From: a virus
Length of the DNA: 64,000 bases
Virus record (IMG/VR): IMGVR_UViG_3300036790_000500
Location: 32,001 to 96,000 of that record
Direction: 5' to 3' (one strand)
In this document: positions 1 through 64,000 of the stretch, piece by piece
Numbering within the stretch: position 1 is the first letter of the stretch
Layout of the letters: the number at the start of each line of letters is the position of its first letter
Made by a program: the position numbers and the translations under genes
The notes under the pieces: model-generated
Seen by the model: the letters and a program-made list of their open reading frames with translations, nothing else
Told to the model about the DNA's origin: nothing
Databases searched by the model: none

Positions 1-1
1 C

Positions 2-706
2 TCGATTGAAACGAACGTCGTGGGAACGGCCAACGTGGCCGAGGCGGCCCGACAGGGTGGTTGTCCGCGCATCGTTTACTCAGCCAGTTCCTCGGCCTAC
101 GGTCGTAAGAACGAGCCACCGATGGTCGAGGACATGCCGACAGACTGTCTCAACCCGTACTCGATGTCGAAGAAGGCGGGCGAGGACGTCATGGACGTCT
201 ATAATCGCCTCTATGGAATCAGCACCGTCAGCCTCCGGTACTTCAACGTTTACGGTCCCCGTCATCAGGAGGAGGGCCGGTACGCCACCGTCATCGCCAT
301 TTTCCGACGGCAGTTGCGAATGGGGCAGATGATGACCGTAGTCGGCGACGGTACCCAGCGCCGGGACTTCACCTTCGTCGGGGACGTGGTCCGGGCCAAC
401 ATGCTCGCCATGATGAACCGAGAGGCGACCGGCGTCTTCAACATCGGAACCGGTACAAACTTTAGCGTGAATGAACTTGCCGCGCTCATCGATGGCGACA
501 AGTACGGGACCAACTGGATGAACAAGGTCGAGTACGTCCCTCCTCGTCTGGGCGAGGCCAGCGTCACGCTGGCAGATAACACCAAGGCCTGGAACGTCCT
601 CGGCTGGAAGCCGCAAGTGTCACTCGAGCAGGGCCTCGATGTCATCGATGTGTATGAGAAGAAGATGGGTGCCGGCTCCAGTCGCATCATCCTGGCGGGG
701 CGCTGA
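2..706 (+). CDS. NAD-dependent nucleotide-sugar epimerase/dehydratase (5'-truncated)
   Basis: Frame open from the window edge (SIETNVVGTANV); SSSAYG, YxxxK (YSMSK), LRYFNVYGP and RDFTFVGD motifs of extended SDRs. Confidence 0.92.
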   Translation, partial: SIETNVVGTANVAEAARQGGCPRIVYSASSSAYGRKNEPPMVEDMPTDCLNPYSMSKKAGEDVMDVYNRLYGISTVSLRYFNVYGPRHQEEGRYATVIAIFRRQLRMGQMMTVVGDGTQRRDFTFVGDVVRANMLAMMNREATGVFNIGTGTNFSVNELAALIDGDKYGTNWMNKVEYVPPRLGEASVTLADNTKAWNVLGWKPQVSLEQGLDVIDVYEKKMGAGSSRIILAGR

Positions 707-3700
707 TGGCGAAGAGGAAACGGCTTCTTTTCACGGGTCCCGTTCTCACAGCCTCAGGCTACGGTGTGCATGCCCGTCAACTCCTGGCCGGTCTGGTGGA
801 ATCGGACCAGTATGACGTCTACGTTGAGAGCCTGAAGTGGGGTGAGACCCCCTTCCTCACCGACCCGAGCCTCGAATGGATTCGACAACTAGTCGCTAAG
901 CAGGCGCCGGCGCAGCCGGACGTGCACGTCCACGTCACCATTCCCAACGAGTTCAAGCGCCGCGCGCCGCTGGAGATTGGCGTCACCGCCGGCATCGAGG
1001 TCGACCGCGTCTCCCCGCAGTGGCTCCTGAAGTGCAACTCCGAGGTCGATGTAGTCGTCGTCCCCAGTGAGCACTCGAGGGTCGCCTTCGGAGTGCAGTA
1101 CCAGGGCTCGAACGGTCAGCAACTCAAACTTGAGAAGCCAATCCTCGTGATTCCTGAGGGAGTGGACACCGCTTGGTTCAAGCCGGCGCGAGCAGAGTCT
1201 GAACTCTTGAATCGAGTCGAAGTGCCGGATAGGAACTTCGTCTTCACGGGACTCGGGTTGGACAAGCCCCAAGGCCGTGACCGAAAGAACGTCACTCGCT
1301 TGATTGAGTACTTCTGCAAGGCCTTCAGCGGAAGCAAGGGCATCGGTCTAATCCTGAAGACCTCCGTCGTCAACGGCTCCTCGCTCGACTATGAAATCTG
1401 TAAGAAGCGAATAAAGGAAATCAAGACGTCGGCTGGGTTTCCTGACGCACCGGTCTTCCTTGTCCATGGACGGGTCTCTGAGACCGAGATGGCCGGGATT
1501 TACAACGACCCTCGGGTGCTCGCCGCGGTTAGCCTGACGCACGGTGAGGGCTACGGACTTCCGTTGATTGAGGCAGCCGCCTGCGACCTCCCTGTCATCG
1601 CGACCGACTGGTCGGGTCACCTAGACTTTCTTACCCACCCCGATGGACGTAAACTCTTCGTTCCTGTGGAATATGACCTGACCGAGGTCTGGCAGGAGTG
1701 TACCTGGGACGGCGTCATCGAGCCGGGAACCCGCTGGGCGGTTGCCCGTGAGGCCGACGCAATCACCAAACTGCAGAAGATGGCGCTCTCCTCCGAGACT
1801 CCCCGTAAGTGGGCCCAGGAACTCGGCCAATCTATTCGTGAGCGCTTGAACCTAAAGGCCACCCAGGACCTCTTCAACGCTGTCGTGGCGCAGGCCTGTC
1901 GGGAAATCGACAGCGCTAGGCCGTCCCAAGACCGGGATGCCTTCGTCGCTGCGCTGCGGTCACAGGTCTCCGCCAGGGGCCTCAGCCTCGTCTATACGAT
2001 GCCCATGTCAGCGGGTGACGTGTTCCTTAGCACCGGTGTCGTGAGTGCCCTCCGACGTCGCCATCCAGGCCACCGGGTCTACTTCGCCACCCAGGGTCGA
2101 TACTTCGACATCATCAAGGACCTAAGGCTTTCAGACGGAACGCTGTTGGTGGATGAGTTGCTGGAGTACCAACCCTGGATGCAGGAGGTAGCGGTCCTCG
2201 AGGACGTCTTCGATGAGGTCTACACCCCGAACCTAGCCGTACAGATGCTTTGGTCGAACTGGGTCCACAAGGGCAATGGTCGACACCTCCTGGACGAGTT
2301 CGCGGTCCAATGCGGGGTGAACGCCCTGGAGCCGGTCCTCCCGGACATGGAGCCAATCGATGTCCTGAGCGTGGGAGACACGTGGGTCGCCGTCCACTCC
2401 GGAGGACAGAAGTCCGCCCGCGGCTACGCCCACTGGCCGGAACTGGTCAAGAACATCAGGTCCGCCGGACTAAAAGTCGTCCAAGTCGGCGCTTCCGATG
2501 ACCTCTCCGTGGGGGAGGTTGACTTAGACGTCCGGGGGAAGACCGACCACCGGCATTTGGGGATTTATCTCTCGAACTGCGCTGCATTCGTGGGAATCGA
2601 CAGTTACCCGATGCACGTTGCCGCGGCCTGTGGGACCAACGTCGTAGCCCTCTTCGGAAGTTCCTACGCGACCACGACCGGCCCGCGCAAGTCCGGGCGA
2701 GGTAAACTCAGGGTCATGGAGACCCCCGACCGGAACGGCTGTGACCGGGCCTGCTACAAGGACGTCTGCAAGGTTGACGCGGGGAATCCCTGCATCAACA
2801 ACATCAAGCCGATATACGTCTATCTCGACCTGATGAAGTCACTCGGTATCACCGACGCACCGTTCTACACGGAGCATCACCCTAGGATTGGCGGCTACAT
2901 TCATTTGATGAACCCGAAGAGGAACGGGTACCCATTCGTTCAAAGCATCAATAGCATGCTTGGGTTCTGTGCGGAGGTCATCGTCGTCGACGGCGGCTCC
3001 ACCGACGGAACCAAGGAGGAACTCGAGGCGATGTCCCTGGCTGACCCGCAACTGAAGGTCATCACCCGTGAGTGGGACCCCGAGGAGCCCGGGATGGACG
3101 GGATGCAGAAGGCCTTCGGTCGAGCCATGGTCTCCCCTGACTGCGAGTTCCTCTGGCAGCAGGACGCCGACGAGGTCGTGCACCCTGACGATTGGCCGAA
3201 GATTGTGCAACTCTGCAAGCGGTTCCCCGCCGACGTGGACGTCATGCACCTCCCCGTGATTGAACTCTGGGGCGACGACCGTCACGTTCGCACCGACCGG
3301 CACAGTTGGAAGTGGCGGCTCTCCCGGAACAACCTCCGGGTGACGCACGGCATCAACACCCAGGCTCGGCAGTTGGACCCCAAGACGGGTCGGGTCTTCT
3401 CGAAGCCCGGCCAATCGGACGGCTGCGAGTACATCGACATCGTGACCGGTAACCACCTGTCGCATCGCGGCTTCTACAACCAGGAACTCGAGCGCCTGCG
3501 ACGGGAGGACCCCGAGGAATACGGTCGACAGATGAATCGGGTCTTCGCGACACTGCCCAGCGTCTGGCACTACAGTTGGGCCGACCTACCGCGGAAGGTG
3601 CGGAACTTTCGAGACTTCTGGAACGCTCAGTGGTCAGTCCTCTACCAACAACCCGTCGAGGCCCGCTTCGCGGACGTGGTGTCGGAGGAGGACGTCCAAC

Positions 3701-3801
3701 GAAAGGCCAAGGAGTTATTGGAGCGCGGCGGGGAGCATAGCCCCGCTCCAACGTTCCTAATTGACCGTGAACCACCTGCAAGCATGAAGGAAAGACAATG
3801 A
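706..3801 (+). CDS. Tri-domain glycosyltransferase (GT4-like + GT9/heptosyltransferase-like + GT2-like)
   Basis: EGYGLPLIEAAAC (GT4); AGDVFLSTGVVSALRRRHP and FVGIDSYPMHVAAA (GT9); VDGGSTDGT and QDADE (GT2). Confidence 0.88.
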   Translation: MAKRKRLLFTGPVLTASGYGVHARQLLAGLVESDQYDVYVESLKWGETPFLTDPSLEWIRQLVAKQAPAQPDVHVHVTIPNEFKRRAPLEIGVTAGIEVDRVSPQWLLKCNSEVDVVVVPSEHSRVAFGVQYQGSNGQQLKLEKPILVIPEGVDTAWFKPARAESELLNRVEVPDRNFVFTGLGLDKPQGRDRKNVTRLIEYFCKAFSGSKGIGLILKTSVVNGSSLDYEICKKRIKEIKTSAGFPDAPVFLVHGRVSETEMAGIYNDPRVLAAVSLTHGEGYGLPLIEAAACDLPVIATDWSGHLDFLTHPDGRKLFVPVEYDLTEVWQECTWDGVIEPGTRWAVAREADAITKLQKMALSSETPRKWAQELGQSIRERLNLKATQDLFNAVVAQACREIDSARPSQDRDAFVAALRSQVSARGLSLVYTMPMSAGDVFLSTGVVSALRRRHPGHRVYFATQGRYFDIIKDLRLSDGTLLVDELLEYQPWMQEVAVLEDVFDEVYTPNLAVQMLWSNWVHKGNGRHLLDEFAVQCGVNALEPVLPDMEPIDVLSVGDTWVAVHSGGQKSARGYAHWPELVKNIRSAGLKVVQVGASDDLSVGEVDLDVRGKTDHRHLGIYLSNCAAFVGIDSYPMHVAAACGTNVVALFGSSYATTTGPRKSGRGKLRVMETPDRNGCDRACYKDVCKVDAGNPCINNIKPIYVYLDLMKSLGITDAPFYTEHHPRIGGYIHLMNPKRNGYPFVQSINSMLGFCAEVIVVDGGSTDGTKEELEAMSLADPQLKVITREWDPEEPGMDGMQKAFGRAMVSPDCEFLWQQDADEVVHPDDWPKIVQLCKRFPADVDVMHLPVIELWGDDRHVRTDRHSWKWRLSRNNLRVTHGINTQARQLDPKTGRVFSKPGQSDGCEYIDIVTGNHLSHRGFYNQELERLRREDPEEYGRQMNRVFATLPSVWHYSWADLPRKVRNFRDFWNAQWSVLYQQPVEARFADVVSEEDVQRKAKELLERGGEHSPAPTFLIDREPPASMKERQ

Positions 3802-4124
3802 GTAGTCACTGGGAACAAGGAAAGATTGACAGAGCACTTCGAGGCGAAACTCAGAAGCGAATCCAGAAGACTGAGAAGAGACCGGGTCCGGTCAAGCGGG
3901 CCTTCAGTCGAATCAAGCGAATGTTCTTCTCCTTGTTCTTCCGTGTTCGATGGGTTCTCCTCGACCGCAAGCGGACGTATGCGCGGATGCGTCAGTTGAC
4001 CGGCGTCGACGAACCGAAGCGGAAGCGTGAGCCAATACACATCGCGGTCGGCCCCACTATCACGCCCGCCGACATGCACGAGCCTGCGCCGGCTCTGAGC
4101 CAGAGACGCTGGAAGGACAACTGA
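3798..4124 (+). CDS. Hypothetical basic protein
   Basis: ATGA overlap with the upstream gene; fills the gap between two GT genes. Confidence 0.6.
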   Translation: MSSHWEQGKIDRALRGETQKRIQKTEKRPGPVKRAFSRIKRMFFSLFFRVRWVLLDRKRTYARMRQLTGVDEPKRKREPIHIAVGPTITPADMHEPAPALSQRRWKDN

Positions 4125-4127
4125 CCG

Positions 4128-4892
4128 TTGTCCCTGATTGCAGACATCTTCGTTACGATACGGGGTGGAAGAGAGGACCTCACTGCTCGTTCCCTGCGTT
4201 CACTTCGGGAGAACACGACGCACGGTCAGTATCGCCTTACACTCTGCTTCGACGGGACGTCTCGGGGGGAGCGACACGACCTGGAGACGGCCTTCAATCC
4301 GGCCTATTCCCTCTCCTCAGACTTGAATGAGGGTCTCGGTCCGACCATCAATCGAGCCGTGGCTCACATCAAGTCCGTCAATGATTGGTACTCCGACCCG
4401 AAGGCATCGAACATGGCGCTTGTGGCCCCGTACCTCTGCATGGTCCAGGACGACGTCCAATACTCGAAGGACTGGCTACCCGTCCTTGCGTCACGATTCA
4501 GGGCCTACGGCATGCAGTACAAGTTGGGGTTCGCCTCGGGCATTGAGTGCGTCGAGCATCCGGTTCGTCAGTCCCTGATGCATGACGGAAGCATCGTTCT
4601 CAAGGACTGGCTTCGCGCTACGATGATGCTCTCGACCCGGGAGTACTGGGAGAGCATGATGCCGATTCCCCGTTTCGACCCGGAGACGGGTCAGGTACGG
4701 GCCAAGCCGAACGACGGCATGGGCAGCGGGGTGGATTGGTGGGTCATTCGTGACCACGAGAACTCCGTTTGTAGGACCGGACGCACGAACCTCGTGTTGC
4801 CGGGGCTCTGCCAGCACATGGGATATGCTCAAAGCACATGGTTGAAGCGGGAGATGCCGGAGAGCGACAGCGACAAGGAGAAGATTGGATGA
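4128..4892 (+). CDS. GT2/GT-A fold glycosyltransferase
   Basis: SLRSLRENT..LCFDGTS, NEGLGPTIN, VQDDV (DxD-like), QHMG. Confidence 0.75.
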   Translation: MSLIADIFVTIRGGREDLTARSLRSLRENTTHGQYRLTLCFDGTSRGERHDLETAFNPAYSLSSDLNEGLGPTINRAVAHIKSVNDWYSDPKASNMALVAPYLCMVQDDVQYSKDWLPVLASRFRAYGMQYKLGFASGIECVEHPVRQSLMHDGSIVLKDWLRATMMLSTREYWESMMPIPRFDPETGQVRAKPNDGMGSGVDWWVIRDHENSVCRTGRTNLVLPGLCQHMGYAQSTWLKREMPESDSDKEKIG

Positions 4893-5938
4893 GGAGGCTC
4901 ATCACTGTCTCCTACACCTCTCTGAACGCCTCGGGGGGTGTGCCGGCCTTCAACCGAGCCCTACACTCGGCCTTTCCTGACCGGGAGTGTAAGCACTTCT
5001 GCTGGGAGGACTTTCCATGGCATCCGGAGGTCGACGCCCAGGGAGAGACCGAGTGGGGCAAGGCCCGTCGCTTGAACGAGTACCTGGTCCGCTCCCGGCT
5101 CATCGGCACGGACGACGTCGTGGTGGCCGACGGCTTCTGGGCGGCCGGCCTCGAACATCTCCCGAAGGCGATTAGCGTGGCGCACGGCATCTGGTCGCAC
5201 CTCACCCTTGAGGACGTCCAGGCCGGGAAGCAGCCGGACATGCCGTATCACCATGCGGCCCAAGTGGAGTTCCGTCGACGCTGGTGTGGCCTCGGCAAAC
5301 GCATGACGGCAGTCTCTGATTTCATCGCCAATGAGATGAAGCGGCAGTGGGGGTTCGAGGTCGACCGGGTCATCAACAACGGCGTTGACACGGAACTTTG
5401 GAAGCCGATGACAAATCGCCTCCCTCGGGCACGCCCTCTCGTCCTCCACGGAGTTAACGACGCTTCTAATCTCAACAAGGGCGGTGACCACGTGGTTCTG
5501 CTCGCAAAGGAACTCGATGCAGACGTCCTCTCATTCGATGATGGAGTAGACAGATATCGATTCGCTGGGAAAGATTTCACTAGACCTGAAGCACTCGCTC
5601 AGGCAGACATTTTCGTCCATCCCTCCGGTTACGAGGGAAATTCCATGATGGTGGCTGAGGCCTTGGCTTGCGGTGTCCCTGTCATCGGCTATGACGTCGG
5701 CTACCTCTGGTCCATCAAGGACTGCTACGGCTCCGTCATCGATAGGACCAAGCGGTCACCGGAGTTTACGCTTGCGGCCGCTCGAGACCTGCTCTCTAAC
5801 GAACCGCTGCAGACCAGGCTTCGTGGTCAGGGTCGTGACCTGGCAACCAGAGACCTCAGCATCGTTTGCTTCCGGGACAGTTGGCGGGAGTACATTGATT
5901 TTGTTGAAGGGAGGCGTCGTGATAAGGGTTCGCGTTGA
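4889..5938 (+). CDS. GT4 glycosyltransferase
   Basis: SGGV, AVS, INNGVD, HPSGYEGNSMMVAEALACGVPVI; start set at the ATGA overlap (4889). Confidence 0.9.
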   Translation: MRRLITVSYTSLNASGGVPAFNRALHSAFPDRECKHFCWEDFPWHPEVDAQGETEWGKARRLNEYLVRSRLIGTDDVVVADGFWAAGLEHLPKAISVAHGIWSHLTLEDVQAGKQPDMPYHHAAQVEFRRRWCGLGKRMTAVSDFIANEMKRQWGFEVDRVINNGVDTELWKPMTNRLPRARPLVLHGVNDASNLNKGGDHVVLLAKELDADVLSFDDGVDRYRFAGKDFTRPEALAQADIFVHPSGYEGNSMMVAEALACGVPVIGYDVGYLWSIKDCYGSVIDRTKRSPEFTLAAARDLLSNEPLQTRLRGQGRDLATRDLSIVCFRDSWREYIDFVEGRRRDKGSR

Positions 5939-6596
5939 CGACTATCCTAGGACTTCTAAACACGAGCCCCAGCACACGCGGTCGACCTTTCGGGACTTCC
6001 ACCGTGTTCTGAGTGAGGGCATCGGAGGCAAGCGGTATCTCCTTGGGGTGGTGCCAGGCCAGTGTGACCCAGACGACCTCCTGCTCATACGAAATGAGTT
6101 GGATGTGGTCGTCGGCATGCACGGGACGGACCACGATGAGGAGCGGTTGACTAGGAACGGCGGCAACCAGTTCGAACCCTATTTGACAGCCAATCAAATC
6201 TCTCAGGCTCTTGATGAGCATCGAAAGGCCTTAGGGTCTGCCCTCGGTCAGTGGGCGACCGTCTACATGCCACCGCGAAACGTCATCGACGAACGTACTG
6301 TCACAGCGGCCTTAGCGTGCGGCTTTCACTACTTCACATCCGGACCCGAAACGTCCGCTGACGTTCGAGAACGCCATCCGTTGATGTTCATCCACAGTGA
6401 GAAGCCACACGAGTACGGGCGCTCGGATGAGATGTTCGCGGCTCGCAGCCACCTTACATTGGCCGAGCGGGCCGCCGAAGGCCGCGACATCACGCTGTGT
6501 CTTCACTGGACGTGGGAAACGAACGTGGGACTGGGCCAACTTCGGAGGTTCCTAAATCAGATACCCAAGGCCCTCTTCGCGGACTTCGACGGATGA
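5919..6596 (+). CDS. Polysaccharide deacetylase-like (NodB-fold) protein
   Basis: IRVRVDD, MHGTDH, YMPPRN and LCLH motifs; GTG start after GGAGG. Confidence 0.7.
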   Translation: MIRVRVDDYPRTSKHEPQHTRSTFRDFHRVLSEGIGGKRYLLGVVPGQCDPDDLLLIRNELDVVVGMHGTDHDEERLTRNGGNQFEPYLTANQISQALDEHRKALGSALGQWATVYMPPRNVIDERTVTAALACGFHYFTSGPETSADVRERHPLMFIHSEKPHEYGRSDEMFAARSHLTLAERAAEGRDITLCLHWTWETNVGLGQLRRFLNQIPKALFADFDG

Positions 6597-8104
6597 CCGA
6601 CGTCTGCCTCGTCATACCGCCGTCCATCTTCCTGCTGGACGAGCGGGTCTTCGCATCGCTGGGCATCCTAAAGGTCGCTTCATCGCTCGAGGCCGCCGGT
6701 CATCGGGTCGAAGTCCTCGACCTCTCCGGCATCGCCAACTACGAGGAGGTGGCGGCCCTGCACGCCCGAGGGTCCCGTTCCACGGTCTTCGGAATCACCA
6801 CGACGACACCCCAGATGCCGGCGACCACCAAGGTCCTAGCCGCCATTCGCAAGGTCCGGGCGGACGCTCGGGTCATCATCGGCGGGCCCCATCCCACCCT
6901 CATTGCCGCTGCCCGACGTATGGAGGCAAAGCGGGGGACGGTGGCGCGTGGGCATGCGGCCTTCGACGTCCTGATGGGCATGTTCGACGCAGTGGTCTCA
7001 GGGGACGGGGAGTTGGCCATCCACGAGGCATTGACGACCGATGGCTTCATCGACGCCGATGACCCGAAGGGTCCGCTCTTCCTGACCAATGCAACGCTGG
7101 AGGAGACCGCCTGGCCGGCCCGGCATCTCATTGACCTTGGCTCATATCACTACGACGTGCATGGGTACAACGCGACGAGTCTCATTGCACAGTTGGGATG
7201 CCCATTTAAATGTTCGTTCTGTGGTGGCCGAAACTCCAGCATGCTTCGACGCATCCGTACTCGCTCCACGGAGAGCATCGTCGATGAACTTGAGCACCTA
7301 CATCGAACGTACGGTTATCGCGGCTTCATGTTCTATGACGATGAATTGAACGTCAACAAAGACATAATCCAACTCATGGACGGCATCTCTAACCTGCAGG
7401 AACGTCTAGGAGTGGATTTCCGGCTCCGCGGCTTCGTTAAATCTGAACTCTTCACTCCCGAGCAGGCACAGAGCATGTATCGGGCTGGATTTCGGCAACT
7501 TCTCACGGGTTTCGAGAGCGGTTCGGAACGCATCCTGTTAAACATTAACAAGAAGGCCACCAGGGACGAGAACACTCGTTGCGTTGACACCGCACGGGCC
7601 GCCGGTCTCAAGGTTAAGGCCCTGATGTCGGTCGGACACGCCGGGGAGAGCCTGGAGACCGTCGAGGCCACTCGGGACTGGCTTCTCGAGGTCCAGCCTG
7701 AGGACTTCGATTGCACCGTCATCACGACGTACCCGGGCACCCCCTACTACGACGAGGCCGTGAACACGTCACCCAACGTCTGGACCTACACAGCCAAGAA
7801 CGGGGACCGACTGCACGCCCGGGAGTTGGACTACAACACGACGGCGGACTACTATAAGGGCGCCCCCGACGGCGGCTACGCGGCCTACGTCTTCACCGAC
7901 CACATCACGTCGGACGACCTCGTTCGGGCTCGCGACGACCTTGAGCGTGAGGTCCGGGCGAAGTTGAGCATTCCGTTCAATCAATCTGCAGTATCAGTGA
8001 ACTTTGAGCACTCCATGGGACAGGGCCCGGCCCTCCCACCGAGCATCCTCCGGACATCGGATGGAAGCGTCAAGAGGGTGGTGAGGCTCAGTGTCGTCCG
8101 CTAG
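6593..8104 (+). CDS. B12-binding domain radical SAM enzyme (class B type)
   Basis: N-terminal SLGILKVASSL...IIGGPHPT cobalamin-binding domain; CPFKCSFC (CxxxCxxC); GFESGS; YPGTPYY. Confidence 0.9.
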   Translation: MTDVCLVIPPSIFLLDERVFASLGILKVASSLEAAGHRVEVLDLSGIANYEEVAALHARGSRSTVFGITTTTPQMPATTKVLAAIRKVRADARVIIGGPHPTLIAAARRMEAKRGTVARGHAAFDVLMGMFDAVVSGDGELAIHEALTTDGFIDADDPKGPLFLTNATLEETAWPARHLIDLGSYHYDVHGYNATSLIAQLGCPFKCSFCGGRNSSMLRRIRTRSTESIVDELEHLHRTYGYRGFMFYDDELNVNKDIIQLMDGISNLQERLGVDFRLRGFVKSELFTPEQAQSMYRAGFRQLLTGFESGSERILLNINKKATRDENTRCVDTARAAGLKVKALMSVGHAGESLETVEATRDWLLEVQPEDFDCTVITTYPGTPYYDEAVNTSPNVWTYTAKNGDRLHARELDYNTTADYYKGAPDGGYAAYVFTDHITSDDLVRARDDLEREVRAKLSIPFNQSAVSVNFEHSMGQGPALPPSILRTSDGSVKRVVRLSVVR

Positions 8105-9134
8105 CGGCAAGGTCCTCGTCATCTCCACTCGAGAGGGCAGTGACTTCTCGATGGACCTGGTCTACGCGGGGCTCTGTCGGCGCTTTGGGTTCGACCGGGT
8201 AGTTGATTATCCGGCCCACGCCAAGCACCGCCGGGGTCGGCCCGTCCTAACGGGAGACCCAGAGCGGGACTACGGCCTCGAGCGGGGGTCCCTTTGCTAC
8301 GTCTCCGGCTGCGAGGCCACCCCGGCCCACTCCCTTCAGGAGGTCGCCTCCATGGCGCTCGCCGGCGAGTTCGACTACGTCTTTCTCGACGAGACGGACG
8401 AGGCGTTCGTCCGCTTCATCTCCGTCTTCGCGACCGGTCATCGTCGTACTAGGGTCGTGGTTGTCGCGGGGCATGACCGATTTCGCGGGGACCCGGCCGC
8501 GGTCCAGATGCGCTTCGGCCAACGCCTGGCAGCCATGTTCATCGACGATTGGCTGCCCCAGTACGACGGCCTCCCACGCACGCACCTGATGAACCTCTCC
8601 ATCAACTTCGACCACCTCTGGACGTCGGACCGGCGGGACGAGTTCCTTGCGGACAAGCGGTATGACGTCTGTTTCGTGGGATACAACAGCCATCCGGTTC
8701 GGAAGTTGGTCGTCGACCACGTTCGGATGCGATGGGGTCACCTGAACAACCACATCGTCCTCGAGGAGCGTCCGGACACGTTCTCAGACTTCGTTCGTCA
8801 CGACCGGCTTTTCGAAACCATGGCGCGGTCCCGGGTCTGCCTCAACCTCCCCGGAGCCTCGACCGGCGGCCGGGCCCTTCGCTTCTATGAGACGCCTTAC
8901 GTCGGTTCGTTCATGCTCTCTGCCCGTTTTCCAGCAAAACTCATAGACCCTCCCGAGGAGGACCGCCATTGCGCCTTCTTCGATTCCCTGGCCGAGTTGG
9001 ACCGCAACATCGGTTGGGCCTTGGAAGAGGAGTTGACCCGTGAGATGATGGCCGCTGAGTGCCATGACCTCTTCCTGAGGAAGCATTCGGTTGACGCGCG
9101 AATGGACTACGTCTTCAACATCCTTGAAGGGTGA
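8091..9134 (+). CDS. CgeB-like / GT-B glycosyltransferase
   Basis: YDVCFVG...R, SRVCLN, LRFYE motifs. Confidence 0.75.
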   Translation: MSSASGKVLVISTREGSDFSMDLVYAGLCRRFGFDRVVDYPAHAKHRRGRPVLTGDPERDYGLERGSLCYVSGCEATPAHSLQEVASMALAGEFDYVFLDETDEAFVRFISVFATGHRRTRVVVVAGHDRFRGDPAAVQMRFGQRLAAMFIDDWLPQYDGLPRTHLMNLSINFDHLWTSDRRDEFLADKRYDVCFVGYNSHPVRKLVVDHVRMRWGHLNNHIVLEERPDTFSDFVRHDRLFETMARSRVCLNLPGASTGGRALRFYETPYVGSFMLSARFPAKLIDPPEEDRHCAFFDSLAELDRNIGWALEEELTREMMAAECHDLFLRKHSVDARMDYVFNILEG

Positions 9135-9149
9135 TAGGATGGACCACAC

Positions 9150-10052
9150 GTGAGGGTCCTTTACGCGAAATGCTTCGGGCTGGGAAACGCTGTGATGAGC
9201 GTTCCAGCCATCAAGGCATTGGCCTCTGTCGCTAGGGGTCCGATTGACGTGCTCGTGGGTAGCACCCCCGACGACGGCGGGGCCCTCGAGGTCATGTTAG
9301 AACTGCAGAAGTACTATGACTGCGTCGGTGATGTCTTCGTCGACCGGGCCGGACTTGACGTCGTTTACGACGTAGCGGTGTTAGCCATTCCCTTCGACGG
9401 CCGCTGGTCGAACGGGACCCACTTTCGCGCTCAGTCCGTCGTGGACGCTCGGCCCAGGCCCGGTGACCCGAACGTCCTCGGCCTCAACTCATGGAAGAAA
9501 CATGAGATTGAGTACCAGATGGACAACGCTCGTGGGCTCGGATATAGCGGTCGCACCATGTCATCGTGCTTCACCCTCTCTCCCTGGAAATGTGATGAGG
9601 ACCTGGTCTATGTCGGCCTCGGCTTCAAGCGGGACCCGTCGGGGTTTTGGTCTAAGAAGCACTGGGGTAACGGTCGCTTCATTGGCTTCATGGAGTCTCT
9701 GAAGGAACTCAGGCCCCAGACGCGCTTCATCACCACCTGCGGCTCCGTGGACATGCCGGTGGTGACCGACGTGCATCGTGGTTTCCCGGAACTGAAAGCC
9801 GTCTTCGCTTCTATTAGGATGTCGTTCCCCGACGTGGCTCGGGCCGGCAGTTTCTTCGGAAACGACACAGGCATGGCCCATGTGGCGGCCTCGTTCGGTC
9901 GGCCGACGTACATGATGACGGCCTTTGAGGGCTCGGAGATAAAGAATCCCCCGGCCTGTCCGAGGTCGAAGTGCAACCCGTTTCACACCGTCGCCATGGA
10001 CCCCAAGGCCGTGGCGGCTGACTTCGCTGACTTCGTATGGGGGAAACAGTAG
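9150..10052 (+). CDS. GT9 (heptosyltransferase-like) glycosyltransferase
   Basis: GLGNAVMSVPAIKAL, KHE, KKHW, FFGNDTGMAHVAASFGRP. Confidence 0.85.
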   Translation: MRVLYAKCFGLGNAVMSVPAIKALASVARGPIDVLVGSTPDDGGALEVMLELQKYYDCVGDVFVDRAGLDVVYDVAVLAIPFDGRWSNGTHFRAQSVVDARPRPGDPNVLGLNSWKKHEIEYQMDNARGLGYSGRTMSSCFTLSPWKCDEDLVYVGLGFKRDPSGFWSKKHWGNGRFIGFMESLKELRPQTRFITTCGSVDMPVVTDVHRGFPELKAVFASIRMSFPDVARAGSFFGNDTGMAHVAASFGRPTYMMTAFEGSEIKNPPACPRSKCNPFHTVAMDPKAVAADFADFVWGKQ

Positions 10053-10703
10053 ATGCTCGACCAGTTGGGAAAGATGCTCCTGGCGTTCATAGAGATGGCC
10101 ACGCGTCCGGGGTTGGCGGAGGATACCCACGGAAACCTCTCGTGTCGTGACGTCAATCTCGACGATTGCATCCTCATCAAGCCCTCCGGAATTCCATATA
10201 TCCAGATTGAGCGGCCCGACGTTCGTCGGGTCCGGCTCTCCGACGGGTCGACGTTTCGGGAGGACGGATGCATTCCGTCCGTCGACACCCCTCATCACCT
10301 CAGTATCTATCGACGTTATCCTGACGTCAGTTCAATCTGTCACACTCACTCTCCGTATGCCACGGCCTGGGCCATCACAGGAAACACGATGCACGTTTGC
10401 TGCACGGAGCACGCGGACTACTTCGGACACAGAATACGCTGTCTACCGTTTGCCTCGTTGGACGTCTGGGGGGACCGGGTCTCTCTCTTGCCGGGGGAGC
10501 AGGCTGTCCTATTGGGACAGCACGGGGTCCTGGTCCTCTGTCGGGACCCCGACCCGAGGAAGGCCGTCGCCCTTGCCGCGGCCGTAGAAAGCATTGCCAA
10601 GAAGTATACCCTTGCGTCCTCGCTGTCAGACGTGCTATCAATCATGGACCACGACGAGGTCGAGAAGTGGCATGACCGGTACACGAATAGGTACGGCCAA
10701 TGA
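10053..10703 (+). CDS. Class II aldolase / L-ribulose-5-phosphate 4-epimerase-like protein
   Basis: GNLS, IKPSG, PSVDTPHH, HTHSPYATAWA, HADYFG, C-terminal YGQ typical of the AraD family. Confidence 0.85.
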   Translation: MLDQLGKMLLAFIEMATRPGLAEDTHGNLSCRDVNLDDCILIKPSGIPYIQIERPDVRRVRLSDGSTFREDGCIPSVDTPHHLSIYRRYPDVSSICHTHSPYATAWAITGNTMHVCCTEHADYFGHRIRCLPFASLDVWGDRVSLLPGEQAVLLGQHGVLVLCRDPDPRKAVALAAAVESIAKKYTLASSLSDVLSIMDHDEVEKWHDRYTNRYGQ

Positions 10704-11164
10704 GCAAGTGGGTCCACGTCGCCAGCGACCACAACGGCAACGCCGCCCGGGCTTGGGTTCTAGACGTGCTTAAGACCATCCCGGACGTCACGTCGGTGAC
10801 GGACCACGGACCGACCGAGGCCGACGGAAAAGTCGACTATCCAGACTATTCAGAGAGGGTCTGCTTCGGCATCGATTTCTCCTCCAACCCCCTGACTTAC
10901 GGCATCCTCATCTGCGGCACCGGCACCGGCATGTGCATCACGGCCAATAAGCACTGGGGCATTCGAGCCGGGCTGGCGACGGACCGGGCCACCGCGTTGT
11001 TGATGCGTCAGCATAATGACTGCAACGTCCTGGTCATGGGGCAGTGGCGTAACTCCCTTAGTGAGATGGAGGAGATGGTGCGAACGTTCCTTGCAACGCC
11101 GTTCGGTGAGGGTCGTCATGCCGCTCGCGTGGATAAGGTTTGGCGGCTGGAGCGTCGTCCGTGA
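10700..11164 (+). CDS. rpiB: Ribose-5-phosphate isomerase B (RpiB/LacAB family)
   Basis: ASDHNG, VDYPD, GILICGTGTGMCITANK, HNDCNVL, GRHAARV. Confidence 0.93.
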   Translation: MSKWVHVASDHNGNAARAWVLDVLKTIPDVTSVTDHGPTEADGKVDYPDYSERVCFGIDFSSNPLTYGILICGTGTGMCITANKHWGIRAGLATDRATALLMRQHNDCNVLVMGQWRNSLSEMEEMVRTFLATPFGEGRHAARVDKVWRLERRP

Positions 11165-12048
11165 GACTCACCGTCATCGGCGACGCCATCGAGGACGAGG
11201 TCGTTGACCTCGAGGTCCTGCATGAGGGAGCCGAGGGCCAACCCACGTATCGAGAGGTTCGTCGACGTCTCATGGCCGGTGGGGCCGCGAACGTTGCTAA
11301 GCACTGCGCTCGTCTCGGGGCCCATGTTTACCTCGTTCACAGCGGAAAGCCGGAGACGTTCAAGGACGACCTCACGCTGCGAGAGTCGCTGCAAATCATG
11401 CAAAACTACGAGGTCGGTCAGGGGTCGGGTCCCCGTGCCGTCATTCGCAAGACGCGGTATTATTGCGGTGACAGGAAGGTGTTGAAGGTCAACCATCCAC
11501 CCGAGTGCGAGACGCAGGGGCCCGATGTCACCAGTCAAATGTTGCTCTATGGACACACTGATGCCGTGCTTGCCTGTGACAACGGTCACGGCTTCTTTAA
11601 CCAAGAGAATGCCCAAGAATTGGTCCGCCTGTGTGACCGCCGAAGCATTCCTTTGTTTGTAGACTGTCAGGCATCCAGCGGGAGTCCATGCTTCGAGCGA
11701 TGGTTTGGAGCCAACTCTGTCTTCGTTAACAAGGATGAGGCGGAGCACCTCGGGGCGGCGTGCTCTCGGTTTGAGAACGTTCACTATAAGTGCGGTTTTG
11801 CCGGTTCACGCCTCGTCAACCGGAGTACCCCTCCATATGTTCGCGAAGTATGCGGCGGATACTCGGTCAAGGTCGTTGATGCAGTCGGGGCCGGCGACGC
11901 CTACATGGCCGCCTGGGCTGTCCATGGAAACCTGAACCTCGCTAACGCCTGGGCGGCCCTCTCCTGTAAGCGAAGGGGAACCGAGTTGCCGGAACTCTCT
12001 GAGATTGGAGAAATAGATGCGTCTCTTGCTCGATACGGCGAACCTTGA
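11161..12048 (+). CDS. PfkB-family sugar kinase, HldE/HldA kinase-domain-like
   Basis: VIGDAIED, GGAANVA, KTRY, DAVGAGDAY. Confidence 0.85.
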   Translation: MRLTVIGDAIEDEVVDLEVLHEGAEGQPTYREVRRRLMAGGAANVAKHCARLGAHVYLVHSGKPETFKDDLTLRESLQIMQNYEVGQGSGPRAVIRKTRYYCGDRKVLKVNHPPECETQGPDVTSQMLLYGHTDAVLACDNGHGFFNQENAQELVRLCDRRSIPLFVDCQASSGSPCFERWFGANSVFVNKDEAEHLGAACSRFENVHYKCGFAGSRLVNRSTPPYVREVCGGYSVKVVDAVGAGDAYMAAWAVHGNLNLANAWAALSCKRRGTELPELSEIGEIDASLARYGEP

Positions 12049-12682
12049 TGACGTCAAGCGCTTTGCACAGAATGATGCCATAGCCGGCGTTACCACTAAC
12101 CCGTCCCTTGTCGCGAGGGAGCAACGGGCCAACTACTTCTCACTCCTGCGTTCAATCGCTGACGTATTGGGACCGTCTCCGCATCTGAGTGTCGAGGTCA
12201 TTACCCTTGACCCGGACATAATGTTAAAGCAGGCGGACAGCCTCCATGAACTCATTCCTTGTGCGGCAATCAAGGTCCCAGTCCTCCCTGAAACGCTTCG
12301 GGTCATCACTCGTTTGCATGACATGAAGATAGCCGTGAATGCGACCGCCTGCTTCACAGCGCTTCAGGCAAAGATTGCTGAGGATGCGGGTGCGGACTTC
12401 GTCTCGTTTTTCTTCAATCGAATGATAGATGCAAAAAGCGGGCAGAGTAATCCACGTGAGCACGCTCTCGCTGAGATTTCGACATACAAGCATCGCTTCT
12501 GTAGACAGGCCAAGGTCATTTGCGGTAGCATCAGAGAGCCGCTCGACATTCAGGACTGCTGGGCAAACGGTGCAGACTTCGTGACGGCATCGGCCAAGGT
12601 TATCGACCGCGCCGTCACACACGTGAAGACGACCGAGAGCGTGCAGCAGTTTCAGAAGGACATCGAAGCATGGCTCGCATAA
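12017..12682 (+). CDS. talC: Transaldolase (short TalC/MipB type)
   Basis: LLDTAN, GVTTNPSL, Schiff-base Lys in IKVP, catalytic Glu in LSVEV (Tal rather than Fsa), GSIR, FQKD. Confidence 0.9.
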   Translation: MRLLLDTANLDDVKRFAQNDAIAGVTTNPSLVAREQRANYFSLLRSIADVLGPSPHLSVEVITLDPDIMLKQADSLHELIPCAAIKVPVLPETLRVITRLHDMKIAVNATACFTALQAKIAEDAGADFVSFFFNRMIDAKSGQSNPREHALAEISTYKHRFCRQAKVICGSIREPLDIQDCWANGADFVTASAKVIDRAVTHVKTTESVQQFQKDIEAWLA

Positions 12683-13050
12683 GCAAGAGGACGCTGGCAG
12701 AGCGTCATATCCAGGCCCGCGGATGGGGCCGAGAGCATTGGATTGAGAACCTTCCAGAGTATTGCGGGAAGATACTCGTGATTGACCCGGGAAAGCGCGG
12801 CTCATTTCACTTCCATCAAAACAAGATGGAAACGATGCTGGTTATTAAGGGAGCAATGCGGCTCAGGCTGCTCGACACCGACACGGCAGAGGAGTACTTT
12901 CAGGTGCTTATAGAGAACGAAAGCATTCTGCTTAAGCCAGGCCAACCCCATCAGATAATCAACGATTACAGTGACGAGGAGTTGGTGGTCATCGAGTTCA
13001 GCACCATCCATGAGGAGACCGACAGTAAACGCATTCAGAAGGGGGACTGA
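12670..13050 (+). CDS. Cupin-fold sugar isomerase/epimerase-like protein
   Basis: WGRE..YCGKIL, SFHFHQNKMET, PGQPH, EFST. Confidence 0.8.
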   Translation: MARISKRTLAERHIQARGWGREHWIENLPEYCGKILVIDPGKRGSFHFHQNKMETMLVIKGAMRLRLLDTDTAEEYFQVLIENESILLKPGQPHQIINDYSDEELVVIEFSTIHEETDSKRIQKGD

Positions 13051-13053
13051 GGA

Positions 13054-13977
13054 ATGCGTTTCAATATGGTGGGAGCCTTTCTTCGCAACTTCCCGTTTGG
13101 GACGGAAATCGCCTTCGCGAAGGGCCTCGAGCGCCGCGGCCACACGGTCCATCGCATCGACCCGGGATATCCGAACCAGGTCTGGGACGATGACGCCGAC
13201 GCCACGATAGTCTTCAAGTGGATTGACCTCGGTCTGAAAGACGTCTACGAGCGGCTCGAACGCTGTGCCGGTCTGAAGGTCGTCTACCAGCCCGACGACG
13301 CCAGGTTTCCACACATCAAGGAGATGATAAGGGGGATGCGTGGCTTCTGTACGCACCTGCTGTCGTTCGATGACTACGGCGCGGAATACGCGTTGACCGT
13401 CGGATACCTCGATGCGGAGACGCTGCGAGTGACCGCCGATGATGAACTGTACTGTCCCGACTCGAATGTGGAGCGGGACATCGACGTTTCGTTCGTGGGT
13501 AGCCTGACCGCTGGCCCGAACCACGCCTCCCGCATGGAGATGTGTCGCCTGGTACAGGCCTGGGCGAACGCTAACGGTAAGACCACGTGGTTCGGGGAGA
13601 CGTACTTCAGCGTTCCCGGCTACCCCTCTCCACTCGACATCTACAGGCGCTCCAAGGTCGTTCTTAATCATGCGACGGACGTTGGTCAGCCGTTCGGATG
13701 GGGGCACGGTTTTCAGTGCAGACACTTTGAGGTGGGGATGGCCGGAGTGTTCCTGCTCTCGAACATGGTGTATGGGGAACGGTTTGAACTGCTCCATACC
13801 CAGTATGGAAACGAGACCCAGTTAATCAACAAGTTGGAAACATACCTCGGCACCGGTGGAGGGGTTCTCTTTGACCGAGAGGTCCTCGCAGGCTTCCATC
13901 GCAATAACATTCTTCGTGAACACATGCCGGAGCATCGCGCTGACCAGATAGTGAGTTTCGTCAAGAGGAACACGTGA
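13054..13977 (+). CDS. CgeB-like glycosyltransferase
   Basis: DVSFVGS, YRRSKVVLN, RHFEV. Confidence 0.8.
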   Translation: MRFNMVGAFLRNFPFGTEIAFAKGLERRGHTVHRIDPGYPNQVWDDDADATIVFKWIDLGLKDVYERLERCAGLKVVYQPDDARFPHIKEMIRGMRGFCTHLLSFDDYGAEYALTVGYLDAETLRVTADDELYCPDSNVERDIDVSFVGSLTAGPNHASRMEMCRLVQAWANANGKTTWFGETYFSVPGYPSPLDIYRRSKVVLNHATDVGQPFGWGHGFQCRHFEVGMAGVFLLSNMVYGERFELLHTQYGNETQLINKLETYLGTGGGVLFDREVLAGFHRNNILREHMPEHRADQIVSFVKRNT

Positions 13978-14606
13978 GGAACATCGCAGACACTGGGGTT
14001 GGTTGTAAACTGAATCTCGGTTGCGGGGACGACGTGCGAGAGGGACACGTTAACGTCGACTTTAGGCAGACCCATCCGAACGTCATCATCGCCGACCTCT
14101 CCAGGTTTCCCTGGCCGTTCGCTGATGCTTGCGCCTCACAGGTCCTGATGCTGGACTTTCTTGAGCATTTCCCATGGGCCCAGACGGCGCAGATACTACT
14201 TGAGTGCTATCGGGTGCTTGAGCCGAGTGGGGTCGTGGTGGTCCAGGTCCCGGACGCCCTTCATACGACCCGGGCCCTGACGCAACGGGGGCACTACCGC
14301 TGCAACCGATGTGGCGCGGGGTTCCATGACGGCGAGGTCACGGGCACACGACCTGGGTGCCCTGGGTGTGGACAGACCAGGGACGAGGTCTCCGAGGTCG
14401 CCATGCGAAGGTTCTACGGCGGTCAGGACTACCCGGGAAACTGGCATCAGACCTGTTTCACGGAGCAGATGTTGAGGTCGAAGGCCAAGGCCGCAGGCCT
14501 GGAGCAAATCGAGCGTGGAACACACGACGCTAAGGCCGGCGACGACGAACATTACTGGGCGAACTGGACGCTGCACATGACGTTCAGGAAGGGTGACTTG
14601 TGGTAG
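13974..14606 (+). CDS. Class I SAM-dependent methyltransferase with inserted CxxC-CxxC element
   Basis: LNLGCG, DFLEHF, ECYRVLEPSG; CNRC...CPGC insertion. Confidence 0.85.
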   Translation: MRNIADTGVGCKLNLGCGDDVREGHVNVDFRQTHPNVIIADLSRFPWPFADACASQVLMLDFLEHFPWAQTAQILLECYRVLEPSGVVVVQVPDALHTTRALTQRGHYRCNRCGAGFHDGEVTGTRPGCPGCGQTRDEVSEVAMRRFYGGQDYPGNWHQTCFTEQMLRSKAKAAGLEQIERGTHDAKAGDDEHYWANWTLHMTFRKGDLW

Positions 14607-15670
14607 AAGACCGCTCCCGAAACCTCCGCGTCGCCTTCGTCGGTCAGTCCCGCTCCCCTAACGACATGCCTGAGGGGTATTGGCCAACGTTCTTGAAGTT
14701 CCATATGGAACTCCCGTATTACTTTGCCATGAACGCTCCGATGGACGTGACCGTCACCACGACGGAGCCGGTCACGCACGAGTTCGAGAGCAATCTAGGC
14801 TCACTTCGCTGCATCACTGAGGATGAGTTCTGTGACAATCCGCAGACCGGGATGAACTACGACGTCGTCGTGCACTGGCGGAAGTGGTTCGAGTCCCTGT
14901 ACTGCATGGGCGGACGGAACGTCATCCTCTCCCAGGACCACTCGTACTCCCGTGACTGGTTGGAGACGGCCAAGGACGCCTATGTCGATGGCCTACTCGA
15001 CGGCGTCCTGGTCTTCCCGACTTGGCATCGACGCAACACGGAACGCGAACTGACCGGGGTCCTGCCCTCCAGCCGCCTCTACGAGGGTCTGACCTTCGGC
15101 GTGGACACCTCTGTCTATTACCCCATGGAGAAGGACCCCTTCCATCTCCTGTGGGCCTCCGACCCCGGCAGGGGCCTCGATGACTTCATCAACCCGTTCC
15201 TAAGGCTCTGGCAGCGCGACCGCCGGTTCCGCCTGACGGTGACCTATCCGGACTACGTGAGGCCCGAGGCAGTCGCTCGGTTCTCAAGTTTTCTATCGCA
15301 TCCGGCCGTTAGCCATCGGCCGAGACTACGCAACGGCCCTGAACTCTGGAACCTCTTCAACTCGGCCGGCTTCCTGCCGTATTCCTCCAATTTTCCAGAG
15401 CCGTCGAGCCGTTGCCATCGCCAGGCCATGGCCGCCGGCTGCTGCGTGCTCTATCCCCCGAACATGGGAACGCCGTCCGAGACCATCGAGAGCGGTTTGA
15501 CGGGAGTAATCGAGAGTCCTCGGCTCTGGTCTGACGTGATACCTACGCTTGTGAAAACCGGACAGTGGGAGGAACTCGGGCATAACGCTCGCGTGTTCGC
15601 TCACTCCGAGAGGTGGGCGGTCCAGGCCCAGCGTTTCTACGACTTCTTCTCCAGGGGACTCCAGCAGTGA
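14600..15670 (+). CDS. GT4-like glycosyltransferase
   Basis: WASDPGRGL, YSSNFPEPS...QAMAAG, ETIESGLTG. Confidence 0.8.
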   Translation: MVEDRSRNLRVAFVGQSRSPNDMPEGYWPTFLKFHMELPYYFAMNAPMDVTVTTTEPVTHEFESNLGSLRCITEDEFCDNPQTGMNYDVVVHWRKWFESLYCMGGRNVILSQDHSYSRDWLETAKDAYVDGLLDGVLVFPTWHRRNTERELTGVLPSSRLYEGLTFGVDTSVYYPMEKDPFHLLWASDPGRGLDDFINPFLRLWQRDRRFRLTVTYPDYVRPEAVARFSSFLSHPAVSHRPRLRNGPELWNLFNSAGFLPYSSNFPEPSSRCHRQAMAAGCCVLYPPNMGTPSETIESGLTGVIESPRLWSDVIPTLVKTGQWEELGHNARVFAHSERWAVQAQRFYDFFSRGLQQ

Positions 15671-16656
15671 TTGACATCCAAGCCGAGGACTTCGTCCAGG
15701 CATTCGACATGACCCAGGCCACGGTCGGCCAGGTCGGTTACGGCTTCATTGGAAACGCAGTCGTTGAGTTGTTTCGACCGCACTGTCAAGTTGCGGTTTA
15801 CGACAAGGCCGGCTACGGGGGCAAGGAGCGTCCACCCAATGTCACGCTTTGCGAGGACCTCGACGGCGTCGTGGCTAACGCTGAGGTCGTCTTCGTGGCC
15901 GTTCCGACCCCGATGAAGCCGTCGGGTGAGTGTCACACGGGCATCGTCGAAGCGGTGCTTCAAGACATCCAGAACTCCGCCGTTCGCATCGGTCGGGATG
16001 TGATGTCGTTCATCGTGGTCATCAAGAGCACGATGCCACCGGGCTTCACGGCGCGGATGCAGGAGAGGTACGCGCTCCGCATCCTCTTCTCTCCCGAGTT
16101 CCTGACGGAGGCGAACGCGGTCCAGGACTTTAAGAAGGCCAATCGCGTGATTCTCGGCGGTGAGGTAGAGGACGCTCGGGTCGTCTTCAAGTACTTCGAG
16201 GGAGTGTGGCCGGACCGCCAGCCGAACACTTGGATAAACGGCGAGGGAGGCCACCCAGACGGACCGGTACAGGTCATTCAATGCGACAGCACCGAGGCCG
16301 AGATGGTCAAGTTGTCGACTAACGTTCACCTGACGGCAAGGGTAATGGTCTCCAACGAACTCTATCAAATCTGTCAGAAACTGGGAATCGACTACGACAC
16401 CGTGCGACTGCTCACGCAACTTGACCGTCGCATCGGTCTCAGCCACATGAATGTGCCGGGTCCGGACGGTTCCCTGGGGTTCGGAGGCCATTGCTTCTGG
16501 AAAGACACACAGAGCCTTAAGTTCATTACGGAAAATCTGGGGACTCTCGGTCTATCTGGTCGCTCTATCTTTCACACTCTCGTTGAGAGAAATCTTGAAA
16601 TTCGTGAAGACCGTGACTGGGAAAAGCAACCCGGCAGGGCGGTCATCAATGAGTGA
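15667..16656 (+). CDS. UDP-glucose/GDP-mannose dehydrogenase family protein (short form)
   Basis: GYGFIG, VPTP, IKST, SPEFL, AEMVK, catalytic GFGGHC; GTGA overlap start. Confidence 0.9.
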   Translation: MIDIQAEDFVQAFDMTQATVGQVGYGFIGNAVVELFRPHCQVAVYDKAGYGGKERPPNVTLCEDLDGVVANAEVVFVAVPTPMKPSGECHTGIVEAVLQDIQNSAVRIGRDVMSFIVVIKSTMPPGFTARMQERYALRILFSPEFLTEANAVQDFKKANRVILGGEVEDARVVFKYFEGVWPDRQPNTWINGEGGHPDGPVQVIQCDSTEAEMVKLSTNVHLTARVMVSNELYQICQKLGIDYDTVRLLTQLDRRIGLSHMNVPGPDGSLGFGGHCFWKDTQSLKFITENLGTLGLSGRSIFHTLVERNLEIREDRDWEKQPGRAVINE

Positions 16657-17122
16657 GCGGTTTACGATTAACCTCGATGAACTCGAGTTCAACGGAGAGG
16701 CTGGGCTGCTGACCAACGTTCGTGGCCGCTGCATCGTGGCCAACGGCTGCTTCGACATCATCCATCCCGGTCATCTCTCTCTCCTCGCTAGCCTCGACAC
16801 GCTGGCCTACCAGATGAAGTTGCGGCCCATCGTGGCCATGAACTCGGACGCTTCAGTTCGACGATTGAAGGGCGACGCCCGACCGATAGTCCCCCAGGAG
16901 AGCCGGTCCCTCCTCATCAACTCCCTGAAGTGGCCCCTGACGGTGGTCCTCTTTGACGAGGACACACCGCAACGGTTGATGGACGTGTTGCAGCCGGCCG
17001 CCGTTCTCAAGGGCTCCGAGTACCCGAAGGAAGCCGTGATACGATGGAGGGACAGCCAGGTCGTCACGGTGGACATGGTCCCCGGGTGGTCGACCTCAAG
17101 GATAGTCGGCGATACGAGGTAA
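16649..17122 (+). CDS. Heptose-1-phosphate adenylyltransferase-like nucleotidyltransferase (HldC/RfaE domain II)
   Basis: NGCFDIIHPGH, NSDASVRRLKGDARP, FDEDTP, LKGSEY, GWSTS. Confidence 0.9.
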   Translation: MSERFTINLDELEFNGEAGLLTNVRGRCIVANGCFDIIHPGHLSLLASLDTLAYQMKLRPIVAMNSDASVRRLKGDARPIVPQESRSLLINSLKWPLTVVLFDEDTPQRLMDVLQPAAVLKGSEYPKEAVIRWRDSQVVTVDMVPGWSTSRIVGDTR

Positions 17123-17123
17123 G

Positions 17124-18080
17124 TTGAAGAGGGTTCTGGTCATCGGGGACGTCATCAAGGACGTCTACACCGACTGCGTTTTTAGAAAGATGTGTCCGGA
17201 CGCGCCGACGGTCCCCGCGGCTCTCGTCGACCGAACTTCCTTCCGGCCCGGGGGTGCAGCGAACGTTGCCCTGAACATCGCCCAATTGGCACCCGGCGTC
17301 CACGTCGACCTAATCGGCGTCGTCGACGTGGACCTAAAGCGAACCATCGGAGCCATTTCTGAACAGATGGTTGCAATGGATTGGGCGGTCCTCGGGAGCC
17401 CCCTCGAGAAAAACCGTGTCTCCGTTGACGGTGAACTTCGGTTGCGTCTCGACGACCAGGGAAAACTAAACCCCTGGTACGGCAGCCACATCGCCCTCAA
17501 CCTGAGGGACTACCTCGGCTACGTCACTCCAGACCTCATAGTCTTGTCTGAGTACGCCGGAGGGACGGTGGATGACCAATCCCTGGACCTTCTGCTTGAG
17601 CATCGCTCGAGGCTCCTGGTGGACACTAAGCGGACGGACCTATCGGTCTTCGCCGTGGGGGGCCAGTCCACCCTGCTTTGCAAACTGAACCATGAGGAGT
17701 GGATGAACGTCGTCAAGACCGATTCGACCCCTGAAGGCCACTTCAAGTACCTCGTCGTGACGGAGGGTCGAGCCGGGTCCGTCCTCCGTCGAATGGAGCG
17801 GTTGCTCGCGTCCCAGACAGGGGTCACCGTTGCCCGACACATCACCCATACGCTTCGAGTCTCGGCCGTCATGGCCGAGACGGTTGACGTCTGTGGCTGC
17901 GGGGACACGTACCTAGCCGGCATGGTCGCATCGCTCCTGGACAACGCGGACCCGTACACCGCCATGCAGTTCGGTGCCGCCGCCGCGGCCACCGTCGTCA
18001 CGAAGCCTCGGGTCGCTGTGGCGGACCGCGCACTCACCCTGCAGATACTTGGAAGGACTCACGAAGATGAAACTCTCTAA
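17124..18080 (+). CDS. PfkB-family heptose kinase-like protein (HldA/RfaE domain I)
   Basis: VLVIGDVIKDVY, CPDAPTVP, PGGAANVALN, LRLD, DVCGCGDTY. Confidence 0.88.
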   Translation: MKRVLVIGDVIKDVYTDCVFRKMCPDAPTVPAALVDRTSFRPGGAANVALNIAQLAPGVHVDLIGVVDVDLKRTIGAISEQMVAMDWAVLGSPLEKNRVSVDGELRLRLDDQGKLNPWYGSHIALNLRDYLGYVTPDLIVLSEYAGGTVDDQSLDLLLEHRSRLLVDTKRTDLSVFAVGGQSTLLCKLNHEEWMNVVKTDSTPEGHFKYLVVTEGRAGSVLRRMERLLASQTGVTVARHITHTLRVSAVMAETVDVCGCGDTYLAGMVASLLDNADPYTAMQFGAAAAATVVTKPRVAVADRALTLQILGRTHEDETL

Positions 18081-18240
18081 CGAAGCCCTGGTGTCAATCA
18101 TTGAGGCATTGCGTCTCGGTCTCACCGAAGGCGTGGACGTCTCCGAGTTGCTGAAGCGGCTCGACCTCGAACCAAACTCAGAGAACAGGCTCACACCAAT
18201 AAAACCAGTGAATGAGGTTTTCACGCTGAAAACGGAGTGA
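18067..18240 (+). CDS. Hypothetical protein
   Basis: MKLSNEAL... overlaps both neighbours. Confidence 0.6.
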   Translation: MKLSNEALVSIIEALRLGLTEGVDVSELLKRLDLEPNSENRLTPIKPVNEVFTLKTE

Positions 18241-18443
18241 CCGTGGCTCGCTTTGATTACGAGTGTCAGAAGTGTAAGAGGGTCGTTGAGATTGAGCGGT
18301 CGGTCCATGACGAGTCTGACGTTCTTTGCTGCGAGCCCGACTGCGGTGCGATACCGATGCTTCAACTGATTAGCAGGTCTACCTTCCACTTGAAGGGCCT
18401 CGGCTGGGCAGCCGAGGGATACTCGAAGAACGGAGTTGATTGA
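18237..18443 (+). CDS. FmdB-family zinc ribbon protein
   Basis: FDYECQKC...C...ISRSTFHLKGLGWA. Confidence 0.85.
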   Translation: MTVARFDYECQKCKRVVEIERSVHDESDVLCCEPDCGAIPMLQLISRSTFHLKGLGWAAEGYSKNGVD

Positions 18444-18751
18444 TGATTCTGCTCGCTTGCTCCGTCGCATTGAACGTCGGCCTGGCTTTTCTCCTAGTTC
18501 GAATCGGTCGTCGACTACTGCAGTTCGATGAGGCCCTAGCGATTCTCACCGAGCCGATGCAGGACTACGCGGAGTACCTGAAGAAAGTGATGGACGCAGA
18601 GGGCGTGCTTCATGACAGTCCTGAGATTGTAGCCTTCCATAAGGCGAATCGAAACGCACTGAAACTGATTGAGGGAGTCATCCAGGAGTCCTTCGCCGAT
18701 AGGCCCAAGAAGCCGCGGCTGTCTAAGCTTCCCCGACCAGTCGTGAGGTGA
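18440..18751 (+). CDS. Hypothetical protein with N-terminal transmembrane segment
   Basis: Hydrophobic N-terminus; overlaps upstream gene. Confidence 0.6.
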   Translation: MMILLACSVALNVGLAFLLVRIGRRLLQFDEALAILTEPMQDYAEYLKKVMDAEGVLHDSPEIVAFHKANRNALKLIEGVIQESFADRPKKPRLSKLPRPVVR

Positions 18752-18755
18752 CGCA

Positions 18756-19430
18756 ATGCCAATGTACTTCGGCCCCGAGGTCGACGCCAAGATATCGGAA
18801 TACGTCAAGGAGACTGACGTCCCCACGAAGAACAAGATTTTCGAAGACAGCATCCGACCGGCGCTGCTCAAACTAATCGAGAGTCAACTCTACATGTACG
18901 GGTTCTATAAGATTGATGACCCGGACATGCTCAAGAACGAGTGCCTGTCAAACCTATACGAGATTCTTCCCAAGTTCGACCCAAACAAGGGCAAGAAGGC
19001 CTTCTCGTACTTCAATGTCGTCGTCAAGAACTGGTTCATCTGGAAGATTCGCGACAAGAACAAGCGGCTAAGGCAGCAGTCTGAGAACTTCTACGGCATC
19101 GACCACGACGTCGTCCGCAACGACCCATCGCTGATATCCGCCTCACACGAGGATAACATCGTAGATGCGGAGTTCCTGCTCTCTCTTCATCGGGACATGG
19201 ACAAGTGGCGACCGCTCCTTCAGAAGGACCAGGAACGAAAGGTCCTGGATGCCATTCGGTTTCTCCTTCAGAATCCAGACCTGGTGACTATCTTTAACAA
19301 GAAGGCCGTCTTCTTTTACATTCGTGAAATCACGGGGTTGACCATGAAGCAGGTCAACCATAACATGAATAGATTGAGGGCCTTATACTCGGAGTTCCGA
19401 GAGAGGTTCCACAGTGGGGAAGAAGAGTGA
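18756..19430 (+). CDS. Phage late-transcription sigma factor (T4 gp55-like)
   Basis: Sigma region 2-like KFDPNKGKKAFSYFNVVVKN; lies at the head of the structural genes. Confidence 0.75.
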   Translation: MPMYFGPEVDAKISEYVKETDVPTKNKIFEDSIRPALLKLIESQLYMYGFYKIDDPDMLKNECLSNLYEILPKFDPNKGKKAFSYFNVVVKNWFIWKIRDKNKRLRQQSENFYGIDHDVVRNDPSLISASHEDNIVDAEFLLSLHRDMDKWRPLLQKDQERKVLDAIRFLLQNPDLVTIFNKKAVFFYIREITGLTMKQVNHNMNRLRALYSEFRERFHSGEEE

Positions 19431-19728
19431 AAAGGACTTGCTTGCAGAGAAGGTCGCCAAGGTCCTCGCCGATGCAGGCGACGACCGCGACCGAATCTCA
19501 AAGTTTCTCGACGACCTAATCAACTCGGTCTCGGGAACCGAGGTCATTGGCATCGCGGAGTACGTCTCTAAGATTGCTGACGCTCTGACACGGCAAAACC
19601 AACTCCGCGTGGCCGCCCTCAAGGTGGAGCAGAAGGCCGGCGCGGCTGTATCTGATGATGACTCCGATGACATCGCTGGCGAGATTGGTCTGCCGTTCGA
19701 GCAGGAACTCGATGAGAGTTCGAACTGA
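19414..19728 (+). CDS. Hypothetical helical protein
   Basis: Overlaps the sigma gene; acidic C-terminus. Confidence 0.65.
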   Translation: MGKKSEKDLLAEKVAKVLADAGDDRDRISKFLDDLINSVSGTEVIGIAEYVSKIADALTRQNQLRVAALKVEQKAGAAVSDDDSDDIAGEIGLPFEQELDESSN

Positions 19729-19886
19729 TGGTGGACCGCTCCCGCGTCGATAGGTTGCAGAAGATTGCCATCGAGATGGACGAGATTGTCCGTGAGATAG
19801 GTCCGAAATGGATTAAGTTGGCTCACCTTCGTAAGGAGAGCCAATCGATAATGGAGGAGTTGAGGGACGATGCCGAAAAGTTTTGA
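19728..19886 (+). CDS. Small hypothetical protein (52 aa, below ORF-track cutoff)
   Basis: TGATG coupling at 19726-19730; MVDRSRVDRLQKIAIEMDEIVREIGPKW...EKF*; overlaps the next gene. Confidence 0.6.
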   Translation: MVDRSRVDRLQKIAIEMDEIVREIGPKWIKLAHLRKESQSIMEELRDDAEKF

Positions 19887-20469
19887 TTGGTATCGTCGGC
19901 CCGAACTCATCATCGCGGACCTGGTGCAGCGCGCCGGTCGCGGCGAACTCGAGGGTCGTCGGCAGTATTATCGTGCCGTCGTACTCGCGGTGGACCTTGA
20001 GGGAGGACTGCTTCAGAACAAGGGCGGCTCCGGTTCAATCACTGTGAAGCGCTCCGACGGGTCCTCCCAGACGTATAGCGCCGCTCCAGGGCTCGAGAAC
20101 CCACGCGGTTCCGTGAAGGCCCGGATTCTAACTGATGGGTTCGACCGCCTCATCACGGACGATGAGACTCGGGTCTTCTGGCCCATGTTTCCCACCGACC
20201 AGTTGGGCGTTCCCGTGGCTCCCGGTGAACACGTCTACGTGACCTTCGAAGGGAAGGGGACTGAGCACGGCCTCTGGCTCTCGCGGGTGTCTGGACAGGA
20301 CTCCGCAGGCAGTTTTCAAGGCGTCGATTCGTACACGGCCCCCTCTGCGCAACAGAGCGCGATGGACAACTTCGAACCGAATGACCCAGAGTACCAGCGA
20401 ACGGACGCGTCGGCCGGCATGGCCCCAGGGGTGAGTGCCATGCGGTTCTTCGACGGCGGAGACGACTAA
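19870..20469 (+). CDS. Baseplate hub/spike N-terminal (gp5 OB-fold-like) protein
   Basis: RAVVLAVD, GSVKARI, PVAPGEHVYVTF...WL resemble the gp5/gpV OB-fold; baseplate context. Confidence 0.55.
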   Translation: MPKSFDWYRRPELIIADLVQRAGRGELEGRRQYYRAVVLAVDLEGGLLQNKGGSGSITVKRSDGSSQTYSAAPGLENPRGSVKARILTDGFDRLITDDETRVFWPMFPTDQLGVPVAPGEHVYVTFEGKGTEHGLWLSRVSGQDSAGSFQGVDSYTAPSAQQSAMDNFEPNDPEYQRTDASAGMAPGVSAMRFFDGGDD

Positions 20470-21047
20470 TGGGACAGGACATGGTCTACGAGGTCGTTCC
20501 GAGGCTGCAACGTCGAGTGGGTGACGCGGTCCTGGCCAACCAGAACAATGCGACTATTCTTCTCGGTCGTGACCGCCCGGGAGGCGTCGACAGCGGCTAC
20601 GGCAGCGGTCCTGGAGCGGGGGCCGTTCATGCGATTGCGGGACGAGCGAACGCCGATGACCCCTCCATCGCTGACGATTCCGTCACGCTTTATCTGTCTG
20701 CGAAGTCAGACCCGGACGACAACTCAGGAACGACCTCCGTGGGAACCGCGGTTAAGGGCGTGCCCACGGCCGTCCTGCGGGCTGACTGCGTCCGCATCGT
20801 GCCGCGCCGCGACTTCAAACTCTCAGTCGGCTCAGCATACCTCATCATGCAGAGCGACGGTACGGTCGTGATTGAGGGAAACGTTTCACTCGGAGTGGGT
20901 GCCGCCCAGCGGCTCATCCGCGGCGACCTCTTCAACCTAGCGTTCGCGGCCCACACCCACGTGTCCGCGGCCCCAGGAAACCCGACTTCGCCACCGACAG
21001 CCCCCCTTCCGGACTCCCTCTTCAGTTCTAAAGTCCTGGTCTTCTAA
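20469..21047 (+). CDS. Baseplate central spike C-terminal-like protein
   Basis: ATILLGRD, beta-strand-rich body, LIRGD, HTH metal-binding tip followed by GNPTSPP. Confidence 0.6.
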   Translation: MGQDMVYEVVPRLQRRVGDAVLANQNNATILLGRDRPGGVDSGYGSGPGAGAVHAIAGRANADDPSIADDSVTLYLSAKSDPDDNSGTTSVGTAVKGVPTAVLRADCVRIVPRRDFKLSVGSAYLIMQSDGTVVIEGNVSLGVGAAQRLIRGDLFNLAFAAHTHVSAAPGNPTSPPTAPLPDSLFSSKVLVF

Positions 21048-21059
21048 GGCAGTAGAGCC

Positions 21060-21078
21060 GCCTCGGCTTTGCTGAGGC
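21060..21078 (+). other. Intergenic hairpin
   Basis: gcctcggc-ttt-gctgaggc 8-bp stem, no U-tract. Confidence 0.45.
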
Positions 21079-21082
21079 GCCG

Positions 21083-21090
21083 CTACCTAT
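21083..21090 (+). promoter_or_regulatory. Putative late promoter CTACCTAT
   Basis: Matches the recurrent intergenic (C/A)TAnnTA motif; just upstream of the gp25 ATG. Confidence 0.45.
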
Positions 21091-21096
21091 AGCCTG

Positions 21097-21483
21097 ATGA
21101 GTTACGGAGTTTCCTTTCCGCTCGCCTATGCGACCGGTTCGGTCGGTTACCTAGAGCCAACAAACGACATCGTTTCGGCCCTTCAGTCGAACGTCCGTTG
21201 CCTCCTCCTCACCAACTGGGGAGAGCGCGTCATGCACGCGGACATGGGTGGCAACTTCCGCGGCTTTCTGTTCGAACCGATGACGAACACCCTGCGCGCC
21301 GCCGTCGCCGCTCGGGTCAAGCAGCAACTATCCAAGTGGCTGCCGTTCCTTACCCTGACAGGCCTCACCGTCACGTTCTCCTCTGAGGACGCCTCGATTT
21401 CCGACCCTGGGTTTCGCGTCGAGATGGCAATGTCGTACGGCAACGTGCCCGTCAACCTCTCCCTGCTCTATCCGCCCTCCTGA
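21097..21483 (+). CDS. Baseplate wedge protein gp25-like
   Basis: NVRCLLLTNWGERVMHADMGGN..FLFEP, KWLPF (GPW/gp25 signature). Confidence 0.9.
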   Translation: MSYGVSFPLAYATGSVGYLEPTNDIVSALQSNVRCLLLTNWGERVMHADMGGNFRGFLFEPMTNTLRAAVAARVKQQLSKWLPFLTLTGLTVTFSSEDASISDPGFRVEMAMSYGNVPVNLSLLYPPS

Positions 21484-21491
21484 GGTCACCG

Positions 21492-23327
21492 ATGGCAAGC
21501 ACTCCCGCACCGCCGAACGTCTATAAGCAGCGCATCGTCAGCCTCCTCAACCGTGACTTCCGCTCGTTCAAGCGGGACCTCCTCACGTACAGTTCGGCCT
21601 ATGCCACGGCGTCCTTCTCGGACTACAACGAGTCCTCGCCAGGCATGTCCTTTCTGGAGATGGGTGCGTACATCGGCGACGGTCTGAGTTACATGCTCGA
21701 CCAGGCGTTCAATGAGGGCACCGACGCCGCGACGCAGATGAAGAACGTCCAGGCCAACGCTAAGATGCGCGGCTATCGACCGCTCGGCAAGCGTCCCTCG
21801 GTCGGTCAACTTGCCTGGGCCGTCGAGGTTCCGGCCACCGTCGACAACACGGGGGCCGTGGTTCCCGACGACAGTTACACGCCGGCGCTTCTCAAGGGCT
21901 CACAAGCCATATCCCAGAATGGAACGCCGTTCGAGACCCTTGCTGACGTCTACTTCACCGCTTCACTCGGGAGAATGGTGACCGGTTCGGCCTTTGACCC
22001 GACCACCGGTGTGCCGACCTCGTTCGCAATTCAATGCACAGTGGACGTGGTGGCCGGCAAGACCGTCACTGACTCCGTTGCAGTCACCGACTTTCAGCAG
22101 TTCCGGCGCATCGACCTCGGACAGACGGACGTCATTGAGGTGATTGACGTCTTCGACAGCCAGGGCAACGAGTGGTACGAGGTCGACTACCTCGCGCAGG
22201 ACTGGGTCTTCGTCGCTGAGACGAACACCAACGATGACTCCGACACCGTTCCGTACGTAATGAAACTCCAGACGGCGCCGTATCGCTTCGTCATCGACCG
22301 CGACATCACGACGGGCGTCTCCACGTTGGTGTTTGGGTCCGGAGACGGTCTGAACTTCGACGATGAGTTGGTCCCGAACGTGGGGTCATATGCCTTGCCG
22401 CTGGCTGGGAGACAGACCTATAGCACCTTCTCCATAGACCCCCAGAACTTCCTGCGAACGAGAAGCCTGGGGCTCTCACCGCACAACACGACCCTGACGA
22501 TAAACTACCGCGTCGGCGGCGGCTCGGCCACCAACGTCCCCGCTCGTTCCGTGCGTCAGGCCTCGAACGCCGTCCTGTCGTTCCCGAGTACGAACCTGAA
22601 CACCACCACACTCGGTGCAGTAGAGGGTTCAATCGGGTGCCTCAACCTCGCGTCCATGACGGGCGGCGGTGAGTCCGAGACCATTCGAGAAATCAAGGCC
22701 AATGCCGCGGCCTTCTTCGCTGCCCAGAACAGAATCGTGACCCGCGAGGACATCATCGCGCGAGCCTACTCGATTCCGGCCCCGTTCGGCATGCCGGCCC
22801 GTGTCTATGCAAAGCCGAGCCTGAGCGGCCGGTATGCGTTCGACCTGCACATGCTCTCGTACGACAGCACCGGAAACCTGGTCGTGGCCACGCCGACCCT
22901 GAAGTCGAACATGGCCACCTACCTCAGTAAGTTCAAAATGCTGACGGACGGAATCAACATCCTTGACGCGGACATCCTAGACCTGCGGGTCTACTTCGGC
23001 GTGACGGTCACGGCGGGCTCGAACGCCTCCCAGGTGCTCTTGAACTGCACGAACGCCTTGACCAGTTACTTCGCTCAGGGAAACCTCCAGATAGGTCAGC
23101 CGATTGTCGTGTCTAACGTCGTCGCCGTCCTCGACGGCCAGACCGGCGTCCAGGCGGTGACCGACGTCTCGTTCACGAACGTCTACGGCATCACCGATGG
23201 GCTCCAGTACTCGGACGACCGCTTTAACATCTCCCAAAACCTGCAGAACGGCATGCTGGTCTGTCCCCCTGAGGCGACCTTCCAGGTCAAGTTTCCCACG
23301 AAGGACATAGTCGGGAGCGCTTCGTGA
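21492..23327 (+). CDS. Baseplate wedge protein gp6-like (baseplate J family)
   Basis: RDFRSFK..L, FSDYNESSPG, AYIGD, FGSG, YRVGGGSATNV, GGGESET, AQNRIVTRED. Confidence 0.9.
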   Translation: MASTPAPPNVYKQRIVSLLNRDFRSFKRDLLTYSSAYATASFSDYNESSPGMSFLEMGAYIGDGLSYMLDQAFNEGTDAATQMKNVQANAKMRGYRPLGKRPSVGQLAWAVEVPATVDNTGAVVPDDSYTPALLKGSQAISQNGTPFETLADVYFTASLGRMVTGSAFDPTTGVPTSFAIQCTVDVVAGKTVTDSVAVTDFQQFRRIDLGQTDVIEVIDVFDSQGNEWYEVDYLAQDWVFVAETNTNDDSDTVPYVMKLQTAPYRFVIDRDITTGVSTLVFGSGDGLNFDDELVPNVGSYALPLAGRQTYSTFSIDPQNFLRTRSLGLSPHNTTLTINYRVGGGSATNVPARSVRQASNAVLSFPSTNLNTTTLGAVEGSIGCLNLASMTGGGESETIREIKANAAAFFAAQNRIVTREDIIARAYSIPAPFGMPARVYAKPSLSGRYAFDLHMLSYDSTGNLVVATPTLKSNMATYLSKFKMLTDGINILDADILDLRVYFGVTVTAGSNASQVLLNCTNALTSYFAQGNLQIGQPIVVSNVVAVLDGQTGVQAVTDVSFTNVYGITDGLQYSDDRFNISQNLQNGMLVCPPEATFQVKFPTKDIVGSAS

Positions 23328-24685
23328 TTTACAGAATTTATCCAACGGCCGACACGTTCCTAACGGACAACTACGTCTACCCGAACTACACCCCGATGAC
23401 CGGCGCGAACGTGGGTGCCGCTCCTGAGTTGCAGGTCTTCAAGCGAGCGGGGGTTTCGGGCGCGGTCGGTTCAATCGGTTCATCGAGCCTCGGTCGAATC
23501 CTGATGCAGTTCGACCTAACCCAGTTTTGTTCATTGACCGGTTCCGGCGACCTCCCCTCGAACGGCACGTTCACGCTGCAACTGAACCACAAGACGACCG
23601 GCGGCCGCCGTCCCACGAGTTTTGACCTCGTCGTGAGTCCGGTCCAGGCTCCATGGGACGAGGGCTCGGGCCAGGACGTTGAGCAACTCCAAGACGCAGG
23701 CTGGGCGAACTGGACGATGCGTGATTCCCAGAACTACTGGGGCACGCCGGGCGGCGACTTCTGGACCGACATCACCGCCTCCCAGCACTTCGATACGGGC
23801 CTTGAAGACCTCAGCGTCGATGTCACCTCGATGGTTGGAGACTGGCTGGGGAGCGAGTTCGCCAACTACGGCTTCGGGATTATGCTTACCTCGTCCATTG
23901 AGTCGAACTCGGTGTACATCGACTACTACAAGAAGGTCTTCTATGCGCGTGAAACGCAATACCAGGACCGCGCCCCATATCTCGAGTATCGAGCCAATGA
24001 CTTCACTCATGACGACCGTGTGAACGCGCAGTGGGGCCAACCGGTCACCCTGTACCTGTATAACGTCATCGGCGGCGTCTTTGCAGACATCCCGCAGCCG
24101 ATTCTGATGTCCGTCTCGGACGCCTCTGGAACCCTAACGAGCGTCACCGCAAGCCGCGGACTCGTTCCCGGGGTGTATAGCGCCTCCTTCGTGTTGCCCA
24201 CTGGCTCCTATAGCGGCTCTGTCTTCTATGACTTATGGGGTAGCGGTTCGTACGCCTATTCCACTGGAACGTTCTCCCTCGTGGGTGGACTGCCCATCAA
24301 CTCGATTCAACGCCCGCAACTCACGGCTCGGGTCCGGAACCTCCAAGACGAGTACTCCTGTGAGGACTCGCCTGTCTTGGAGGTGTTCTTTCGGAAGCGT
24401 CCATTGACGGTCCAGGTCGTGCAGACGGCCTCGCTCAGTCCAACTCCGTACATCGTGGAGCACGGCTACTGGGCCATTGAGAACGACAGCACCGGCCAAC
24501 GGGTGATTCCGTTCGGGACCGGTTCGCTCCAAGAGACGCGCCTCTCGTACGGGGCTGACGGCAACCAGTTTCGGCTCTTCATGTCAAACCTGCACGCAGG
24601 CAACGCCTACCGGGTCCTCTTCCTCGTGAACGACAACGGGGCCCAGCAGGTCATTGACAATCAGATTCTCTTCAAAGTCGTGTGA
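23324..24685 (+). CDS. Virion structural protein (DNRLRE-like beta-sandwich)
   Basis: PTADT, RILMQFDL, WDEG, DVTSMVGDW, NYGFGI, FYARE...PYLE. Confidence 0.65.
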   Translation: MIYRIYPTADTFLTDNYVYPNYTPMTGANVGAAPELQVFKRAGVSGAVGSIGSSSLGRILMQFDLTQFCSLTGSGDLPSNGTFTLQLNHKTTGGRRPTSFDLVVSPVQAPWDEGSGQDVEQLQDAGWANWTMRDSQNYWGTPGGDFWTDITASQHFDTGLEDLSVDVTSMVGDWLGSEFANYGFGIMLTSSIESNSVYIDYYKKVFYARETQYQDRAPYLEYRANDFTHDDRVNAQWGQPVTLYLYNVIGGVFADIPQPILMSVSDASGTLTSVTASRGLVPGVYSASFVLPTGSYSGSVFYDLWGSGSYAYSTGTFSLVGGLPINSIQRPQLTARVRNLQDEYSCEDSPVLEVFFRKRPLTVQVVQTASLSPTPYIVEHGYWAIENDSTGQRVIPFGTGSLQETRLSYGADGNQFRLFMSNLHAGNAYRVLFLVNDNGAQQVIDNQILFKVV

Positions 24686-24690
24686 GTTAA

Positions 24691-27615
24691 GTGACCGACA
24701 TCTTTCAACTCTTTGATGGCACGATGGGCGCGGGTGCGGCCGCGTCCGTCTCTAATCAAAGCGCCGGTTCGTTCTCAAGTGTCACGACCGATAACGACCT
24801 CATCTCGACGCTGGCCTCCGGCAGCGACGCGGTGTCCCTGCTCGTCGATTACTCAGACTTCGCGAACTTCGTCACGTTCAACTCAGCCCAGAGTTACGTG
24901 ACCGTGACGGCCGACCAGGTCGTCAATGAGTATCCGATGGGCGGCTCCGCCAACGACCTGCAGGTCTTCATCAACTCGCTGGACGGGTACCAACAGTACT
25001 TTCTGACGAATTGGCCGTCATGGGCCGGTCACCTGCGGCTGAACCCCGCCGTCTCCGCGTCGTACGTCAGCATCTCTGACAACGGAGTCCAGGACGGCGT
25101 GGCCCGAACGGCCATGCTCAGTCCCGGTACCGGGTCAATCACCGTCCAGGCGTGGATTGATGTGCCGGTCCTGACCGGGAGCAGCGACGTGCAGGTGGTC
25201 TTTCAGAAGGCCGCTCCCGGTGGGACTGACGGCTATACCGCCTTCGTCTCCGGCTCAGCGGTCTACTTCCAGGTCTCGTCCGGCTCTACGCTGGCGACGG
25301 TCTCGGGTTCCCTATCGCTGATGCCGTCGTTCTTCTCGGCCGTCCTCGACCGCGGCTCTGCGACGGGTTCACTCTCGATGTACGTCGGTACCTCGGGCAC
25401 GTACCCGGTCCGCACCGACTTCACGTCGGTGCTCCTCGGGTCTCGCTTCGACCTCGCGTCCGGCTCGTTCTACATCGGCTCCGGCTCAGTGGTGAGTAAG
25501 GTCGTGCGACCGTTCACGGGCTCGTTGGACGACGTCAGCGCATGGTTCATTCCGCGGGCCTGCCAGGACATCACCGGCTCGTACAACAGGAGAACGTTCG
25601 CGCAGTACGGACTAACGGGGCTTTGGCGTTTCAATGACGCATCACCGAGTACACCGTCCGTCATCGGCGGAGTAATTCACGATTCGTCCGGTAACAGGCT
25701 GGACGGCCGAGTCCAGATGTACTTCTCGGGTTCCAGGGGCTCGGGGTCGCTGACCAACGATTCGGTCGACCCAATTCTCTCGTTGGATGACCCGACCGTC
25801 GTGAGTTACGTCGTGAACGCGCAGGTCACCGGCGCTCTCTACGACCGAAATAACCAGAGTTTAATCTTCAACCTCTTTCCGGACGCGTTCTCGAGCGTCG
25901 ACCCCGCGTCACAAGCGGTGTTCGAGAGTTTTACGTTGATTCTGGCACGGCACTACGACCGGCTCAAACTCTACATTACGCAACTGCCGAACCTTCGTCG
26001 GGTGAACTACGACGAGTTCGACCAGGCACCGGACGAACTGCTGGACCAGGTCGGCGACTTCATGGGTTGGAACCTCCAGGGCAGTTTCGTGACGACTGAC
26101 GCCCTGAAGTACTTCCTCGGTCGAAACGTGACCCTTGGGCCCGAGGGCAACGCTCCGCTCGACACTCAACTCTTCGACATCAAGGCCCAGTTCTGGCGTC
26201 GAGTGCTGCAGAACCTGGTGTATCTGTACAAGACGAAGGGAACCCGAGAGGGCGTTGAGGCCCTGATGCGGGCCTATGGCGTCGATGATAACTTCGTTCG
26301 TCTGAAGGAGTACTCGAATCGAAACGAGCAGCAACTCGTTCTCAATCGAGTAGAAGCCGAGAAAAGCGTGTTCGCGCTTCAGGTCTCCGGGTCCGTGGCC
26401 GTCTCAGCGGCGGCGTTAAACTCCTCGCTTACGTCCGACCGCGGCGACTTCTCAATCGAGGCCCGCGTGCGGTTTCCTCTCCCGGATGATGACCTGATGC
26501 CGCCGACGCAACTGTCGGGGGTCATTGCGTCGCTCTCCTCTGGCTCATCGGCGGTCTCCGTCTGGTACAGCAAGCCCCTGGCCACGTCGCTCACCGGAAA
26601 CATCTACGTCTCGAGTTCCGCGGGAGTTCTGCAACTCACGTCGGCGTCCGTGTTCGACGATAACTTCTACAACCTGAGCGTGGTTCGCGAACACGTCACC
26701 GGTACGATGACCCTCGACGCCCGGCGGTACTCGAACGGTGACTTGGTCTTCGTGACCAGTTCCGTGGCCGTGAGCGGGTCCGGAGCCTACCCCGGTTTCG
26801 TTCCGTACACGGGCTTCGCCGTCGGCTCCACGAACACGAACGGTGAGTTTTGGGTACAGGAGACCCGTGCTTGGTCATCCCATCTTCTGGCGGATGAGGT
26901 CGATGCGCATGCGCAACACTTTGAGAGTTACGGGCGCGACGAGAGCCATAGGAACGACGACCTTCGAGTACACTGGCGGCTCGCCGACGGAGCATACGTC
27001 ACCGCGACCGGAGCACTCACCGTTCTAGACTCGACTCCGTACGGCGTCAACGGCTCAGGCACGAACTTCGTCCCTAACACCCAGCCGTTCACGAAGTTCC
27101 TCGTCGACTACGCGTATATTCCGAGCGTCGATTGGAACGGGCAGAAGGTCAGAATCTTCTCTGGCTCGACAATCGACCCGCAGGACGCCTGGCACGACGA
27201 CCGGTTCGTGGCCCTCGAGTTCAACATGTACGACGCTCTAGACGAGGACATCTCTCATCTAATGACCTCGTATCAGGAGTTGAATAACGTGCTCGGTCTT
27301 CCGGTGAATCGGTATCGGGAGGAGTACGAGGGCCTGCAGCAGATGCGGGAGACGTACTTCAAACGGCTCCAAGGCCAACTCAACTTTAGAGTATTTGTGG
27401 ACATGCTGGACTTCTTCGACACGTCATTCGTCACGATTGTGCAGAGGATGCTGCCGGCCCGGGCCCTCTTCAAGGGTGATGAGTTGGTCGTAGAGAGCCA
27501 CATGCTCGAGCGGCCCAAGTACCAGTATCAACTTCGACCCGTCCATGAGGGTCTGATTGACATCTCTGGGTCCATTTCGGTGACGGACCTCTATGATATC
27601 TACTGCTCACGATGA
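24691..27615 (+). CDS. Large baseplate/tail protein (gp7-like core with two LamG-like domains)
   Basis: NLVYLYKTKGTREGVEALMRAYG wedge motif; LamG-like FTGSLDDV..W and LRVHWRL. Confidence 0.75.
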   Translation: MTDIFQLFDGTMGAGAAASVSNQSAGSFSSVTTDNDLISTLASGSDAVSLLVDYSDFANFVTFNSAQSYVTVTADQVVNEYPMGGSANDLQVFINSLDGYQQYFLTNWPSWAGHLRLNPAVSASYVSISDNGVQDGVARTAMLSPGTGSITVQAWIDVPVLTGSSDVQVVFQKAAPGGTDGYTAFVSGSAVYFQVSSGSTLATVSGSLSLMPSFFSAVLDRGSATGSLSMYVGTSGTYPVRTDFTSVLLGSRFDLASGSFYIGSGSVVSKVVRPFTGSLDDVSAWFIPRACQDITGSYNRRTFAQYGLTGLWRFNDASPSTPSVIGGVIHDSSGNRLDGRVQMYFSGSRGSGSLTNDSVDPILSLDDPTVVSYVVNAQVTGALYDRNNQSLIFNLFPDAFSSVDPASQAVFESFTLILARHYDRLKLYITQLPNLRRVNYDEFDQAPDELLDQVGDFMGWNLQGSFVTTDALKYFLGRNVTLGPEGNAPLDTQLFDIKAQFWRRVLQNLVYLYKTKGTREGVEALMRAYGVDDNFVRLKEYSNRNEQQLVLNRVEAEKSVFALQVSGSVAVSAAALNSSLTSDRGDFSIEARVRFPLPDDDLMPPTQLSGVIASLSSGSSAVSVWYSKPLATSLTGNIYVSSSAGVLQLTSASVFDDNFYNLSVVREHVTGTMTLDARRYSNGDLVFVTSSVAVSGSGAYPGFVPYTGFAVGSTNTNGEFWVQETRAWSSHLLADEVDAHAQHFESYGRDESHRNDDLRVHWRLADGAYVTATGALTVLDSTPYGVNGSGTNFVPNTQPFTKFLVDYAYIPSVDWNGQKVRIFSGSTIDPQDAWHDDRFVALEFNMYDALDEDISHLMTSYQELNNVLGLPVNRYREEYEGLQQMRETYFKRLQGQLNFRVFVDMLDFFDTSFVTIVQRMLPARALFKGDELVVESHMLERPKYQYQLRPVHEGLIDISGSISVTDLYDIYCSR

Positions 27616-27630
27616 TGTGGCCATGGGGGC

Positions 27631-27637
27631 CTAGGTA
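27631..27637 (+). promoter_or_regulatory. Putative late promoter CTAGGTA
   Basis: Recurrent intergenic motif; 11 nt before ATG 27649. Confidence 0.4.
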
Positions 27638-27648
27638 AAGAAACACAG

Positions 27649-28398
27649 ATGGCAGACAACACCATACTCAACCTCGGAACGGGCGGCGACACCCTTCGCA
27701 CTGAGGACGTCGGCGGCGGCGTCAAGGTTCCCGTTTCGAAGATTCACACGGGAGCCTCGGACGTGGACGGCGGTCCCGTCACGACCGCTAATCCGTTTCC
27801 CGTGCAAGTCGTCTCCGGCTCCCAGACAAGCCTGTTGCAGGGAGGCGTGCTCGCGGGACCCGCGAATCCGATTTCGACGCAGACAGTGTCCGGTTCCCTA
27901 GTCAGTCTGCTACAGGGTGGGCTCGCCGTCTCGGCCGGCAACGCCGTTCCGGTGCAGGTCGAGAATCCGGTGAGCATCACGGCGAACGGAAGCACCGTTT
28001 CGTGGACCGCACAGTTACCGGTCATTGAACCATGCGGCCAGGTCGTCTCCGGTTCAACGGTCTCGACGGTCAACTACGCCTTCGGTGACTTCAGTACGTC
28101 GGGCTCCGCCAATCAACTCGTGGGACAGCAGGGAACAGGCGCAGGCAAGCGCATTCGCGTGCTTTCGGCCGTCCTCTCCTCGGCGAACGCCGTGAACGTA
28201 CGCTTCACGACGGCGAACCCAAACGGTTCGACCGGCAGCATCAGCGGTCAGTTCTTCGTGGCGGCATCGGGCGGCTTCGTCCTGCCCTTCAACCCCCACG
28301 GTTGGTTCCAAACGAACGTCAGCGAGAGCCTGAACGTCGCCACGACGGGTGGCACCGACGTCGGAATCGGAATTACCTGGGTCCTTGCGGGGCAGTAA
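27649..28398 (+). CDS. Virion structural/fibre-like protein with SGSxxxLLxGG repeats
   Basis: G/S/T/V-rich; two tandem ~25-aa repeats; resembles the ORF at 63603. Confidence 0.65.
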   Translation: MADNTILNLGTGGDTLRTEDVGGGVKVPVSKIHTGASDVDGGPVTTANPFPVQVVSGSQTSLLQGGVLAGPANPISTQTVSGSLVSLLQGGLAVSAGNAVPVQVENPVSITANGSTVSWTAQLPVIEPCGQVVSGSTVSTVNYAFGDFSTSGSANQLVGQQGTGAGKRIRVLSAVLSSANAVNVRFTTANPNGSTGSISGQFFVAASGGFVLPFNPHGWFQTNVSESLNVATTGGTDVGIGITWVLAGQ

Positions 28399-28408
28399 GG
28401 AGTAAGCG

Positions 28409-29926
28409 ATGCCCCTCTCCAGCGTCACCCGGGACGCCCTCGGCGGCTGGTACTTTCCGTCGGGCTCGACCGAGTGGGCGACCCTGCTCGCCGGGTCCGG
28501 CCTCGGGCTGCCGGTCTCCGTCTGGTCGCTCCAGGAGAGGTCCGGCGGCGTCTTCGGCGACAGCGTGCAGGGGAACGGGAACAACGACCTCGTCGTCGGT
28601 ACCTCGACGGCGGAGTACGTCCCTGGATGGTCTCGCATCGGCATCATTCCCAGCTTCAGCAACACCACCAATCCGAACCTGAATATCGCGGTCAGCAGCT
28701 CACTGCTCCTCACGGTCGTGAGGCCGAGGGCCCTCCAGACTGCCTCTACCGGGACCGTCGTTGGCCTCGGGGTCAATACCTCGTATCGGGCCATTGCCTT
28801 TACCGGCGAGGTCGGCGTACAGCCGGGTCACACCGGTTCCTGGATGTACGCCACCATCGACGGCTCGGCCCAGCCCACCGGGTCTCTGCCTGTCACGTCG
28901 GGCCAGGTCTATCTCGTCGCTCTGCGTGTCAACCTGACGGCCGGCTCGACCGGACTCGTCACCGAGTACGAGACGATAACCCAGACGCCGTACACGGTCC
29001 CTCCGAACACGGGCGCCGGAATACTCTGGGGAGCGGCGTTGACGAATACCGCGAACGTCGACTTCCTCTACGGCGCCCTCTGGCAGGGCCCCACGGCGGA
29101 GATGACGGACACGCAGGTCCAGTCGCTCTTCAACCTGATGAAGTACGGGACGGTGGCCCGCGGCGTCACCCAGGACACGACCTCGGGCTGGCGCGCCCCG
29201 CGGGACCCCACCGAGTGGGCCCTGCTGCTCACCGGCTCCGGCGTTCCCGTCCCGAGCGCGGCCTACAACATGACCGAGACGAGCAGTCCGACGGCGGACA
29301 ACGTGGGCCAGGACATGTTCTACAGCGACCACCTGACCGCCGGCACCGTCGGCGTCGGCGGGACGTTCCCCGGTTGGTCGCGACCGGGATTCCAGACGTA
29401 CGACGGCGGCGCGTACGGTGTGCAGACCGCGAACACCCTGACGGGCGCCTCCCGGGCCGTCCTCATGTACTACGGCATCAGCGGCTCCGCCGAGCTGCTC
29501 AACATGCTCAACTACATGGGCAACGGCCTCGACGTCTCCCTCGTCTCGGGGAGCATCTACGCCGTCGGCGGAAACCGAGTGGGGACCGGCGTGCGGGGGT
29601 CCGTCCCCGCGGCGTTGCCCAGCGTTCGGCCCTTCCTCTACGTCGTCAACGACACGGCCGGCACCAACAAGTACTACTCGACCGTCGAGAGCGTGGTCGG
29701 CTCGGCCGGCATCGTCGACGCGAACACCATCACCCTCGGCTCGAACGTCAGTTCCCAGCCGGCCCCCTCCGGCACGCTCCTCTACGCCGCCGTCTGGACC
29801 GGCAGTTACGCGGAGATGACGGACACCCAGGCGGCGACCCTGCTGCGGCTGGCGCAGTTCGGCACGCTGTCGAGCGGGTCGGCGGTGGCGCGCAATCTCC
29901 TCATGCTCATGGGTTACGGGAGTTGA
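28409..29926 (+). CDS. Virion protein with tandemly duplicated beta-rich (lectin-like) domain
   Basis: Two ~245-aa units, each starting VTxD..GW..P...TEWA.LL.GSG and ending LY.A.W.G..AEMTDTQ. Confidence 0.7.
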   Translation: MPLSSVTRDALGGWYFPSGSTEWATLLAGSGLGLPVSVWSLQERSGGVFGDSVQGNGNNDLVVGTSTAEYVPGWSRIGIIPSFSNTTNPNLNIAVSSSLLLTVVRPRALQTASTGTVVGLGVNTSYRAIAFTGEVGVQPGHTGSWMYATIDGSAQPTGSLPVTSGQVYLVALRVNLTAGSTGLVTEYETITQTPYTVPPNTGAGILWGAALTNTANVDFLYGALWQGPTAEMTDTQVQSLFNLMKYGTVARGVTQDTTSGWRAPRDPTEWALLLTGSGVPVPSAAYNMTETSSPTADNVGQDMFYSDHLTAGTVGVGGTFPGWSRPGFQTYDGGAYGVQTANTLTGASRAVLMYYGISGSAELLNMLNYMGNGLDVSLVSGSIYAVGGNRVGTGVRGSVPAALPSVRPFLYVVNDTAGTNKYYSTVESVVGSAGIVDANTITLGSNVSSQPAPSGTLLYAAVWTGSYAEMTDTQAATLLRLAQFGTLSSGSAVARNLLMLMGYGS

Positions 29927-29929
29927 TGG

Positions 29930-30247
29930 ATGGCGCTCGGCGGCATCATCATTTACATCCAGAACCTGCAGGACGCGACGCCTCCTGCGCCTCCCGTAGT
30001 CCCGTCTCGGCTCTTTAATCGCAGAAATTGGCTCTATCGTCCGAGACGCGGAATGATGGTGTCTGGGCGTCAGCCAGCGAGTGTGCCGACCGGCATGTTC
30101 ATTGGCTCCGCCGCAGTCACGCGGACACGATGCACGCCGCTGAAGAAAACGTTCGTGATTACGACCACAGACAGCCTAGACATCGGTGGCGACGTGATGA
30201 CCTCGGCCGTCGGTCCGAGCGGTTGCATCTCAAGGTCCGGTCCCTAA
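29930..30247 (+). CDS. Hypothetical protein
   Basis: Fills the gap between structural genes. Confidence 0.5.
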   Translation: MALGGIIIYIQNLQDATPPAPPVVPSRLFNRRNWLYRPRRGMMVSGRQPASVPTGMFIGSAAVTRTRCTPLKKTFVITTTDSLDIGGDVMTSAVGPSGCISRSGP

Positions 30248-30249
30248 CA

Positions 30250-32304
30250 ATGAGACTCAGTAAGACCGTCTTCACATCATCGATTTACCTTGATGGAGCA
30301 ATTTCCACGGGACGTCGATACGAGGTCGCGAAGTACAACGCTAAACTCCTCGGCCTATCTGCGAATTCGATTGGAATTCCTCCGGGTCCATCGACCGTGG
30401 TCGTCGATGCCGTGTCGACAGGCACGCTGACGAGCCCCTCGTGGACCCATGCGTCGGTCGGCTTCAACCAAGCGTTCGTTGGGATGTCGCTCTCGGCCAG
30501 TTTCTACGAGGCGAAGGAACTCAACTACTACTTCTCCGGTACCGAGGTCCTGGAGCAGACCCCTGCTCCAGTGAGCGCCCAACTCTATTACTCGAAGCAG
30601 ACCAAACTTCAGACAATCATCATCAAGCACACGGCGTCGTTCCTTGACACAGTTGTTCCGGTCGGCTCCCAGTTTTCCGGCGTCTTCAACACGTACACTC
30701 CAAGAAGTTTTTTTCCAGGAACCGGAACGCTCTGTTATCCGAATACGAACCCGAACTTCGGGTTGCCCGATGTCATCGGACCCACGAAGTTCTTCCTTAA
30801 CGTGCCGCAGTCAGGCAAACTGGTCGACATTAAGGTCTGGATTGAGTTCGTTCAGGCGAGTGCTTCGGGGCTTATCGGAAACTCTCCGCTCGCTAACGTG
30901 GCCATCTCGCTTCGCAGTCCGAACGTGAGTTGGAACGGCGCTCTCGGTTTTGGCCACGCGCATCCCATTCTGAACAATTCGACGCTCATAAACCAAATCG
31001 GTAATTTAAACGGGGTTGTCTTTCCTAACGCTGAACTCTATGCGAATTCGTTTCTGCTGTGGGAGGGAAGGAACCAGACCCCCTCGGCTCCCTTCGGTCT
31101 TATAAACTGGCCGGGCGGCGGCCGCGTCTCAGACCTTCCGACATGGGATTACGACCGCGGAATGCGCGTCGTCTTCTCCGATGGAGGGATTAACAATCCG
31201 CGACGACTAACTCTTGATGTCTCCACTTCAGGAAACTTCGTTGGTTCGCCGAACTCATCCGGAAGCACTGTGACCGGCAGCGCGTGGGGCGCCGGTGTCC
31301 CCTGGACGTCTGATGTGACCGCCGTATCCGCTAGTCACACCGCCTCGGGCTCACCGCCACCCGGCTGGCTGACGGGACCGGGCGGAGTCGCGAGCGTCAA
31401 TGAGTGGCCGACGACGGGAGTCAATTACGGTGCGAACTACCTGCAACCGGTGTACCCGCTTCTTGACCCCATTCTCGTGAAAAAGAGAATGACGGGAGTA
31501 GGATTCTCGTATGATGACACCGGAAATTACGCAAATCCCCAGGTTTCCATGGCTCAAATTCCGACGCCGTCGGCGTGGCTGGGTGCTCGCCCCGGGCTAA
31601 GGGGTTCAGAAATTAGCGGCACTTGGGTGTTGATGTTTTCCGAGATTGGCTATGCATGGTACGATGGAAATTGGGCCGCCACAGGAACGATTTTCTTCCG
31701 TCAGGCTCGCCTCGAGATTACGTACGAGACACCGCAGTGGACGGCCCCGGCACGCGTTAGACGCACCAGTGCCGGAGCCCAAGCGATTGGAGAAACGTCG
31801 TATAAGTACGAAATCTCTGGGACTGACACGATTTGCTGTAATTTTTTTGACTTGCAATACGAATATCCGTTTAATCCGATTGGCGGCTACTTTACCAGTA
31901 AGACCGTGACGGAGGTCTGGGTGAATCCGCCGCCGCTGGCTCAGGTCGGGCGAACGTTCGGGGTCACATACAACACTGGGTCTACAGGCGCCGGCGCGAA
32001 CTGGGCCTTGCTCTATCGCTTGAGCGGCACGCTTGCGGGAATCTCCGGGTCCGTTCCAGGATGGCTTACGAACGCCGACCCGTCCGGCATGCCTAGCATT
32101 CCAGTGTCGTCCGCCTCCCTGGCTCCGCCGTCGAACTCATCGAGCATCGACTCGAGCCTGGTCGCAAGCGCTGCCACTTTCATCTCCCCTCCGAAGACCC
32201 TCGATGGCGCTCGAAGCCTGTCCCTGGTCGCGCAGGACATCAATCCCACCAAGTCGCTGCCCCAGTTGGCCGTCGACTTCGTCTCCGGAACGACCGGGGG
32301 CTGA
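30250..32304 (+). CDS. Virion structural protein with proprotein-convertase P-domain-like elements
   Basis: GKLVDIKVWIEF...ISLRSP and GLRGSEISGTWVL; start ATG 3 nt after the upstream stop. Confidence 0.6.
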   Translation: MRLSKTVFTSSIYLDGAISTGRRYEVAKYNAKLLGLSANSIGIPPGPSTVVVDAVSTGTLTSPSWTHASVGFNQAFVGMSLSASFYEAKELNYYFSGTEVLEQTPAPVSAQLYYSKQTKLQTIIIKHTASFLDTVVPVGSQFSGVFNTYTPRSFFPGTGTLCYPNTNPNFGLPDVIGPTKFFLNVPQSGKLVDIKVWIEFVQASASGLIGNSPLANVAISLRSPNVSWNGALGFGHAHPILNNSTLINQIGNLNGVVFPNAELYANSFLLWEGRNQTPSAPFGLINWPGGGRVSDLPTWDYDRGMRVVFSDGGINNPRRLTLDVSTSGNFVGSPNSSGSTVTGSAWGAGVPWTSDVTAVSASHTASGSPPPGWLTGPGGVASVNEWPTTGVNYGANYLQPVYPLLDPILVKKRMTGVGFSYDDTGNYANPQVSMAQIPTPSAWLGARPGLRGSEISGTWVLMFSEIGYAWYDGNWAATGTIFFRQARLEITYETPQWTAPARVRRTSAGAQAIGETSYKYEISGTDTICCNFFDLQYEYPFNPIGGYFTSKTVTEVWVNPPPLAQVGRTFGVTYNTGSTGAGANWALLYRLSGTLAGISGSVPGWLTNADPSGMPSIPVSSASLAPPSNSSSIDSSLVASAATFISPPKTLDGARSLSLVAQDINPTKSLPQLAVDFVSGTTGG

Positions 32305-32334
32305 GATTGTCTTCCGATGCAACTAATTGATTGA

Positions 32335-32961
32335 ATGGGGTTCCTGGATAAGAAGAGCCGGGTGATTGACGTCGCGCTCACCGAGCGCGGACGGGAACTC
32401 TATGCCCTTGGGCAACTCGATTTCGCTTACTTCGGGCTCTTTGATGACGGCATCGATTACGACCCCTGGACCACCGGCAGTTTCTCTGACACTGACATTC
32501 AAGAGCAAATCGAGGCATTTCCGATGCTCGAGGCCCCGCTCGTGCGGGACGTCCGAGGCGCCACGGCTCCCCTCGAGCCCATCGACCACCTCTTCACAGC
32601 CGCGGCCGGGTACACCGAGATACCGTACATGGACAACCCCCTGGACGGCTCCACAGTGAGTCTACAGGCCGACCAGCGGGGGAGTGCCGGCACATACCGG
32701 AGGACCGGCACGAGCCTCGCTCAGATAAGCATGCACATCAACGGCGAGGTCGAGGCAGGGAACCCCGGTTACCTCGTTCGCGTCTACGCCAGCGGCTCCA
32801 CCGGCATCCAGGCGCTCGACCTTCGATGGGACCTGACCGGTCGTCGCTCCTATGACCCTTTCATCGCGGTCGTCGTTGACGATGAGAGGTCCGTCGACGT
32901 CGCCACCGTCGCGAATCCGAGTTCACGCCGAGCCTTCGTTTCACCGAGAATCAAGCGATGA
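32335..32961 (+). CDS. Tail/baseplate structural protein (paralog of 39353)
   Basis: IDVALTERGRELYALG..F..F.LFDDGIDY. Confidence 0.7.
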   Translation: MGFLDKKSRVIDVALTERGRELYALGQLDFAYFGLFDDGIDYDPWTTGSFSDTDIQEQIEAFPMLEAPLVRDVRGATAPLEPIDHLFTAAAGYTEIPYMDNPLDGSTVSLQADQRGSAGTYRRTGTSLAQISMHINGEVEAGNPGYLVRVYASGSTGIQALDLRWDLTGRRSYDPFIAVVVDDERSVDVATVANPSSRRAFVSPRIKR

Positions 32962-35678
32962 TTACGAAGTTGCCGGCCGGCGTTCCCGGTGTTCCCTCCG
33001 CGACGGCTTTGAAGACCGCCGTTGGAGCGCTCGCGTCGAACGCCGTCGCGGAGGTCTCGGCGATTCGCAATGCGTTCACGACGAGGGTCTCGCCCGTCCT
33101 GACGGTGGGCTCGGGCTCGGTCTCCACGTTTTTGGGAGCGCTTTCGGTTCGGGTCAGCAGCACGCTCGCCACGAACATTATCAACTCGACGGCCGACATG
33201 GGCGTCGCCTCCTCACCCGTCGGCAGTATCGTTTCCCCGCCCGCGCCTGAACTCGATTTCGTGCGCATCGGTAACGGACAGAAGCGCGGTCGAGGCACCC
33301 TCGATTCGTTCTATGCGAAGGTCGTGGTCTCACTGACCCAGGCCGACGCCGCCGAGGCCTCGTACGTTCGCATCCTGCGAGCCAGCAACGGAGTCTTGTC
33401 GAGCGCGCCGTCTCCCGGCTTCTCGGCGATGATTGACGCGATGCCGGCCACGGTGTCTCGCAAGAACACTGACTGCGTTGCGCAGACGGCCTTTCGTGCC
33501 GCTGCCGTCGGCGTCGGTAATAGACTGACAACGGCGGTTCACGACGATGTATTCACGGGGACACGCGTCGTAGTCGCCTCCGCTAGCCTCCGCCCGCTTC
33601 CCACCCCGGTGAATACGAATAGGACGACGAGCAGTCCGGCCGGCCTGGTCACGCTGGCGAACGCCGACCGAAGCGTTCTCGAGAACGTCACTTTCTATGT
33701 GAACCAGCGCTCATCGACCATTCCGGGCCAGTTGCAACTCCCGCTTCAGGTAGTCAGCAAGCAGGGCATGAACGTCCTACAGGGGTCCGGCGTCTCGTCG
33801 GCCTCACCGATTGTGCAGGCCTCCAACGCAGCGGGCTTCGCTGAGGTCGCTCGTCTCACGGTGGCCAATCGCCCGACCGTCGGCGGCTACGTGGAACTCG
33901 AGTGGACCGACGGGGCGGTGACATACGGCTCCAGTTACAGTTACTACGCCGTCGTTGGCAACTCGCTCGGTCTCGAGGGGCCGCGCTCCCGCATCATCAA
34001 GGCGGACGTGATTCGCGTCGTGCCTCCCAAGGCGCCCGTGACCCTGTTCTCCGTCATCTCGGATGAGCCGAGGTTCTCACTGGTCTGCTCGGGTTCGTTC
34101 CTCGACCACATCGAGGTGTTTCGTCGGGGCGGAAAGCCGCCCCAGACCGTCCCCCTTCTGAACACCGCGCAGGCGGCCTTTGATGAGGGTCCGCCAGTCA
34201 CGACGGACTCAGGGTATTACCACATCGGTGACGTCGGCTTGGGAATCGACCGCTCGGCTGTGTACGTCGACACGGACGTCCTCGCCGGTCAGGCCTACGA
34301 CTATCGCATCTTCACCGTCGATTCGTTCGGGTTCAAGTCATCGACCCCGTTCTCATGCTCAATCACCCTGCCGGACTACGGCTCCCGTGCCCCCTTGGCC
34401 CTGCCGGCGATTACCGCGGAGCAGTCACAGGGAGGCGAGGCCGTGACAGTGACGCTCGCCGCAGACGACGACCGTGTGACGTCCTTCATTGTCTCGCGAA
34501 TCGAATGTAAGACGCATGAGGAAGCCTTTCGGTCACCGACCACGCCCTCGTACTTCACCCTAGGAACCCCAAGGAGCGCCAAGCGCTTTCGTTCACGCAG
34601 CGGTCCGTCCCTCGACCGAAACTCGTCGAAGGCCTGGACCGGAGTTCTTACGGCCGTCTCGGGAGCGGCACAGTTCGTCGACCAAGCCGTGACATTCGAC
34701 CGCGTCTATCAGTACGCTGTGAAGTCCGTCGACGTCCGCGGCAACACGACAACGTCCGTGCTCTCCGCGCCGGTGATGGTCGCCGTTAAGCCGGTCTCCG
34801 ACAGCCCCGTCGCTGTGACCGCCGCAGTCGTCCTCGAACCGACGACCGGTGCACCGACGGCCGTGACCGTTGCATGGGGCGCGGGCACGAACGACTTCTC
34901 GCCGAATGACCTAATCGGAGACCAGGACGTGTTGGCGTCCACGGCCCAACGCTCCGTCTATCAGGTGGAGCGCCGTGCCATCGGCGCCAGCAAGTGGGAG
35001 GTCATGCCGGCGACGACCGACCTGAGTTTCTCTGACCCTGTTTCGACCGCGCCAGCGCCTAAGTTTCGGCCGCCGTACGCCGCCGTTAACCTCGAGTACG
35101 ACTACCGCGTCATCGCGATGCAGAGTGGAGCGTACCTGAGCACCTATACCGACCCGGTTCGAATCGTTGTGGCACCCGGAATCACTGCGCCTCCAATTCT
35201 GTATGTGAGGTCCACGCCGAGTTCGGTTCGACCGGTTGTACTCGCAGTCTCTTGGAGGTATGACGGTCAGTTCGTCGACCAATGGGAGATTCAGCGTGCC
35301 GTTACGAACAAAATCTACGGCTCTAAAATATTCTCCATGGCGTCAGCCGATGCCCAGTCCCTTGACTACCAGTGGTTTGCCACCGTTCCTCGTGAAGCGA
35401 GCCAGGGAGTGGGGGTGAGCGCCGAAGCGGTCCCGTTGCCAACGACCGTTGTTCCGGGAAACAGGTTCGTTCTTGACCCCTGGGTGTCGCTCGCGAACTC
35501 ATACTTCTATCGAGTGCGCGCTCTCGACGCGAACGGAAACCCGTCCGCGTGGACGTACGGCGGAATCCAACTCACGGACTCTCCGTTCGATAGGAAGTTC
35601 ATGAGTTCCCTCACGGCGGCTCAGAAGTCCTCGATGGCCACCGACCCCCGACCTGTCTCCGACTGGAAGGAAGCATGA
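32958..35678 (+). CDS. Large virion protein with fibronectin type III-like repeats
   Basis: Repeated D...G..Y.Y.V/I.A/S strands (YSYYAV, YDYRIFTVD, YQYAVKSVD, YDYRVIA, YFYRVRALD). Confidence 0.7.
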   Translation: MITKLPAGVPGVPSATALKTAVGALASNAVAEVSAIRNAFTTRVSPVLTVGSGSVSTFLGALSVRVSSTLATNIINSTADMGVASSPVGSIVSPPAPELDFVRIGNGQKRGRGTLDSFYAKVVVSLTQADAAEASYVRILRASNGVLSSAPSPGFSAMIDAMPATVSRKNTDCVAQTAFRAAAVGVGNRLTTAVHDDVFTGTRVVVASASLRPLPTPVNTNRTTSSPAGLVTLANADRSVLENVTFYVNQRSSTIPGQLQLPLQVVSKQGMNVLQGSGVSSASPIVQASNAAGFAEVARLTVANRPTVGGYVELEWTDGAVTYGSSYSYYAVVGNSLGLEGPRSRIIKADVIRVVPPKAPVTLFSVISDEPRFSLVCSGSFLDHIEVFRRGGKPPQTVPLLNTAQAAFDEGPPVTTDSGYYHIGDVGLGIDRSAVYVDTDVLAGQAYDYRIFTVDSFGFKSSTPFSCSITLPDYGSRAPLALPAITAEQSQGGEAVTVTLAADDDRVTSFIVSRIECKTHEEAFRSPTTPSYFTLGTPRSAKRFRSRSGPSLDRNSSKAWTGVLTAVSGAAQFVDQAVTFDRVYQYAVKSVDVRGNTTTSVLSAPVMVAVKPVSDSPVAVTAAVVLEPTTGAPTAVTVAWGAGTNDFSPNDLIGDQDVLASTAQRSVYQVERRAIGASKWEVMPATTDLSFSDPVSTAPAPKFRPPYAAVNLEYDYRVIAMQSGAYLSTYTDPVRIVVAPGITAPPILYVRSTPSSVRPVVLAVSWRYDGQFVDQWEIQRAVTNKIYGSKIFSMASADAQSLDYQWFATVPREASQGVGVSAEAVPLPTTVVPGNRFVLDPWVSLANSYFYRVRALDANGNPSAWTYGGIQLTDSPFDRKFMSSLTAAQKSSMATDPRPVSDWKEA

Positions 35679-37513
35679 CCACTTTCATCGGAAAGGGGTC
35701 TGCCACCGACTCACAAGTCACGACTTCAGCGGGAACGGTCGGTTCAACCTTTGGAAACCGTCCGCCGGCCGGCCCGGTCTTCACGGCCACGGCGACCTCC
35801 GAGAACGTCACCCAGCAACTCGCAGACGTTCTCAAGGGCCTCGGTGACAACGGCTCGGACCTCGTCGTAAACGCGTACCTCTCCTCGTGCACGTTCGTGG
35901 CGCAGGCCCTGAACATCGATTGGAACGTGAACAGCGGAGCGACCGTTGGCCAGACCGCAGACCTCATGCGGGCCGCGGTCGTCACACGCTTTCAGGAAGC
36001 CGCCCCCATCATCGCCGCTGCAGCGAGCCAGGGATACGTGTTGCCGGCCGACCCAACGCCGACGTTCAATGCCATCAACGCGACGCGGGCCCTCTTCGCT
36101 CAGTTGACGATTAGTGACGACGTGTCCACTCAACTCAGCGAGGCGGCCATTGGCCTCAGCCAGGTCGTGGCGGCCTATCAGGCCGGAACGATAACGTTCA
36201 ATCGGAGCCAACCGGCCGCACAATTATCTTCGTTTGAGGTCTCAGTCGATGGAATGACTTCGCCGTCCGGTGACGCGCTCGCCGACGTACTGGGATACCA
36301 GCCCGATGCTAACATCGTGAAGCAGCAGGCCGCCCTGTCGTCACTCGCCGGACTCGACTTCAGTAAGCGCCAGCCGTACCTGCTCTTTACCGCCGATGTC
36401 ATCACGAACGGAAAGAGACAGAATGGAACAATCGTTGCCTGGCAGGTGATGCATGACGCGTCTGCCTACAGCGTCGTTCGCACCGACGTCTTCGGTCAGG
36501 TCACGTACCCCGCGATTACGCTGGCCAATGCGGACGTCCAGGCCTCGACGGCCCAGTTGCTAACCGACAACAACTTTCAACAGGTCCTCTCGTATTACGA
36601 CTGGATTACGCCGTCGAACGTCTATGCGTTCGTCGATAGCGGCACGATGCCGAACACGCTCTACTCGTATACCGTAACGGGCCTGCAAGCGATTGCACCC
36701 TCGTCCCCGTTCCTGTTCAACGTTCCCATGAGCGCTCTCTACTTGTCCGCCGCCCAGGCGGCCCAGGTCCAGGCCCTGATAGCGGCCGACCTGACGGAGT
36801 TCGCTGACTCGGGTTCAATCAATTCCGTTAGTCCGTATCCGGCCCTCGCCCAGGCGGTGTATGGCGATTCCAGTCTGGGTTGGATTCTGGCGGGAGTAAA
36901 CGTGCAGGCCAGCCAGACCCGCGGCGACGACTACGACGCGACCCTCCTGTTGACGTACATGGGTGCCCAGGCCACGGACATAATCCAAGAGGCCGCGGCC
37001 GGCCGCCTGTTCGTCCCGAACGACATCAACTCCGTCCATGCGAACGTCGATGCCGCGATTTCCTCGTATGGGGTCTCCCAGACGCTCTTGGCGGTCTTGG
37101 ATGCGACCGGCATGACGCTGTTCATTTCGGGTAAGGACGACCCATTGGGTTCGCAGCCGACCGTTGAGGCACTCGCGGACGCCACTGGCGGCCTCGCTAA
37201 GGTGCTGTCAGCCATCGACCCGCAGACGGCCACATTGGACCCACAGGTCTTGGCTGCGGCCCTATCCGTTCCCACCACTGATTCCGCCGCTAAGTCCTAT
37301 ACTTTCCAGGAGGTTTCGTCCGGCGCGCCCACGGCCGTTCACACGTTCCAGTTCGGTGTGAACGCCGGGTCTTCGCCTCCAGTCGCGGTCGCTCCCTCTC
37401 TCTCTTCTGTTCTTGGAACGCAGACCATCGACCTTACGACCTACATTGGCATTTCCTCTCTGATGCAGTTGCTGAGGACCGTGTACGACTTCTATCCGGG
37501 GTCATTGACTTAA
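35675..37513 (+). CDS. Virion structural protein
   Basis: 612-aa A/S/T-rich ORF in the tail cluster; one FN3-like motif (FVDSG..PNTLYSYTV). Confidence 0.65.
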   Translation: MTTFIGKGSATDSQVTTSAGTVGSTFGNRPPAGPVFTATATSENVTQQLADVLKGLGDNGSDLVVNAYLSSCTFVAQALNIDWNVNSGATVGQTADLMRAAVVTRFQEAAPIIAAAASQGYVLPADPTPTFNAINATRALFAQLTISDDVSTQLSEAAIGLSQVVAAYQAGTITFNRSQPAAQLSSFEVSVDGMTSPSGDALADVLGYQPDANIVKQQAALSSLAGLDFSKRQPYLLFTADVITNGKRQNGTIVAWQVMHDASAYSVVRTDVFGQVTYPAITLANADVQASTAQLLTDNNFQQVLSYYDWITPSNVYAFVDSGTMPNTLYSYTVTGLQAIAPSSPFLFNVPMSALYLSAAQAAQVQALIAADLTEFADSGSINSVSPYPALAQAVYGDSSLGWILAGVNVQASQTRGDDYDATLLLTYMGAQATDIIQEAAAGRLFVPNDINSVHANVDAAISSYGVSQTLLAVLDATGMTLFISGKDDPLGSQPTVEALADATGGLAKVLSAIDPQTATLDPQVLAAALSVPTTDSAAKSYTFQEVSSGAPTAVHTFQFGVNAGSSPPVAVAPSLSSVLGTQTIDLTTYIGISSLMQLLRTVYDFYPGSLT

Positions 37514-37514
37514 G

Positions 37515-39326
37515 ATGCCGCGCAAGTTCATACTGGGACTCGGGGCGCTCGCGCCGGCGGCCCTATCGGCCAACGTCGGTGGTGTGCAAGCCACGATTCT
37601 CACCGGTTCCATCCTCAATGGAATCACGAGCGTCCTCTCGACGAACAACTCCCAGATAGTCACGCAACTCGGCTCGAGCGCCGGCAATCAAACGCAAAAT
37701 GCAGTCTCCTCCGAGAGCAGCACGACTGCCTATCACTCGACCCTGTTCGAGGACTTCGGTGTGGAGGCGACGCCGACTTACAACTTCTATACGCCTGACG
37801 AACAGACCAATGCCCAGGCGAACCCCTCTGCGAGTCTCGCGGACCTTCCGCGTTACGTCACGGTGACATGGAACCCGACGCCGGTCCAACGCATCCTCAC
37901 GCCGGCCGTGAAGGGAGTCCGCAGTTACGGGGGCCACGGTCCGGTGCTGCCCGCCATTCCCATCTCGACCGCGAAGAGGTCCGTGAGCAACGGCTACGTG
38001 TCCCCGGGAGCGGTGCAGGCGCTGCTCGTTCCACCCGTTCAGGCACCCACACCGCCGACTTTCAGTGAGGACCTCTTCCTCGCCGACCCGACCGCAGGTG
38101 GCCTCAGCGCGGCCGCGGCGATAGACAGCGGCTCACTCTACCACACGCCGGCGGTCACTCCACCGTCCCTACGCATCCGGGTCAACTTCGTCGACCCGTC
38201 CATCGCCGGTGCCCTCAATTCGAATCGAATCGCCGTTGCGACCGACCAGGTCCACCTAACCTCCCTCGGTTCACTCTCGAAACTCATGGGAGGCCTCGAG
38301 GTCATCTCTGAGTTCAATCAGGACGTTCCCCTTAGGAACCCGATTCCGAAGTTTCCGACGCCGACCCAGACCCCGGGGCTGGCCTACGTCGGTTACGTCC
38401 TCGAGAGGTATACCCTAGACGTCAGCGGCTCCATGACGCTAACCAAGACCGTGGACCTCGACGACGCGACCGACGACAACTACGTCGATAGAGAGGTCAC
38501 CTACGGTGCGAACTACACGTATCGGATTCGCACCGTGGTCCAGTGGACCCACGCGGCCAACGTGGACTTTCCGGGCTCCTCAAGCCTCGTGTTGCTCCCG
38601 GCGTTCGACACCTCGGCCGGCTCCAACGGCCAGCAGTCATCGTTCTACGCGGGTCAGTGGTCCGACTGGTCACGGGTCCAGGTGCTTGATACCTCAACTC
38701 CGTCCTATCCAGACGAGTTTACCGTTCGTCCGGTCTCACCGCTCGGACAGGTTCACGTCTCTTGGAAGATGCCCGCGGACCCACAGCAGGACCTCTCCTC
38801 CCTGTATCTCCTACGGGCAACTCTTGTCCGCGGTCGGCTCTCCGATTGGGTCCAGGTCGGCCAGTTCGTGCCCGGAAACGGGCTCTACGTCGATTCCCAC
38901 GTGGCTCCCTTCGAGGAGAGCCACACGAGTTACGTGTACTCGATGTACTCGGTGAGTTACCACGGTGCCTTCTCGACCCTCTGTGAGAAAGTACAGGTCC
39001 GACTGACCGACCGATACAAGTACATCGGGGAGGAGCCGCTCGTCCTGCTCGGACCGGCCGGGGACGACCCGTTCGACCCGGCCTCCGGAGCGGCCCCTCC
39101 GCCCGTGACTGAACTTGTTGCGGCCTCCCGAGCGGTCTTTTACGTCCGCGGAGCCAGCAGCACCCTTCCGCTCTTTGGAAGGACGTATACCGTTGAGATT
39201 CAATCGCTCTCGACAGGGGAGCGGGCCGAGGTGACCCTCGAGGTCGACACGACGGACGTAGACCAAGTCCCCGCCCCGTCGACTCCGACTCCGGTCGTGG
39301 CCGTCGGGCGTTCGCCCTCCACCTAA
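37515..39326 (+). CDS. Virion structural protein, FN3-like
   Basis: YVDREVTYGANYTYRIR, VHVSW, YVD...YVYSM. Confidence 0.65.
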   Translation: MPRKFILGLGALAPAALSANVGGVQATILTGSILNGITSVLSTNNSQIVTQLGSSAGNQTQNAVSSESSTTAYHSTLFEDFGVEATPTYNFYTPDEQTNAQANPSASLADLPRYVTVTWNPTPVQRILTPAVKGVRSYGGHGPVLPAIPISTAKRSVSNGYVSPGAVQALLVPPVQAPTPPTFSEDLFLADPTAGGLSAAAAIDSGSLYHTPAVTPPSLRIRVNFVDPSIAGALNSNRIAVATDQVHLTSLGSLSKLMGGLEVISEFNQDVPLRNPIPKFPTPTQTPGLAYVGYVLERYTLDVSGSMTLTKTVDLDDATDDNYVDREVTYGANYTYRIRTVVQWTHAANVDFPGSSSLVLLPAFDTSAGSNGQQSSFYAGQWSDWSRVQVLDTSTPSYPDEFTVRPVSPLGQVHVSWKMPADPQQDLSSLYLLRATLVRGRLSDWVQVGQFVPGNGLYVDSHVAPFEESHTSYVYSMYSVSYHGAFSTLCEKVQVRLTDRYKYIGEEPLVLLGPAGDDPFDPASGAAPPPVTELVAASRAVFYVRGASSTLPLFGRTYTVEIQSLSTGERAEVTLEVDTTDVDQVPAPSTPTPVVAVGRSPST

Positions 39327-39329
39327 GTA
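39323..39329 (+). promoter_or_regulatory. Putative late promoter CTAAGTA
   Basis: Recurrent motif overlapping the upstream stop codon. Confidence 0.35.
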
Positions 39330-39352
39330 CACTGACCAGACAGGGAGACACT

Positions 39353-40066
39353 GTGGGATACAACGACAACACTACCGACTTCTTCATCGATTCCTGCCTC
39401 ACGGACCAGGGTCGACAACTGCTGGCACGCAACGACGGCAGTTTCTCAATCTCGAGGTTTCGCCTCGGTGACGACGAGGTGGACTATCGAAACTGGAACG
39501 AGTTGACCGGCTCGGACAACAAGGACCAGAAGATTCTCGATACCCCTGTCTTCGAGGCCTTCGCCAACGAAACAATCGCTCTGCGAAACCCGCTCGTGAC
39601 GATTCGAAACGCCTCCCTTCAGTTCCTTCCCAGCATGGTAGCGAACCCGAGCCAGGCGGCCCTGAAGGACCGAACGGACGCGACCGGCGGCGGCGTGGCC
39701 GTCACGGTCTCGCAGCAGACCACGCAGTCCCAGGCGGTCATTCCGGCCGAACTCGTAGATTTCAGTTACATCGTGCAGGCCGACAACGACCTGATTTACG
39801 TGGCCGACGAGAGCCCCGTGGCCATCACGGCCTTCGGTGCGGCGCGGTACATCGTTCCAGCGGCGTCCGGCCAGTCCACCGCGGCCAACGGCTCCCAGTG
39901 CGTCTTCACCCTTCGCGTACAGACCCTGAACTCGAGCATCTTCGACATCCTGGCGGGCGCCTCGACGCCCCAGCCGCGGACCATCAATACGACGGTCACC
40001 GTGACCGGCCAGCAGAGCGGACTCAGCGCACAGATTCCGGTCAGCATCCTTGAGTTCGTGAGTTAA
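39353..40066 (+). CDS. Tail/baseplate structural protein (paralog of 32335)
   Basis: IDSCLTDQGRQLLA...ISRFRLGDDEVDY...PVFEAF; SD AGGGAG. Confidence 0.75.
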   Translation: MGYNDNTTDFFIDSCLTDQGRQLLARNDGSFSISRFRLGDDEVDYRNWNELTGSDNKDQKILDTPVFEAFANETIALRNPLVTIRNASLQFLPSMVANPSQAALKDRTDATGGGVAVTVSQQTTQSQAVIPAELVDFSYIVQADNDLIYVADESPVAITAFGAARYIVPAASGQSTAANGSQCVFTLRVQTLNSSIFDILAGASTPQPRTINTTVTVTGQQSGLSAQIPVSILEFVS

Positions 40067-40069
40067 GGC

Positions 40070-40255
40070 ATGAAGGCTCGGACCTGCGAGACTTGTGGAA
40101 CGGAGTATCCGGAGGGGGCCGGACTACACACCTGTTCCATGGAGTGCGGCATGGGACACCATGTTATTTACGCGAATCATTATGTTTTGACGAGAGTATT
40201 CGGGCTTGACCTCTCGCCAGGCAGTCTCAACGTTGCAGTTGAGGAAGTTGTCTAA
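40070..40255 (+). CDS. Small Cys/His-rich hypothetical protein
   Basis: CETC...HTC...C; fills the gap. Confidence 0.5.
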   Translation: MKARTCETCGTEYPEGAGLHTCSMECGMGHHVIYANHYVLTRVFGLDLSPGSLNVAVEEVV

Positions 40256-40273
40256 GCCTAGGAGATTATTACA

Positions 40274-41269
40274 ATTTCGTTTAAAACCTTCAATCTGCAA
40301 GACGACTTCAGTCCGCTGAGCACCGCGGTAAACGAGACGATTATCATCACAGGGTCAATCATCTCGAACATCCTGGACGTCAAGTACTACCAAAACATCG
40401 CCTCGGGCTCAGTCGGCGTAGACCAGGGCGGGTACTTCGAGACCGTCTATGACAGTGCCCCGAGTTCGTCCCTCTCGACGGCGCTCCTCGACATAACGTA
40501 CGGCCAGGCGACCGGCTCGAAATACAACGTTCAGGCGACCGTTACGTCGAGCCTCGTCGAGAAGGTGAAGATTTATCGCCAGTTCGCGGCGGTCCTCCTC
40601 GGCAGTCCGGACGCGACCTTCACGATTAACTCGACCACTCGACAGGAGGCCGTCTTCATCGCCATGAAGCGGAACCTGGCCAAGGACGAACTCAAGAAGG
40701 GAACGGTGGCCCTGACGATTAACTCGTCGGCGCCGTCCCAGTACACCGCCTCCGATGCCGGAGCGGCGGCGACCTTCAAGCAGTCCCTCGGCGGCGACTA
40801 CGCGCCCCTCAAGTACAACGGCACGGGCTCGGAGGTGGGGCAGGTCTGGTACAACGCTGGCATCATCGTCCTGCATCCCGACTCGACCTGGGGGGCCGTC
40901 CCGGTCTGGTCGGGGACCGTGACGCTGATTAACGCCCAGTCGTCGGGCTGCATCAACAACGTCGTTGACGGCGTCCGCACGCACCTCGAGAACCTGCAAC
41001 TCAACAACCAAACGAACCTCCAATCGTCGATTTACTTCTGTCGGGCCTTCAACAGCGAGTTCAACTACTCGTCGAACCCGACCTTCGTGGACTCGACCGG
41101 CCTCATTCTGGTAACCTCAGGCAGCAACATCCTCACGACCCGCACGTACGTCACGACCATCGGCCTGTACGATGAGAACGACAACCTGCTCGCGACCGGC
41201 AAGGTAAACAAGCCTGTCTTGAAGTCGCCCGAGACTGAAGCGATTTTCCGACTTCGTTTGGACTACTAG
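40274..41269 (+). CDS. Tail/baseplate structural protein with probable non-canonical ATT start
   Basis: Frame open from 40262; AGGAG at 40260-40264; ATT-SFKTF resembles paralog start MPAFKKF; C-terminal EFNYSSNPTF...YVTTIGLYD...LLA.GK...P. Confidence 0.7.
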   Translation: MSFKTFNLQDDFSPLSTAVNETIIITGSIISNILDVKYYQNIASGSVGVDQGGYFETVYDSAPSSSLSTALLDITYGQATGSKYNVQATVTSSLVEKVKIYRQFAAVLLGSPDATFTINSTTRQEAVFIAMKRNLAKDELKKGTVALTINSSAPSQYTASDAGAAATFKQSLGGDYAPLKYNGTGSEVGQVWYNAGIIVLHPDSTWGAVPVWSGTVTLINAQSSGCINNVVDGVRTHLENLQLNNQTNLQSSIYFCRAFNSEFNYSSNPTFVDSTGLILVTSGSNILTTRTYVTTIGLYDENDNLLATGKVNKPVLKSPETEAIFRLRLDY

Positions 41270-41320
41270 TCGTACTCACTTCAAAGCACTTATCCCGTTG
41301 CTGTCGAGGTCTCTCCCTAA

Positions 41321-43204
41321 GTGCCAGCGTTTAAGAAGTTCGGACCGGGCGACCAACTCGATAGCGTGATGGTCCTTGAGCCGAGTTACGCGCTCGCCTC
41401 GGGAACGAACGGCTGGCACGGCTCTCCGGACGGCTCCGGCTCCATATCGCTCTACGGCGGGACCCGTCGAAGTTCGACCGGTGTGGTAAAGCGAATCGAG
41501 TACCAGTCGCTGAATCCCATCGCGGAACAGGTCGGCAACCCGATTCTGCAGATGCCCACAACGGCGTCAATCCAGTTCGTTTACATGACGAGCGACGAGA
41601 TTGACCTGAACTATCAGGTGACCGCGACCCGGTGGGGCGCCGAGCACTGGGGTACCGTCGGCCGGCTCTATCAAGACTACTACCAGATTGACCCGGACTA
41701 CGTGACCGGGTCGTACGACTACTACTGCCTGTACTTCAATCAGTTCTCACAGAACATCGTCAACTTCCCGTCGCCGTACGCCGCGGGGCTGCCGCTGACG
41801 GGTTCATTCACGGTTGAGGGCTGGGTTAAGCCGTTCATCACGGCCAGTAACTCCCAGGACTTCACGATTGCCTCGATGAATCGGGTCTTCTGGTTCGGCA
41901 TCACCGGCTCGACCGGCCAACTCGTGATGTCGTCCTCCTACGGCGCCCTCACCTCGTCGTATGGCCCGGCCGCGCGCCGGTGGTCCCACGTCGCCTGCAG
42001 TTTCAATGCAACGACCGGCACCGGCTCGTTCCTGATTAACCTCAACGATGCCGGGCAGTTCAAGCAAACGACGTTCTCCGCCAGCCTCGGTGGCTTTCAG
42101 CCGGTCTTTAGCCTCGGTGCGAAGGCCTCGGGTTCGACCGAGGTCGCGTCGACCTCGGTCGGACAACTGTATCGGGTCTTCCATGGCTTCATGGGGGAAC
42201 ACCGGCTCTGGTATCAGGCCCGTACGGTGGCGCAACTCTCTGCCTCATGGAACGTTCAACTGACCGCGTCCAGTCCTGTCCTCACGGGTTCAGTGATAAG
42301 GACCGGCTTCACCGAGGGCCCGCTTGCCACGTTCCCGACGGACACGAACTCGAACTCACCGCGAAACGGCTCCGGCACCGTTGACTGGGCCTCCCTTGAG
42401 CAACTCTCCGCCAACGCGGCCGCCGGTCGCCTTCCCTGGGGCTACCTGGTCTCATTCGATGACCGAATTGCCCCGGTCTGGCAGCCGAACGACAACGTCT
42501 CGTTCCGTCCCTATAAGAACCTCAACGGTCCACCGGACTCCAGTCCGAACCTGGTTCAGGCCCTCTCCCTCACGGGTTCAGGGCTCACGGGCCTGGGATG
42601 CGCGCCTGTGCAGCGGATGCTGGTCATCGACGTGCCGCAGGCGTTCTATGGCAGGCAACTTCAACCGAACAGCGTGTCCGTCACCGATTGGACGTACTCC
42701 TCGAGTTCCTACGGGCTGGTGCGGACCCTGGTCGACGACGGCCGCGGCAACCTCTATCTCTCCGGGTCGGCCTGTTCCTCCTCCCTTGCGAGCAAGGAGG
42801 ACTACGCCGGTGTGCAGTGGAACAAGGTCGGCAACGTGTTCTACGGCGAAGGTCTCATCGTCATCAAGGACCAGTCGCTTCTGGACTTCGGCCGGCTTGA
42901 CGGAGTCTCTAACGACCCCAGCAACGTGTTGCAGGTCGGCTTCATGGGACAGACCCGGACTCCGGTGAAGACCCTGATGTGTCGGCTCGACCACGGCGAG
43001 TTCAACGCCTCGAATAACCCCACGTTCTATACGACCGGCTCGGCCGGGGAGCGCATCGCCCGGCATCCGAGCGGCTCCGTCTACGTCTCCACCGTTGGCA
43101 TCTATAACTCAGACCGTGAGTTGGTCGCCGTCGCGCGCCTGGCCGACCCCGTGCGCAAGCGGACCCGAGACCGGATAAACATTCGGTTGCGCGTCGATTT
43201 CTAG
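41321..43204 (+). CDS. Tail/baseplate structural protein with LamG domain (paralog of 40274)
   Basis: FTVEGWVKP, WSHVA, FHGFMGE (LamG); EFNASNNPTF...YVSTVGIYN...LVAVARL..P. Confidence 0.78.
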   Translation: MPAFKKFGPGDQLDSVMVLEPSYALASGTNGWHGSPDGSGSISLYGGTRRSSTGVVKRIEYQSLNPIAEQVGNPILQMPTTASIQFVYMTSDEIDLNYQVTATRWGAEHWGTVGRLYQDYYQIDPDYVTGSYDYYCLYFNQFSQNIVNFPSPYAAGLPLTGSFTVEGWVKPFITASNSQDFTIASMNRVFWFGITGSTGQLVMSSSYGALTSSYGPAARRWSHVACSFNATTGTGSFLINLNDAGQFKQTTFSASLGGFQPVFSLGAKASGSTEVASTSVGQLYRVFHGFMGEHRLWYQARTVAQLSASWNVQLTASSPVLTGSVIRTGFTEGPLATFPTDTNSNSPRNGSGTVDWASLEQLSANAAAGRLPWGYLVSFDDRIAPVWQPNDNVSFRPYKNLNGPPDSSPNLVQALSLTGSGLTGLGCAPVQRMLVIDVPQAFYGRQLQPNSVSVTDWTYSSSSYGLVRTLVDDGRGNLYLSGSACSSSLASKEDYAGVQWNKVGNVFYGEGLIVIKDQSLLDFGRLDGVSNDPSNVLQVGFMGQTRTPVKTLMCRLDHGEFNASNNPTFYTTGSAGERIARHPSGSVYVSTVGIYNSDRELVAVARLADPVRKRTRDRINIRLRVDF

Positions 43205-43299
43205 GCGTACTCAGGATAGAATTCTAGGCCACGTAAACATCATCCCGTTCATCAGGATGTCCGTCACCCCGTGCCTACCTTGTGCATGGAGCATATCTC

Positions 43300-43905
43300 A
43301 TGCTGATTTGCGGATGGGACATCTCCACGTCAGCCATCGGTGTCTGCGTCTGTGACCGGGACGGAACGTTCATGGAGCACGACCTCATTCTTCCCAAGGG
43401 TGAGACCCACCACGAGAAGCACCGCGACGCGGCCACCAGGGTCCAGCAGTGGTTGGCGGCCTTCGGCATCAAGGAGTGCGTCCACGTCGTGGAGCAACAC
43501 CTCGGCGGCTTCTCGGGCGGCTTCTCGTCGGCCCAGACAAAAATGGCCCTGGCGTCGATGAACGCCGTCATCAGTTACGTCCTCGGCCTCCACTCGAAGG
43601 TCATTCACATCCTCCCCGTCACGACAAAGGCCATCATGAGGCTCGTGAAGCAGGACGGCGAGGACAAGAAGGACGCGGTGGTCCGCATGTTTCGGGCCGC
43701 CGTGCCGTCCTTTCCCTATCGGGAGACCAAGGCAGGAAACTGGGTCAAGGGAACCGATGACATCGCCGACGCCTGGCTGCTTGCCTCGGCCGGAGGTCGT
43801 ATAATCCGGGGTGAGGCCTCGCTTCCAAGTGGACGTAAGAAGAAAACTGCAAGCGATAAGCCGAAGGCTCGGCGAGCCAAGGGTAAACGCGAAGCGGAAG
43901 GGTGA
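43300..43905 (+). CDS. RuvC-like Holliday junction resolvase
   Basis: GWDISTSAIG, VVEQ, KKD, DDIADAW; SD TGGAG. Confidence 0.8.
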   Translation: MLICGWDISTSAIGVCVCDRDGTFMEHDLILPKGETHHEKHRDAATRVQQWLAAFGIKECVHVVEQHLGGFSGGFSSAQTKMALASMNAVISYVLGLHSKVIHILPVTTKAIMRLVKQDGEDKKDAVVRMFRAAVPSFPYRETKAGNWVKGTDDIADAWLLASAGGRIIRGEASLPSGRKKKTASDKPKARRAKGKREAEG

Positions 43906-44767
43906 GTACGGCTTCCTGTGTCCGGGTCGGCCGGGCTCCGGTGGCTGCCCGTCTGCGCGTGAGGACAAGGTCAAACTCTTCGTCAATCCGGAGAGCGACC
44001 GCTTCAACTGCTGGGTCTGCGGCTTCCATGGCGGTAGCCTGGCGCCGCTCATGGTTCGTCGCTCCCCGGAGTTGTATGAGTACCTGGGCGAGCGGCCCGA
44101 CGACCCCAAGGACCGCTTCCGCGTTCCGGAGGCCAAGGAGCGCTGCCAGTCCCTCCCGTCCGGTTTCACTCCGATTCGTCTGAGAGGGGCGATTGGCGAG
44201 GCCCCATACCTCCATTACCTTCGGCGCCGGGGTGTCACCGACGAGGACGTGGTGCTCTACCGAATGGGTTATGTGCCCTCCGGTCAGGAGGGCGGTCGGG
44301 TGGTGGTGCCGACGTTCGATTGCAACGGTGCGGTCTGCTTCTGGTCAGCGCGGACGATACATCCGAGCGTTCGACCGAGTTACCGGCTGCCGCATGCCTC
44401 GAAGGACGTGGTGAGCAACGAGCACATGGTCGATTGGTCAAAACCTGTCTATCTGGTCGAGGGAGTCTTCGATGAGGTCGCGATTGGGCCACAGGCCATC
44501 GCGCTCTATGGGAAGTTCATGATGCCGCAGTTGGCTCTGCGACTTGTTGAGAAGAGGCCGCCGATGGTTAACGTGTGCTTGGACGACGACGCTGACCGCG
44601 AGGCCTTCAGCCTCATGCAGCGATTGGTTGGGTACGACGTGCCCTGCGCGATGGTGCGACTGGACTCCAAGGACCCAGCGACGGCTGGGGGCGCGGCGGT
44701 TGAGCGCGCGGCGTCTGAGGCCTCCCGGGTGACGGGCTCAATCGGTCTCGTGGGGATGCGTCTATGA
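43811..44767 (+). CDS. DNA primase (Zn finger + TOPRIM)
   Basis: CP...C...FNCWVC, YLRRRG, LVEGVFD, CLDDDA, KDP; exact start uncertain (43811 or 43829). Confidence 0.85.
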   Translation: MRPRFQVDVRRKLQAISRRLGEPRVNAKRKGEYGFLCPGRPGSGGCPSAREDKVKLFVNPESDRFNCWVCGFHGGSLAPLMVRRSPELYEYLGERPDDPKDRFRVPEAKERCQSLPSGFTPIRLRGAIGEAPYLHYLRRRGVTDEDVVLYRMGYVPSGQEGGRVVVPTFDCNGAVCFWSARTIHPSVRPSYRLPHASKDVVSNEHMVDWSKPVYLVEGVFDEVAIGPQAIALYGKFMMPQLALRLVEKRPPMVNVCLDDDADREAFSLMQRLVGYDVPCAMVRLDSKDPATAGGAAVERAASEASRVTGSIGLVGMRL

Positions 44768-44804
44768 CTTCAGACCGACCCGTTGACGCGAAGGGGTACA
44801 CTGG

Positions 44805-47800
44805 ATGCGCATAGCCCATGTCTCGGACTTACACTTAAGGAACAGCAAGTATCGCTCGGAGTACGCAGTGGCCCTACACCGGCTCCAGCGACAACTCGCT
44901 GACCTGCAGCCGGACCTCATCGTCAACACCGGTGACACGGTCCACAGCAAACTCGCGGTCTCCCCGGAACTCTTCGATGACGTTGCGAAGCACATGCAGG
45001 AGATGACCCGAGTTGCCCCGTATTGGCTCATCCTCGGAAATCACGACCTAAACCTGAAGAACAAGAGCAGGATGGACGCGATATCACCCGTCGTGAACGC
45101 GCTCCAGGGTTCGACCGCGAACCAATTGAAACTTCTCGAACCGGGAATGCATCGGGCCCCGGGAGGCCTCAATCACGGTTTCATCCTTTGGAACTATTGC
45201 ATCAAGGGTCACGACGCCGCGGCCATCGACCCGCATCCGGACGACATCAACATCGGTCTATACCACGGTTCAATCTCCGGCTGCGTGACTGACATCGGCT
45301 TCACCATGGAGGACGGAGAGGCCGAGGTCTCCAAGTTTGACGCCATGGACTACGTGCTGTTGGGTGACATCCACAAGCGTCAGTCGTTCCGGGGAGGTCG
45401 GATGCAGTATCCGGGTTCACTCATTCAGCAGAACTACGGGGAGGAACTCGTGAAGGGGTTCCTCCTCTGGGACATCAAGTCAAAGACCGAGTTCACGTGT
45501 GACTTCCATCCGGTCGAGGCCCCGGGCCGGTTCCATACGATTCAGGTTCCGGCCTCCCTGGACCTGAGCACCCACGTCGTTCCCGCGGGTTCCCGCCTGC
45601 GGGTCCTCGTTGAGGGGGACCTGACCCCCTCGAAGCGGCTTCAACTGGAGCGTGACGTTCGAGAGCGGTACCAACCCCTTGAGGTCATCGTACCGGACGC
45701 CTCCGCCGAGCGAACCCAGGAGCCGACCGACATCGATAGGTTGATTGCCGACCGTCGCGCCGTCGCGACGGAGTACCTCGAGGAACACGGCTTCACGGAC
45801 GTGGCCAACGAGGCCCTCAGGCTCTTCACGGAACACGAGCAAAGCATCGAAGAGGAGGCCAGTGCCCCGGCCTACGGTACGACTTGGAGCCTGAAGCGGG
45901 TGGCCTGGGACAACGTGTTGAACTACGGCGAAGGCAACTCGATTGACCTAACGAACCTCAAGGGGGTCGTCGGCATCTTCGCCCCCAACGCGGCCGGAAA
46001 GTCGTCGATATTCGACGTGATACTACAGGCCCTGTTCGATAAGGTGACCAAGGACGTCCCCAAGAACATCGACGTCGTGAACGACAACAAGGACCGCGCT
46101 ACCATGGAGGTCGAGTTCGAGGCCGGCGGCACGCCCTATTCGATTCGTCGTGAAATCGAACGAATTAGTTTCGGTCAACGAACGATGAGTGAGACCAAGC
46201 AGTGGGGCAAGACCACTCTCGACTTCACTTCCGTTGACGACGACCTGAACGGCACTTCCAGGCCTGAGACCGAGCGTCACGTTAGGTACCTGATAGGAAC
46301 GTTCGAGGACTTCTGCCTCACGACGATGGTCAGTCAGAACCCGATATTCGCCCTGCCCGGAGGCGGTGACGTCGTCAACTGCAAGGAGACCGACCGACGC
46401 AAGATACTGTTTCGATTTCTGCAGTTAGATGTCTACGAGCGGGTCCTGAGCCGCGTGAAAGACGAACTGAAGACCCTGATGGGCCGTCTGAGCGGTCTCG
46501 ACCCTGTGAAGTTGCAGATGGAGTTGCTGGCTCTAATCGAGGAGAAGAAGGGACGCGAGCGGGAGGTCCCCGGGTTCGAGCGAACAATCGCTCGACTTGA
46601 GACAGACCTCAAGGAAGCGGCCGCGGCGTTAGAGCGCACCGACATCAAGCACACAATCGCTGCGATTAAGGATAAAAAGCGATACGGGGCCGAACTCACG
46701 AAGGCCCAGACCCTACTCGCCGAGGCGGAGACCGAACTCCTTGCGAAGCGTCACGGGCTTGAGGGCCTGCGCGCTTCGCTGGCGCACCTCGGCGAACGCC
46801 CACCTGAGCCTGAAATCACCCTCGCGGACCTGACTGCGGAACTCGAACGGGTGCGAGAGCGTCGGGAGACGACGAAGCGTCGTCGGTCCCTACGGCTCGC
46901 GGAGATGTCCACGGGCCAAGAGGCGCTGCGGACCCTGGATGACATCCCGTGCGAGGGAAAGTTCCCCAGTTGCCGGTACATCGTCGATGCCACCGAGTTT
47001 GAGAAGATTGAATCCGAGGTCCAGGCGGCCATCGAGAACCTAACTGCGGACATGGCGGTCGATGAGAATCGAGCGAATGGGCTCACTCAATTGAGGGTCA
47101 TTCACGAGTTAGTTCAACGCTGGGACAGGGACCATAACCGGATTCAACTGTCGATAGTTGAGGCGACGGCCGAACTGACCACCAAGGACTCAGTTCGCGC
47201 GACGTTGACCAATGAAGTTCATCGTTTACAGGCACTCCTCAAGGAGGCCGAGGACATCCTCAGAGGCTCATCGAATGAGCAAGCGAGCGCGGCCCGTGAC
47301 CTCCATGTCTCTCTCTCTTCAGAACTCAAGAGCGTGAAGCAGACTCACGCCGACGCCTTGAAGAGCATCGGTGGATTGGAGGTCCATCTGATGAAGTTGC
47401 AGGGAGACGTTGACTCCCTAGAGGGTCTACGGGAGACCGTAAGGGTCCATGAGGCGGTGGTTCAACTCTGTGGAAAGAACGGTCTTCCCTACCGCATCCT
47501 CGCCATGGTGCTGCCGGTCATCAACGCAGAGATTGCAAAGATATTGACCGGCGTCGTGGGCTTCAACGTGTTCTTTGAGGACGACCCTGAGGAGCAGACC
47601 GTGCGTCTATACCTTCGGTATGGCGATTACAAGAGCCGTCCGTTGTCCCTATGCGGCGGCGCTGAGCGCTTCATCGCTGCCCTCGCGATTCGAGTGGCCC
47701 TTCTCAGCGTCTCATCCATTCCGAAGACTGACATTCTCATTATCGATGAGGGATTCGGGAAACTTGACCCGGAAAACCTCGAGGCTCTACACCGGATGTT

Positions 47801-47927
47801 TGAATACCTAAGGCAGGCGTTCGGCACTATCTTTGTGGTCTCCCATGTGGATTTCATGAAGGACATCGTCGACCACTCGATTGAGATTACGAGTCAGGAC
47901 GGATACGCACACGTGGAGGTCACATGA
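44805..47927 (+). CDS. Fused Mre11/SbcD nuclease - Rad50/SbcC ATPase (gp47-gp46 fusion)
   Basis: DLH, GD, GNHD, LGDIH and YPGS phosphoesterase motifs; Walker A APNAAGKSS, coiled coil, hook CEGKFPSC, Walker B IIDEGFG.LD, VSH. Confidence 0.92.
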   Translation: MRIAHVSDLHLRNSKYRSEYAVALHRLQRQLADLQPDLIVNTGDTVHSKLAVSPELFDDVAKHMQEMTRVAPYWLILGNHDLNLKNKSRMDAISPVVNALQGSTANQLKLLEPGMHRAPGGLNHGFILWNYCIKGHDAAAIDPHPDDINIGLYHGSISGCVTDIGFTMEDGEAEVSKFDAMDYVLLGDIHKRQSFRGGRMQYPGSLIQQNYGEELVKGFLLWDIKSKTEFTCDFHPVEAPGRFHTIQVPASLDLSTHVVPAGSRLRVLVEGDLTPSKRLQLERDVRERYQPLEVIVPDASAERTQEPTDIDRLIADRRAVATEYLEEHGFTDVANEALRLFTEHEQSIEEEASAPAYGTTWSLKRVAWDNVLNYGEGNSIDLTNLKGVVGIFAPNAAGKSSIFDVILQALFDKVTKDVPKNIDVVNDNKDRATMEVEFEAGGTPYSIRREIERISFGQRTMSETKQWGKTTLDFTSVDDDLNGTSRPETERHVRYLIGTFEDFCLTTMVSQNPIFALPGGGDVVNCKETDRRKILFRFLQLDVYERVLSRVKDELKTLMGRLSGLDPVKLQMELLALIEEKKGREREVPGFERTIARLETDLKEAAAALERTDIKHTIAAIKDKKRYGAELTKAQTLLAEAETELLAKRHGLEGLRASLAHLGERPPEPEITLADLTAELERVRERRETTKRRRSLRLAEMSTGQEALRTLDDIPCEGKFPSCRYIVDATEFEKIESEVQAAIENLTADMAVDENRANGLTQLRVIHELVQRWDRDHNRIQLSIVEATAELTTKDSVRATLTNEVHRLQALLKEAEDILRGSSNEQASAARDLHVSLSSELKSVKQTHADALKSIGGLEVHLMKLQGDVDSLEGLRETVRVHEAVVQLCGKNGLPYRILAMVLPVINAEIAKILTGVVGFNVFFEDDPEEQTVRLYLRYGDYKSRPLSLCGGAERFIAALAIRVALLSVSSIPKTDILIIDEGFGKLDPENLEALHRMFEYLRQAFGTIFVVSHVDFMKDIVDHSIEITSQDGYAHVEVT

Positions 47928-48208
47928 AACTGTTCATTAAGGATTCAAGCGGGAACGAGAGCCTGACGGCGACAACCGTCGTGTTCACGATGTTAGTGGT
48001 TCTGCTGAAGGTCCTCCTTAACGGAGCGTCCATCACGATTGCGAGCCATTCGTATTCCTTCGGAACCATCGATGCGTTGACCATCGGAGCCCTACTCGCT
48101 CCGACCCTGGGAGCGTATACCGCGCGTCGCTGGAACTCATCCGACCCGGTGGTCCCGGTTGCGACTGGCGATTCCGCTGGTTCTAAGCCGAATGACGGTG
48201 CCGCGTGA
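47924..48208 (+). CDS. Putative holin
   Basis: 94 aa, two hydrophobic segments, charged C-terminus; precedes a spanin-like gene. Confidence 0.6.
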   Translation: MKLFIKDSSGNESLTATTVVFTMLVVLLKVLLNGASITIASHSYSFGTIDALTIGALLAPTLGAYTARRWNSSDPVVPVATGDSAGSKPNDGAA

Positions 48209-49050
48209 TTGCTGTCATCGCGAAGGCGTTCTCCAATGTCTGGATTGGGCTCAAGAGGTACGCGACGCCGCTGCTCGCGCTTGCAGTCGTTCTCGTTCTG
48301 TTGTACGGGGGATATAAGTGGGGGGCGCGTTCTGCCAACTCCGAAGTCGCGACGCTAACCGAGAAACTCGCTGAGAGCGAGAAGACCGTCGAGTTGAAGC
48401 AGGGCCTATACGCCACGACGCTCGTTCAGGCTAATGACCTCCAGTCCCTTTTAACGGGTAAGGATGCACAGGTTCAGGCCCTGCAGAAGCAACTGACCGA
48501 TAGCCAGGCCCAACTCCTCACCACACAACAGTTGGTCGTCCAATGGAAGTCCGCCTACCAGGGAGCCTTGAAAGCGACTCAGACGAACGGGGGAGCCACT
48601 CCGACCCCCGTGGACGGAGCGGTCGAGGTCCCCGTGGCCCTCGGGCGAACTCGAGTGGACTTCACCGGCGGCCTGGGCCCGATTTCGGCGACTGGCTATA
48701 CCCTCACGAATCCTCCCGAGGCCTATCTCAGCCTGATTCAAACCCGACCGCTGAAATTGACCGTTTCAGTGGCCAGGGAGAGGGACGGAACCTGGACCTC
48801 GTATGTGACGTCCTCCGAGCCGAACATCGGTGTTAACGTGTCTCTCGGTGGAGTCGACCCGGGAGTGCTCGCCCCGTCGTGGTACGAGCGTATTTGGGTT
48901 GACGGTGGAATTGACTTCCTCGGCGGCAAGCGTGCCTCGTTGGGCCTCTCCTATCGCATGGACCGCTGGGCCCTAGGCGCGGGCTGCTCACTCGAGACAG
49001 GATGGTCGGCCGGCTGCGGTTTGACGGCGGGGTTCAGGCTGTTCAAGTGA
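48205..49050 (+). CDS. Membrane-anchored coiled-coil protein, spanin-like
   Basis: N-terminal TM segment, heptad region, beta-rich C-terminus. Confidence 0.5.
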   Translation: MIAVIAKAFSNVWIGLKRYATPLLALAVVLVLLYGGYKWGARSANSEVATLTEKLAESEKTVELKQGLYATTLVQANDLQSLLTGKDAQVQALQKQLTDSQAQLLTTQQLVVQWKSAYQGALKATQTNGGATPTPVDGAVEVPVALGRTRVDFTGGLGPISATGYTLTNPPEAYLSLIQTRPLKLTVSVARERDGTWTSYVTSSEPNIGVNVSLGGVDPGVLAPSWYERIWVDGGIDFLGGKRASLGLSYRMDRWALGAGCSLETGWSAGCGLTAGFRLFK

Positions 49051-49361
49051 AGCAACGTAAGAGCCGAGGGGTGGTCACGCCGGTCACCCTGAATGACCTG
49101 TATCGGGAGCGCGGGGAGTTCACCGCCAAACTCATAATCGACCCACGTGAGAGCGGGAAGATTGACACCGTCGACGTCCACGTTTGGAACTCGGACGGCC
49201 GGCCAATGGACTTCACGGCTAAGCGCTGGGGAACCAAACTGACTGTCACTTTCAAGATTGATGAGAAAACCTCAGACGGCGTCGGCGTCATTGACATGCT
49301 GCTTCGAGGGAAACAGTGGGTCGAGTCCCGGGAGCGTCTGTCGTTTTGGATTGTTACATGA
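49047..49361 (+). CDS. Hypothetical protein
   Basis: GTGA/ATGA coupling on both sides. Confidence 0.6.
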   Translation: MKQRKSRGVVTPVTLNDLYRERGEFTAKLIIDPRESGKIDTVDVHVWNSDGRPMDFTAKRWGTKLTVTFKIDEKTSDGVGVIDMLLRGKQWVESRERLSFWIVT

Positions 49362-49588
49362 CCGAGGAAGAGAAACAGGCGCTTCGGGTGCCGATGTGGT
49401 GCCCCGTCTGCGACTACGTCATGAAGAACGGACCGGGCGGAGACAACAAAACCTATTTCAAATGGGGATGTTGCAGACACTGCCACGTTGAGTTCATTGA
49501 GGACCGGGAGTCACGTTGGAAGTCCGGCTGGCGTCCGTCCGCCGAGGACGTGGCTGGGTTTATCAAGAAGTTGTACGGCCGGGGCTGA
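49358..49588 (+). CDS. Small zinc-finger protein
   Basis: CPVC...CCRHC...WKSGWRP. Confidence 0.7.
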   Translation: MTEEEKQALRVPMWCPVCDYVMKNGPGGDNKTYFKWGCCRHCHVEFIEDRESRWKSGWRPSAEDVAGFIKKLYGRG

Positions 49589-49602
49589 CTGAGGTCGGGT
49601 CC

Positions 49603-49610
49603 CTACTTAT
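49603..49610 (+). promoter_or_regulatory. Putative late promoter CTACTTAT
   Basis: Recurrent motif upstream of the terminase/portal operon. Confidence 0.5.
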
Positions 49611-49631
49611 CCCGAACGGGAGAAGAGGACC

Positions 49632-50054
49632 ATGCCGAAGCCAAAGGACGCAGAGGGATTTGATGTAGCCGGAGAGCGCTATCGCCAACACGAGGACCCC
49701 CGGGCGTCCCTCGCCCAGGCAATGGCAGACTACAGCACCTCCGTTCCCAGTCGAAACTTCACTCATCGAGTGAACGGCAACAGCGTGACGCTGTACTGCC
49801 ATGCCCACGAGCAGGCTCTGGGTGACCCCGGTAAGCGGGCCCTCTGCTTGGATGCTGCTGCCAAGGCCATGGACAACTACGTCAAGGGCCTCAAGAAGCA
49901 TTACCGCGAGTGCGGTGCGGGCACCCTTGCCATCGATGAGGTGAAGCACTCCCGGGGACACACGCTCCAAAAAACCGGTCTGAACGACCGTTGGGAGTTG
50001 GTCTATCGGCGGACGTATGAGGTTTCGGACCTCGTCGAGGTCCCTGAGGACTGA
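49632..50054 (+). CDS. Hypothetical protein upstream of terminase
   Basis: SD GAGG; codon usage like neighbours. Confidence 0.7.
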   Translation: MPKPKDAEGFDVAGERYRQHEDPRASLAQAMADYSTSVPSRNFTHRVNGNSVTLYCHAHEQALGDPGKRALCLDAAAKAMDNYVKGLKKHYRECGAGTLAIDEVKHSRGHTLQKTGLNDRWELVYRRTYEVSDLVEVPED

Positions 50055-50057
50055 TTC

Positions 50058-51737
50058 ATGCGCAAGGCCTCCGTCAAGGAGGAGATTATCAAGTGCGGAC
50101 TGGACCCGGCGTACTTCATCAACAAGTACGTTAAGATTAGGCATCCCGTTCGCGGTCTCATTCCGTTTAAACTATTTGAGTACCAGGGCAAGACCCTCGA
50201 GTTCTTCAGAAAGAAGCGCTTCAACGTCGTTCTGAAGCCTCGGCAGATGGGCTTCACCGAACTCACGGCCGCGTTCATCACGTGGCTGATGCTCTTTCAC
50301 CCGAACCAGTCGATTCTGGCCCTCGCGACCAAGTCCGACACCGCGAAGCAAATCGTTCGCCGGTGTCGAGTGGCCCTGAAGTCGCTTCCGAGGTGGCTCC
50401 TAATCGCTGACATCACGACCGACAACAAGACCGGTCTTGAGTTGGCCAATGGGTCGTTCGTGAAGGCCGTCAGCAAGTCGGCCGACGCCGGTCGTTCGGA
50501 GGCGCTGTCGCTCCTGGTCGTTGACGAGGCGGCGCACATCGAGGGCTTCGATGACATCTGGACCGGCATCAAGCCGACCATCTCCGCCGGCGGTCGAATC
50601 ATCATGCTCTCGACGCCGAAGGGCGTTGGCAACGTGTACCACCAGACCTACACCGAGGCCTTGGAGGGCAGGAACGACTTCAACCCGATTCGGGTTGACT
50701 GGTGGGAGCATCCCGAGCACGTCGAGGAACTCACCCTTGACCCGAAGACCAACAAGTACACCTCGAAGTGGTTCAAGCGGGAGACCAAGGGCTTCTCCCA
50801 GCGACAGATTGCGCAGGAGTACGAGTGCGAGTTCCTGGGTTCGGGTGACACGTTCTTCGCGCCTGAGGACATCGCCCGCATCATGCAGACCCAGGTCGAA
50901 CAGTCCATGGACGAAGGCCTGCATGTCTACGCTGAGCCCCTGCCGGGACGCAAGTACATCCTCGGGATTGACTCCGCGACCGGCCGCGCCTTCGATTGCG
51001 GCGGCGTCCAGGTCATCGACATTGAGTCCATGGACCAAGTGGCCGAGTTGAACGTCCACCAACTGCCCAATGACTTCGCCCAGGCCCTGATGGCGCTGGG
51101 CTACAGGTACAACACCGGACTCCTGGTTGTGGAGAACAACGCCGTCGGAATGGCGGTCATCGAGCACATCAAACTCGCGGGCTACCCGAACTTCTTCTAC
51201 TGCAAGAAGGGGACCAAGGCCGGCGACAAGTTGGGGGAGTCAGGCAACGCCGCCGAGGGGTCGATGCCCAAGGACTTCATTCACGGCGTAATGACCCTCG
51301 GACCGAACCGCTCCTTCATGCTTAGCAAACTTGAGGAGTTCATTCGGACCGGCATCGTTCGCGTCCGTAGTCCCCGCTTTCGAGCGGAGATGGAGACGTT
51401 CGTATGGAACGGTGACCGGGCGGAGGCCCGGAGCGGTAAACGCGACGACCTCATCATGGCCATGGCCCTGGCCGTCTGGGTCCGTGACAACATCTACGGC
51501 GGGGTCTATAACACCCCGGGCCTAGCTGCGGCCATGATGAACGCCATGAAGATTAACCGGACCCAGAACACCCAGGTCCAAGGGGCATCCAAGAACCCAG
51601 ACCACGTTCCGGTGCGGTCCATGGGCACCTTCAACATCAGCACCTCGGCCAGACCACATGTGGTTCCGCTGCCGAGCGGTCGAGGCTACATAGACCTCAT
51701 GGCTGAGATGGGCATGTACGTTCCGAGGAGGCGCTGA
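50058..51737 (+). CDS. Terminase large subunit (T4 gp17-like)
   Basis: LFEYQ, KPRQMG Walker A, VVDEAAH Walker B, STPKG, QEYECEF, LGID, VENN, DDLIMA. Confidence 0.96.
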   Translation: MRKASVKEEIIKCGLDPAYFINKYVKIRHPVRGLIPFKLFEYQGKTLEFFRKKRFNVVLKPRQMGFTELTAAFITWLMLFHPNQSILALATKSDTAKQIVRRCRVALKSLPRWLLIADITTDNKTGLELANGSFVKAVSKSADAGRSEALSLLVVDEAAHIEGFDDIWTGIKPTISAGGRIIMLSTPKGVGNVYHQTYTEALEGRNDFNPIRVDWWEHPEHVEELTLDPKTNKYTSKWFKRETKGFSQRQIAQEYECEFLGSGDTFFAPEDIARIMQTQVEQSMDEGLHVYAEPLPGRKYILGIDSATGRAFDCGGVQVIDIESMDQVAELNVHQLPNDFAQALMALGYRYNTGLLVVENNAVGMAVIEHIKLAGYPNFFYCKKGTKAGDKLGESGNAAEGSMPKDFIHGVMTLGPNRSFMLSKLEEFIRTGIVRVRSPRFRAEMETFVWNGDRAEARSGKRDDLIMAMALAVWVRDNIYGGVYNTPGLAAAMMNAMKINRTQNTQVQGASKNPDHVPVRSMGTFNISTSARPHVVPLPSGRGYIDLMAEMGMYVPRRR

Positions 51738-54700
51738 TGGCCGGTGAAGAGACAGTCTGGCGCAGGCTAACGCGGCTGTTCCGCAGCGGGCCCATCGTCC
51801 GCCATAAGATTGCGAACGGCGAACGCCTCCAGGAGCCGCAGGGCACGGCCCGGGCCTTCAAGAAGGAACTGAGTTCGCTCTACGTCCGAGCCCTGGCCTC
51901 CTACGCCAACTACGAGCGGCTCTCGAGATACTGCGTCACAGGAGACACTCTTGTTGCAGTGAACCTCGAGGAGGGGAACATCCGCATCGATGAACTCGTT
52001 CAAAGAGTTGCAAACGGCGAGGACATTCGGGTCTTTTCGTATGACAACTCACGTGATGAGTTAGTTGCGACTCCCATCGAAAGGGCGGTATGCAACGGTG
52101 AACGGGAAGTCTGTGAAGTTGAACTAGACGATGGAAGCGTCATTCGCTGCACCCCTGACCATCGTTTCATGCTGCGCGACGGAACGTATCGTGAGGCCAA
52201 GGACCTCACACCGAGCACAGCACTCATGCCGTTCCACCGCAAGGAGTGGGGCGGCAAGCGCGGCGAGTACCGGTACGTCTACTCGTACTCCCGCGGATGG
52301 GTTCCAGAGCACGTCATTGTCGCCGAGAGCGTCACCGGTGAGCGGTACGTCCGCGAGGGCGGCATCCACATCCACCACAAGAACTTCAAGCACCGTGACA
52401 ACAGAGCGGACAATCTTCAACCGCTGCCGGCCGCCGACCACCTGGCGCTTCACGCCCGTATCAACAACAAGCGCTTCGAGGACCCAACGGAACGGGAGAA
52501 GCAGGCGGAGCACGCGCGACGTCGATGGGCCACCGGAGGTGACCTCAGGACGTCACAGGAGAATGGCTCCATTGTGTCTGAGCGAGGTCGGGAGGCGCAC
52601 CGTGCCTGGATGGTGGACTTCAATAAGAAGAACAAACCGGGGACAGGCAATGCAGGACGGACCGACCAGGTCGGTCTCGATAACGCCAACGCAGACAAGT
52701 CACTGACCTATCAGACCATCTGTGACGCGTATCGTCCCAACATGGAACTATCGACGCTCTGCTCTCAGGTCGGAGCGTCTCGATACAAGGTCCTCAAGCG
52801 TCTAAAATGGGCCGGCTTCCAATCATTCGACGACTTCGAAGAGAACTACACCAACCACAAAGTCGTCGCGGTGCGCATGACTGGAGCAGTCGAAAAGGTC
52901 TACGACCTCACCGTCGCACCCCATCATAACTTCGCTATCTCATCGCAGAGTGGAAAAAGTTTAATAATAATCCACAACAGCGATTACAACGAAATGGAGT
53001 ATACACCCGAGTTGCACTCGGCCCTTGACATCTACTCCGACGAGGCCACAGTCAAGAACGACGACGGCAACGTAGTGGAGGTCACGTCCAGGAACGCAGA
53101 GATAAAGGAGGTCCTCGAGACCCTGTTCTTCGACATCCTGAACCTCAACTTCAATGCCTGGTCGTGGATGCGGCATTTCTGTAAATTTGGCGATTTCGTC
53201 CTCTTCGTGGACGCTGACGAGGAGCACGGCATCCTCAACCTGGTGCCGATTCCCATCAATGAAATCGAGCGTGAGGAGGGCTTCGACGCCAAGGACCCGC
53301 TGGCGGTCCGCTTCCGCTGGCTCACCCGCGGCAACACTATTCTGGAGAACTGGCAGGTCGTGCACTTCCGTCTCCTCGGAAACGATGCCTACCTGCCATA
53401 CGGGTCGTCCGTCCTCGAGCCGGCCCGTCGCATCTGGCGGCAGTTGATTCTCATCGAGGACGCGATGCTCGTCTACCGCGTCGTTCGCTCCCCCGAGCGG
53501 CGCGTGTTCCACATCGAGGTCGCGAACACGCCACCGGACCAGATTGATGCCTTCATCGAACAGGTGAAGACCCAACTCAAGCGCAACACAATCGTCGATA
53601 ACGAGACCGGCCGCGTCGACCTCCGGTACAATCCGCTGTCTGTGGAGGAGGACTACTTTCTGCCGAAGCGCGGCGACGTTCAGTCCCAGATAGACACCCT
53701 GGCCGGCGGACAGTTTCCAGTACGCCGAGATACCCTTATTCCATTGCTCGATGGACGGCTCATCACCATCGAGCAGTTGGCCGCCGAGTACGACGACGGT
53801 AAGGAGAACTGGGTTCACTCAGTCAAATCCGGGTCGAACGCTTTCGTTCCGGGCAAGGTCGTTTGGTGCGGACGCAATTACGCCTGTGACCGCCTACACC
53901 GAGTTTGGTTGGACGATGGCTCATACGTCGACATGGCTCCTGAGCATCCAATCGTGATGCGTGACGGCAGTAGCAAGCGCGCCGATGAGGTCAAGCCCGG
54001 CGAAAGCGTCATGCCTTTTCGTTGCCGCCGTGAATGGCTCGGAGACCATGACTACGAGATGGTCCAAGACACCGCCGATGACACGTGGAAGTTTATTCAT
54101 CGACAGGTAGCCGGCCCTCATGGCATCTCTGAGGCCCACCTCCGTAGCGGTGAGGGCGCCGTGGCCCTTCACCACGTGGACTTCAATCGCTTCAATAATC
54201 GACCGGATAACCTCCGTTGGATGGGCCGGCTTGAGCACATCAGGTTGCATGGGGAGAACGCCGCTCGAAACCTCCACACGCCTGAGATGGACGCTGAGAA
54301 TGCTCAGCGAATGATTGAGTACAACAGGTCTCCTGAAGGTCGAGCCGCCAGGGCCGCCCGGGATTTCCTCGATGTGACACCGGCCAATCATACCGTGCTC
54401 CGGGTCGAGATACTGGACGGCGTGACCGATGACGTCTTCTGCATGACCGTCGTCGGTCCTGACGGTGAGGACGACCGCCACAACTTCGCTGTCGTGACCA
54501 GGCTTCAAGACGGCTCCATCCCATCCAACTGGGGAGGACTGTTCGTAAAAAACACCGGAGACATTGATGACGTCCGGTACATCCAGTCGAAGATGTTCGC
54601 GGCCATCAAGATTCCTCGGGCGTATCTCGGGTACGAGGACCAGATTGGCTCGAAGTCGACCCTGGCGCAGGAGGACGTGAGATTCGCCAAGACGATTGAG

Positions 54701-55486
54701 CGCATCCAGTCCCTCTTCGTCTCCGAGTTGAACAAGATTGCCATCATTCACCTCTATCTGCTCGGCTATCAGGGCTCGGACCTGACGAACTTCGACATCA
54801 CGCTGGCCTCCCCGTCGACGGTGGCAGAGCAACAGAAGTTGGAGTTGTGGCGGATGAAGCTTGAGGTCGCGGGGATGGCCCAGGAGGGCGTCTTCGACCG
54901 CAACTTCGTGTATCGCAAGATATTCAGTCTAAACGACAAGCAGATTGCGGCCATCAAGGACGGCAAGCGGACCGACAAACTGGAGGACGCCCTCCTGGAG
55001 TCGATTCAGGCGCCGCCGCCCCCCGGCGGTGAGCCCCCTCCGGCCGGCGGTCCTGAGCCCGAGCCGGCCGCTCCGGGAGCGGACGAGTTGCCGAACACCC
55101 TCGGCGGTCCCGCTCCCGGCGAGGGAGGTGGCGGAGGCGGTGAGCCGCCGCCGGTCACCGCCGGTCTCTCTCTCCCCGGCTCCGTGATGGCCGAGGCCAA
55201 GTTCAACCGCGGCTCGACCGGCAACCGGGCCGAGTTGGCCGTCGACAGGGGCCGCAACCTCTTCTCGACCGGTGAGGACCCCCTGAAACTGACCTTCGGG
55301 ACCGAGAAGCAGACCGCGTCCGACCCGTACGACCGCCGAACCCGCAACCGCGGAATCACCCGACCGTTCTCCGAGACGTCCGCGGAACCGGACTTCGATG
55401 AGATGCCCGGCTCGTCCCAGGTGGACGAGGTTGAGGAGATGTTGCAGAAAGTTTCAGAGTGGCTTAACCGCCGAGACGGTCGCTGA
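51737..55486 (+). CDS. Portal protein (T4 gp20-like) precursor with two inteins
   Basis: LIEDAMLVYRVVRSPERRVFHIEV, EEDYFLPKR, TLAGGQ, KIPRAYL; about 621 aa after splicing. Confidence 0.95.
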   Translation: MAGEETVWRRLTRLFRSGPIVRHKIANGERLQEPQGTARAFKKELSSLYVRALASYANYERLSRYCVTGDTLVAVNLEEGNIRIDELVQRVANGEDIRVFSYDNSRDELVATPIERAVCNGEREVCEVELDDGSVIRCTPDHRFMLRDGTYREAKDLTPSTALMPFHRKEWGGKRGEYRYVYSYSRGWVPEHVIVAESVTGERYVREGGIHIHHKNFKHRDNRADNLQPLPAADHLALHARINNKRFEDPTEREKQAEHARRRWATGGDLRTSQENGSIVSERGREAHRAWMVDFNKKNKPGTGNAGRTDQVGLDNANADKSLTYQTICDAYRPNMELSTLCSQVGASRYKVLKRLKWAGFQSFDDFEENYTNHKVVAVRMTGAVEKVYDLTVAPHHNFAISSQSGKSLIIIHNSDYNEMEYTPELHSALDIYSDEATVKNDDGNVVEVTSRNAEIKEVLETLFFDILNLNFNAWSWMRHFCKFGDFVLFVDADEEHGILNLVPIPINEIEREEGFDAKDPLAVRFRWLTRGNTILENWQVVHFRLLGNDAYLPYGSSVLEPARRIWRQLILIEDAMLVYRVVRSPERRVFHIEVANTPPDQIDAFIEQVKTQLKRNTIVDNETGRVDLRYNPLSVEEDYFLPKRGDVQSQIDTLAGGQFPVRRDTLIPLLDGRLITIEQLAAEYDDGKENWVHSVKSGSNAFVPGKVVWCGRNYACDRLHRVWLDDGSYVDMAPEHPIVMRDGSSKRADEVKPGESVMPFRCRREWLGDHDYEMVQDTADDTWKFIHRQVAGPHGISEAHLRSGEGAVALHHVDFNRFNNRPDNLRWMGRLEHIRLHGENAARNLHTPEMDAENAQRMIEYNRSPEGRAARAARDFLDVTPANHTVLRVEILDGVTDDVFCMTVVGPDGEDDRHNFAVVTRLQDGSIPSNWGGLFVKNTGDIDDVRYIQSKMFAAIKIPRAYLGYEDQIGSKSTLAQEDVRFAKTIERIQSLFVSELNKIAIIHLYLLGYQGSDLTNFDITLASPSTVAEQQKLELWRMKLEVAGMAQEGVFDRNFVYRKIFSLNDKQIAAIKDGKRTDKLEDALLESIQAPPPPGGEPPPAGGPEPEPAAPGADELPNTLGGPAPGEGGGGGGEPPPVTAGLSLPGSVMAEAKFNRGSTGNRAELAVDRGRNLFSTGEDPLKLTFGTEKQTASDPYDRRTRNRGITRPFSETSAEPDFDEMPGSSQVDEVEEMLQKVSEWLNRRDGR
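51932..52978 (+). mobile_element. Intein 1 in portal (class 1, HNH homing endonuclease)
   Basis: C1 (CVTGDT), block B TPDHRF, HHKN...DN...NL HNH, block F VYDLTV..HHNF, terminal HN|S. Confidence 0.92.
53717..54553 (+). mobile_element. Intein 2 in portal (Pro-starting, class 3-like, HNH)
   Basis: Interrupts GGQF|TGDIDD; starts PVRRDT; block B APEHPI; HHVDFNRFNN..NL HNH; block F VFCMTV...HNF; terminal KN|T. Confidence 0.85.
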
Positions 55487-55488
55487 GC

Positions 55489-55495
55489 ATAGGTA
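55489..55495 (+). promoter_or_regulatory. Putative late promoter ATAGGTA
   Basis: Variant of the recurrent motif, followed by SD GGAGG. Confidence 0.35.
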
Positions 55496-55512
55496 CGAAC
55501 GGAGGAATTGAG

Positions 55513-56361
55513 ATGCGGAAGCTGTCTCACAACAAGCGCAGGAACGTCGGACTCGTCTACGAGTTCCTTTCAAGGGTCGTGACTGAGGCCGTCATGGCCA
55601 AGGACCAGTCCCGAACGGCGGCGGCTCTGGCCATCGTCTCGGAGCACCTCGCAGAGGGGTGCCCGCTCTATTCGGAACTCTCCCTGCATCGACAGGTGAT
55701 GGAGACCAAGGGCGTCTCCGAGCGTCTCGCTAGACGCATCGTGGATGAACTGAAGGCCGCCGGCGTGCGAACGTCCGCGGCCCGGCCCATCCTTGAGCGA
55801 GCAAAGACCGAACTCATCCATGAAATGAACCGGGCCCTCGGTCGAGAGGTCTTCGACCGATATCGCATCCCGGACTACACGGCACACGCGTCCGTGAGCA
55901 TCCTGATGACTCGCGGCATGTCCGGGCGCATCGATGAGGGCGTCGACCTGGCCCGGGTCGAGGACCACCTCCTCGAGTACCTGACTCGACCTGCGAGTGA
56001 GGCCGTTCGATACGACCCCGATGCCTCGCTGTATGCCTACAAGACCGCCGTCGGTCTCTTCGAGCAGGAGTTCGGGCGGGAGTTGACCTCCGCGCAGGCC
56101 GAGTTGCTTCAGGAGTACGTTCGCGTGAGCCTCGGCGGCAACCCGGCTCCATTCGAGCGGACGTTCGAGCGGCAGCGCCGGCACCTCCATGAGGCCCTTC
56201 GGACCAGGCGGACCGACGACGTCTTCCGCGACGACGCCGAGATGGCCACCCGTCTCGACGAGGCCCTTGCTGAACTCGATGGGCTGCGTCCGTCCGTCGA
56301 CGACGAGGCCGTCGAGAGCCTCCTTCTCTTTCACAATCTGCACCGTGAGGTCTTCTCCTGA
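55513..56361 (+). CDS. Head-module hypothetical protein
   Basis: HNKRRNVGLVYEFL N-terminus; strong SD; between portal and protease. Confidence 0.75.
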   Translation: MRKLSHNKRRNVGLVYEFLSRVVTEAVMAKDQSRTAAALAIVSEHLAEGCPLYSELSLHRQVMETKGVSERLARRIVDELKAAGVRTSAARPILERAKTELIHEMNRALGREVFDRYRIPDYTAHASVSILMTRGMSGRIDEGVDLARVEDHLLEYLTRPASEAVRYDPDASLYAYKTAVGLFEQEFGRELTSAQAELLQEYVRVSLGGNPAPFERTFERQRRHLHEALRTRRTDDVFRDDAEMATRLDEALAELDGLRPSVDDEAVESLLLFHNLHREVFS

Positions 56362-57815
56362 TGAGCAAGAACAACAAGAATGAGGCGCCCATGAACTGGG
56401 ACGTCTCCGACACCCCGGAGGAGCCGATGCAGTCGCGTGACCCGCGCAAGGCCCCGCCGATTCCCGTCCGCGTTACCCACGTGAAGGACGCCTCCGGTCG
56501 CCCCGTGAAGCCGCCGAAGTTCCTGCCGGGGGCGACCAACGCCCCGTACACTCGGACCCGTCAGGAGGCCCGCGCCGGCACCGCCACGCTCGCTCCCACC
56601 GGCACCGACCAGACCCCGCCGCCGGGCTCGTCCAACAGCCAAGGGGGTCGGACGTGGATGGTCACCGTTCCCGGCCTCGGTGAGTACCGCGTCGAGGACG
56701 CCGGCACGGCCGAGGAGGCCAAGCAGGGCCTTGCCACCTGGTTCCAGGAGGACCAGGAGCAGGGACAGGCCCGCTACCTCGACCCGAAGCGCTTCACCGT
56801 TCGTCCGGCGATGGCCGGCGAGGGAGTTGGGGCCGCAGCCATGGGCGGACAGGCCCAGACCGCTAGTCCCGATGAGGCCTATGAGGCTCGACTCAAGGAG
56901 GCGATTCGCGCCCACGTTCGTGAGGTCGTTCGCAAGAAGGCCGGCGGCGGCGGGTACGTCCTCTACGGTCCGAACAAGGGCAAGAAGAAGAACCCCAAGC
57001 CCGCCGGTGAGTTCCCGACGCGCCTCGCCGCCAAGCGCGCTGAACTCGCCCGTTTTCCACCCAAGGACCCTGAGCAGTTGAAGAAGATGCGCTCGCGCCT
57101 CGATAAACTCAACAAGGACCCGAAGAAGCGCGCCGCGGCTGAACTCAAGGACCTGACCGGGCGAAAGGCCGCCAAAAAGAGCGGCTCACCGGCCGGGTCC
57201 CGGAAGAAGAAGACCGAGGCCATCGTCCGAATGATGGTTCGAGACATCCAGGAACGCCTCTTCCGTGACGAGGAGGTCCCGGGTTCGCCGTGGGACGAGC
57301 GGATTGATTCGCTGCATCCCGAGGCGCTCGCCTCGGACAAGAAGTTGGCGGCCCATCACAAGAACATGGAGACCGCCTCAATCGGTGCCCTCGGTGACGC
57401 CCACAAGTCCCTGGCCAAGGCCCTGCGCGGCATGGCCAAGGTTCACCCCGGCGACGTGGCCCATGACCCGGAGCGTCGGAAGACGTTCATGCCGGTCAAC
57501 CTGGACGTCGACGGCGATGAGATTGGACCCATTCACCTCTACGTCGACGGCGGCCACGTGAAGATTGAGATGTCACCGGACGCCCGTGAGGCAATCGGAA
57601 AGCTTGAGCCTCCGCAGGCCCGGGACCTCCGTGGAGGCCTGATGTCGTTCGAGGAGGACTACCTTCCGAGAATCGATAGGGCGAAGAAGGCCTGGAACGA
57701 GCGCGACGCGTACCTCGACAAGATGCACGGCAAACTGAAGAAGCAGGTCGGCGGCATGTCGGACGTGGAGTCCCACCTGGCTCGCCAACTTCTGAACAAG
57801 AACCGGAGGCGCTGA
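56361..57815 (+). CDS. Putative internal head protein
   Basis: Highly charged, Lys-rich middle; head-module position. Confidence 0.7.
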   Translation: MSKNNKNEAPMNWDVSDTPEEPMQSRDPRKAPPIPVRVTHVKDASGRPVKPPKFLPGATNAPYTRTRQEARAGTATLAPTGTDQTPPPGSSNSQGGRTWMVTVPGLGEYRVEDAGTAEEAKQGLATWFQEDQEQGQARYLDPKRFTVRPAMAGEGVGAAAMGGQAQTASPDEAYEARLKEAIRAHVREVVRKKAGGGGYVLYGPNKGKKKNPKPAGEFPTRLAAKRAELARFPPKDPEQLKKMRSRLDKLNKDPKKRAAAELKDLTGRKAAKKSGSPAGSRKKKTEAIVRMMVRDIQERLFRDEEVPGSPWDERIDSLHPEALASDKKLAAHHKNMETASIGALGDAHKSLAKALRGMAKVHPGDVAHDPERRKTFMPVNLDVDGDEIGPIHLYVDGGHVKIEMSPDAREAIGKLEPPQARDLRGGLMSFEEDYLPRIDRAKKAWNERDAYLDKMHGKLKKQVGGMSDVESHLARQLLNKNRRR

Positions 57816-57818
57816 GCA

Positions 57819-58424
57819 ATGGTCACCAACCGCCGAATCCTTCGTGAATGGGAGGCCTTGGTTCCCGACCGCGGCTTCATCGTGGAGTCGCGTGAGCAGA
57901 ACAACGGTCGCCTGTTCCTCAGGGGGCCGATGCAGCGTGCCGAGGCCCCGAACCAGAACAAGCGCATCTATCCCCGCAGCCTCCTCAGGCGTGAGTTCGA
58001 GAACTACCAGAAGCAGGTCCGGGAGGGACGGGCCACCGGTGAACTCGACCACCCTGAGACGTCAACGGTGAGCCTAGAGAAGGTCTCCCACGTCGTCCGG
58101 GAGATGGGATGGGAGGGCGACACCTGGGTCGGCCGAATTGAGGTCCTGCCGACCCCCTGTGGGAAAATCGCCGAGACGTTAATCGAGTCCGGCATCACCC
58201 TCGGCATCTCTAGCCGAGGCGTCGGCAGCACGAGCACGAATGAGTCCGGTCTCGACATGGTGCAGGACGACTTCACCCTCGTAACCTTTGACCTCGTGCA
58301 GGAGCCGAGCACCCACGGTGCCTTCATGACCCTGGGTGAGTCCGTCGACCGGAGCGGAGGTCCGGTCCTGAGTCGCGCCGACCGCATCAATCGCGTGTTG
58401 AATGACATTAGGAGTCGCAAGTGA
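57819..58424 (+). CDS. Prohead core protease (T4 gp21-like)
   Basis: NQNKRIYP, GELDHP, VSH, PTPCG, LGISSRGVGS, FDLVQEPS. Confidence 0.95.
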   Translation: MVTNRRILREWEALVPDRGFIVESREQNNGRLFLRGPMQRAEAPNQNKRIYPRSLLRREFENYQKQVREGRATGELDHPETSTVSLEKVSHVVREMGWEGDTWVGRIEVLPTPCGKIAETLIESGITLGISSRGVGSTSTNESGLDMVQDDFTLVTFDLVQEPSTHGAFMTLGESVDRSGGPVLSRADRINRVLNDIRSRK

Positions 58425-59029
58425 GCCAGCCCGCCAAGGCCCTTCGTGAGGCAATCGATAGGATGGTTCGTGAGTCCCTCGAGCGTCTTCTGCCCGAGGT
58501 GATGAACGAGGTCCTGCTCCGCGCCATCGCCAACTCCGGTGTCATGACCGAGCGACGGGAGCCGGCTTCCCGTCAACCCCCGGTGCGTCCGCAGGCCCGT
58601 CGCTCTTCGCAGCAGCAGAAGCCGCGCCGCCCCGACCTGAGCGGCTACCTCGATGAGTCCGCCGGCGCGGACTTCTATGAGCGGGCCGTCTCGCGGATGC
58701 CGCAGCGTGACGACGACGCGACTGAGGAGACGGTGAGTGAGGAGCGGCAAGCCCCGTCACTGTCCTCCCGTCTCAACTCGCTTCCTCCTGAACTTCGGGA
58801 GATGGCCGAGGACATGGACCTCTCCGCCGACACGGACTTCGGCTCAGTCGACCCGAGTCCGGTGGCCGCTGGGAAGTCGATAGGGCTCGACTTCTCCGCG
58901 ATGAAGCGGACGATTAACATGACGGAGGGCTCGAAGGGACCGGCCCTTGACCCACGAGCGAAGGCCAAGTTCGAGGAACAACGAATCGCTCGCATGCGCG
59001 CGGAGCTTGACGGTGGAAAACAGGTCTAA
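58421..59029 (+). CDS. Head-module hypothetical protein
   Basis: LREAIDRMVRESLE N-terminus; GTGA coupling. Confidence 0.7.
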   Translation: MSQPAKALREAIDRMVRESLERLLPEVMNEVLLRAIANSGVMTERREPASRQPPVRPQARRSSQQQKPRRPDLSGYLDESAGADFYERAVSRMPQRDDDATEETVSEERQAPSLSSRLNSLPPELREMAEDMDLSADTDFGSVDPSPVAAGKSIGLDFSAMKRTINMTEGSKGPALDPRAKAKFEEQRIARMRAELDGGKQV

Positions 59030-59615
59030 GACGCTCTCCCTGCTGCGAGAGGCGTTCCTGGCCGAGGACCCATCGGGTTACAGCCAGGCCCAGGCCCACC
59101 CCGAGCCGATGGACCCGAACGACCGACTTAGGCAACAGACCCAGGCCCGGTCCGGAGACTATCCGTACGACATGCCCGTGATGTACGGCCGCGACGTGGG
59201 CACCGACATGGGTGGCGCGGCCTACCAGTTGCCCGCACCCGACGGCAAGCCCCCCGTGCCGCAGCATCGGAAGGCCAGCGACTGGCAGCCGAAGGACGCC
59301 TACGGCCTCCAAAGCGGCCAGGAGAACGAGGACCGCGGCTACGACGCCCTGGACCCCGACGTCGGCCGCTCCGACTACTACGAGCCCGGGAGCCAGGCCG
59401 ACGACGCCGCCGAGTTCGGCTACGGTAAGCACGGATTGGGCGGCGACGGCCTCGGCCTGGAGGACTACTTCCCGGCCCACGCCACGCACAAGAGCCTGAG
59501 CGACTTCCTTGACTCGGAACCCGACCACGACGGCGGGGACCGGGACGAGCGGACTACTTACGACGAATGGATTGAGGAGATGTCCGTCAGTCCCGAGGAG
59601 ATTCCCAGCACATGA
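59013..59615 (+). CDS. Acidic low-complexity head-module protein
   Basis: D/E/G/Y-rich; GTG start after GGAG. Confidence 0.65.
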   Translation: MENRSKTLSLLREAFLAEDPSGYSQAQAHPEPMDPNDRLRQQTQARSGDYPYDMPVMYGRDVGTDMGGAAYQLPAPDGKPPVPQHRKASDWQPKDAYGLQSGQENEDRGYDALDPDVGRSDYYEPGSQADDAAEFGYGKHGLGGDGLGLEDYFPAHATHKSLSDFLDSEPDHDGGDRDERTTYDEWIEEMSVSPEEIPST

Positions 59616-60130
59616 AGGTCACCATCACTGAGTTCCGCTCCCTCCTCGCTGAGGCCGTTCGGCAGGTAGTCGCAGAGGCGAAGAGGAAGCCGAAACTGCA
59701 CGCCCCTCGTTCCGAGGAGTCAATCGCTGACGAACGGGACCGGCAACTTCGCGGACTTCCGGGCTTCCATCACTCCGAGCCGAACAGTTTCGCCAAGCCG
59801 CTCGGCAAGCGTAACATCGTAAAGCGCCAGGGAGCCGCGGGAATGGGCAATTGGACCTCTGAGGCGCTCGAGCCCAGTGGCGGCTCCGTCAAGAGCAAGG
59901 CCCAGGAACTAATGGCCTTCTGTAAGTGGTCAGGCATGGACCAGAGGAAGGCCACGGAGTACGTCGCGAGGTACCTGAAGCAGAACTCCCCGTTGGTCAA
60001 TCCCGAAGACAACGGCTTGGACGACCCCCAGGACCTCGGCATCGAATCGACGCCGATGGCCAACGAGGGGCTCAAGGCCTTGGTGCGCATGGTCGTTGAC
60101 GAGGAAGTCCGGGTCAAGCGTGGACGTTAA
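59612..60130 (+). CDS. Head-module hypothetical protein
   Basis: MKVTITEFRSLLAEAV; ATGA coupling. Confidence 0.7.
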   Translation: MKVTITEFRSLLAEAVRQVVAEAKRKPKLHAPRSEESIADERDRQLRGLPGFHHSEPNSFAKPLGKRNIVKRQGAAGMGNWTSEALEPSGGSVKSKAQELMAFCKWSGMDQRKATEYVARYLKQNSPLVNPEDNGLDDPQDLGIESTPMANEGLKALVRMVVDEEVRVKRGR

Positions 60131-60314
60131 GCCCTTCAGGCCGGTCCAAGTGACCACCGAGGAGTGCGACGGCTCCTTTGATAGGATGCTCCGTCGCTTC
60201 ATCCGGCGCAGTCGGGAGTCCGGCGTGATGGAGGAACTGCGGGACCGCCGCGGCTTCGTGAAGCCGTCCCAACGCCGTCGCCGGCGTCCCAAAACCCGTC
60301 CCGCGGGTCGATAA
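60120..60314 (+). CDS. rpsU: Ribosomal protein bS21 homolog
   Basis: GSFDRMLRRFIRRSRESGVMEELRDRRGFVKPSQRRRR matches the S21 pattern (ALRRFKR...G...E.R.R..YEKPS). Confidence 0.88.
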   Translation: MDVKPFRPVQVTTEECDGSFDRMLRRFIRRSRESGVMEELRDRRGFVKPSQRRRRRPKTRPAGR

Positions 60315-60346
60315 CTGTCGGAGCGTCTTTTTAGGACCCAGAACCA

Positions 60347-61429
60347 ATGAGCATCGTCAAGAACGCCGTCAAGGAGTCGAAGGACGTCGCCCGCCTCGCG
60401 GTCGATGCGGCCAAGAACGAACTCATCGAGCAACTGACGCCGACGATTAAGCAAATCATCGACGGACAACTTCGAGCGGGAACGCTCGGTCGCGACGTCC
60501 TCGCCCTGGAGGGCGTGAACAGGATGCGACAGGCCGCCGACGGATACGGCGGCATCTCTGACTTTGAAGAGGGCAAGGACATGAAGAACAAGAAGGATAA
60601 GATGGAGTCCGTTGCCGCCCTTTTCCCGGGCGTCACGGAGGTCTCCGACGTCGCCGAGTCCGAGGACATGGACGAGGCGGCCTGTGAGGACAACGACGAC
60701 GGCCACGCCGACATGAAGGAGTCTGACGAGATGGGTAACGAGGGTGACGGCATGGACGAGACGATTGAAATCTCGGAGTCGGAGTTGGACGCGATGTACG
60801 CGGAGGCCCTGCAACTCGAGGTCGACGTGTCCAAGGGCTTCAAGGACATGGCCAAGCCCCATGAACTCGGCGCCGGCGCGAAGTACAACAACACCACGGA
60901 GCCCGGCTCGCTCGAGAAGTTGAAGAGCGGCGAGCACGAGTGGGACGATGAACTTCCCCCGCACAAGCAGGACTTCATCCCGGAGCAACTTCGGAACCTG
61001 GTCCGCAACGGTGTTGCGGAGAACAAGGCGCTGTCCGAGCAGAACGGTCAACTTCGTGAGATGGTGCGGAACCTCCACGGCAAACTCACGGAGATGAATC
61101 TGCTAAACAGCAAGATTCTCCACGTCAACAAGTTCATGACGGCGCACCGCCTCACCGCGGAGCAGAAGAAGACCGTCATTGAGAGCATCGATAAGGGAAG
61201 CACGGTGAAGGAAGTCAAGAGCATCTACGGGATTCTCGAGAGTTCCTTCAAGTCGGCCGGAGCGGTAAACGAGTCCACCGCTCGCCGGGCCCCCCGTGCG
61301 GATTCCCAGAAGCGCCGCACGAGCGGCGCGCCCGACACCCGAGTCCTCCGTGAGTCGGCGGACAAGGCGGAGGGCCGCGGCTTCAGCCGCTGGCAGCACC
61401 TCGCCGGACTAACGAACGGCAAGGACTGA
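60347..61429 (+). CDS. Prohead core scaffold protein (gp22-like)
   Basis: Acidic middle, coiled coil, LTEMNLLNSKIL; directly upstream of the capsid gene. Confidence 0.75.
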   Translation: MSIVKNAVKESKDVARLAVDAAKNELIEQLTPTIKQIIDGQLRAGTLGRDVLALEGVNRMRQAADGYGGISDFEEGKDMKNKKDKMESVAALFPGVTEVSDVAESEDMDEAACEDNDDGHADMKESDEMGNEGDGMDETIEISESELDAMYAEALQLEVDVSKGFKDMAKPHELGAGAKYNNTTEPGSLEKLKSGEHEWDDELPPHKQDFIPEQLRNLVRNGVAENKALSEQNGQLREMVRNLHGKLTEMNLLNSKILHVNKFMTAHRLTAEQKKTVIESIDKGSTVKEVKSIYGILESSFKSAGAVNESTARRAPRADSQKRRTSGAPDTRVLRESADKAEGRGFSRWQHLAGLTNGKD

Positions 61430-61469
61430 ACCTCTACCCAGGACCGACTGAGACTCAGGAGAACGAACA

Positions 61470-63221
61470 ATGAGTGAGAATCTGATTAGGGAAATGTCCC
61501 GGGACGTGGTTCAGCAGAACCTCCTTAAGGAGGGGAAGCGAATCCACGCCAAGTGGCAGAAGACGGGCCTCCTCGAGGGCCTCGACGACAAGCGCGGCGC
61601 GATGATTGCCCGCCTCATGGAGAACCAACTCAAGGAGTTCCTCCTCAAGGAGAACTCCACCCAGAGCGACATCATTGGCTTCCAGAACGTGGCCTTTCCC
61701 ATCATCCGGCGCGTGTTCGCCGGTCTGATTGCGAACGAACTCGTCTCGGTCCAGCCGATGAGCCTGCCCTCGGGTCTGCTCTTCTACATGGACTACCGGT
61801 ACGACACGCAGAAGGCCGGTGACCAGGCGGACAACTTCGCCACGGGCGGCTCTATCTTCGGTGACCGCAACTCGCTTCAGGACGCCAAGGGCTCGGGCGG
61901 CCCGTACAACTACTCGCCGTCCTTCTCGCTCCGTGAGCGCGTCTCGACGGCGACCTTCTCGGCCTCGTTCGCAGTGCCGACCATCGTCGACATCGAGTGG
62001 GACCCGGAGTTGTCGGCGTCGATGACGCCGACTCCGGCCGGATTCGCGAAGATGACCGTGACGAACGGCTACGCGGCGCTCGTTGCGTCGGGTGGCCTCT
62101 CGTCGGCGGCCGAACTGAAGATGGCGGTGCCGGTCTCCGGTACCTCGACCTCCTGGGCCTACGTGTCGCCGGGTAACTCCAGCAACACGGACGGCGTGCC
62201 GGTCCAGTTCGCGCAGGCCGCCGGCGTCGGTGGCCTCCACGTCTATCGTCGGTTCACCAAGGTGGCCCCGAACGGCGTCGACCTGACCTTCATCGTCTCA
62301 GGCACTGCCGCTGACGTGAACGGCGCCGCCGCAGGCGGTCCCGCGGGCGCCGCGGCCATCAAACTCAGTTGGCCCATCGCGCCGACCCTCACGGGCGGCA
62401 CCTCGGGCACCCTGACGCTCGATGCGAACGAGTCGGACCTCGGCGGCCCGGCGATGCCGGTCATTCCGCAACTCGACTTCCAGATTCAGTCGGTGGCTGT
62501 CACCGCCAAGAGCCGTAAACTCAAGGCGCAGTGGACTCCGGAACTGGCTCAGGACCTCGCTGCGTACCAGAACCTGGACGCTGAAGTTGAGTTGACCCAG
62601 GTCCTCTCGGAGCAGATTGCTCTCGAGATTGACCGTGAAATCCTCGCGGAACTTCTGTTCCGGGCGACGGGCGCGAACTACTACTGGTCGCGCGCTCCGG
62701 GCAGGTTCCTGGACAAGACGACGGGCAGCCAGGTCACGGGCGCGACCTTCACCGGTACGGTCCGTGAGTGGTACGAGACCCTAATCGAGTGCATCATCGA
62801 CGTTGGCAACCAGATTCAGCGGAAGACGCTCCGCGGAGCCGCGAACTTCCTCGTGACGTCCCCGGACGTCTCGACGATTCTCGAGGCCTCGGTGCTCTAC
62901 AAGCCGATTTACGACGCCACGGACACGATGCAGACCACGATGGGAATCGGTACCGAGAAGATTGGTACCATGTCGCAGCGGTACACGGTCTACAAGGACC
63001 CGTACTTCCCCCGCAACAAGATTCTCATCGGGTACAAGGGCTCGAGTTTCCTCGAGACGGGCTTCGTCTACGCCCCGTACGTGCCGCTCATCGTGACTCC
63101 GGTCATCTACAAGTACGATGACCTTACTCCGACGAAGGGCGTCATGACGAGGTACGCGAAGCAGTTGGTCAGGAGTGACTTCTACGGTACCCTTACCGTC
63201 CAAGACATGAACTACCCGTGA
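61470..63221 (+). CDS. Major capsid protein (T4 gp23-like)
   Basis: KW.KTGLLEGL, VSVQPMSLPSGLLFY, AKSRKLKAQWTPELAQDL, EIDREI, YAPYVPL, GVMTRY. Confidence 0.97.
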   Translation: MSENLIREMSRDVVQQNLLKEGKRIHAKWQKTGLLEGLDDKRGAMIARLMENQLKEFLLKENSTQSDIIGFQNVAFPIIRRVFAGLIANELVSVQPMSLPSGLLFYMDYRYDTQKAGDQADNFATGGSIFGDRNSLQDAKGSGGPYNYSPSFSLRERVSTATFSASFAVPTIVDIEWDPELSASMTPTPAGFAKMTVTNGYAALVASGGLSSAAELKMAVPVSGTSTSWAYVSPGNSSNTDGVPVQFAQAAGVGGLHVYRRFTKVAPNGVDLTFIVSGTAADVNGAAAGGPAGAAAIKLSWPIAPTLTGGTSGTLTLDANESDLGGPAMPVIPQLDFQIQSVAVTAKSRKLKAQWTPELAQDLAAYQNLDAEVELTQVLSEQIALEIDREILAELLFRATGANYYWSRAPGRFLDKTTGSQVTGATFTGTVREWYETLIECIIDVGNQIQRKTLRGAANFLVTSPDVSTILEASVLYKPIYDATDTMQTTMGIGTEKIGTMSQRYTVYKDPYFPRNKILIGYKGSSFLETGFVYAPYVPLIVTPVIYKYDDLTPTKGVMTRYAKQLVRSDFYGTLTVQDMNYP

Positions 63222-63255
63222 TAGCGGCCTAACCCAGGCAATGGGTTAGACGGTC

Positions 63256-63290
63256 AAGGCCCGGCGGCGAGAGTCTCCGGGCCTTTGTTG
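63256..63290 (+). terminator. Rho-independent terminator after capsid gene
   Basis: aaggcccgg/ccgggcctt stem with inner GAGA loop, followed by TTTGTTG. Confidence 0.8.
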
Positions 63291-63353
63291 TCTCCGCCGC
63301 ATGCCTCGCTTTCGGGTACAAGGCGCCGGCTCGAACGCAGAGACGAGCCGGCC

Positions 63354-63360
63354 CTACTTA
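63354..63360 (+). promoter_or_regulatory. Putative late promoter CTACTTA
   Basis: Same heptamer as 49603; preceded by a 9-bp inverted repeat at 63325-63352. Confidence 0.5.
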
Positions 63361-63459
63361 CCATTGCTCTCTCTCTCTAACAGTAGCATACTGCATCTTT
63401 ACAGAGTGAAGTGACCTGTCCCGAGCGAAGGCCTTCGGTGCCGGTCTCGGGGTATCAAC

Positions 63460-63606
63460 TTGCTCTCCCAAACCACTCAATTCGTTCATCTCCTGGTCAC
63501 CGTCGTGACCCTCTGGGTGGTGGTCCGTCGTGGCCAGGCCCCGTCCCTCGACGCCACGAGCGTCCGCCGCTGTGAGCGCTGCCGAGGAGCCCTTCGATGC
63601 CGATGA
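63460..63606 (+). CDS. Possible small membrane protein (48 aa)
   Basis: TTG start after GGGGT; hydrophobic LLVTVVTLWVVV; CERC; TGA overlaps the next ATG. Confidence 0.35.
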   Translation: MLSQTTQFVHLLVTVVTLWVVVRRGQAPSLDATSVRRCERCRGALRCR

Positions 63607-64000
63607 GCACCCCGTCCCCGACCACCGTGACGCTGCTCTCGGGCAGCACCACCGAAACCACCTCGGGTGGCACGCCCAACGGTAGGTCCAACCCGACCTG
63701 GGTGACCGGCTCGGTTTACGTCCTGAACCAAACGGCCGGCGGCGCGGCCTCCAACGTCGTCGCCAACAGCGGCTCCGTCGTGGGCCTGCTCATGGGCGGC
63801 CAACCGGTCTCGACCGGCAATCCGGTCGTCGTCACTGGCAGCGTCTACGTCATCAATCCATCGGGCGGCGGCTCCGGCGGCAACATTACGTCACAGAGCG
63901 GAAGCGTCACCGGCCTGCTCATGGGTGGCCAACCGGTGGCGGGCGCCAATCCCCTCTGGGTGACCGGCTCCGTGGGCCTTACCAACTCACCGGCCTCCAC
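63603..64000 (+). CDS. Repeat-rich virion/decoration-like protein (3'-truncated)
   Basis: Open to the window end; SGSVxGLLMGGQPV...NP.(W/V)VTGSV repeats; start may be 63597. Confidence 0.7.
   Translation, partial: MSTPSPTTVTLLSGSTTETTSGGTPNGRSNPTWVTGSVYVLNQTAGGAASNVVANSGSVVGLLMGGQPVSTGNPVVVTGSVYVINPSGGGSGGNITSQSGSVTGLLMGGQPVAGANPLWVTGSVGLTNSPAS

Follow-up and report, generated by a model that had tools for sequence, protein, structure and literature searches.

A glycosyltransferase locus beside the tail genes of a T4-related phage and a Ser/Thr-Gly-Ser tripeptide that may be a virion glycosylation tag

The window analyzed here (the whole stretch of 64,000 nucleotides) comes from an uncultured T4-related phage, whose source record IMGVR_UViG_3300036790_000500 holds 107 kb at 61% GC and is about half complete. 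The broad lineage around this phage includes Rhodothermus phage RM378, Flavobacterium phage immuto and Microcystis phage Mel-JY01. The genomes of RM378, Mel-JY01 and the relative G007 are complete, and G001 is a syntenic relative with 36% GC. All features given with coordinates below lie on the plus strand. A sugar locus of ~20 kb extends over window positions -1906 to 18080, with nine glycosyltransferase (GT) domains, sugar-nucleotide enzymes and two methylases. It lies 5' of a gp55-like late sigma factor gene (18756..19430; phrog_234, E 2.8e-6; 77% identical in G001), after which come the gp25 and gp6 baseplate genes. The original prediction of a cluster with about nine GT domains and its own sugar supply, directly 5' of the late sigma and tail genes on the same strand, was therefore borne out by the Pfam assignments and gene order.

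A further GT4 of 443 aa lies just 5' of the window start. The window itself opens in the 3' part (1..706) of a gene for an SDR sugar epimerase/dehydratase of 325 aa that starts 271 bases before the window; the full ORF matches Pfam GDP_Man_Dehyd and Epimerase (E 1e-60), and its top NCBIfam matches, namely, GalE, dTDP-glucose dehydratase and ADP-heptose epimerase, all fall under the cut-off. A triple glycosyltransferase of 1031 aa (706..3801) carries, by Pfam, an N-terminal GT-B/GT1 domain (aa 4-344), a middle GT9 domain (42.7 bits, with a Pfam cut-off of 22) and a C-terminal GT2 domain. Also identified by Pfam were a weak GT2-like gene (4128-4892) and a GT4 gene (4838-5938), both with orthologues only in G001 and G003 among the relatives compared, and a stretch (5673..8104) with a weakly matching polysaccharide-deacetylase-like gene and a B12-binding radical SAM enzyme. 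The latter (6497-8104) is probably a methylase, and its best NCBIfam matches are the PhpK, HpnJ and HpnR families, under cut-off. A GT-B glycosyltransferase (Glyco_trans_1_2, Pfam) occupies 8091-9134 and a GT9-like protein 9150-10052. This protein reaches 16 bits in Pfam, under the cut-off, but its assignment stands because its orthologue in G003 matches PF01075 at 47 bits.

The sugar supply follows in two blocks. A sugar-phosphate module (10053..13050; Pfam and NCBIfam) encodes an AraD-like epimerase/aldolase, RpiB, a PfkB kinase, an FSA/TalC-type transaldolase and a cupin; it is kept in G001 and, except for the cupin, is missing from G003 and more distant relatives. The second block (13054..18080, Pfam) comprises a GT-B glycosyltransferase (Glyco_trans_1_2; 13054-13977), a SAM methyltransferase, a conserved 356-aa protein, an NDP-sugar dehydrogenase, an HldC-like nucleotidyltransferase (rfaE domain II, 106.6 bits against an NCBIfam cut-off of 181.5) and an HldA-like kinase (rfaE domain I, 111 bits against 345). 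A second HldA-like kinase (11140-12048) gave a weak NCBIfam match of 49 bits, and all of the sugar-supply enzymes scanned except RpiB scored under the NCBIfam curated cut-offs.

Downstream of the sigma factor gene, motif counts per protein were compared with those in 500 shuffles. The gp25-like and gp6-like baseplate wedge proteins (21097..23327; Pfam and PHROGs) are barely enriched, with 1 and 4 sites. In the same baseplate gene block, a 453-aa protein (23324..24685) has 9 sites against 1.2 expected (z 7), eight of them at conserved positions in G001. Its AF2 model (pLDDT 79) contains several beta-sandwich domains, for which Foldseek found Ig/macroglobulin-like and CBM-like folds. A 974-aa baseplate or fibre protein (24691..27615) has 20 sites against 3.1 expected (z 9.9); 14 lie in a LamG-like region judged by eye (aa 140-350), 10 of 14 aligned sites are conserved in G001, and its distant homologues are enriched as well (z 3-12). 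Enrichment extends to two proteins with no Pfam or PHROG match, one of 505 aa (28409-29926; 9 sites against 2.5) and one of 758 aa (30028-32304; 12 against 3.0), and to a LamG/concanavalin-A-like protein of 627 aa (41321..43204; Pfam Laminin_G_3, E 1e-8), which has 16 sites against 2.2 (z 9.3), 9 of them conserved in G001. Two fibre proteins are paralogues. The first, of 249 aa (27649..28398), has 5 sites against 1.4, and its alignment shows a conserved N-terminal anchor and V-[ST]-G-S-V...GG...NP..V repeats. The second, a repeat-fibre protein of 518 aa, starts at 63597 and continues past the window end (64000) to genome position 97153; with 17 sites against 3.0 (z 8.5) it has the highest motif density of all, and nearly all of its 37 environmental homologues are motif-rich. 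The three large Ser/Thr/Ala-rich structural proteins of 906, 612 and 603 aa (32958..39326) are a counter-example, with 4, 1 and 4 sites against 3.4, 2.5 and 2.0 expected, and their G001 orthologues are likewise not enriched. The gp23-like major capsid protein (61470..63221; phrog_138, E 5e-74) has 3 sites against 1.2 and is not enriched either. Thus, the predicted loading of virion proteins with [S/T]GS held for seven tail, baseplate and fibre proteins but did not extend to the major capsid protein.

In these seven proteins, SGS and TGS together occur 69 times against 9.7 expected, about sevenfold, and are the top common tripeptides (SGS 39 against 5.3, TGS 30 against 4.4). The order of the residues matters, as SSG and GSS, each also with 5.3 expected, occur 6 and 3 times, and GTS twice. 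The excess remains when the repeat-fibre family is excluded (26 against 3.9 for SGS and 21 against 2.9 for TGS), and weaker variants of the tag are [S/T]-A-S and [S/T]-G-T. Conservation of Ser is best at the third position of the tripeptide. Portal and large terminase show no motif excess, and the enzymes, which had been thought to lack [S/T]GS, have no excess but sit at expectation rather than being depleted. The same orthologues keep the excess despite the shift from 61% to 36% GC in G001. Judged from these statistics, the tripeptide is a selected, protein-level feature.

One way to read this selection is purely structural, the tripeptide being a tight-turn or strand-cap element in which a capping Ser/Thr is followed by a type II' turn, the beta-turn that Gly-Ser forms naturally. 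Such an element would have been passed down within the lineage and carried by module shuffling from one beta-rich baseplate or fibre protein to another; the glycan locus would then have an unrelated role, and its co-occurrence with the motif would therefore reflect shared ancestry only. Several observations agree with this. In the model of the 453-aa protein the sites lie in loops and at strand ends, and one of the nine, S307-G308-S309, forms a classic two-residue hairpin. In the fibre family the tripeptide belongs to a regular repeat of ~21 aa, and hydrophobic residues flank ~52% of sites against a background of 33%. Furthermore, fibre proteins of cyanophages without the GT pair described below show a weaker, 2- to 4-fold excess, and one clade holds all motif-positive genomes. 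On the contrary, generic turn preferences predict G-N, G-D and G-T as well, whereas only G-S is strongly enriched; T4, whose baseplate and fibre proteins are beta-rich too, has 0 or 1 sites in each of them; and the window phage itself has three large Ser-rich structural proteins that show no excess. The motif-rich proteins are, moreover, mostly unrelated by BLAST, forming at least five families that have no detectable similarity and differ in fold (LamG, Ig-like and repeat-fibre architectures), and in distant relatives motif density is kept while positions turn over. A structural origin is thus a real possibility, although we regard it with some doubt.

The core of the sugar locus consists of a virus-specific GT4 and, after it, a second GT-B domain that is fused here as the N terminus of the triple glycosyltransferase; the extra GTs, methylases and sugar-nucleotide enzymes around it differ between relatives. 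This pair is the sole part of the locus present in every relative tested. The GT-B domain is kept directly 3' of GT4 in G003, G006, G007, G009, G010, immuto and Mel-JY01, the two genes adjoin in 79 of 80 IMG/VR loci, and the nearest ESM Atlas clusters are 90-100% viral. All nine genomes scorable for both pair and motif carry the pair, including three cultured phages with hosts from three phyla, and no in-lineage genome without it was found. Expressed as the genome-wide ratio of observed to expected [ST]GS, with genomes grouped by GT4 presence, the excess is 3.94 in G000, 2.68 in RM378, 2.65 in G003, 2.48 in immuto, 2.43 in Mel-JY01, 2.21 in G010, 2.05 in G009, 1.95 in G006 and 1.72 in G007. 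Five controls lacking the pair show little or no excess (T4, 0.69; phiM9, 0.95; G015, 1.22; P-SSM2, 1.33; S-RSM4, 1.72). The gene content, the statistics of the motif, the conservation of both and this co-occurrence are established observations; since all genomes with the pair belong to a single clade, the correlation amounts to one evolutionary event.

The specific mechanism proposed originally was that a GT9 heptosyltransferase of the Aah/TibC type primes Ser in [S/T]-[G/A]-S with phage-made ADP-heptose and other GTs extend it. The one solid GT9 domain and the second backed by orthology, the HldC-like and HldA-like genes with the SDR epimerase, and a transaldolase that could supply sedoheptulose-7-phosphate are all compatible with it. 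TibC and Aah act on TibA and AIDA-I, at Ser sites in N-S-G-G and T-S-A-A contexts (PMC4358343), and they resemble the proposed system in the cytoplasmic O-glycosylation of many Ser in a beta-rich repeat protein, a GT9-like fold and small residues after the acceptor Ser. However, these contexts (S-G-G, S-A-A) differ from [S/T]-G-S with its best-kept third Ser, and the ADP-heptose pathway is incomplete: neither GmhA nor GmhB was seen, and all Hld-type matches are far under equivalog cut-offs. The motif also does not travel with GT9/Hld genes, the co-occurrence proposed as a check, as motif-positive RM378, immuto, Mel-JY01, G006, G007 and G009 gave no tblastn match to the GT9/Hld-type genes of the locus, and a Pfam GT9 scan of the last three was empty. 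Heptose priming is consequently very unlikely. As for the identity of the GT9 domain in the triple glycosyltransferase, a TibC-like assignment is not supported; the domain gave no TibC match and is closest to the LPS heptosyltransferase WaaF (heptosyltransferase II; 1psw, E 0.027).

The genomic surroundings of the core pair raise the question of DNA as the acceptor, with the pair and an accompanying nuclease glycosylating phage DNA as in T-even and hypermodified-DNA phages. In 71 of 80 loci, a PD-(D/E)XK nuclease is found no more than 4 kb upstream of GT4, possibly a sign of a role connected with DNA; in RM378 the pair is located among DNA-metabolism genes, and GT4 exceeds the Pfam 'GT4-conflict' threshold (36 against 26 bits). 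Against this, the complete genomes of RM378, Mel-JY01 and G007 yielded no thymidylate-synthase-family hydroxymethylase, and neither did G009 and G006; a search run without a positive control gave no Tet/JBP match. Strong restriction-site avoidance in the genome of the window phage, as claimed beforehand, was confirmed (GATC 0 against 368 expected, AGCT 13 against 256), which implies that restriction enzymes have access to the phage DNA. It is unlikely that the sugars go onto DNA, and this reading as a whole is extremely improbable.

Remodelling of the host envelope glycan (LPS, O-antigen or capsule) during infection, possibly to block superinfection or to keep progeny from sticking to debris, would agree with the multi-domain GTs (GT-B, GT9 and GT2), deacetylase and methylases, which resemble O-antigen or capsule loci, with the WaaF-like GT9 domain, and with peripheral genes that differ between relatives as in surface-glycan loci. 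Envelope remodelling has been proposed for P-SSM2, S-SCSM1 and S-SCSM2R, which carry GT/LPS gene clusters with up to 13 GTs plus epimerases (PMC12801897). These T4-like aquatic phages have a transaldolase, cupin and nucleotidyltransferase in common with the window locus, but the large T4-like cyanophages lack the conserved GT4 and GT-B pair, and their [ST]GS excess is weak. Furthermore, the Pfam matches of the locus include no flippase, polymerase, ligase or polyprenyl-phosphate transferase, the motif is left unexplained, and the virus-specific pair is shared by phages that infect Rhodothermus, Flavobacterium and Microcystis, hosts with different envelopes. Because these hosts span three phyla, a host-specific envelope acceptor is unlikely, as is this reading; the sugar acceptor is probably a phage component.

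We favour virion O-glycosylation at a Ser/Thr-Gly-Ser tag, which on the present sequence evidence is plausible, if tentative. The tripeptide may be the attachment site of a phage-made sugar coat on outer tail proteins; we treat the motif-rich proteins of the baseplate and fibre gene blocks as peripheral virion proteins. The first sugar would be added to the tag Ser by the core GT pair in the cytoplasm of the infected cell, the sugar-phosphate, kinase and nucleotidyltransferase genes would provide an unusual activated sugar, and variable GTs and methylases would then extend it into a strain-specific glycan coat; acceptor, chemistry and timing are what we infer. Literature searches returned nothing on glycosylation chemistry for any lineage member, cultured ones included. 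The position of the locus, directly adjoining the late sigma and baseplate genes, favours this reading. The general idea of a phage-made virion glycan at a Ser motif, freed of its unsupported heptose mechanism, gains some support from the order-specific motif, its recurrence in at least five families, its conservation across the GC shift, its absence from T4 and the virus-only GT pair. The unenriched Ser-rich and capsid proteins, the undepleted enzymes and the cyanophage fibre excess count against it.

GtfA/GtfB of Gram-positive cocci is a GT-B pair that glycosylates serine-rich repeat adhesins, priming Ser of short Ser-x-Ser repeats in the cytoplasm, with further GTs extending. A pair of GT-B proteins is likewise the proposed Ser primer here, with extension by other GTs, but the acceptors are not low-complexity Ser repeats, both halves of the phage pair match the catalytic Glycos_transf_1 region, and the similarity to GtfA (4pqg) is negligible (E 0.71). 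Chloroviruses build methylated capsid glycans at non-canonical sites with their own enzymes. Among solved structures, the conserved GT4 is closest in sequence to the GT4 B736L of chlorovirus NY-2A (PDB 3oy2, E 3e-9), a similarity confined to the nucleotide-sugar-binding half. The glycans of chloroviruses, which infect eukaryotes, differ in being N-linked and in sitting on the major capsid protein. The other nearest solved relatives of GT4, TreT, MshA and BshA, have small-molecule acceptors, which also runs against the glycosylation reading.

In mycobacteriophages Che8, Corndog and Myrna (Freeman et al. 2023, as cited in PMC12619734), glycans are reported, on the basis of mass spectrometry, on the C termini of capsid and tail-tube subunits. 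There, as here, the proposal is that cytoplasmic GTs encoded by the phage modify its structural proteins, and the GT genes vary between relatives. By contrast, the candidate sites of the window phage are internal tripeptides spread through proteins of the baseplate and fibres, with no enrichment in the capsid protein, and the lineage has hosts other than actinobacteria.

The tripeptide [S/T]-G-S is over-represented in a subset of the predicted tail, baseplate, and fibre proteins of this phage, and the observation is both real and unusual. When the broader pattern [ST][GA]S was counted per protein against a baseline of 500 shuffles of the same protein, seven proteins lay far above their shuffles (z of 3 to 10), namely those encoded at 23324-24685, 24691-27615, 27649-28398, 28409-29926, 30028-32304, and 41321-43204 and by the ORF starting at 63597. 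When every tripeptide in these seven proteins was ranked without prior selection, SGS (39 seen against 5.3 expected) and TGS (30 against 4.4) headed the common ones, and the same ranking gave nothing comparable for the other structural proteins or the enzymes. The fold excess was about 7 for [ST]-G-S, about 3 for [ST]-A-S, and about 2.5 for [ST]-G-T, and permutations of the same composition showed no excess (SSG 6, GSS 3, GTS 2). Amino acid composition is thus excluded as the cause by the per-protein shuffles and the permutation controls. Hydrophobic residues flanked about half of the motif sites (background 33%). The original prediction had described capsid, tail, and baseplate proteins alike as loaded with the motif and the enzymes as lacking it. 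The first part stands for the seven baseplate- and fibre-type proteins and falls for the major capsid protein, with 3 sites where 1.2 are expected; the per-protein shuffles found no enrichment in the capsid protein, the portal, the terminase, or three large Ser-rich structural proteins (32958-39326). The second part was incorrect, since the enzymes carry the motif at the expected level and are not depleted. In addition, not every candidate fibre bears the tag.

By BLAST, most of the motif-rich proteins are unrelated to one another, and at least three architectures occur among them: a LamG domain, several Ig/macroglobulin-like and CBM-like beta-sandwiches in a row (AF2 pLDDT 79), and a fibre built of repeats of about 21 aa. 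Nine sites in the AF2 model were distributed over a helix end, the starts and ends of strands, loops, and one two-residue hairpin. A single repeat family as the source is ruled out, as the excess survives removal of the repeat-fibre family. This family, which includes 27649-28398 and the genome ORF running from window position 63597 (L047:5597-7153), shares the N-terminal anchor MADNT.LN.G.GGDTLRTEDVGGGVKVPVSKI; in the family of 27649-28398, repeats of about 21 aa in varying number are followed by a C-terminal beta domain, and 37 environmental homologues were found. A DNA-level or GC artefact was discarded with the help of a 52-kb IMG/VR contig of 36% GC (G001), syntenic with the window from 4128 through the portal at 40-82% protein identity. 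The orthologues enriched in this contig are the same ones as in the window, as are the unenriched ones, and motif sites occupy the same position in 8 of 9, 10 of 14, and 9 of 16 cases, with substitutions that stay within [ST]-[GAS]-[ST]. The excess was also mostly kept (z of 3-12) in homologues of three motif-rich families from some 70 IMG/VR loci at a greater distance (23-35% identity, GC 0.26-0.46). When 25 sequences of the 453-aa family were aligned, close and distant clades were both enriched, at different sites, which suggests that density is preserved and positions turn over, alignment at 25% identity being uncertain.

A tblastn search of the whole sugar locus against whole relatives revealed two universal GT units. 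One is a virus-specific GT4 of 443 aa (Pfam; genome 30094-31425, shortly before the window begins), the other the N-terminal GT-B domain (aa 4-344) of a 1,031-aa triple GT (706-3801; GT-B, GT9, and GT2 by Pfam). In the relatives the two units invariably lie next to each other, in most cases after a PD-(D/E)XK nuclease. Orthologues of the GT4 were 36-56% identical in five relatives (G003, G006, G007, G009, and G010) and 27-36% identical in three cultured phages, Rhodothermus phage RM378, Flavobacterium phage immuto, and Microcystis phage Mel-JY01. The GT-B half gave no tblastn match in RM378, where the GT4 is present. In our phage the GT-B half is fused, and Cpn10 and epimerase genes separate it from the GT4; the GroES/Cpn10-like gene, an analogue of T4 gp31, lies inside the sugar locus at genome 31435-31728, between the GT4 and epimerase genes. 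Across 80 IMG/VR loci, GT-B follows GT4 in 79, and a PD-(D/E)XK nuclease precedes GT4 in 71. The nuclease is found here at genome 28511-29458, upstream of the GT4 (Pfam PDDEXK_1, E 1e-15), and the same module, nuclease included, is annotated in immuto (gp183, gp181, and gp180) and Mel-JY01. The closest ESM Atlas clusters of the GT4/GT-B pair are 90-100% viral. The solved relatives of the GT4 (chlorovirus B736L, TreT, MshA, and BshA) do not settle its acceptor.

The genome-wide observed/expected ratio of [ST]GS was 3.94 in the phage under study, 2.68 in RM378, 2.65 in G003, 2.48 in immuto, 2.43 in Mel-JY01, 2.21 in G010, 2.05 in G009, 1.95 in G006, and 1.72 in G007, all with the GT4. Among genomes without it, the ratio was 0.69 in T4, 0.95 in phiM9, 1.22 in the distant genome G015, 1.33 in the GT-rich cyanophage P-SSM2, and 1.72 in S-RSM4. 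Genomes with and without the GT4 separate nearly cleanly, but those with it all belong to a single clade. Members of the lineage that lack the pair did not turn up in 17 further records, in which the ten without a match were fragments (19-58% complete) or the distant G015, and no independent lineage with the pair emerged from the IMG/VR scan, which gave only matches within the same group, at about 40% identity. T4 baseplate proteins contain 0 or 1 motif sites each, and the motif as a generic trait of T4-like tail proteins is excluded for T4, phiM9, and G015, while a weak excess persists in cyanophage fibres. There, single fibre proteins reach a 2- to 4-fold excess without the pair, so some excess can arise independently of it. 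Such cases would fit a tag that is purely structural, and the near separation of genomes by the GT4 would rather favour glycosylation; the structural explanation comes next in probability, and we regard it as a serious and only slightly weaker contender. If it were correct, the motif would still be a striking lineage-specific signature that picks out the outer tail proteins of metagenomic phages that otherwise defy annotation. As a separate observation, the Microcystis phage Mae-JY09, a 39-kb siphovirus, has a lone GT4-type gene (9787-10971) between its capsid and head-tail connector genes; this is a single weak GT homologue in a structural module, and the motif counts are too small to judge.

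The sugar locus spans genome 30094-50080 (window -1906 to 18080) and holds nine GT domains by Pfam; the cluster had been described correctly. Apart from the pair and the triple GT, it encodes a weak GT2, a GT4, two Glyco_trans_1_2 proteins, and a GT9-like protein (9150-10052) whose own GT9 score is below threshold and whose G003 orthologue scores 47 bits. It further encodes a B12-radical-SAM enzyme and a SAM methyltransferase, together with a deacetylase-like protein. Candidates for sugar supply are the SDR epimerase, an AraD-like enzyme, RpiB, FSA/TalC, and a cupin, besides an NDP-sugar dehydrogenase, an HldC-like nucleotidyltransferase, and two HldA-like kinases; of the sugar-locus enzymes scanned against NCBIfam, RpiB alone reaches its curated cut-off. 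The B12-binding radical SAM gene (6497-8104) has homologues of 50-60% identity at different genomic positions in G003 and G010, so it acts like a mobile addition to the sugar locus.

According to the original prediction, GT9 enzymes of the Aah/TibC type might transfer heptose to the motif. In phmmer searches against PDB sequences, however, the triple GT matched WaaF (1psw, E 0.027) and 3tov with no TibC chain, and 9150-10052 matched nothing. The GT9 is thus nearer to an LPS heptosyltransferase than to TibC, whose modified Ser residues lie in N-S-G-G and T-S-A-A contexts (PMC4358343). As to a complete ADP-heptose supply (GmhA, HldA/HldE kinase, GmhB, HldC/HldE adenylyltransferase, and HldD), the locus offers an HldC-like gene (106.6 bits against a cut-off of 181.5), an HldA-like gene (111 bits against 345), and the SDR epimerase, with sub-threshold scores, and neither GmhA nor GmhB is among its Pfam matches. 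The enzyme and the acceptor motif also do not travel together across relatives, as would be expected of a TibC/Aah-type system. A PF01075 scan of five genomes matched G000 (the record under study) and G003 only, leaving G006, G007, and G009 empty, and tblastn with the GT9 genes of the locus found no match in RM378, immuto, or Mel-JY01. These six relatives, including the complete G007, keep the motif excess. Homologues of the pentose-phosphate and Hld-like genes were detected by tblastn only in G001 and partly in G003 and G010, with the cupin alone in G007. Dependence of the motif on GT9/Hld genes is consequently rejected, and the heptose reading is not supported and can be dropped. The check on relatives lacking the GT cluster, proposed with the original prediction, thus goes against its GT9/Hld part, as the excess persists without homologues of these genes; none of the relatives is devoid of GTs altogether, each having GT1 and GT2 matches.

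Regarding the acceptor of the pair, the hosts of the phages that bear it belong to Rhodothermota, Bacteroidota, and Cyanobacteria, and this spread over three phyla argues against a host-specific envelope acceptor. T-even-type DNA glycosylation differs in that genes for hydroxymethyl-pyrimidine synthesis were not found here: a hydroxymethylase of the thymidylate synthase family (PF00303) is absent from our half-complete record and from the complete RM378, Mel-JY01, and G007, and a search for Tet/JBP (PF12851), run without a positive control, gave no match. The restriction-site avoidance formerly put forward against DNA as the main acceptor was confirmed over the whole 107-kb record, with GATC at 0 against 368 expected and AGCT at 13 against 256, and it indicates that the phage DNA is exposed to restriction. 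From gene content and sequence, DNA is an unlikely acceptor, and the candidates left are proteins of the phage itself or some small molecule of universal occurrence. The syntenic G001 shows no such avoidance of GATC or AGCT.

The single reading that we rank first, tentatively and short of an even chance, is virion O-glycosylation at [S/T]-G-S, with the pair as priming enzymes and the variable locus extending the glycan. The virus-specific GT-B-type pair would O-glycosylate the Ser of the motif on proteins of the outer tail, the baseplate, and the fibres, and the accessory GTs and methylases, which vary between relatives, would diversify the glycan together with the sugar-nucleotide genes. That the pair does so across a wide T4-related lineage infecting at least three bacterial phyla, with accessories diversifying the glycan, as the first sequon-directed virion glycosylation system in phages of Gram-negative bacteria, is a possibility we rate somewhat lower. 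Mycobacteriophages are similar in encoding their own GTs, nine GT domains being present here. They differ in that their glycans reportedly sit at the C-termini of capsid and tail-tube subunits, whereas the sites in our phage are internal and in baseplate and fibre proteins; of the two subunits the comparison covered the major capsid protein, with its 3 sites where 1.2 are expected. If virion glycosylation is correct, the acceptor motif would be defined and searchable, predicting which virion surfaces are coated, and a phenomenon described in a few actinobacteriophages would be shared by a large, abundant aquatic T4-like group. It would then bear on receptor recognition, escape from recognition by hosts or grazers, phage stability, and the so far unexplained clusters of GT genes in large marine phages. 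We found no published virion-glycosylation data for RM378 or Mel-JY01, and the question is directly testable since RM378, immuto, and Mel-JY01 are in culture.

The gene content classifies the phage as a T4-related myovirus type dependent on a late sigma factor. The window has a GC of about 0.60 and lacks tRNAs, with every gene on the + strand; it covers bases 32001-96000 of a record 107,053 bases long, with an estimated completeness of 52%. PHROGs and Pfam identified homologues of gp55-like sigma (18756-19430), gp25 (21097-21483), gp6 (21492-23327), the large terminase gp17 (50058-51737), the portal gp20 (51737-55486), the prohead protease gp21, the major capsid protein gp23 (61470-63221), and, outside the window, the sheath gp18, together with a RuvC-like resolvase and a primase. 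Compared with T4-like phages, the large terminase shows 28-37% identity, the closest cultured ones being Mel-JY01, immuto, and RM378 (32-37%), and megablast against the phage collection returned zero DNA matches to the window. The T4 late promoter TATAAATA, sought for the timing of the sugar locus, has zero occurrences in the genome, and the intergenic regions show no obvious common motif. Two long open frames overlap on the + strand at 28409-29926 and 28474-30018; a GC3 of 0.91 indicates that the former is the real gene and the latter a high-GC shadow ORF. One 1,040-aa ORF (44805-47927) encodes an SbcD-like and an SbcC-like nuclease subunit (analogues of gp47/gp46) as a fusion, as in G001. 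The latter is syntenic with window 4128-55486, yet its GC is 0.36 against 0.61, and these 25 points are an unusually large shift between relatives. The 1,249-aa portal has two inserts with matches to HNH endonucleases (approximately aa 67-414 and aa 661-923), and its G001 orthologue aligns contiguously to aa 3-66, 415-660, and 924-1091, suggesting that both inserts are probably inteins.

Follow-up and report, generated by a model that had tools for sequence, protein, structure and literature searches.

Why should one short peptide recur many times over in the outer proteins of a tailed phage and stand at chance in the remainder of its proteome? The window we analyzed, 64,000 nucleotides of the virus record IMGVR_UViG_3300036790_000500 (positions 32,001 to 96,000), comes from an uncultured T4-like phage and raises this question for the tripeptide [S/T]-G-S. 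Measured against composition-keeping shuffles, the tripeptide occurs 18 times in a 974-aa protein (24691–27615) where 1.63 copies are expected, 11 times in a 627-aa protein (41321–43204) where 1.35 are expected, and 5 times in a 453-aa protein (23324–24685) where 0.69 are expected; for the 974- and 627-aa proteins the observed count was reached in none of 3,000 shuffles each. The terminase (50058–51737) and the Mre11-Rad50 fusion (44805–47927) contain no copy. Our recount reproduces exactly the three counts given in a preliminary description of this DNA and agrees with its two zeros; its rough prediction of about two copies for the 974-aa protein lies close to the shuffled value, and the enrichment it reported survives correction for composition. 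Across 13 outer proteins (6,884 aa) there are 80 copies versus 13.5 expected, and the remaining proteome holds 15 versus 12.3, with no depletion in cytoplasmic phage proteins. The excess is real, and it amounts to 5- to 11-fold over chance in the outer baseplate and fiber proteins of this phage, of related phages, and of three cultured ones.

The preference is sharply defined. In the block from 21097 to 43204, the two tripeptides in greatest excess are SGS (33 versus 6.1 expected) and TGS (24 versus 4.8). Permutations of the same composition (GSS 7, SSG 6, GTS 2) are at chance, and the excess therefore cannot be explained by local composition. The 57 copies in this block are encoded by 38 distinct 9-mers, which places the signal at the level of protein and bears out the earlier remark that varied codons argue against a DNA repeat. 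The companion tripeptides listed with it fared unevenly: SAS, TAS, and SGT are enriched approximately 2-fold, but SSS is not enriched. Among the 13 outer proteins the first position is S (46) or T (34), with all other residues near chance; the middle position is G (80 versus 13.5 expected) and weakly A (23 versus 12.9), and the third is S (80 versus 13.5) and weakly T (22 versus 11.6), with V or I on the flanks.

The carriers, all encoded on the + strand, are concentrated among the baseplate genes. Two inner wedge proteins at 21097–23327, gp25-like (128 aa) and gp6-like (611 aa), have one copy each (0.7 expected for the gp6-like protein); neither is enriched, and both were used as internal controls. 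The 453-aa gene sits between the gp6-like gene and the gene for the 974-aa protein; it encodes a baseplate-module protein of a virus-only family, for which a protein atlas gives unnamed viral clusters only, and its orthologues in three related genomes (G001, G002, and G003) are likewise enriched. The 974-aa outer baseplate protein has two LamG-like jelly rolls (residues ~108–362 and ~534–845) and a helical linker domain, and the Foldseek matches of its AlphaFold2 model (mean pLDDT 79.6) are laminin and neurexin LG domains. A 249-aa protein (27649–28398; 5 copies versus 0.9 expected) contains units of the form NPxPV..V-SGS-..LLQGG. A 505-aa protein (28409–29926; 8 versus 1.45) has two LamG-like jelly-roll halves and is matched to Laminin_G_3 clusters in the protein atlas both by features and by structure. 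The overlapping open reading frame at 28474–30018, taken earlier for the gene, is a wrong-frame artefact (GC3 0.54, versus 0.91 in the frame 28409–29926). Next lies a 758-aa protein of fiber or spike size (30028–32304; 5 versus 1.6) in which the looser motif [ST][GA][ST] occurs 20 times; its orthologues in G001 (1,021 aa; 13 versus 2.8) and G002 (1,237 aa; 11 versus 2.5) also carry the tripeptide. The 627-aa protein has a Laminin_G_3 domain at residues 155–306, and a 234-aa protein (40565–41269; 2 versus 0.3) is related to its C-terminal part. Finally, a 518-aa protein, whose gene lies directly 3′ of the major capsid gene, starting at 63597 and continuing beyond the end of the window at 64000 to 65153 (L003:597–2153), holds 17 copies in tandem units of ~21–22 aa and ends in a beta-sandwich domain; its AlphaFold2 model is confident for residues 410–518 only, and the 249-aa protein is its paralogue (BLASTP E 4e-17). 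The preliminary description had overlooked the 505- and 518-aa carriers.

That description placed the motif only in virion surface proteins, which is too broad. It holds for the outer baseplate and fiber proteins named above, but the major capsid protein, although exposed, has 1 copy versus 0.6 expected, and the gp6-like protein and three fiber-size proteins of 906, 612, and 603 aa (32958–39326) show no significant enrichment. Its statement that the motif recurs in unrelated folds is correct only in part: three of the main carriers (974, 627, and 505 aa) are LamG-like jelly rolls.

Enrichment, of 4- to 16-fold, extends to 120 of 120 homologues of the 974-aa protein, and homologues of 24%–26% identity from phages of 32%–54% GC are enriched as well; altogether the tag is retained in more than 120 homologues, at identities down to 24% and GC contents of 32%–66%. 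At conserved sites S and T replace one another in the first position, G gives way rarely to A or S in the second, and the third prefers S over T over A; N or D is almost never seen. Within the 974-aa protein family, S149 is invariant, conservation reaches 90% or more at many motif residues, and serines and threonines inside motifs are more conserved than those elsewhere. The motif is present in at least 10% of sequences at 29 alignment columns, versus 4–8 for same-composition permutations; counting any occurrence, the figures are 75 and ~54. There are approximately 30 persistent sites, where the only change is between S and T. The proposal of a selected modification sequon draws support from the sharp positions, the hydroxyl-keeping substitutions, the persistent sites, and, as described below, the lack of the tag in the same fold of phages outside the clade and a glycosyltransferase pair found in every carrier; the modification itself is something that we infer.

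When the motifs are mapped on the 974-aa model, their contexts prove to be mixed, including two-residue hairpin tips, strand starts, long loops, and a helix end. Four of the 18 copies are tight two-residue hairpins and about half lie immediately before a strand; at positions 187, 197, and 617, and roughly at 566, a strand-end Ser is followed by a G-S loop. With only four such hairpins, and N and D so rare at conserved sites, we rejected a two-residue type II′-like turn as the account of all copies. We likewise rejected a generic feature of the Laminin_G_3 fold. At least seven Laminin_G_3 domains of cyanophage S-SKS1 have 7 copies versus 5.6 expected, and three Laminin_G_3 proteins of phage immuto (139.9–142.4 kb), itself a carrier, have 1 versus 1.9. 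On the equivalent strand, before the hallmark strand, the S-SKS1 LamG domain has G-D where the carrier clade has G-S, and one aligned hairpin of PDB 4DQA reads TGK. In T4, the proteins gp6–12, wac, gp34–37, and Hoc together give 5 SGS versus 4.5 expected and 2 TGS versus 4.7.

Every genome with the excess also encodes a conserved pair of soluble GT4-type glycosyltransferases. The first member is a 443-aa enzyme encoded just upstream of the window (L112:3094–4425); the second is the first ~400 residues of a 1,031-aa fusion (706–3801, + strand) in which Pfam recognizes GT4-type, GT9-type, and GT2-type modules. The 443-aa enzyme is conserved like the capsid protein (73% identity in G001, 55% in G002, 40% in G003), and orthologues of the N-terminal module of the fusion are found across G001–G003, immuto, and Mel-JY01. 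The pair is present in seven of seven genomes with the excess (G000–G003, RM378, immuto, and Mel-JY01), whose genome-wide motif ratios are 1.8–3.5; T4, S-SKS1, and the searched part of LR756511 have no homologue of the 443-aa enzyme, and their ratios are 0.8–1.4. The seven carriers form one clade, and the co-occurrence of enzymes and motif is therefore a single evolutionary event with no independent contrast. The E-x7-E motif is kept in both enzymes, the exception being the G003 copy of the first, which has lost the second Glu. Among solved structures, the 443-aa enzyme is matched best by chlorovirus B736L (PDB 3OY2, E 3e-9), over the nucleotide-sugar-binding half only. A Cpn10-like co-chaperonin gene lies between the two glycosyltransferase genes, and a PD-(D/E)XK nuclease adjoins the pair in every carrier.

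Directly upstream of the baseplate genes, and in the same orientation, is a candidate glycan island (4128–18080, + strand) whose gene content varies among G000–G003 and whose proteins, assigned by Pfam and family matches, are all predicted to be soluble. Its glycosyltransferases are of GT2 and GT4 type, with two CgeB-like proteins and a weak GT9-like match (E 0.0066) that falls short of the Pfam cut-off. Its other genes encode a B12 radical-SAM methylase, a methyltransferase, an AraD-like enzyme, RpiB, a transaldolase/FSA, a cupin, an NDP-sugar dehydrogenase, two HldE-kinase-like proteins, and one HldE-adenylyltransferase-like protein. The HldE domain I matches score 49–111 bits against a curated cut-off of 345 and the domain II match 107 against 181; a family search saw neither GmhA nor GmhB alongside them. 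In the 1,031-aa fusion the Pfam Glyco_transf_9 match covers residues 575–666. The GT9 modules are not conserved in G003 or the isolates, and comparison of the fusion (E ≤ 0.01) and of the 300-aa GT9-like protein (E ≤ 1) with PDB sequences gave no match.

The explanation that we favor, with modest confidence, is that [S/T]-G-S on outer virion proteins is an O-glycosylation tag. A hydrophobic-[S/T]-G-S-hydrophobic sequence would be a selected recognition tag on outward-facing baseplate, spike, and fiber proteins, and the sugar would probably be accepted by the Ser in third position, where it stands at a hairpin tip or the start of a strand. O-glycosylation would take place in the host cytoplasm, carried out by the phage's own soluble enzymes: the GT4-type pair may add the first sugars, and the island could then extend and methylate the glycan to give a virion sugar coat. 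The motif statistics, their conservation, the lack of the motif in the same fold elsewhere, and its co-occurrence with the GT pair are results of the analysis; that a sugar is attached, to this residue and by these enzymes, is what we infer from them. Our literature searches found no published report, whether chemical, mass-spectrometric, or structural, of a glycan on these phages. Other observations weigh against the reading: the single clade formed by the carriers of the GT pair, the lack of enrichment in the exposed capsid protein, in the 906-, 612-, and 603-aa proteins, and in the three immuto LamG proteins, the many copies placed where a Gly-Ser turn or a strand cap would suit the structure, and the want of any depletion in cytoplasmic proteins. 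More tentatively, we suggest that a globally distributed T4-like clade, known from soil, freshwater, marine, and hot spring habitats and including the cultured RM378, immuto, and Mel-JY01, shares one O-glycosylation code, with the GT4 pair reading [S/T]-G-S and hypervariable islands elaborating upon it; with the same reserve, each phage might display a glycan "serotype" of its own on the apparatus with which it recognizes its host.

The main alternative is a clade-specific structural habit. [S/T]-G-S would then be an unmodified sequence favored for type II′-like two-residue hairpins and beta-strand N-caps in the beta-rich outer proteins of the clade, spread among them by descent and module exchange, and the glycosyltransferases would have some other target, for example a small molecule, DNA, or the envelope of the host. 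We think this unlikely, though it deserves serious consideration. The hairpin-like copies and those that precede a strand in the 974-aa model are suggestive of it, as are the jelly rolls common to three main carriers, the placement of the motif within the structural repeat of the 518-aa protein, the derivation of the excess from retained sites rather than many more origins, and the nuclease neighboring the GT pair. A structural habit would not, however, be expected to be clade-specific across unrelated families, and the T4 tail, the S-SKS1 LamG domains, and some immuto LamG proteins do without the motif. Sites that as turns would normally tolerate N, D, and G hold only S, T, and A; some copies are found at a helix end or in long loops; and a specificity of five- to six-fold at each of three positions is probably more than turn propensities ordinarily give. 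Action on DNA is a weak variant. RM378 has no ThyA-family hydroxymethylase, and a Tet/JBP search, run without a positive control, gave no match.

The motif statistics would also fit some other trans-acting factor of the clade, whether it phosphorylates, acylates, or phosphoglycosylates the tag or is an assembly chaperone gripping strand-turn elements, and the Cpn10-like gene between the two glycosyltransferase genes counts in favor of such a factor. We regard such a factor as improbable: no kinase, acyltransferase, or fiber-chaperone family is found among the clade-conserved neighbors, and the glycosyltransferases are the only conserved nearby enzymes with no assigned substrate. Composition, codon bias, or DNA-level repeats can be dismissed almost entirely. 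Serine, threonine, and glycine abound in the carriers, and the contig shows strong word avoidance (GATC 0 versus 368 expected), but the shuffles, the permutations, the diversity of 9-mers, and the persistence of the excess in relatives of 32% to 66% GC, low-GC homologues included, refute an artefact.

An O-glycosylation tag of this kind would have partial precedents. Mycobacteriophages encode glycosyltransferases that glycosylate the virion (Freeman et al. 2023, Cell Host Microbe, as cited in PMC12619734 and PMC12801897), and both systems involve a tailed phage with soluble enzymes of its own that are proposed to add sugar to its virion proteins. As those citing accounts describe them, the mycobacteriophages are siphoviruses whose glycans are on the C-termini of capsid and tail-tube subunits; in the T4-like myoviruses, by contrast, the candidate sites are internal ordered tripeptides in the baseplate, spike, and fibers, the capsid is unenriched, and the glycan is predicted from the genes. 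Among bacteria, TibC/TibA and Aah/AIDA-I offer a cytoplasmic GT-B enzyme that hyper-glycosylates serines with small neighbors in a repetitive beta-rich surface protein, TibA being heptosylated at N-S-G-G and T-S-A-A (PMC4358343). The phage island encodes a GT9-type domain and HldE-like proteins that may make a sugar of the nucleotide-heptose kind. Its GT9 modules have no sequence match to TibC and are not conserved in the clade, whose conserved pair is of GT4 type, and its matches to the heptose pathway fall under family cut-offs, with GmhA/GmhB not found. We rejected membership in the BAHT family (TibC/Aah), whose TibC-related GT9-like catalytic core goes with an iron-finger and an N-terminal beta-barrel: the match is to Pfam Glyco_transf_9 only. 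The O-GlcNAc transferase GtfA/GtfB of serine-rich repeat adhesins, encoded by two adjacent GT4-type GT-B genes (PMC6973325), acts in the cytoplasm on Ser-x-Ser-type repeats that further enzymes elongate, and its two-GT4 arrangement resembles that of the phage. GtfB is non-catalytic, however, whereas both phage enzymes keep E-x7-E in most genomes, and the targets are disordered serine-rich tracts in the one case and folded jelly rolls and fibers in the other. A catalytic and non-catalytic pair of that type was accordingly rejected, the similarity of the 443-aa enzyme to GtfA (4PQG, E 0.71) being negligible. For the S-layer of Kuenenia stuttgartiensis, a protein heavily glycosylated with methylated sugars, a G-[T/S]-X O-glycosylation motif was proposed from 10 glycopeptides (PMC5088730). 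As in the phage tag, Gly just precedes the presumed acceptor, but the Kuenenia motif is cellular and a looser two-residue pattern; together with the TibA sites it provides a precedent for Gly beside an O-glycosylated Ser. Chloroviruses, too, encode soluble glycosyltransferases, and one of these GT4 enzymes is the closest solved match of the 443-aa protein. The capsid protein of chloroviruses bears N-linked glycans, at atypical sites peculiar to these viruses.

Three carriers (RM378, immuto, and Mel-JY01) are cultured, and the idea is open to direct test. Should [S/T]-G-S prove to have a structural role alone, it would remain a strong signature of the clade, useful for spotting outer virion proteins in metagenomes. 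If sugars are indeed attached to it, the tag would be the first glycosylation code of a phage virion to be defined by sequence, and it would lie on proteins in contact with the host. Glycans coating the baseplate and spike could alter adsorption, resistance to host proteases, adherence to polysaccharide or mucus, and immune recognition, and it would account for the large islands of sugar genes in many large environmental phages.

The excess of the Ser/Thr-Gly-Ser tripeptide ([ST]GS) in the outer virion proteins of this phage survives correction for composition. The preliminary description had counted, by hand, 18, 11, and 5 copies in the 974-aa (24691-27615), 627-aa (41321-43204), and 453-aa (23324-24685) proteins and had seen no copy in either the terminase or the Mre11-Rad50 fusion; all of these counts are exact, and composition predicts 1.63, 1.35, and 0.69 copies for the three proteins, with 0 of 3000 composition-preserving shuffles attaining 18 in the first or 11 in the second. 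When all tripeptides of the structural block are ranked, the two most over-represented are SGS (33 copies, 6.1 expected) and TGS (24, 4.8 expected). Since the same letters in other orders sit at chance (GSS 7, SSG 6, GTS 2), local composition is excluded as the cause. A cause at the level of DNA is ruled out as well: the 57 copies are encoded by 38 different 9-mers, bearing out the varied codons described earlier, and the enrichment extends to IMG/VR relatives that share only 24-26% identity and come from phages with 32-54% GC. Across the whole 107-kb contig GATC is absent (368 expected) and AGCT occurs 13 times (256 expected), the remaining 4-base palindromes being close to expectation; this deficit looks like strong restriction-site avoidance, and as a result of the GATC avoidance Gly-Ser in the motif is almost never encoded GGA-TCN.

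Two carriers had been overlooked: a 505-aa gene (28409-29926; 8 copies, GC3 0.91) and a 518-aa gene directly after the capsid gene, starting at 63597 and running past the window end (L003:597-2153), whose repeat units of about 21-22 aa hold 17 copies. An ORF at 28474-30018 (514 aa, Arg-rich, GC3 0.54) is a same-strand, wrong-frame shadow of the 505-aa gene. Three homologues of the 518-aa protein (P0133, P0135, and P0136) share only its C-terminal beta-sandwich domain (58-63% identity) and lack both the repeats and [ST]GS. No enrichment was found in the capsid protein, the portal, the gp6-like and gp25-like proteins, or the 906-, 612-, and 603-aa proteins at 32958-39326, and the sheath, with 3 copies relative to 0.8 expected, falls below the enrichment criterion.

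These genes belong to a contig of 107 kb, estimated to be 52% complete and represented by 64 kb in the window, whose origin is a very divergent T4-like phage. Its recognizable genes encode proteins resembling gp25 (21097) and the wedge protein gp6 (21492), a large terminase (50058) and a portal with intein and HNH insertions (51737), both of T4 type, and a gp23-type capsid protein (61470); every gene from about 700 to 43200 lies on the plus strand. The portal gene (51737-55486, 1249 aa) is an interrupted T4-type gp20, with matches to both an HNH endonuclease and an intein splicing domain. In a single 1040-aa protein (44805-47927), kept in the three relatives G001, G002, and G003, an Mre11-like phosphoesterase is joined to a Rad50/SbcC-like ATPase. 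No copy of the T4 late promoter TATAAATA was found, and no clear common promoter was evident on inspection of upstream regions by eye.

The motif has the shape of a tag. In 13 outer proteins it occurs 80 times where 13.5 are expected, and in the rest of the proteome 15 times where 12.3 are expected. Position 1 is S (46) or T (34), other residues being near chance; position 2 is G (80, 13.5 expected) or, with a smaller excess, A (23, 12.9 expected), others lying at or below chance; position 3 is S (80, 13.5 expected) or T (22, 11.6 expected), and no other residue is clearly in excess (1.7-fold at most, from small counts). V and I are enriched in the flanks. Enrichment, by 4- to 16-fold, is seen in every one of the 120 database homologues of the 974-aa protein. 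In an alignment of 73 sequences, the motif is present in half or more of the sequences at 11 columns and in 10% or more at 29, relative to 0-1 and 4-8 columns, respectively, for same-composition permutations. At conserved sites S and T interchange, G is rarely replaced by A or S, the final residue is S, then T, then A in order of preference, and N or D almost never appears. S149 is invariant, conservation reaches 90% or more at many motif residues, and Ser and Thr are better conserved within motifs than elsewhere in the protein (P = 0.004 and P = 0.0007).

Could the motif simply be required by a fold? The 974-aa family has no sequence match among solved structures, and an AlphaFold2 model (mean pLDDT 79.6) depicts two LamG-like jelly rolls linked via a helical domain. 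In 4 of the 18 copies a Ser ends a strand and the next two residues, G-S, form a hairpin loop; about half of the 18 stand immediately before a strand, and the remainder lie in long loops, with one at a helix end; the 17 repeat copies of the 518-aa protein are not placeable, the repeat region having a pLDDT below 50 in the AlphaFold2 monomer. The claim that the motif recurs in unrelated folds was only partly right, because the 505-aa protein also consists of two LamG-like jelly rolls and a Laminin_G_3 domain occurs in the 627-aa protein; it stands for the 453-aa family and for the repeat family of the 249-aa (27649-28398) and 518-aa proteins, neither of which has any sequence relation to LamG. 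Three controls speak against such a requirement. In T4, the proteins gp6-12, wac, gp34-37, and Hoc are free of any excess (SGS 5, 4.5 expected; TGS 2, 4.7 expected). In cyanophage S-SKS1, three proteins rich in S, T, and G contain at least seven strong Laminin_G_3 domains and hold 7 copies, 5.6 being expected, and the hallmark F-T-x-x-x-W strand is preceded there by G-D, whereas G-S is invariant in this clade; these domains were found with the Pfam model, our custom LamG HMMs giving no significant match in T4, S-SKS1, or LR756511. Finally, three Laminin_G_3 proteins of Flavobacterium phage immuto (139892-142416), a carrier of the glycosyltransferase (GT) pair described below, have 1 copy relative to 1.9 expected, although they may not be virion proteins. 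A motif that is clade-specific and common to unrelated families inside the clade points to a putative clade-specific trans-acting factor.

The initial 18 kb of the window is a sugar island. Its transferases are a 1031-aa protein (706-3801) in which GT4-, GT9-, and GT2-type modules are fused, stand-alone GT2 and GT4 enzymes, two that are CgeB-like, and a weakly GT9-like one. The island also encodes a methyltransferase and a B12 radical-SAM methylase, RpiB, an AraD-like enzyme, a cupin, a transaldolase/FSA, an NDP-sugar dehydrogenase, and three HldE-like proteins, two resembling the kinase and one the adenylyltransferase. We compared the contig with G001 (185 kb), G002 (99 kb), and G003 (320 kb); the identity of their LamG proteins to the one here is 62%, 39%, and 26%, respectively. 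A conserved core spans the window start and the region just upstream: a PD-(D/E)XK nuclease; a 443-aa GT4-type transferase (L112:3094-4425) that is 73%, 55%, and 40% identical in G001, G002, and G003, as conserved as the capsid protein; a Cpn10/GroES-like co-chaperonin (L112:4435-4728, 565-272 bases upstream of the window start) between the two conserved GT genes; an NDP-sugar epimerase/dehydratase; and a second GT-B enzyme, which here forms the initial ~400 residues of the 1031-aa fusion and is free-standing in G003. Outside the core, the gene content of the island varies among these genomes. Because neither the B12 radical-SAM methylase (6497-8104) nor the AraD-like/RpiB/kinase/transaldolase block (10053-12682) has an orthologue in G001, G002, or G003, the island is a mosaic around a conserved GT core.

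The GT pair is also found in immuto (gp181 and gp180) and Microcystis phage Mel-JY01, and the 443-aa GT has homologues in Rhodothermus phage RM378, where the sole match to the second GT falls inside the first GT gene, and in the uncultured record LR756508. Genome-wide, [ST]GS counts in carriers of the 443-aa GT are 111 (31.6 expected) in the contig under study, 106 (57) in G001, 101 (41.5) in G002, 117 (65) in G003, 52 (19.4) in RM378, 117 (47.5) in immuto, and 134 (55.3) in Mel-JY01; in T4, S-SKS1, and the searched part of LR756511 (175 kb), where no homologue was found, they are 16 (20.7), 82 (65.4), and 28 (20.7). The enriched ORFs of immuto lie directly after the baseplate wedge gene; among them are two annotated tail spikes, of which one has 26 copies. 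S-SKS1, which is without the GT pair, has a sole enriched protein, of 1727 aa (9990-15173, minus strand; 15 copies, 4.9 expected). In tblastn searches of cultured phages, the 974-, 518-, and 627-aa and gp6-like proteins matched at most a few members of the same clade.

Since all carriers belong to one clade, the link between GT and motif amounts to a single evolutionary association. The earlier proposal that [ST]GS is a sequon for modification, which we read as O-glycosylation by phage GTs, is the best-supported, if unproven, reading, and we regard it as slightly more likely than not. We consider the main rival, a structural habit peculiar to the clade, less likely, if seriously to be entertained. 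The GTs may instead modify a host-envelope polysaccharide, but the island encodes no membrane protein, all of its products being predicted to be soluble. DNA glycosylation is not supported, because a ThyA-family hydroxymethylase is missing from the complete genome of RM378 and a search run without a positive control found no match to Tet/JBP.

Modification of the virion proteins themselves would have parallels. In work cited in PMC12619734, mycobacteriophage virions are described as glycosylated by phage-encoded GTs, with glycans at the capsid and tail-tube C-termini. TibC heptosylates TibA serines that have small neighbours (PMC4358343), a G-[T/S]-X motif has been proposed for a planctomycete S-layer (PMC5088730), and GtfA/GtfB target Ser-x-Ser repeats (PMC6973325). 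The phage system is a member of neither the BAHT nor the GtfA/B family: the 1031-aa fusion and the 300-aa GT9-like protein have no sequence match among solved structures, and a GtfA/GtfB-like pairing was abandoned because both conserved phage GTs retain the catalytic E-x7-E motif. It would nevertheless work along similar lines, with a tag, an enzyme pair, and targets that differ from theirs.
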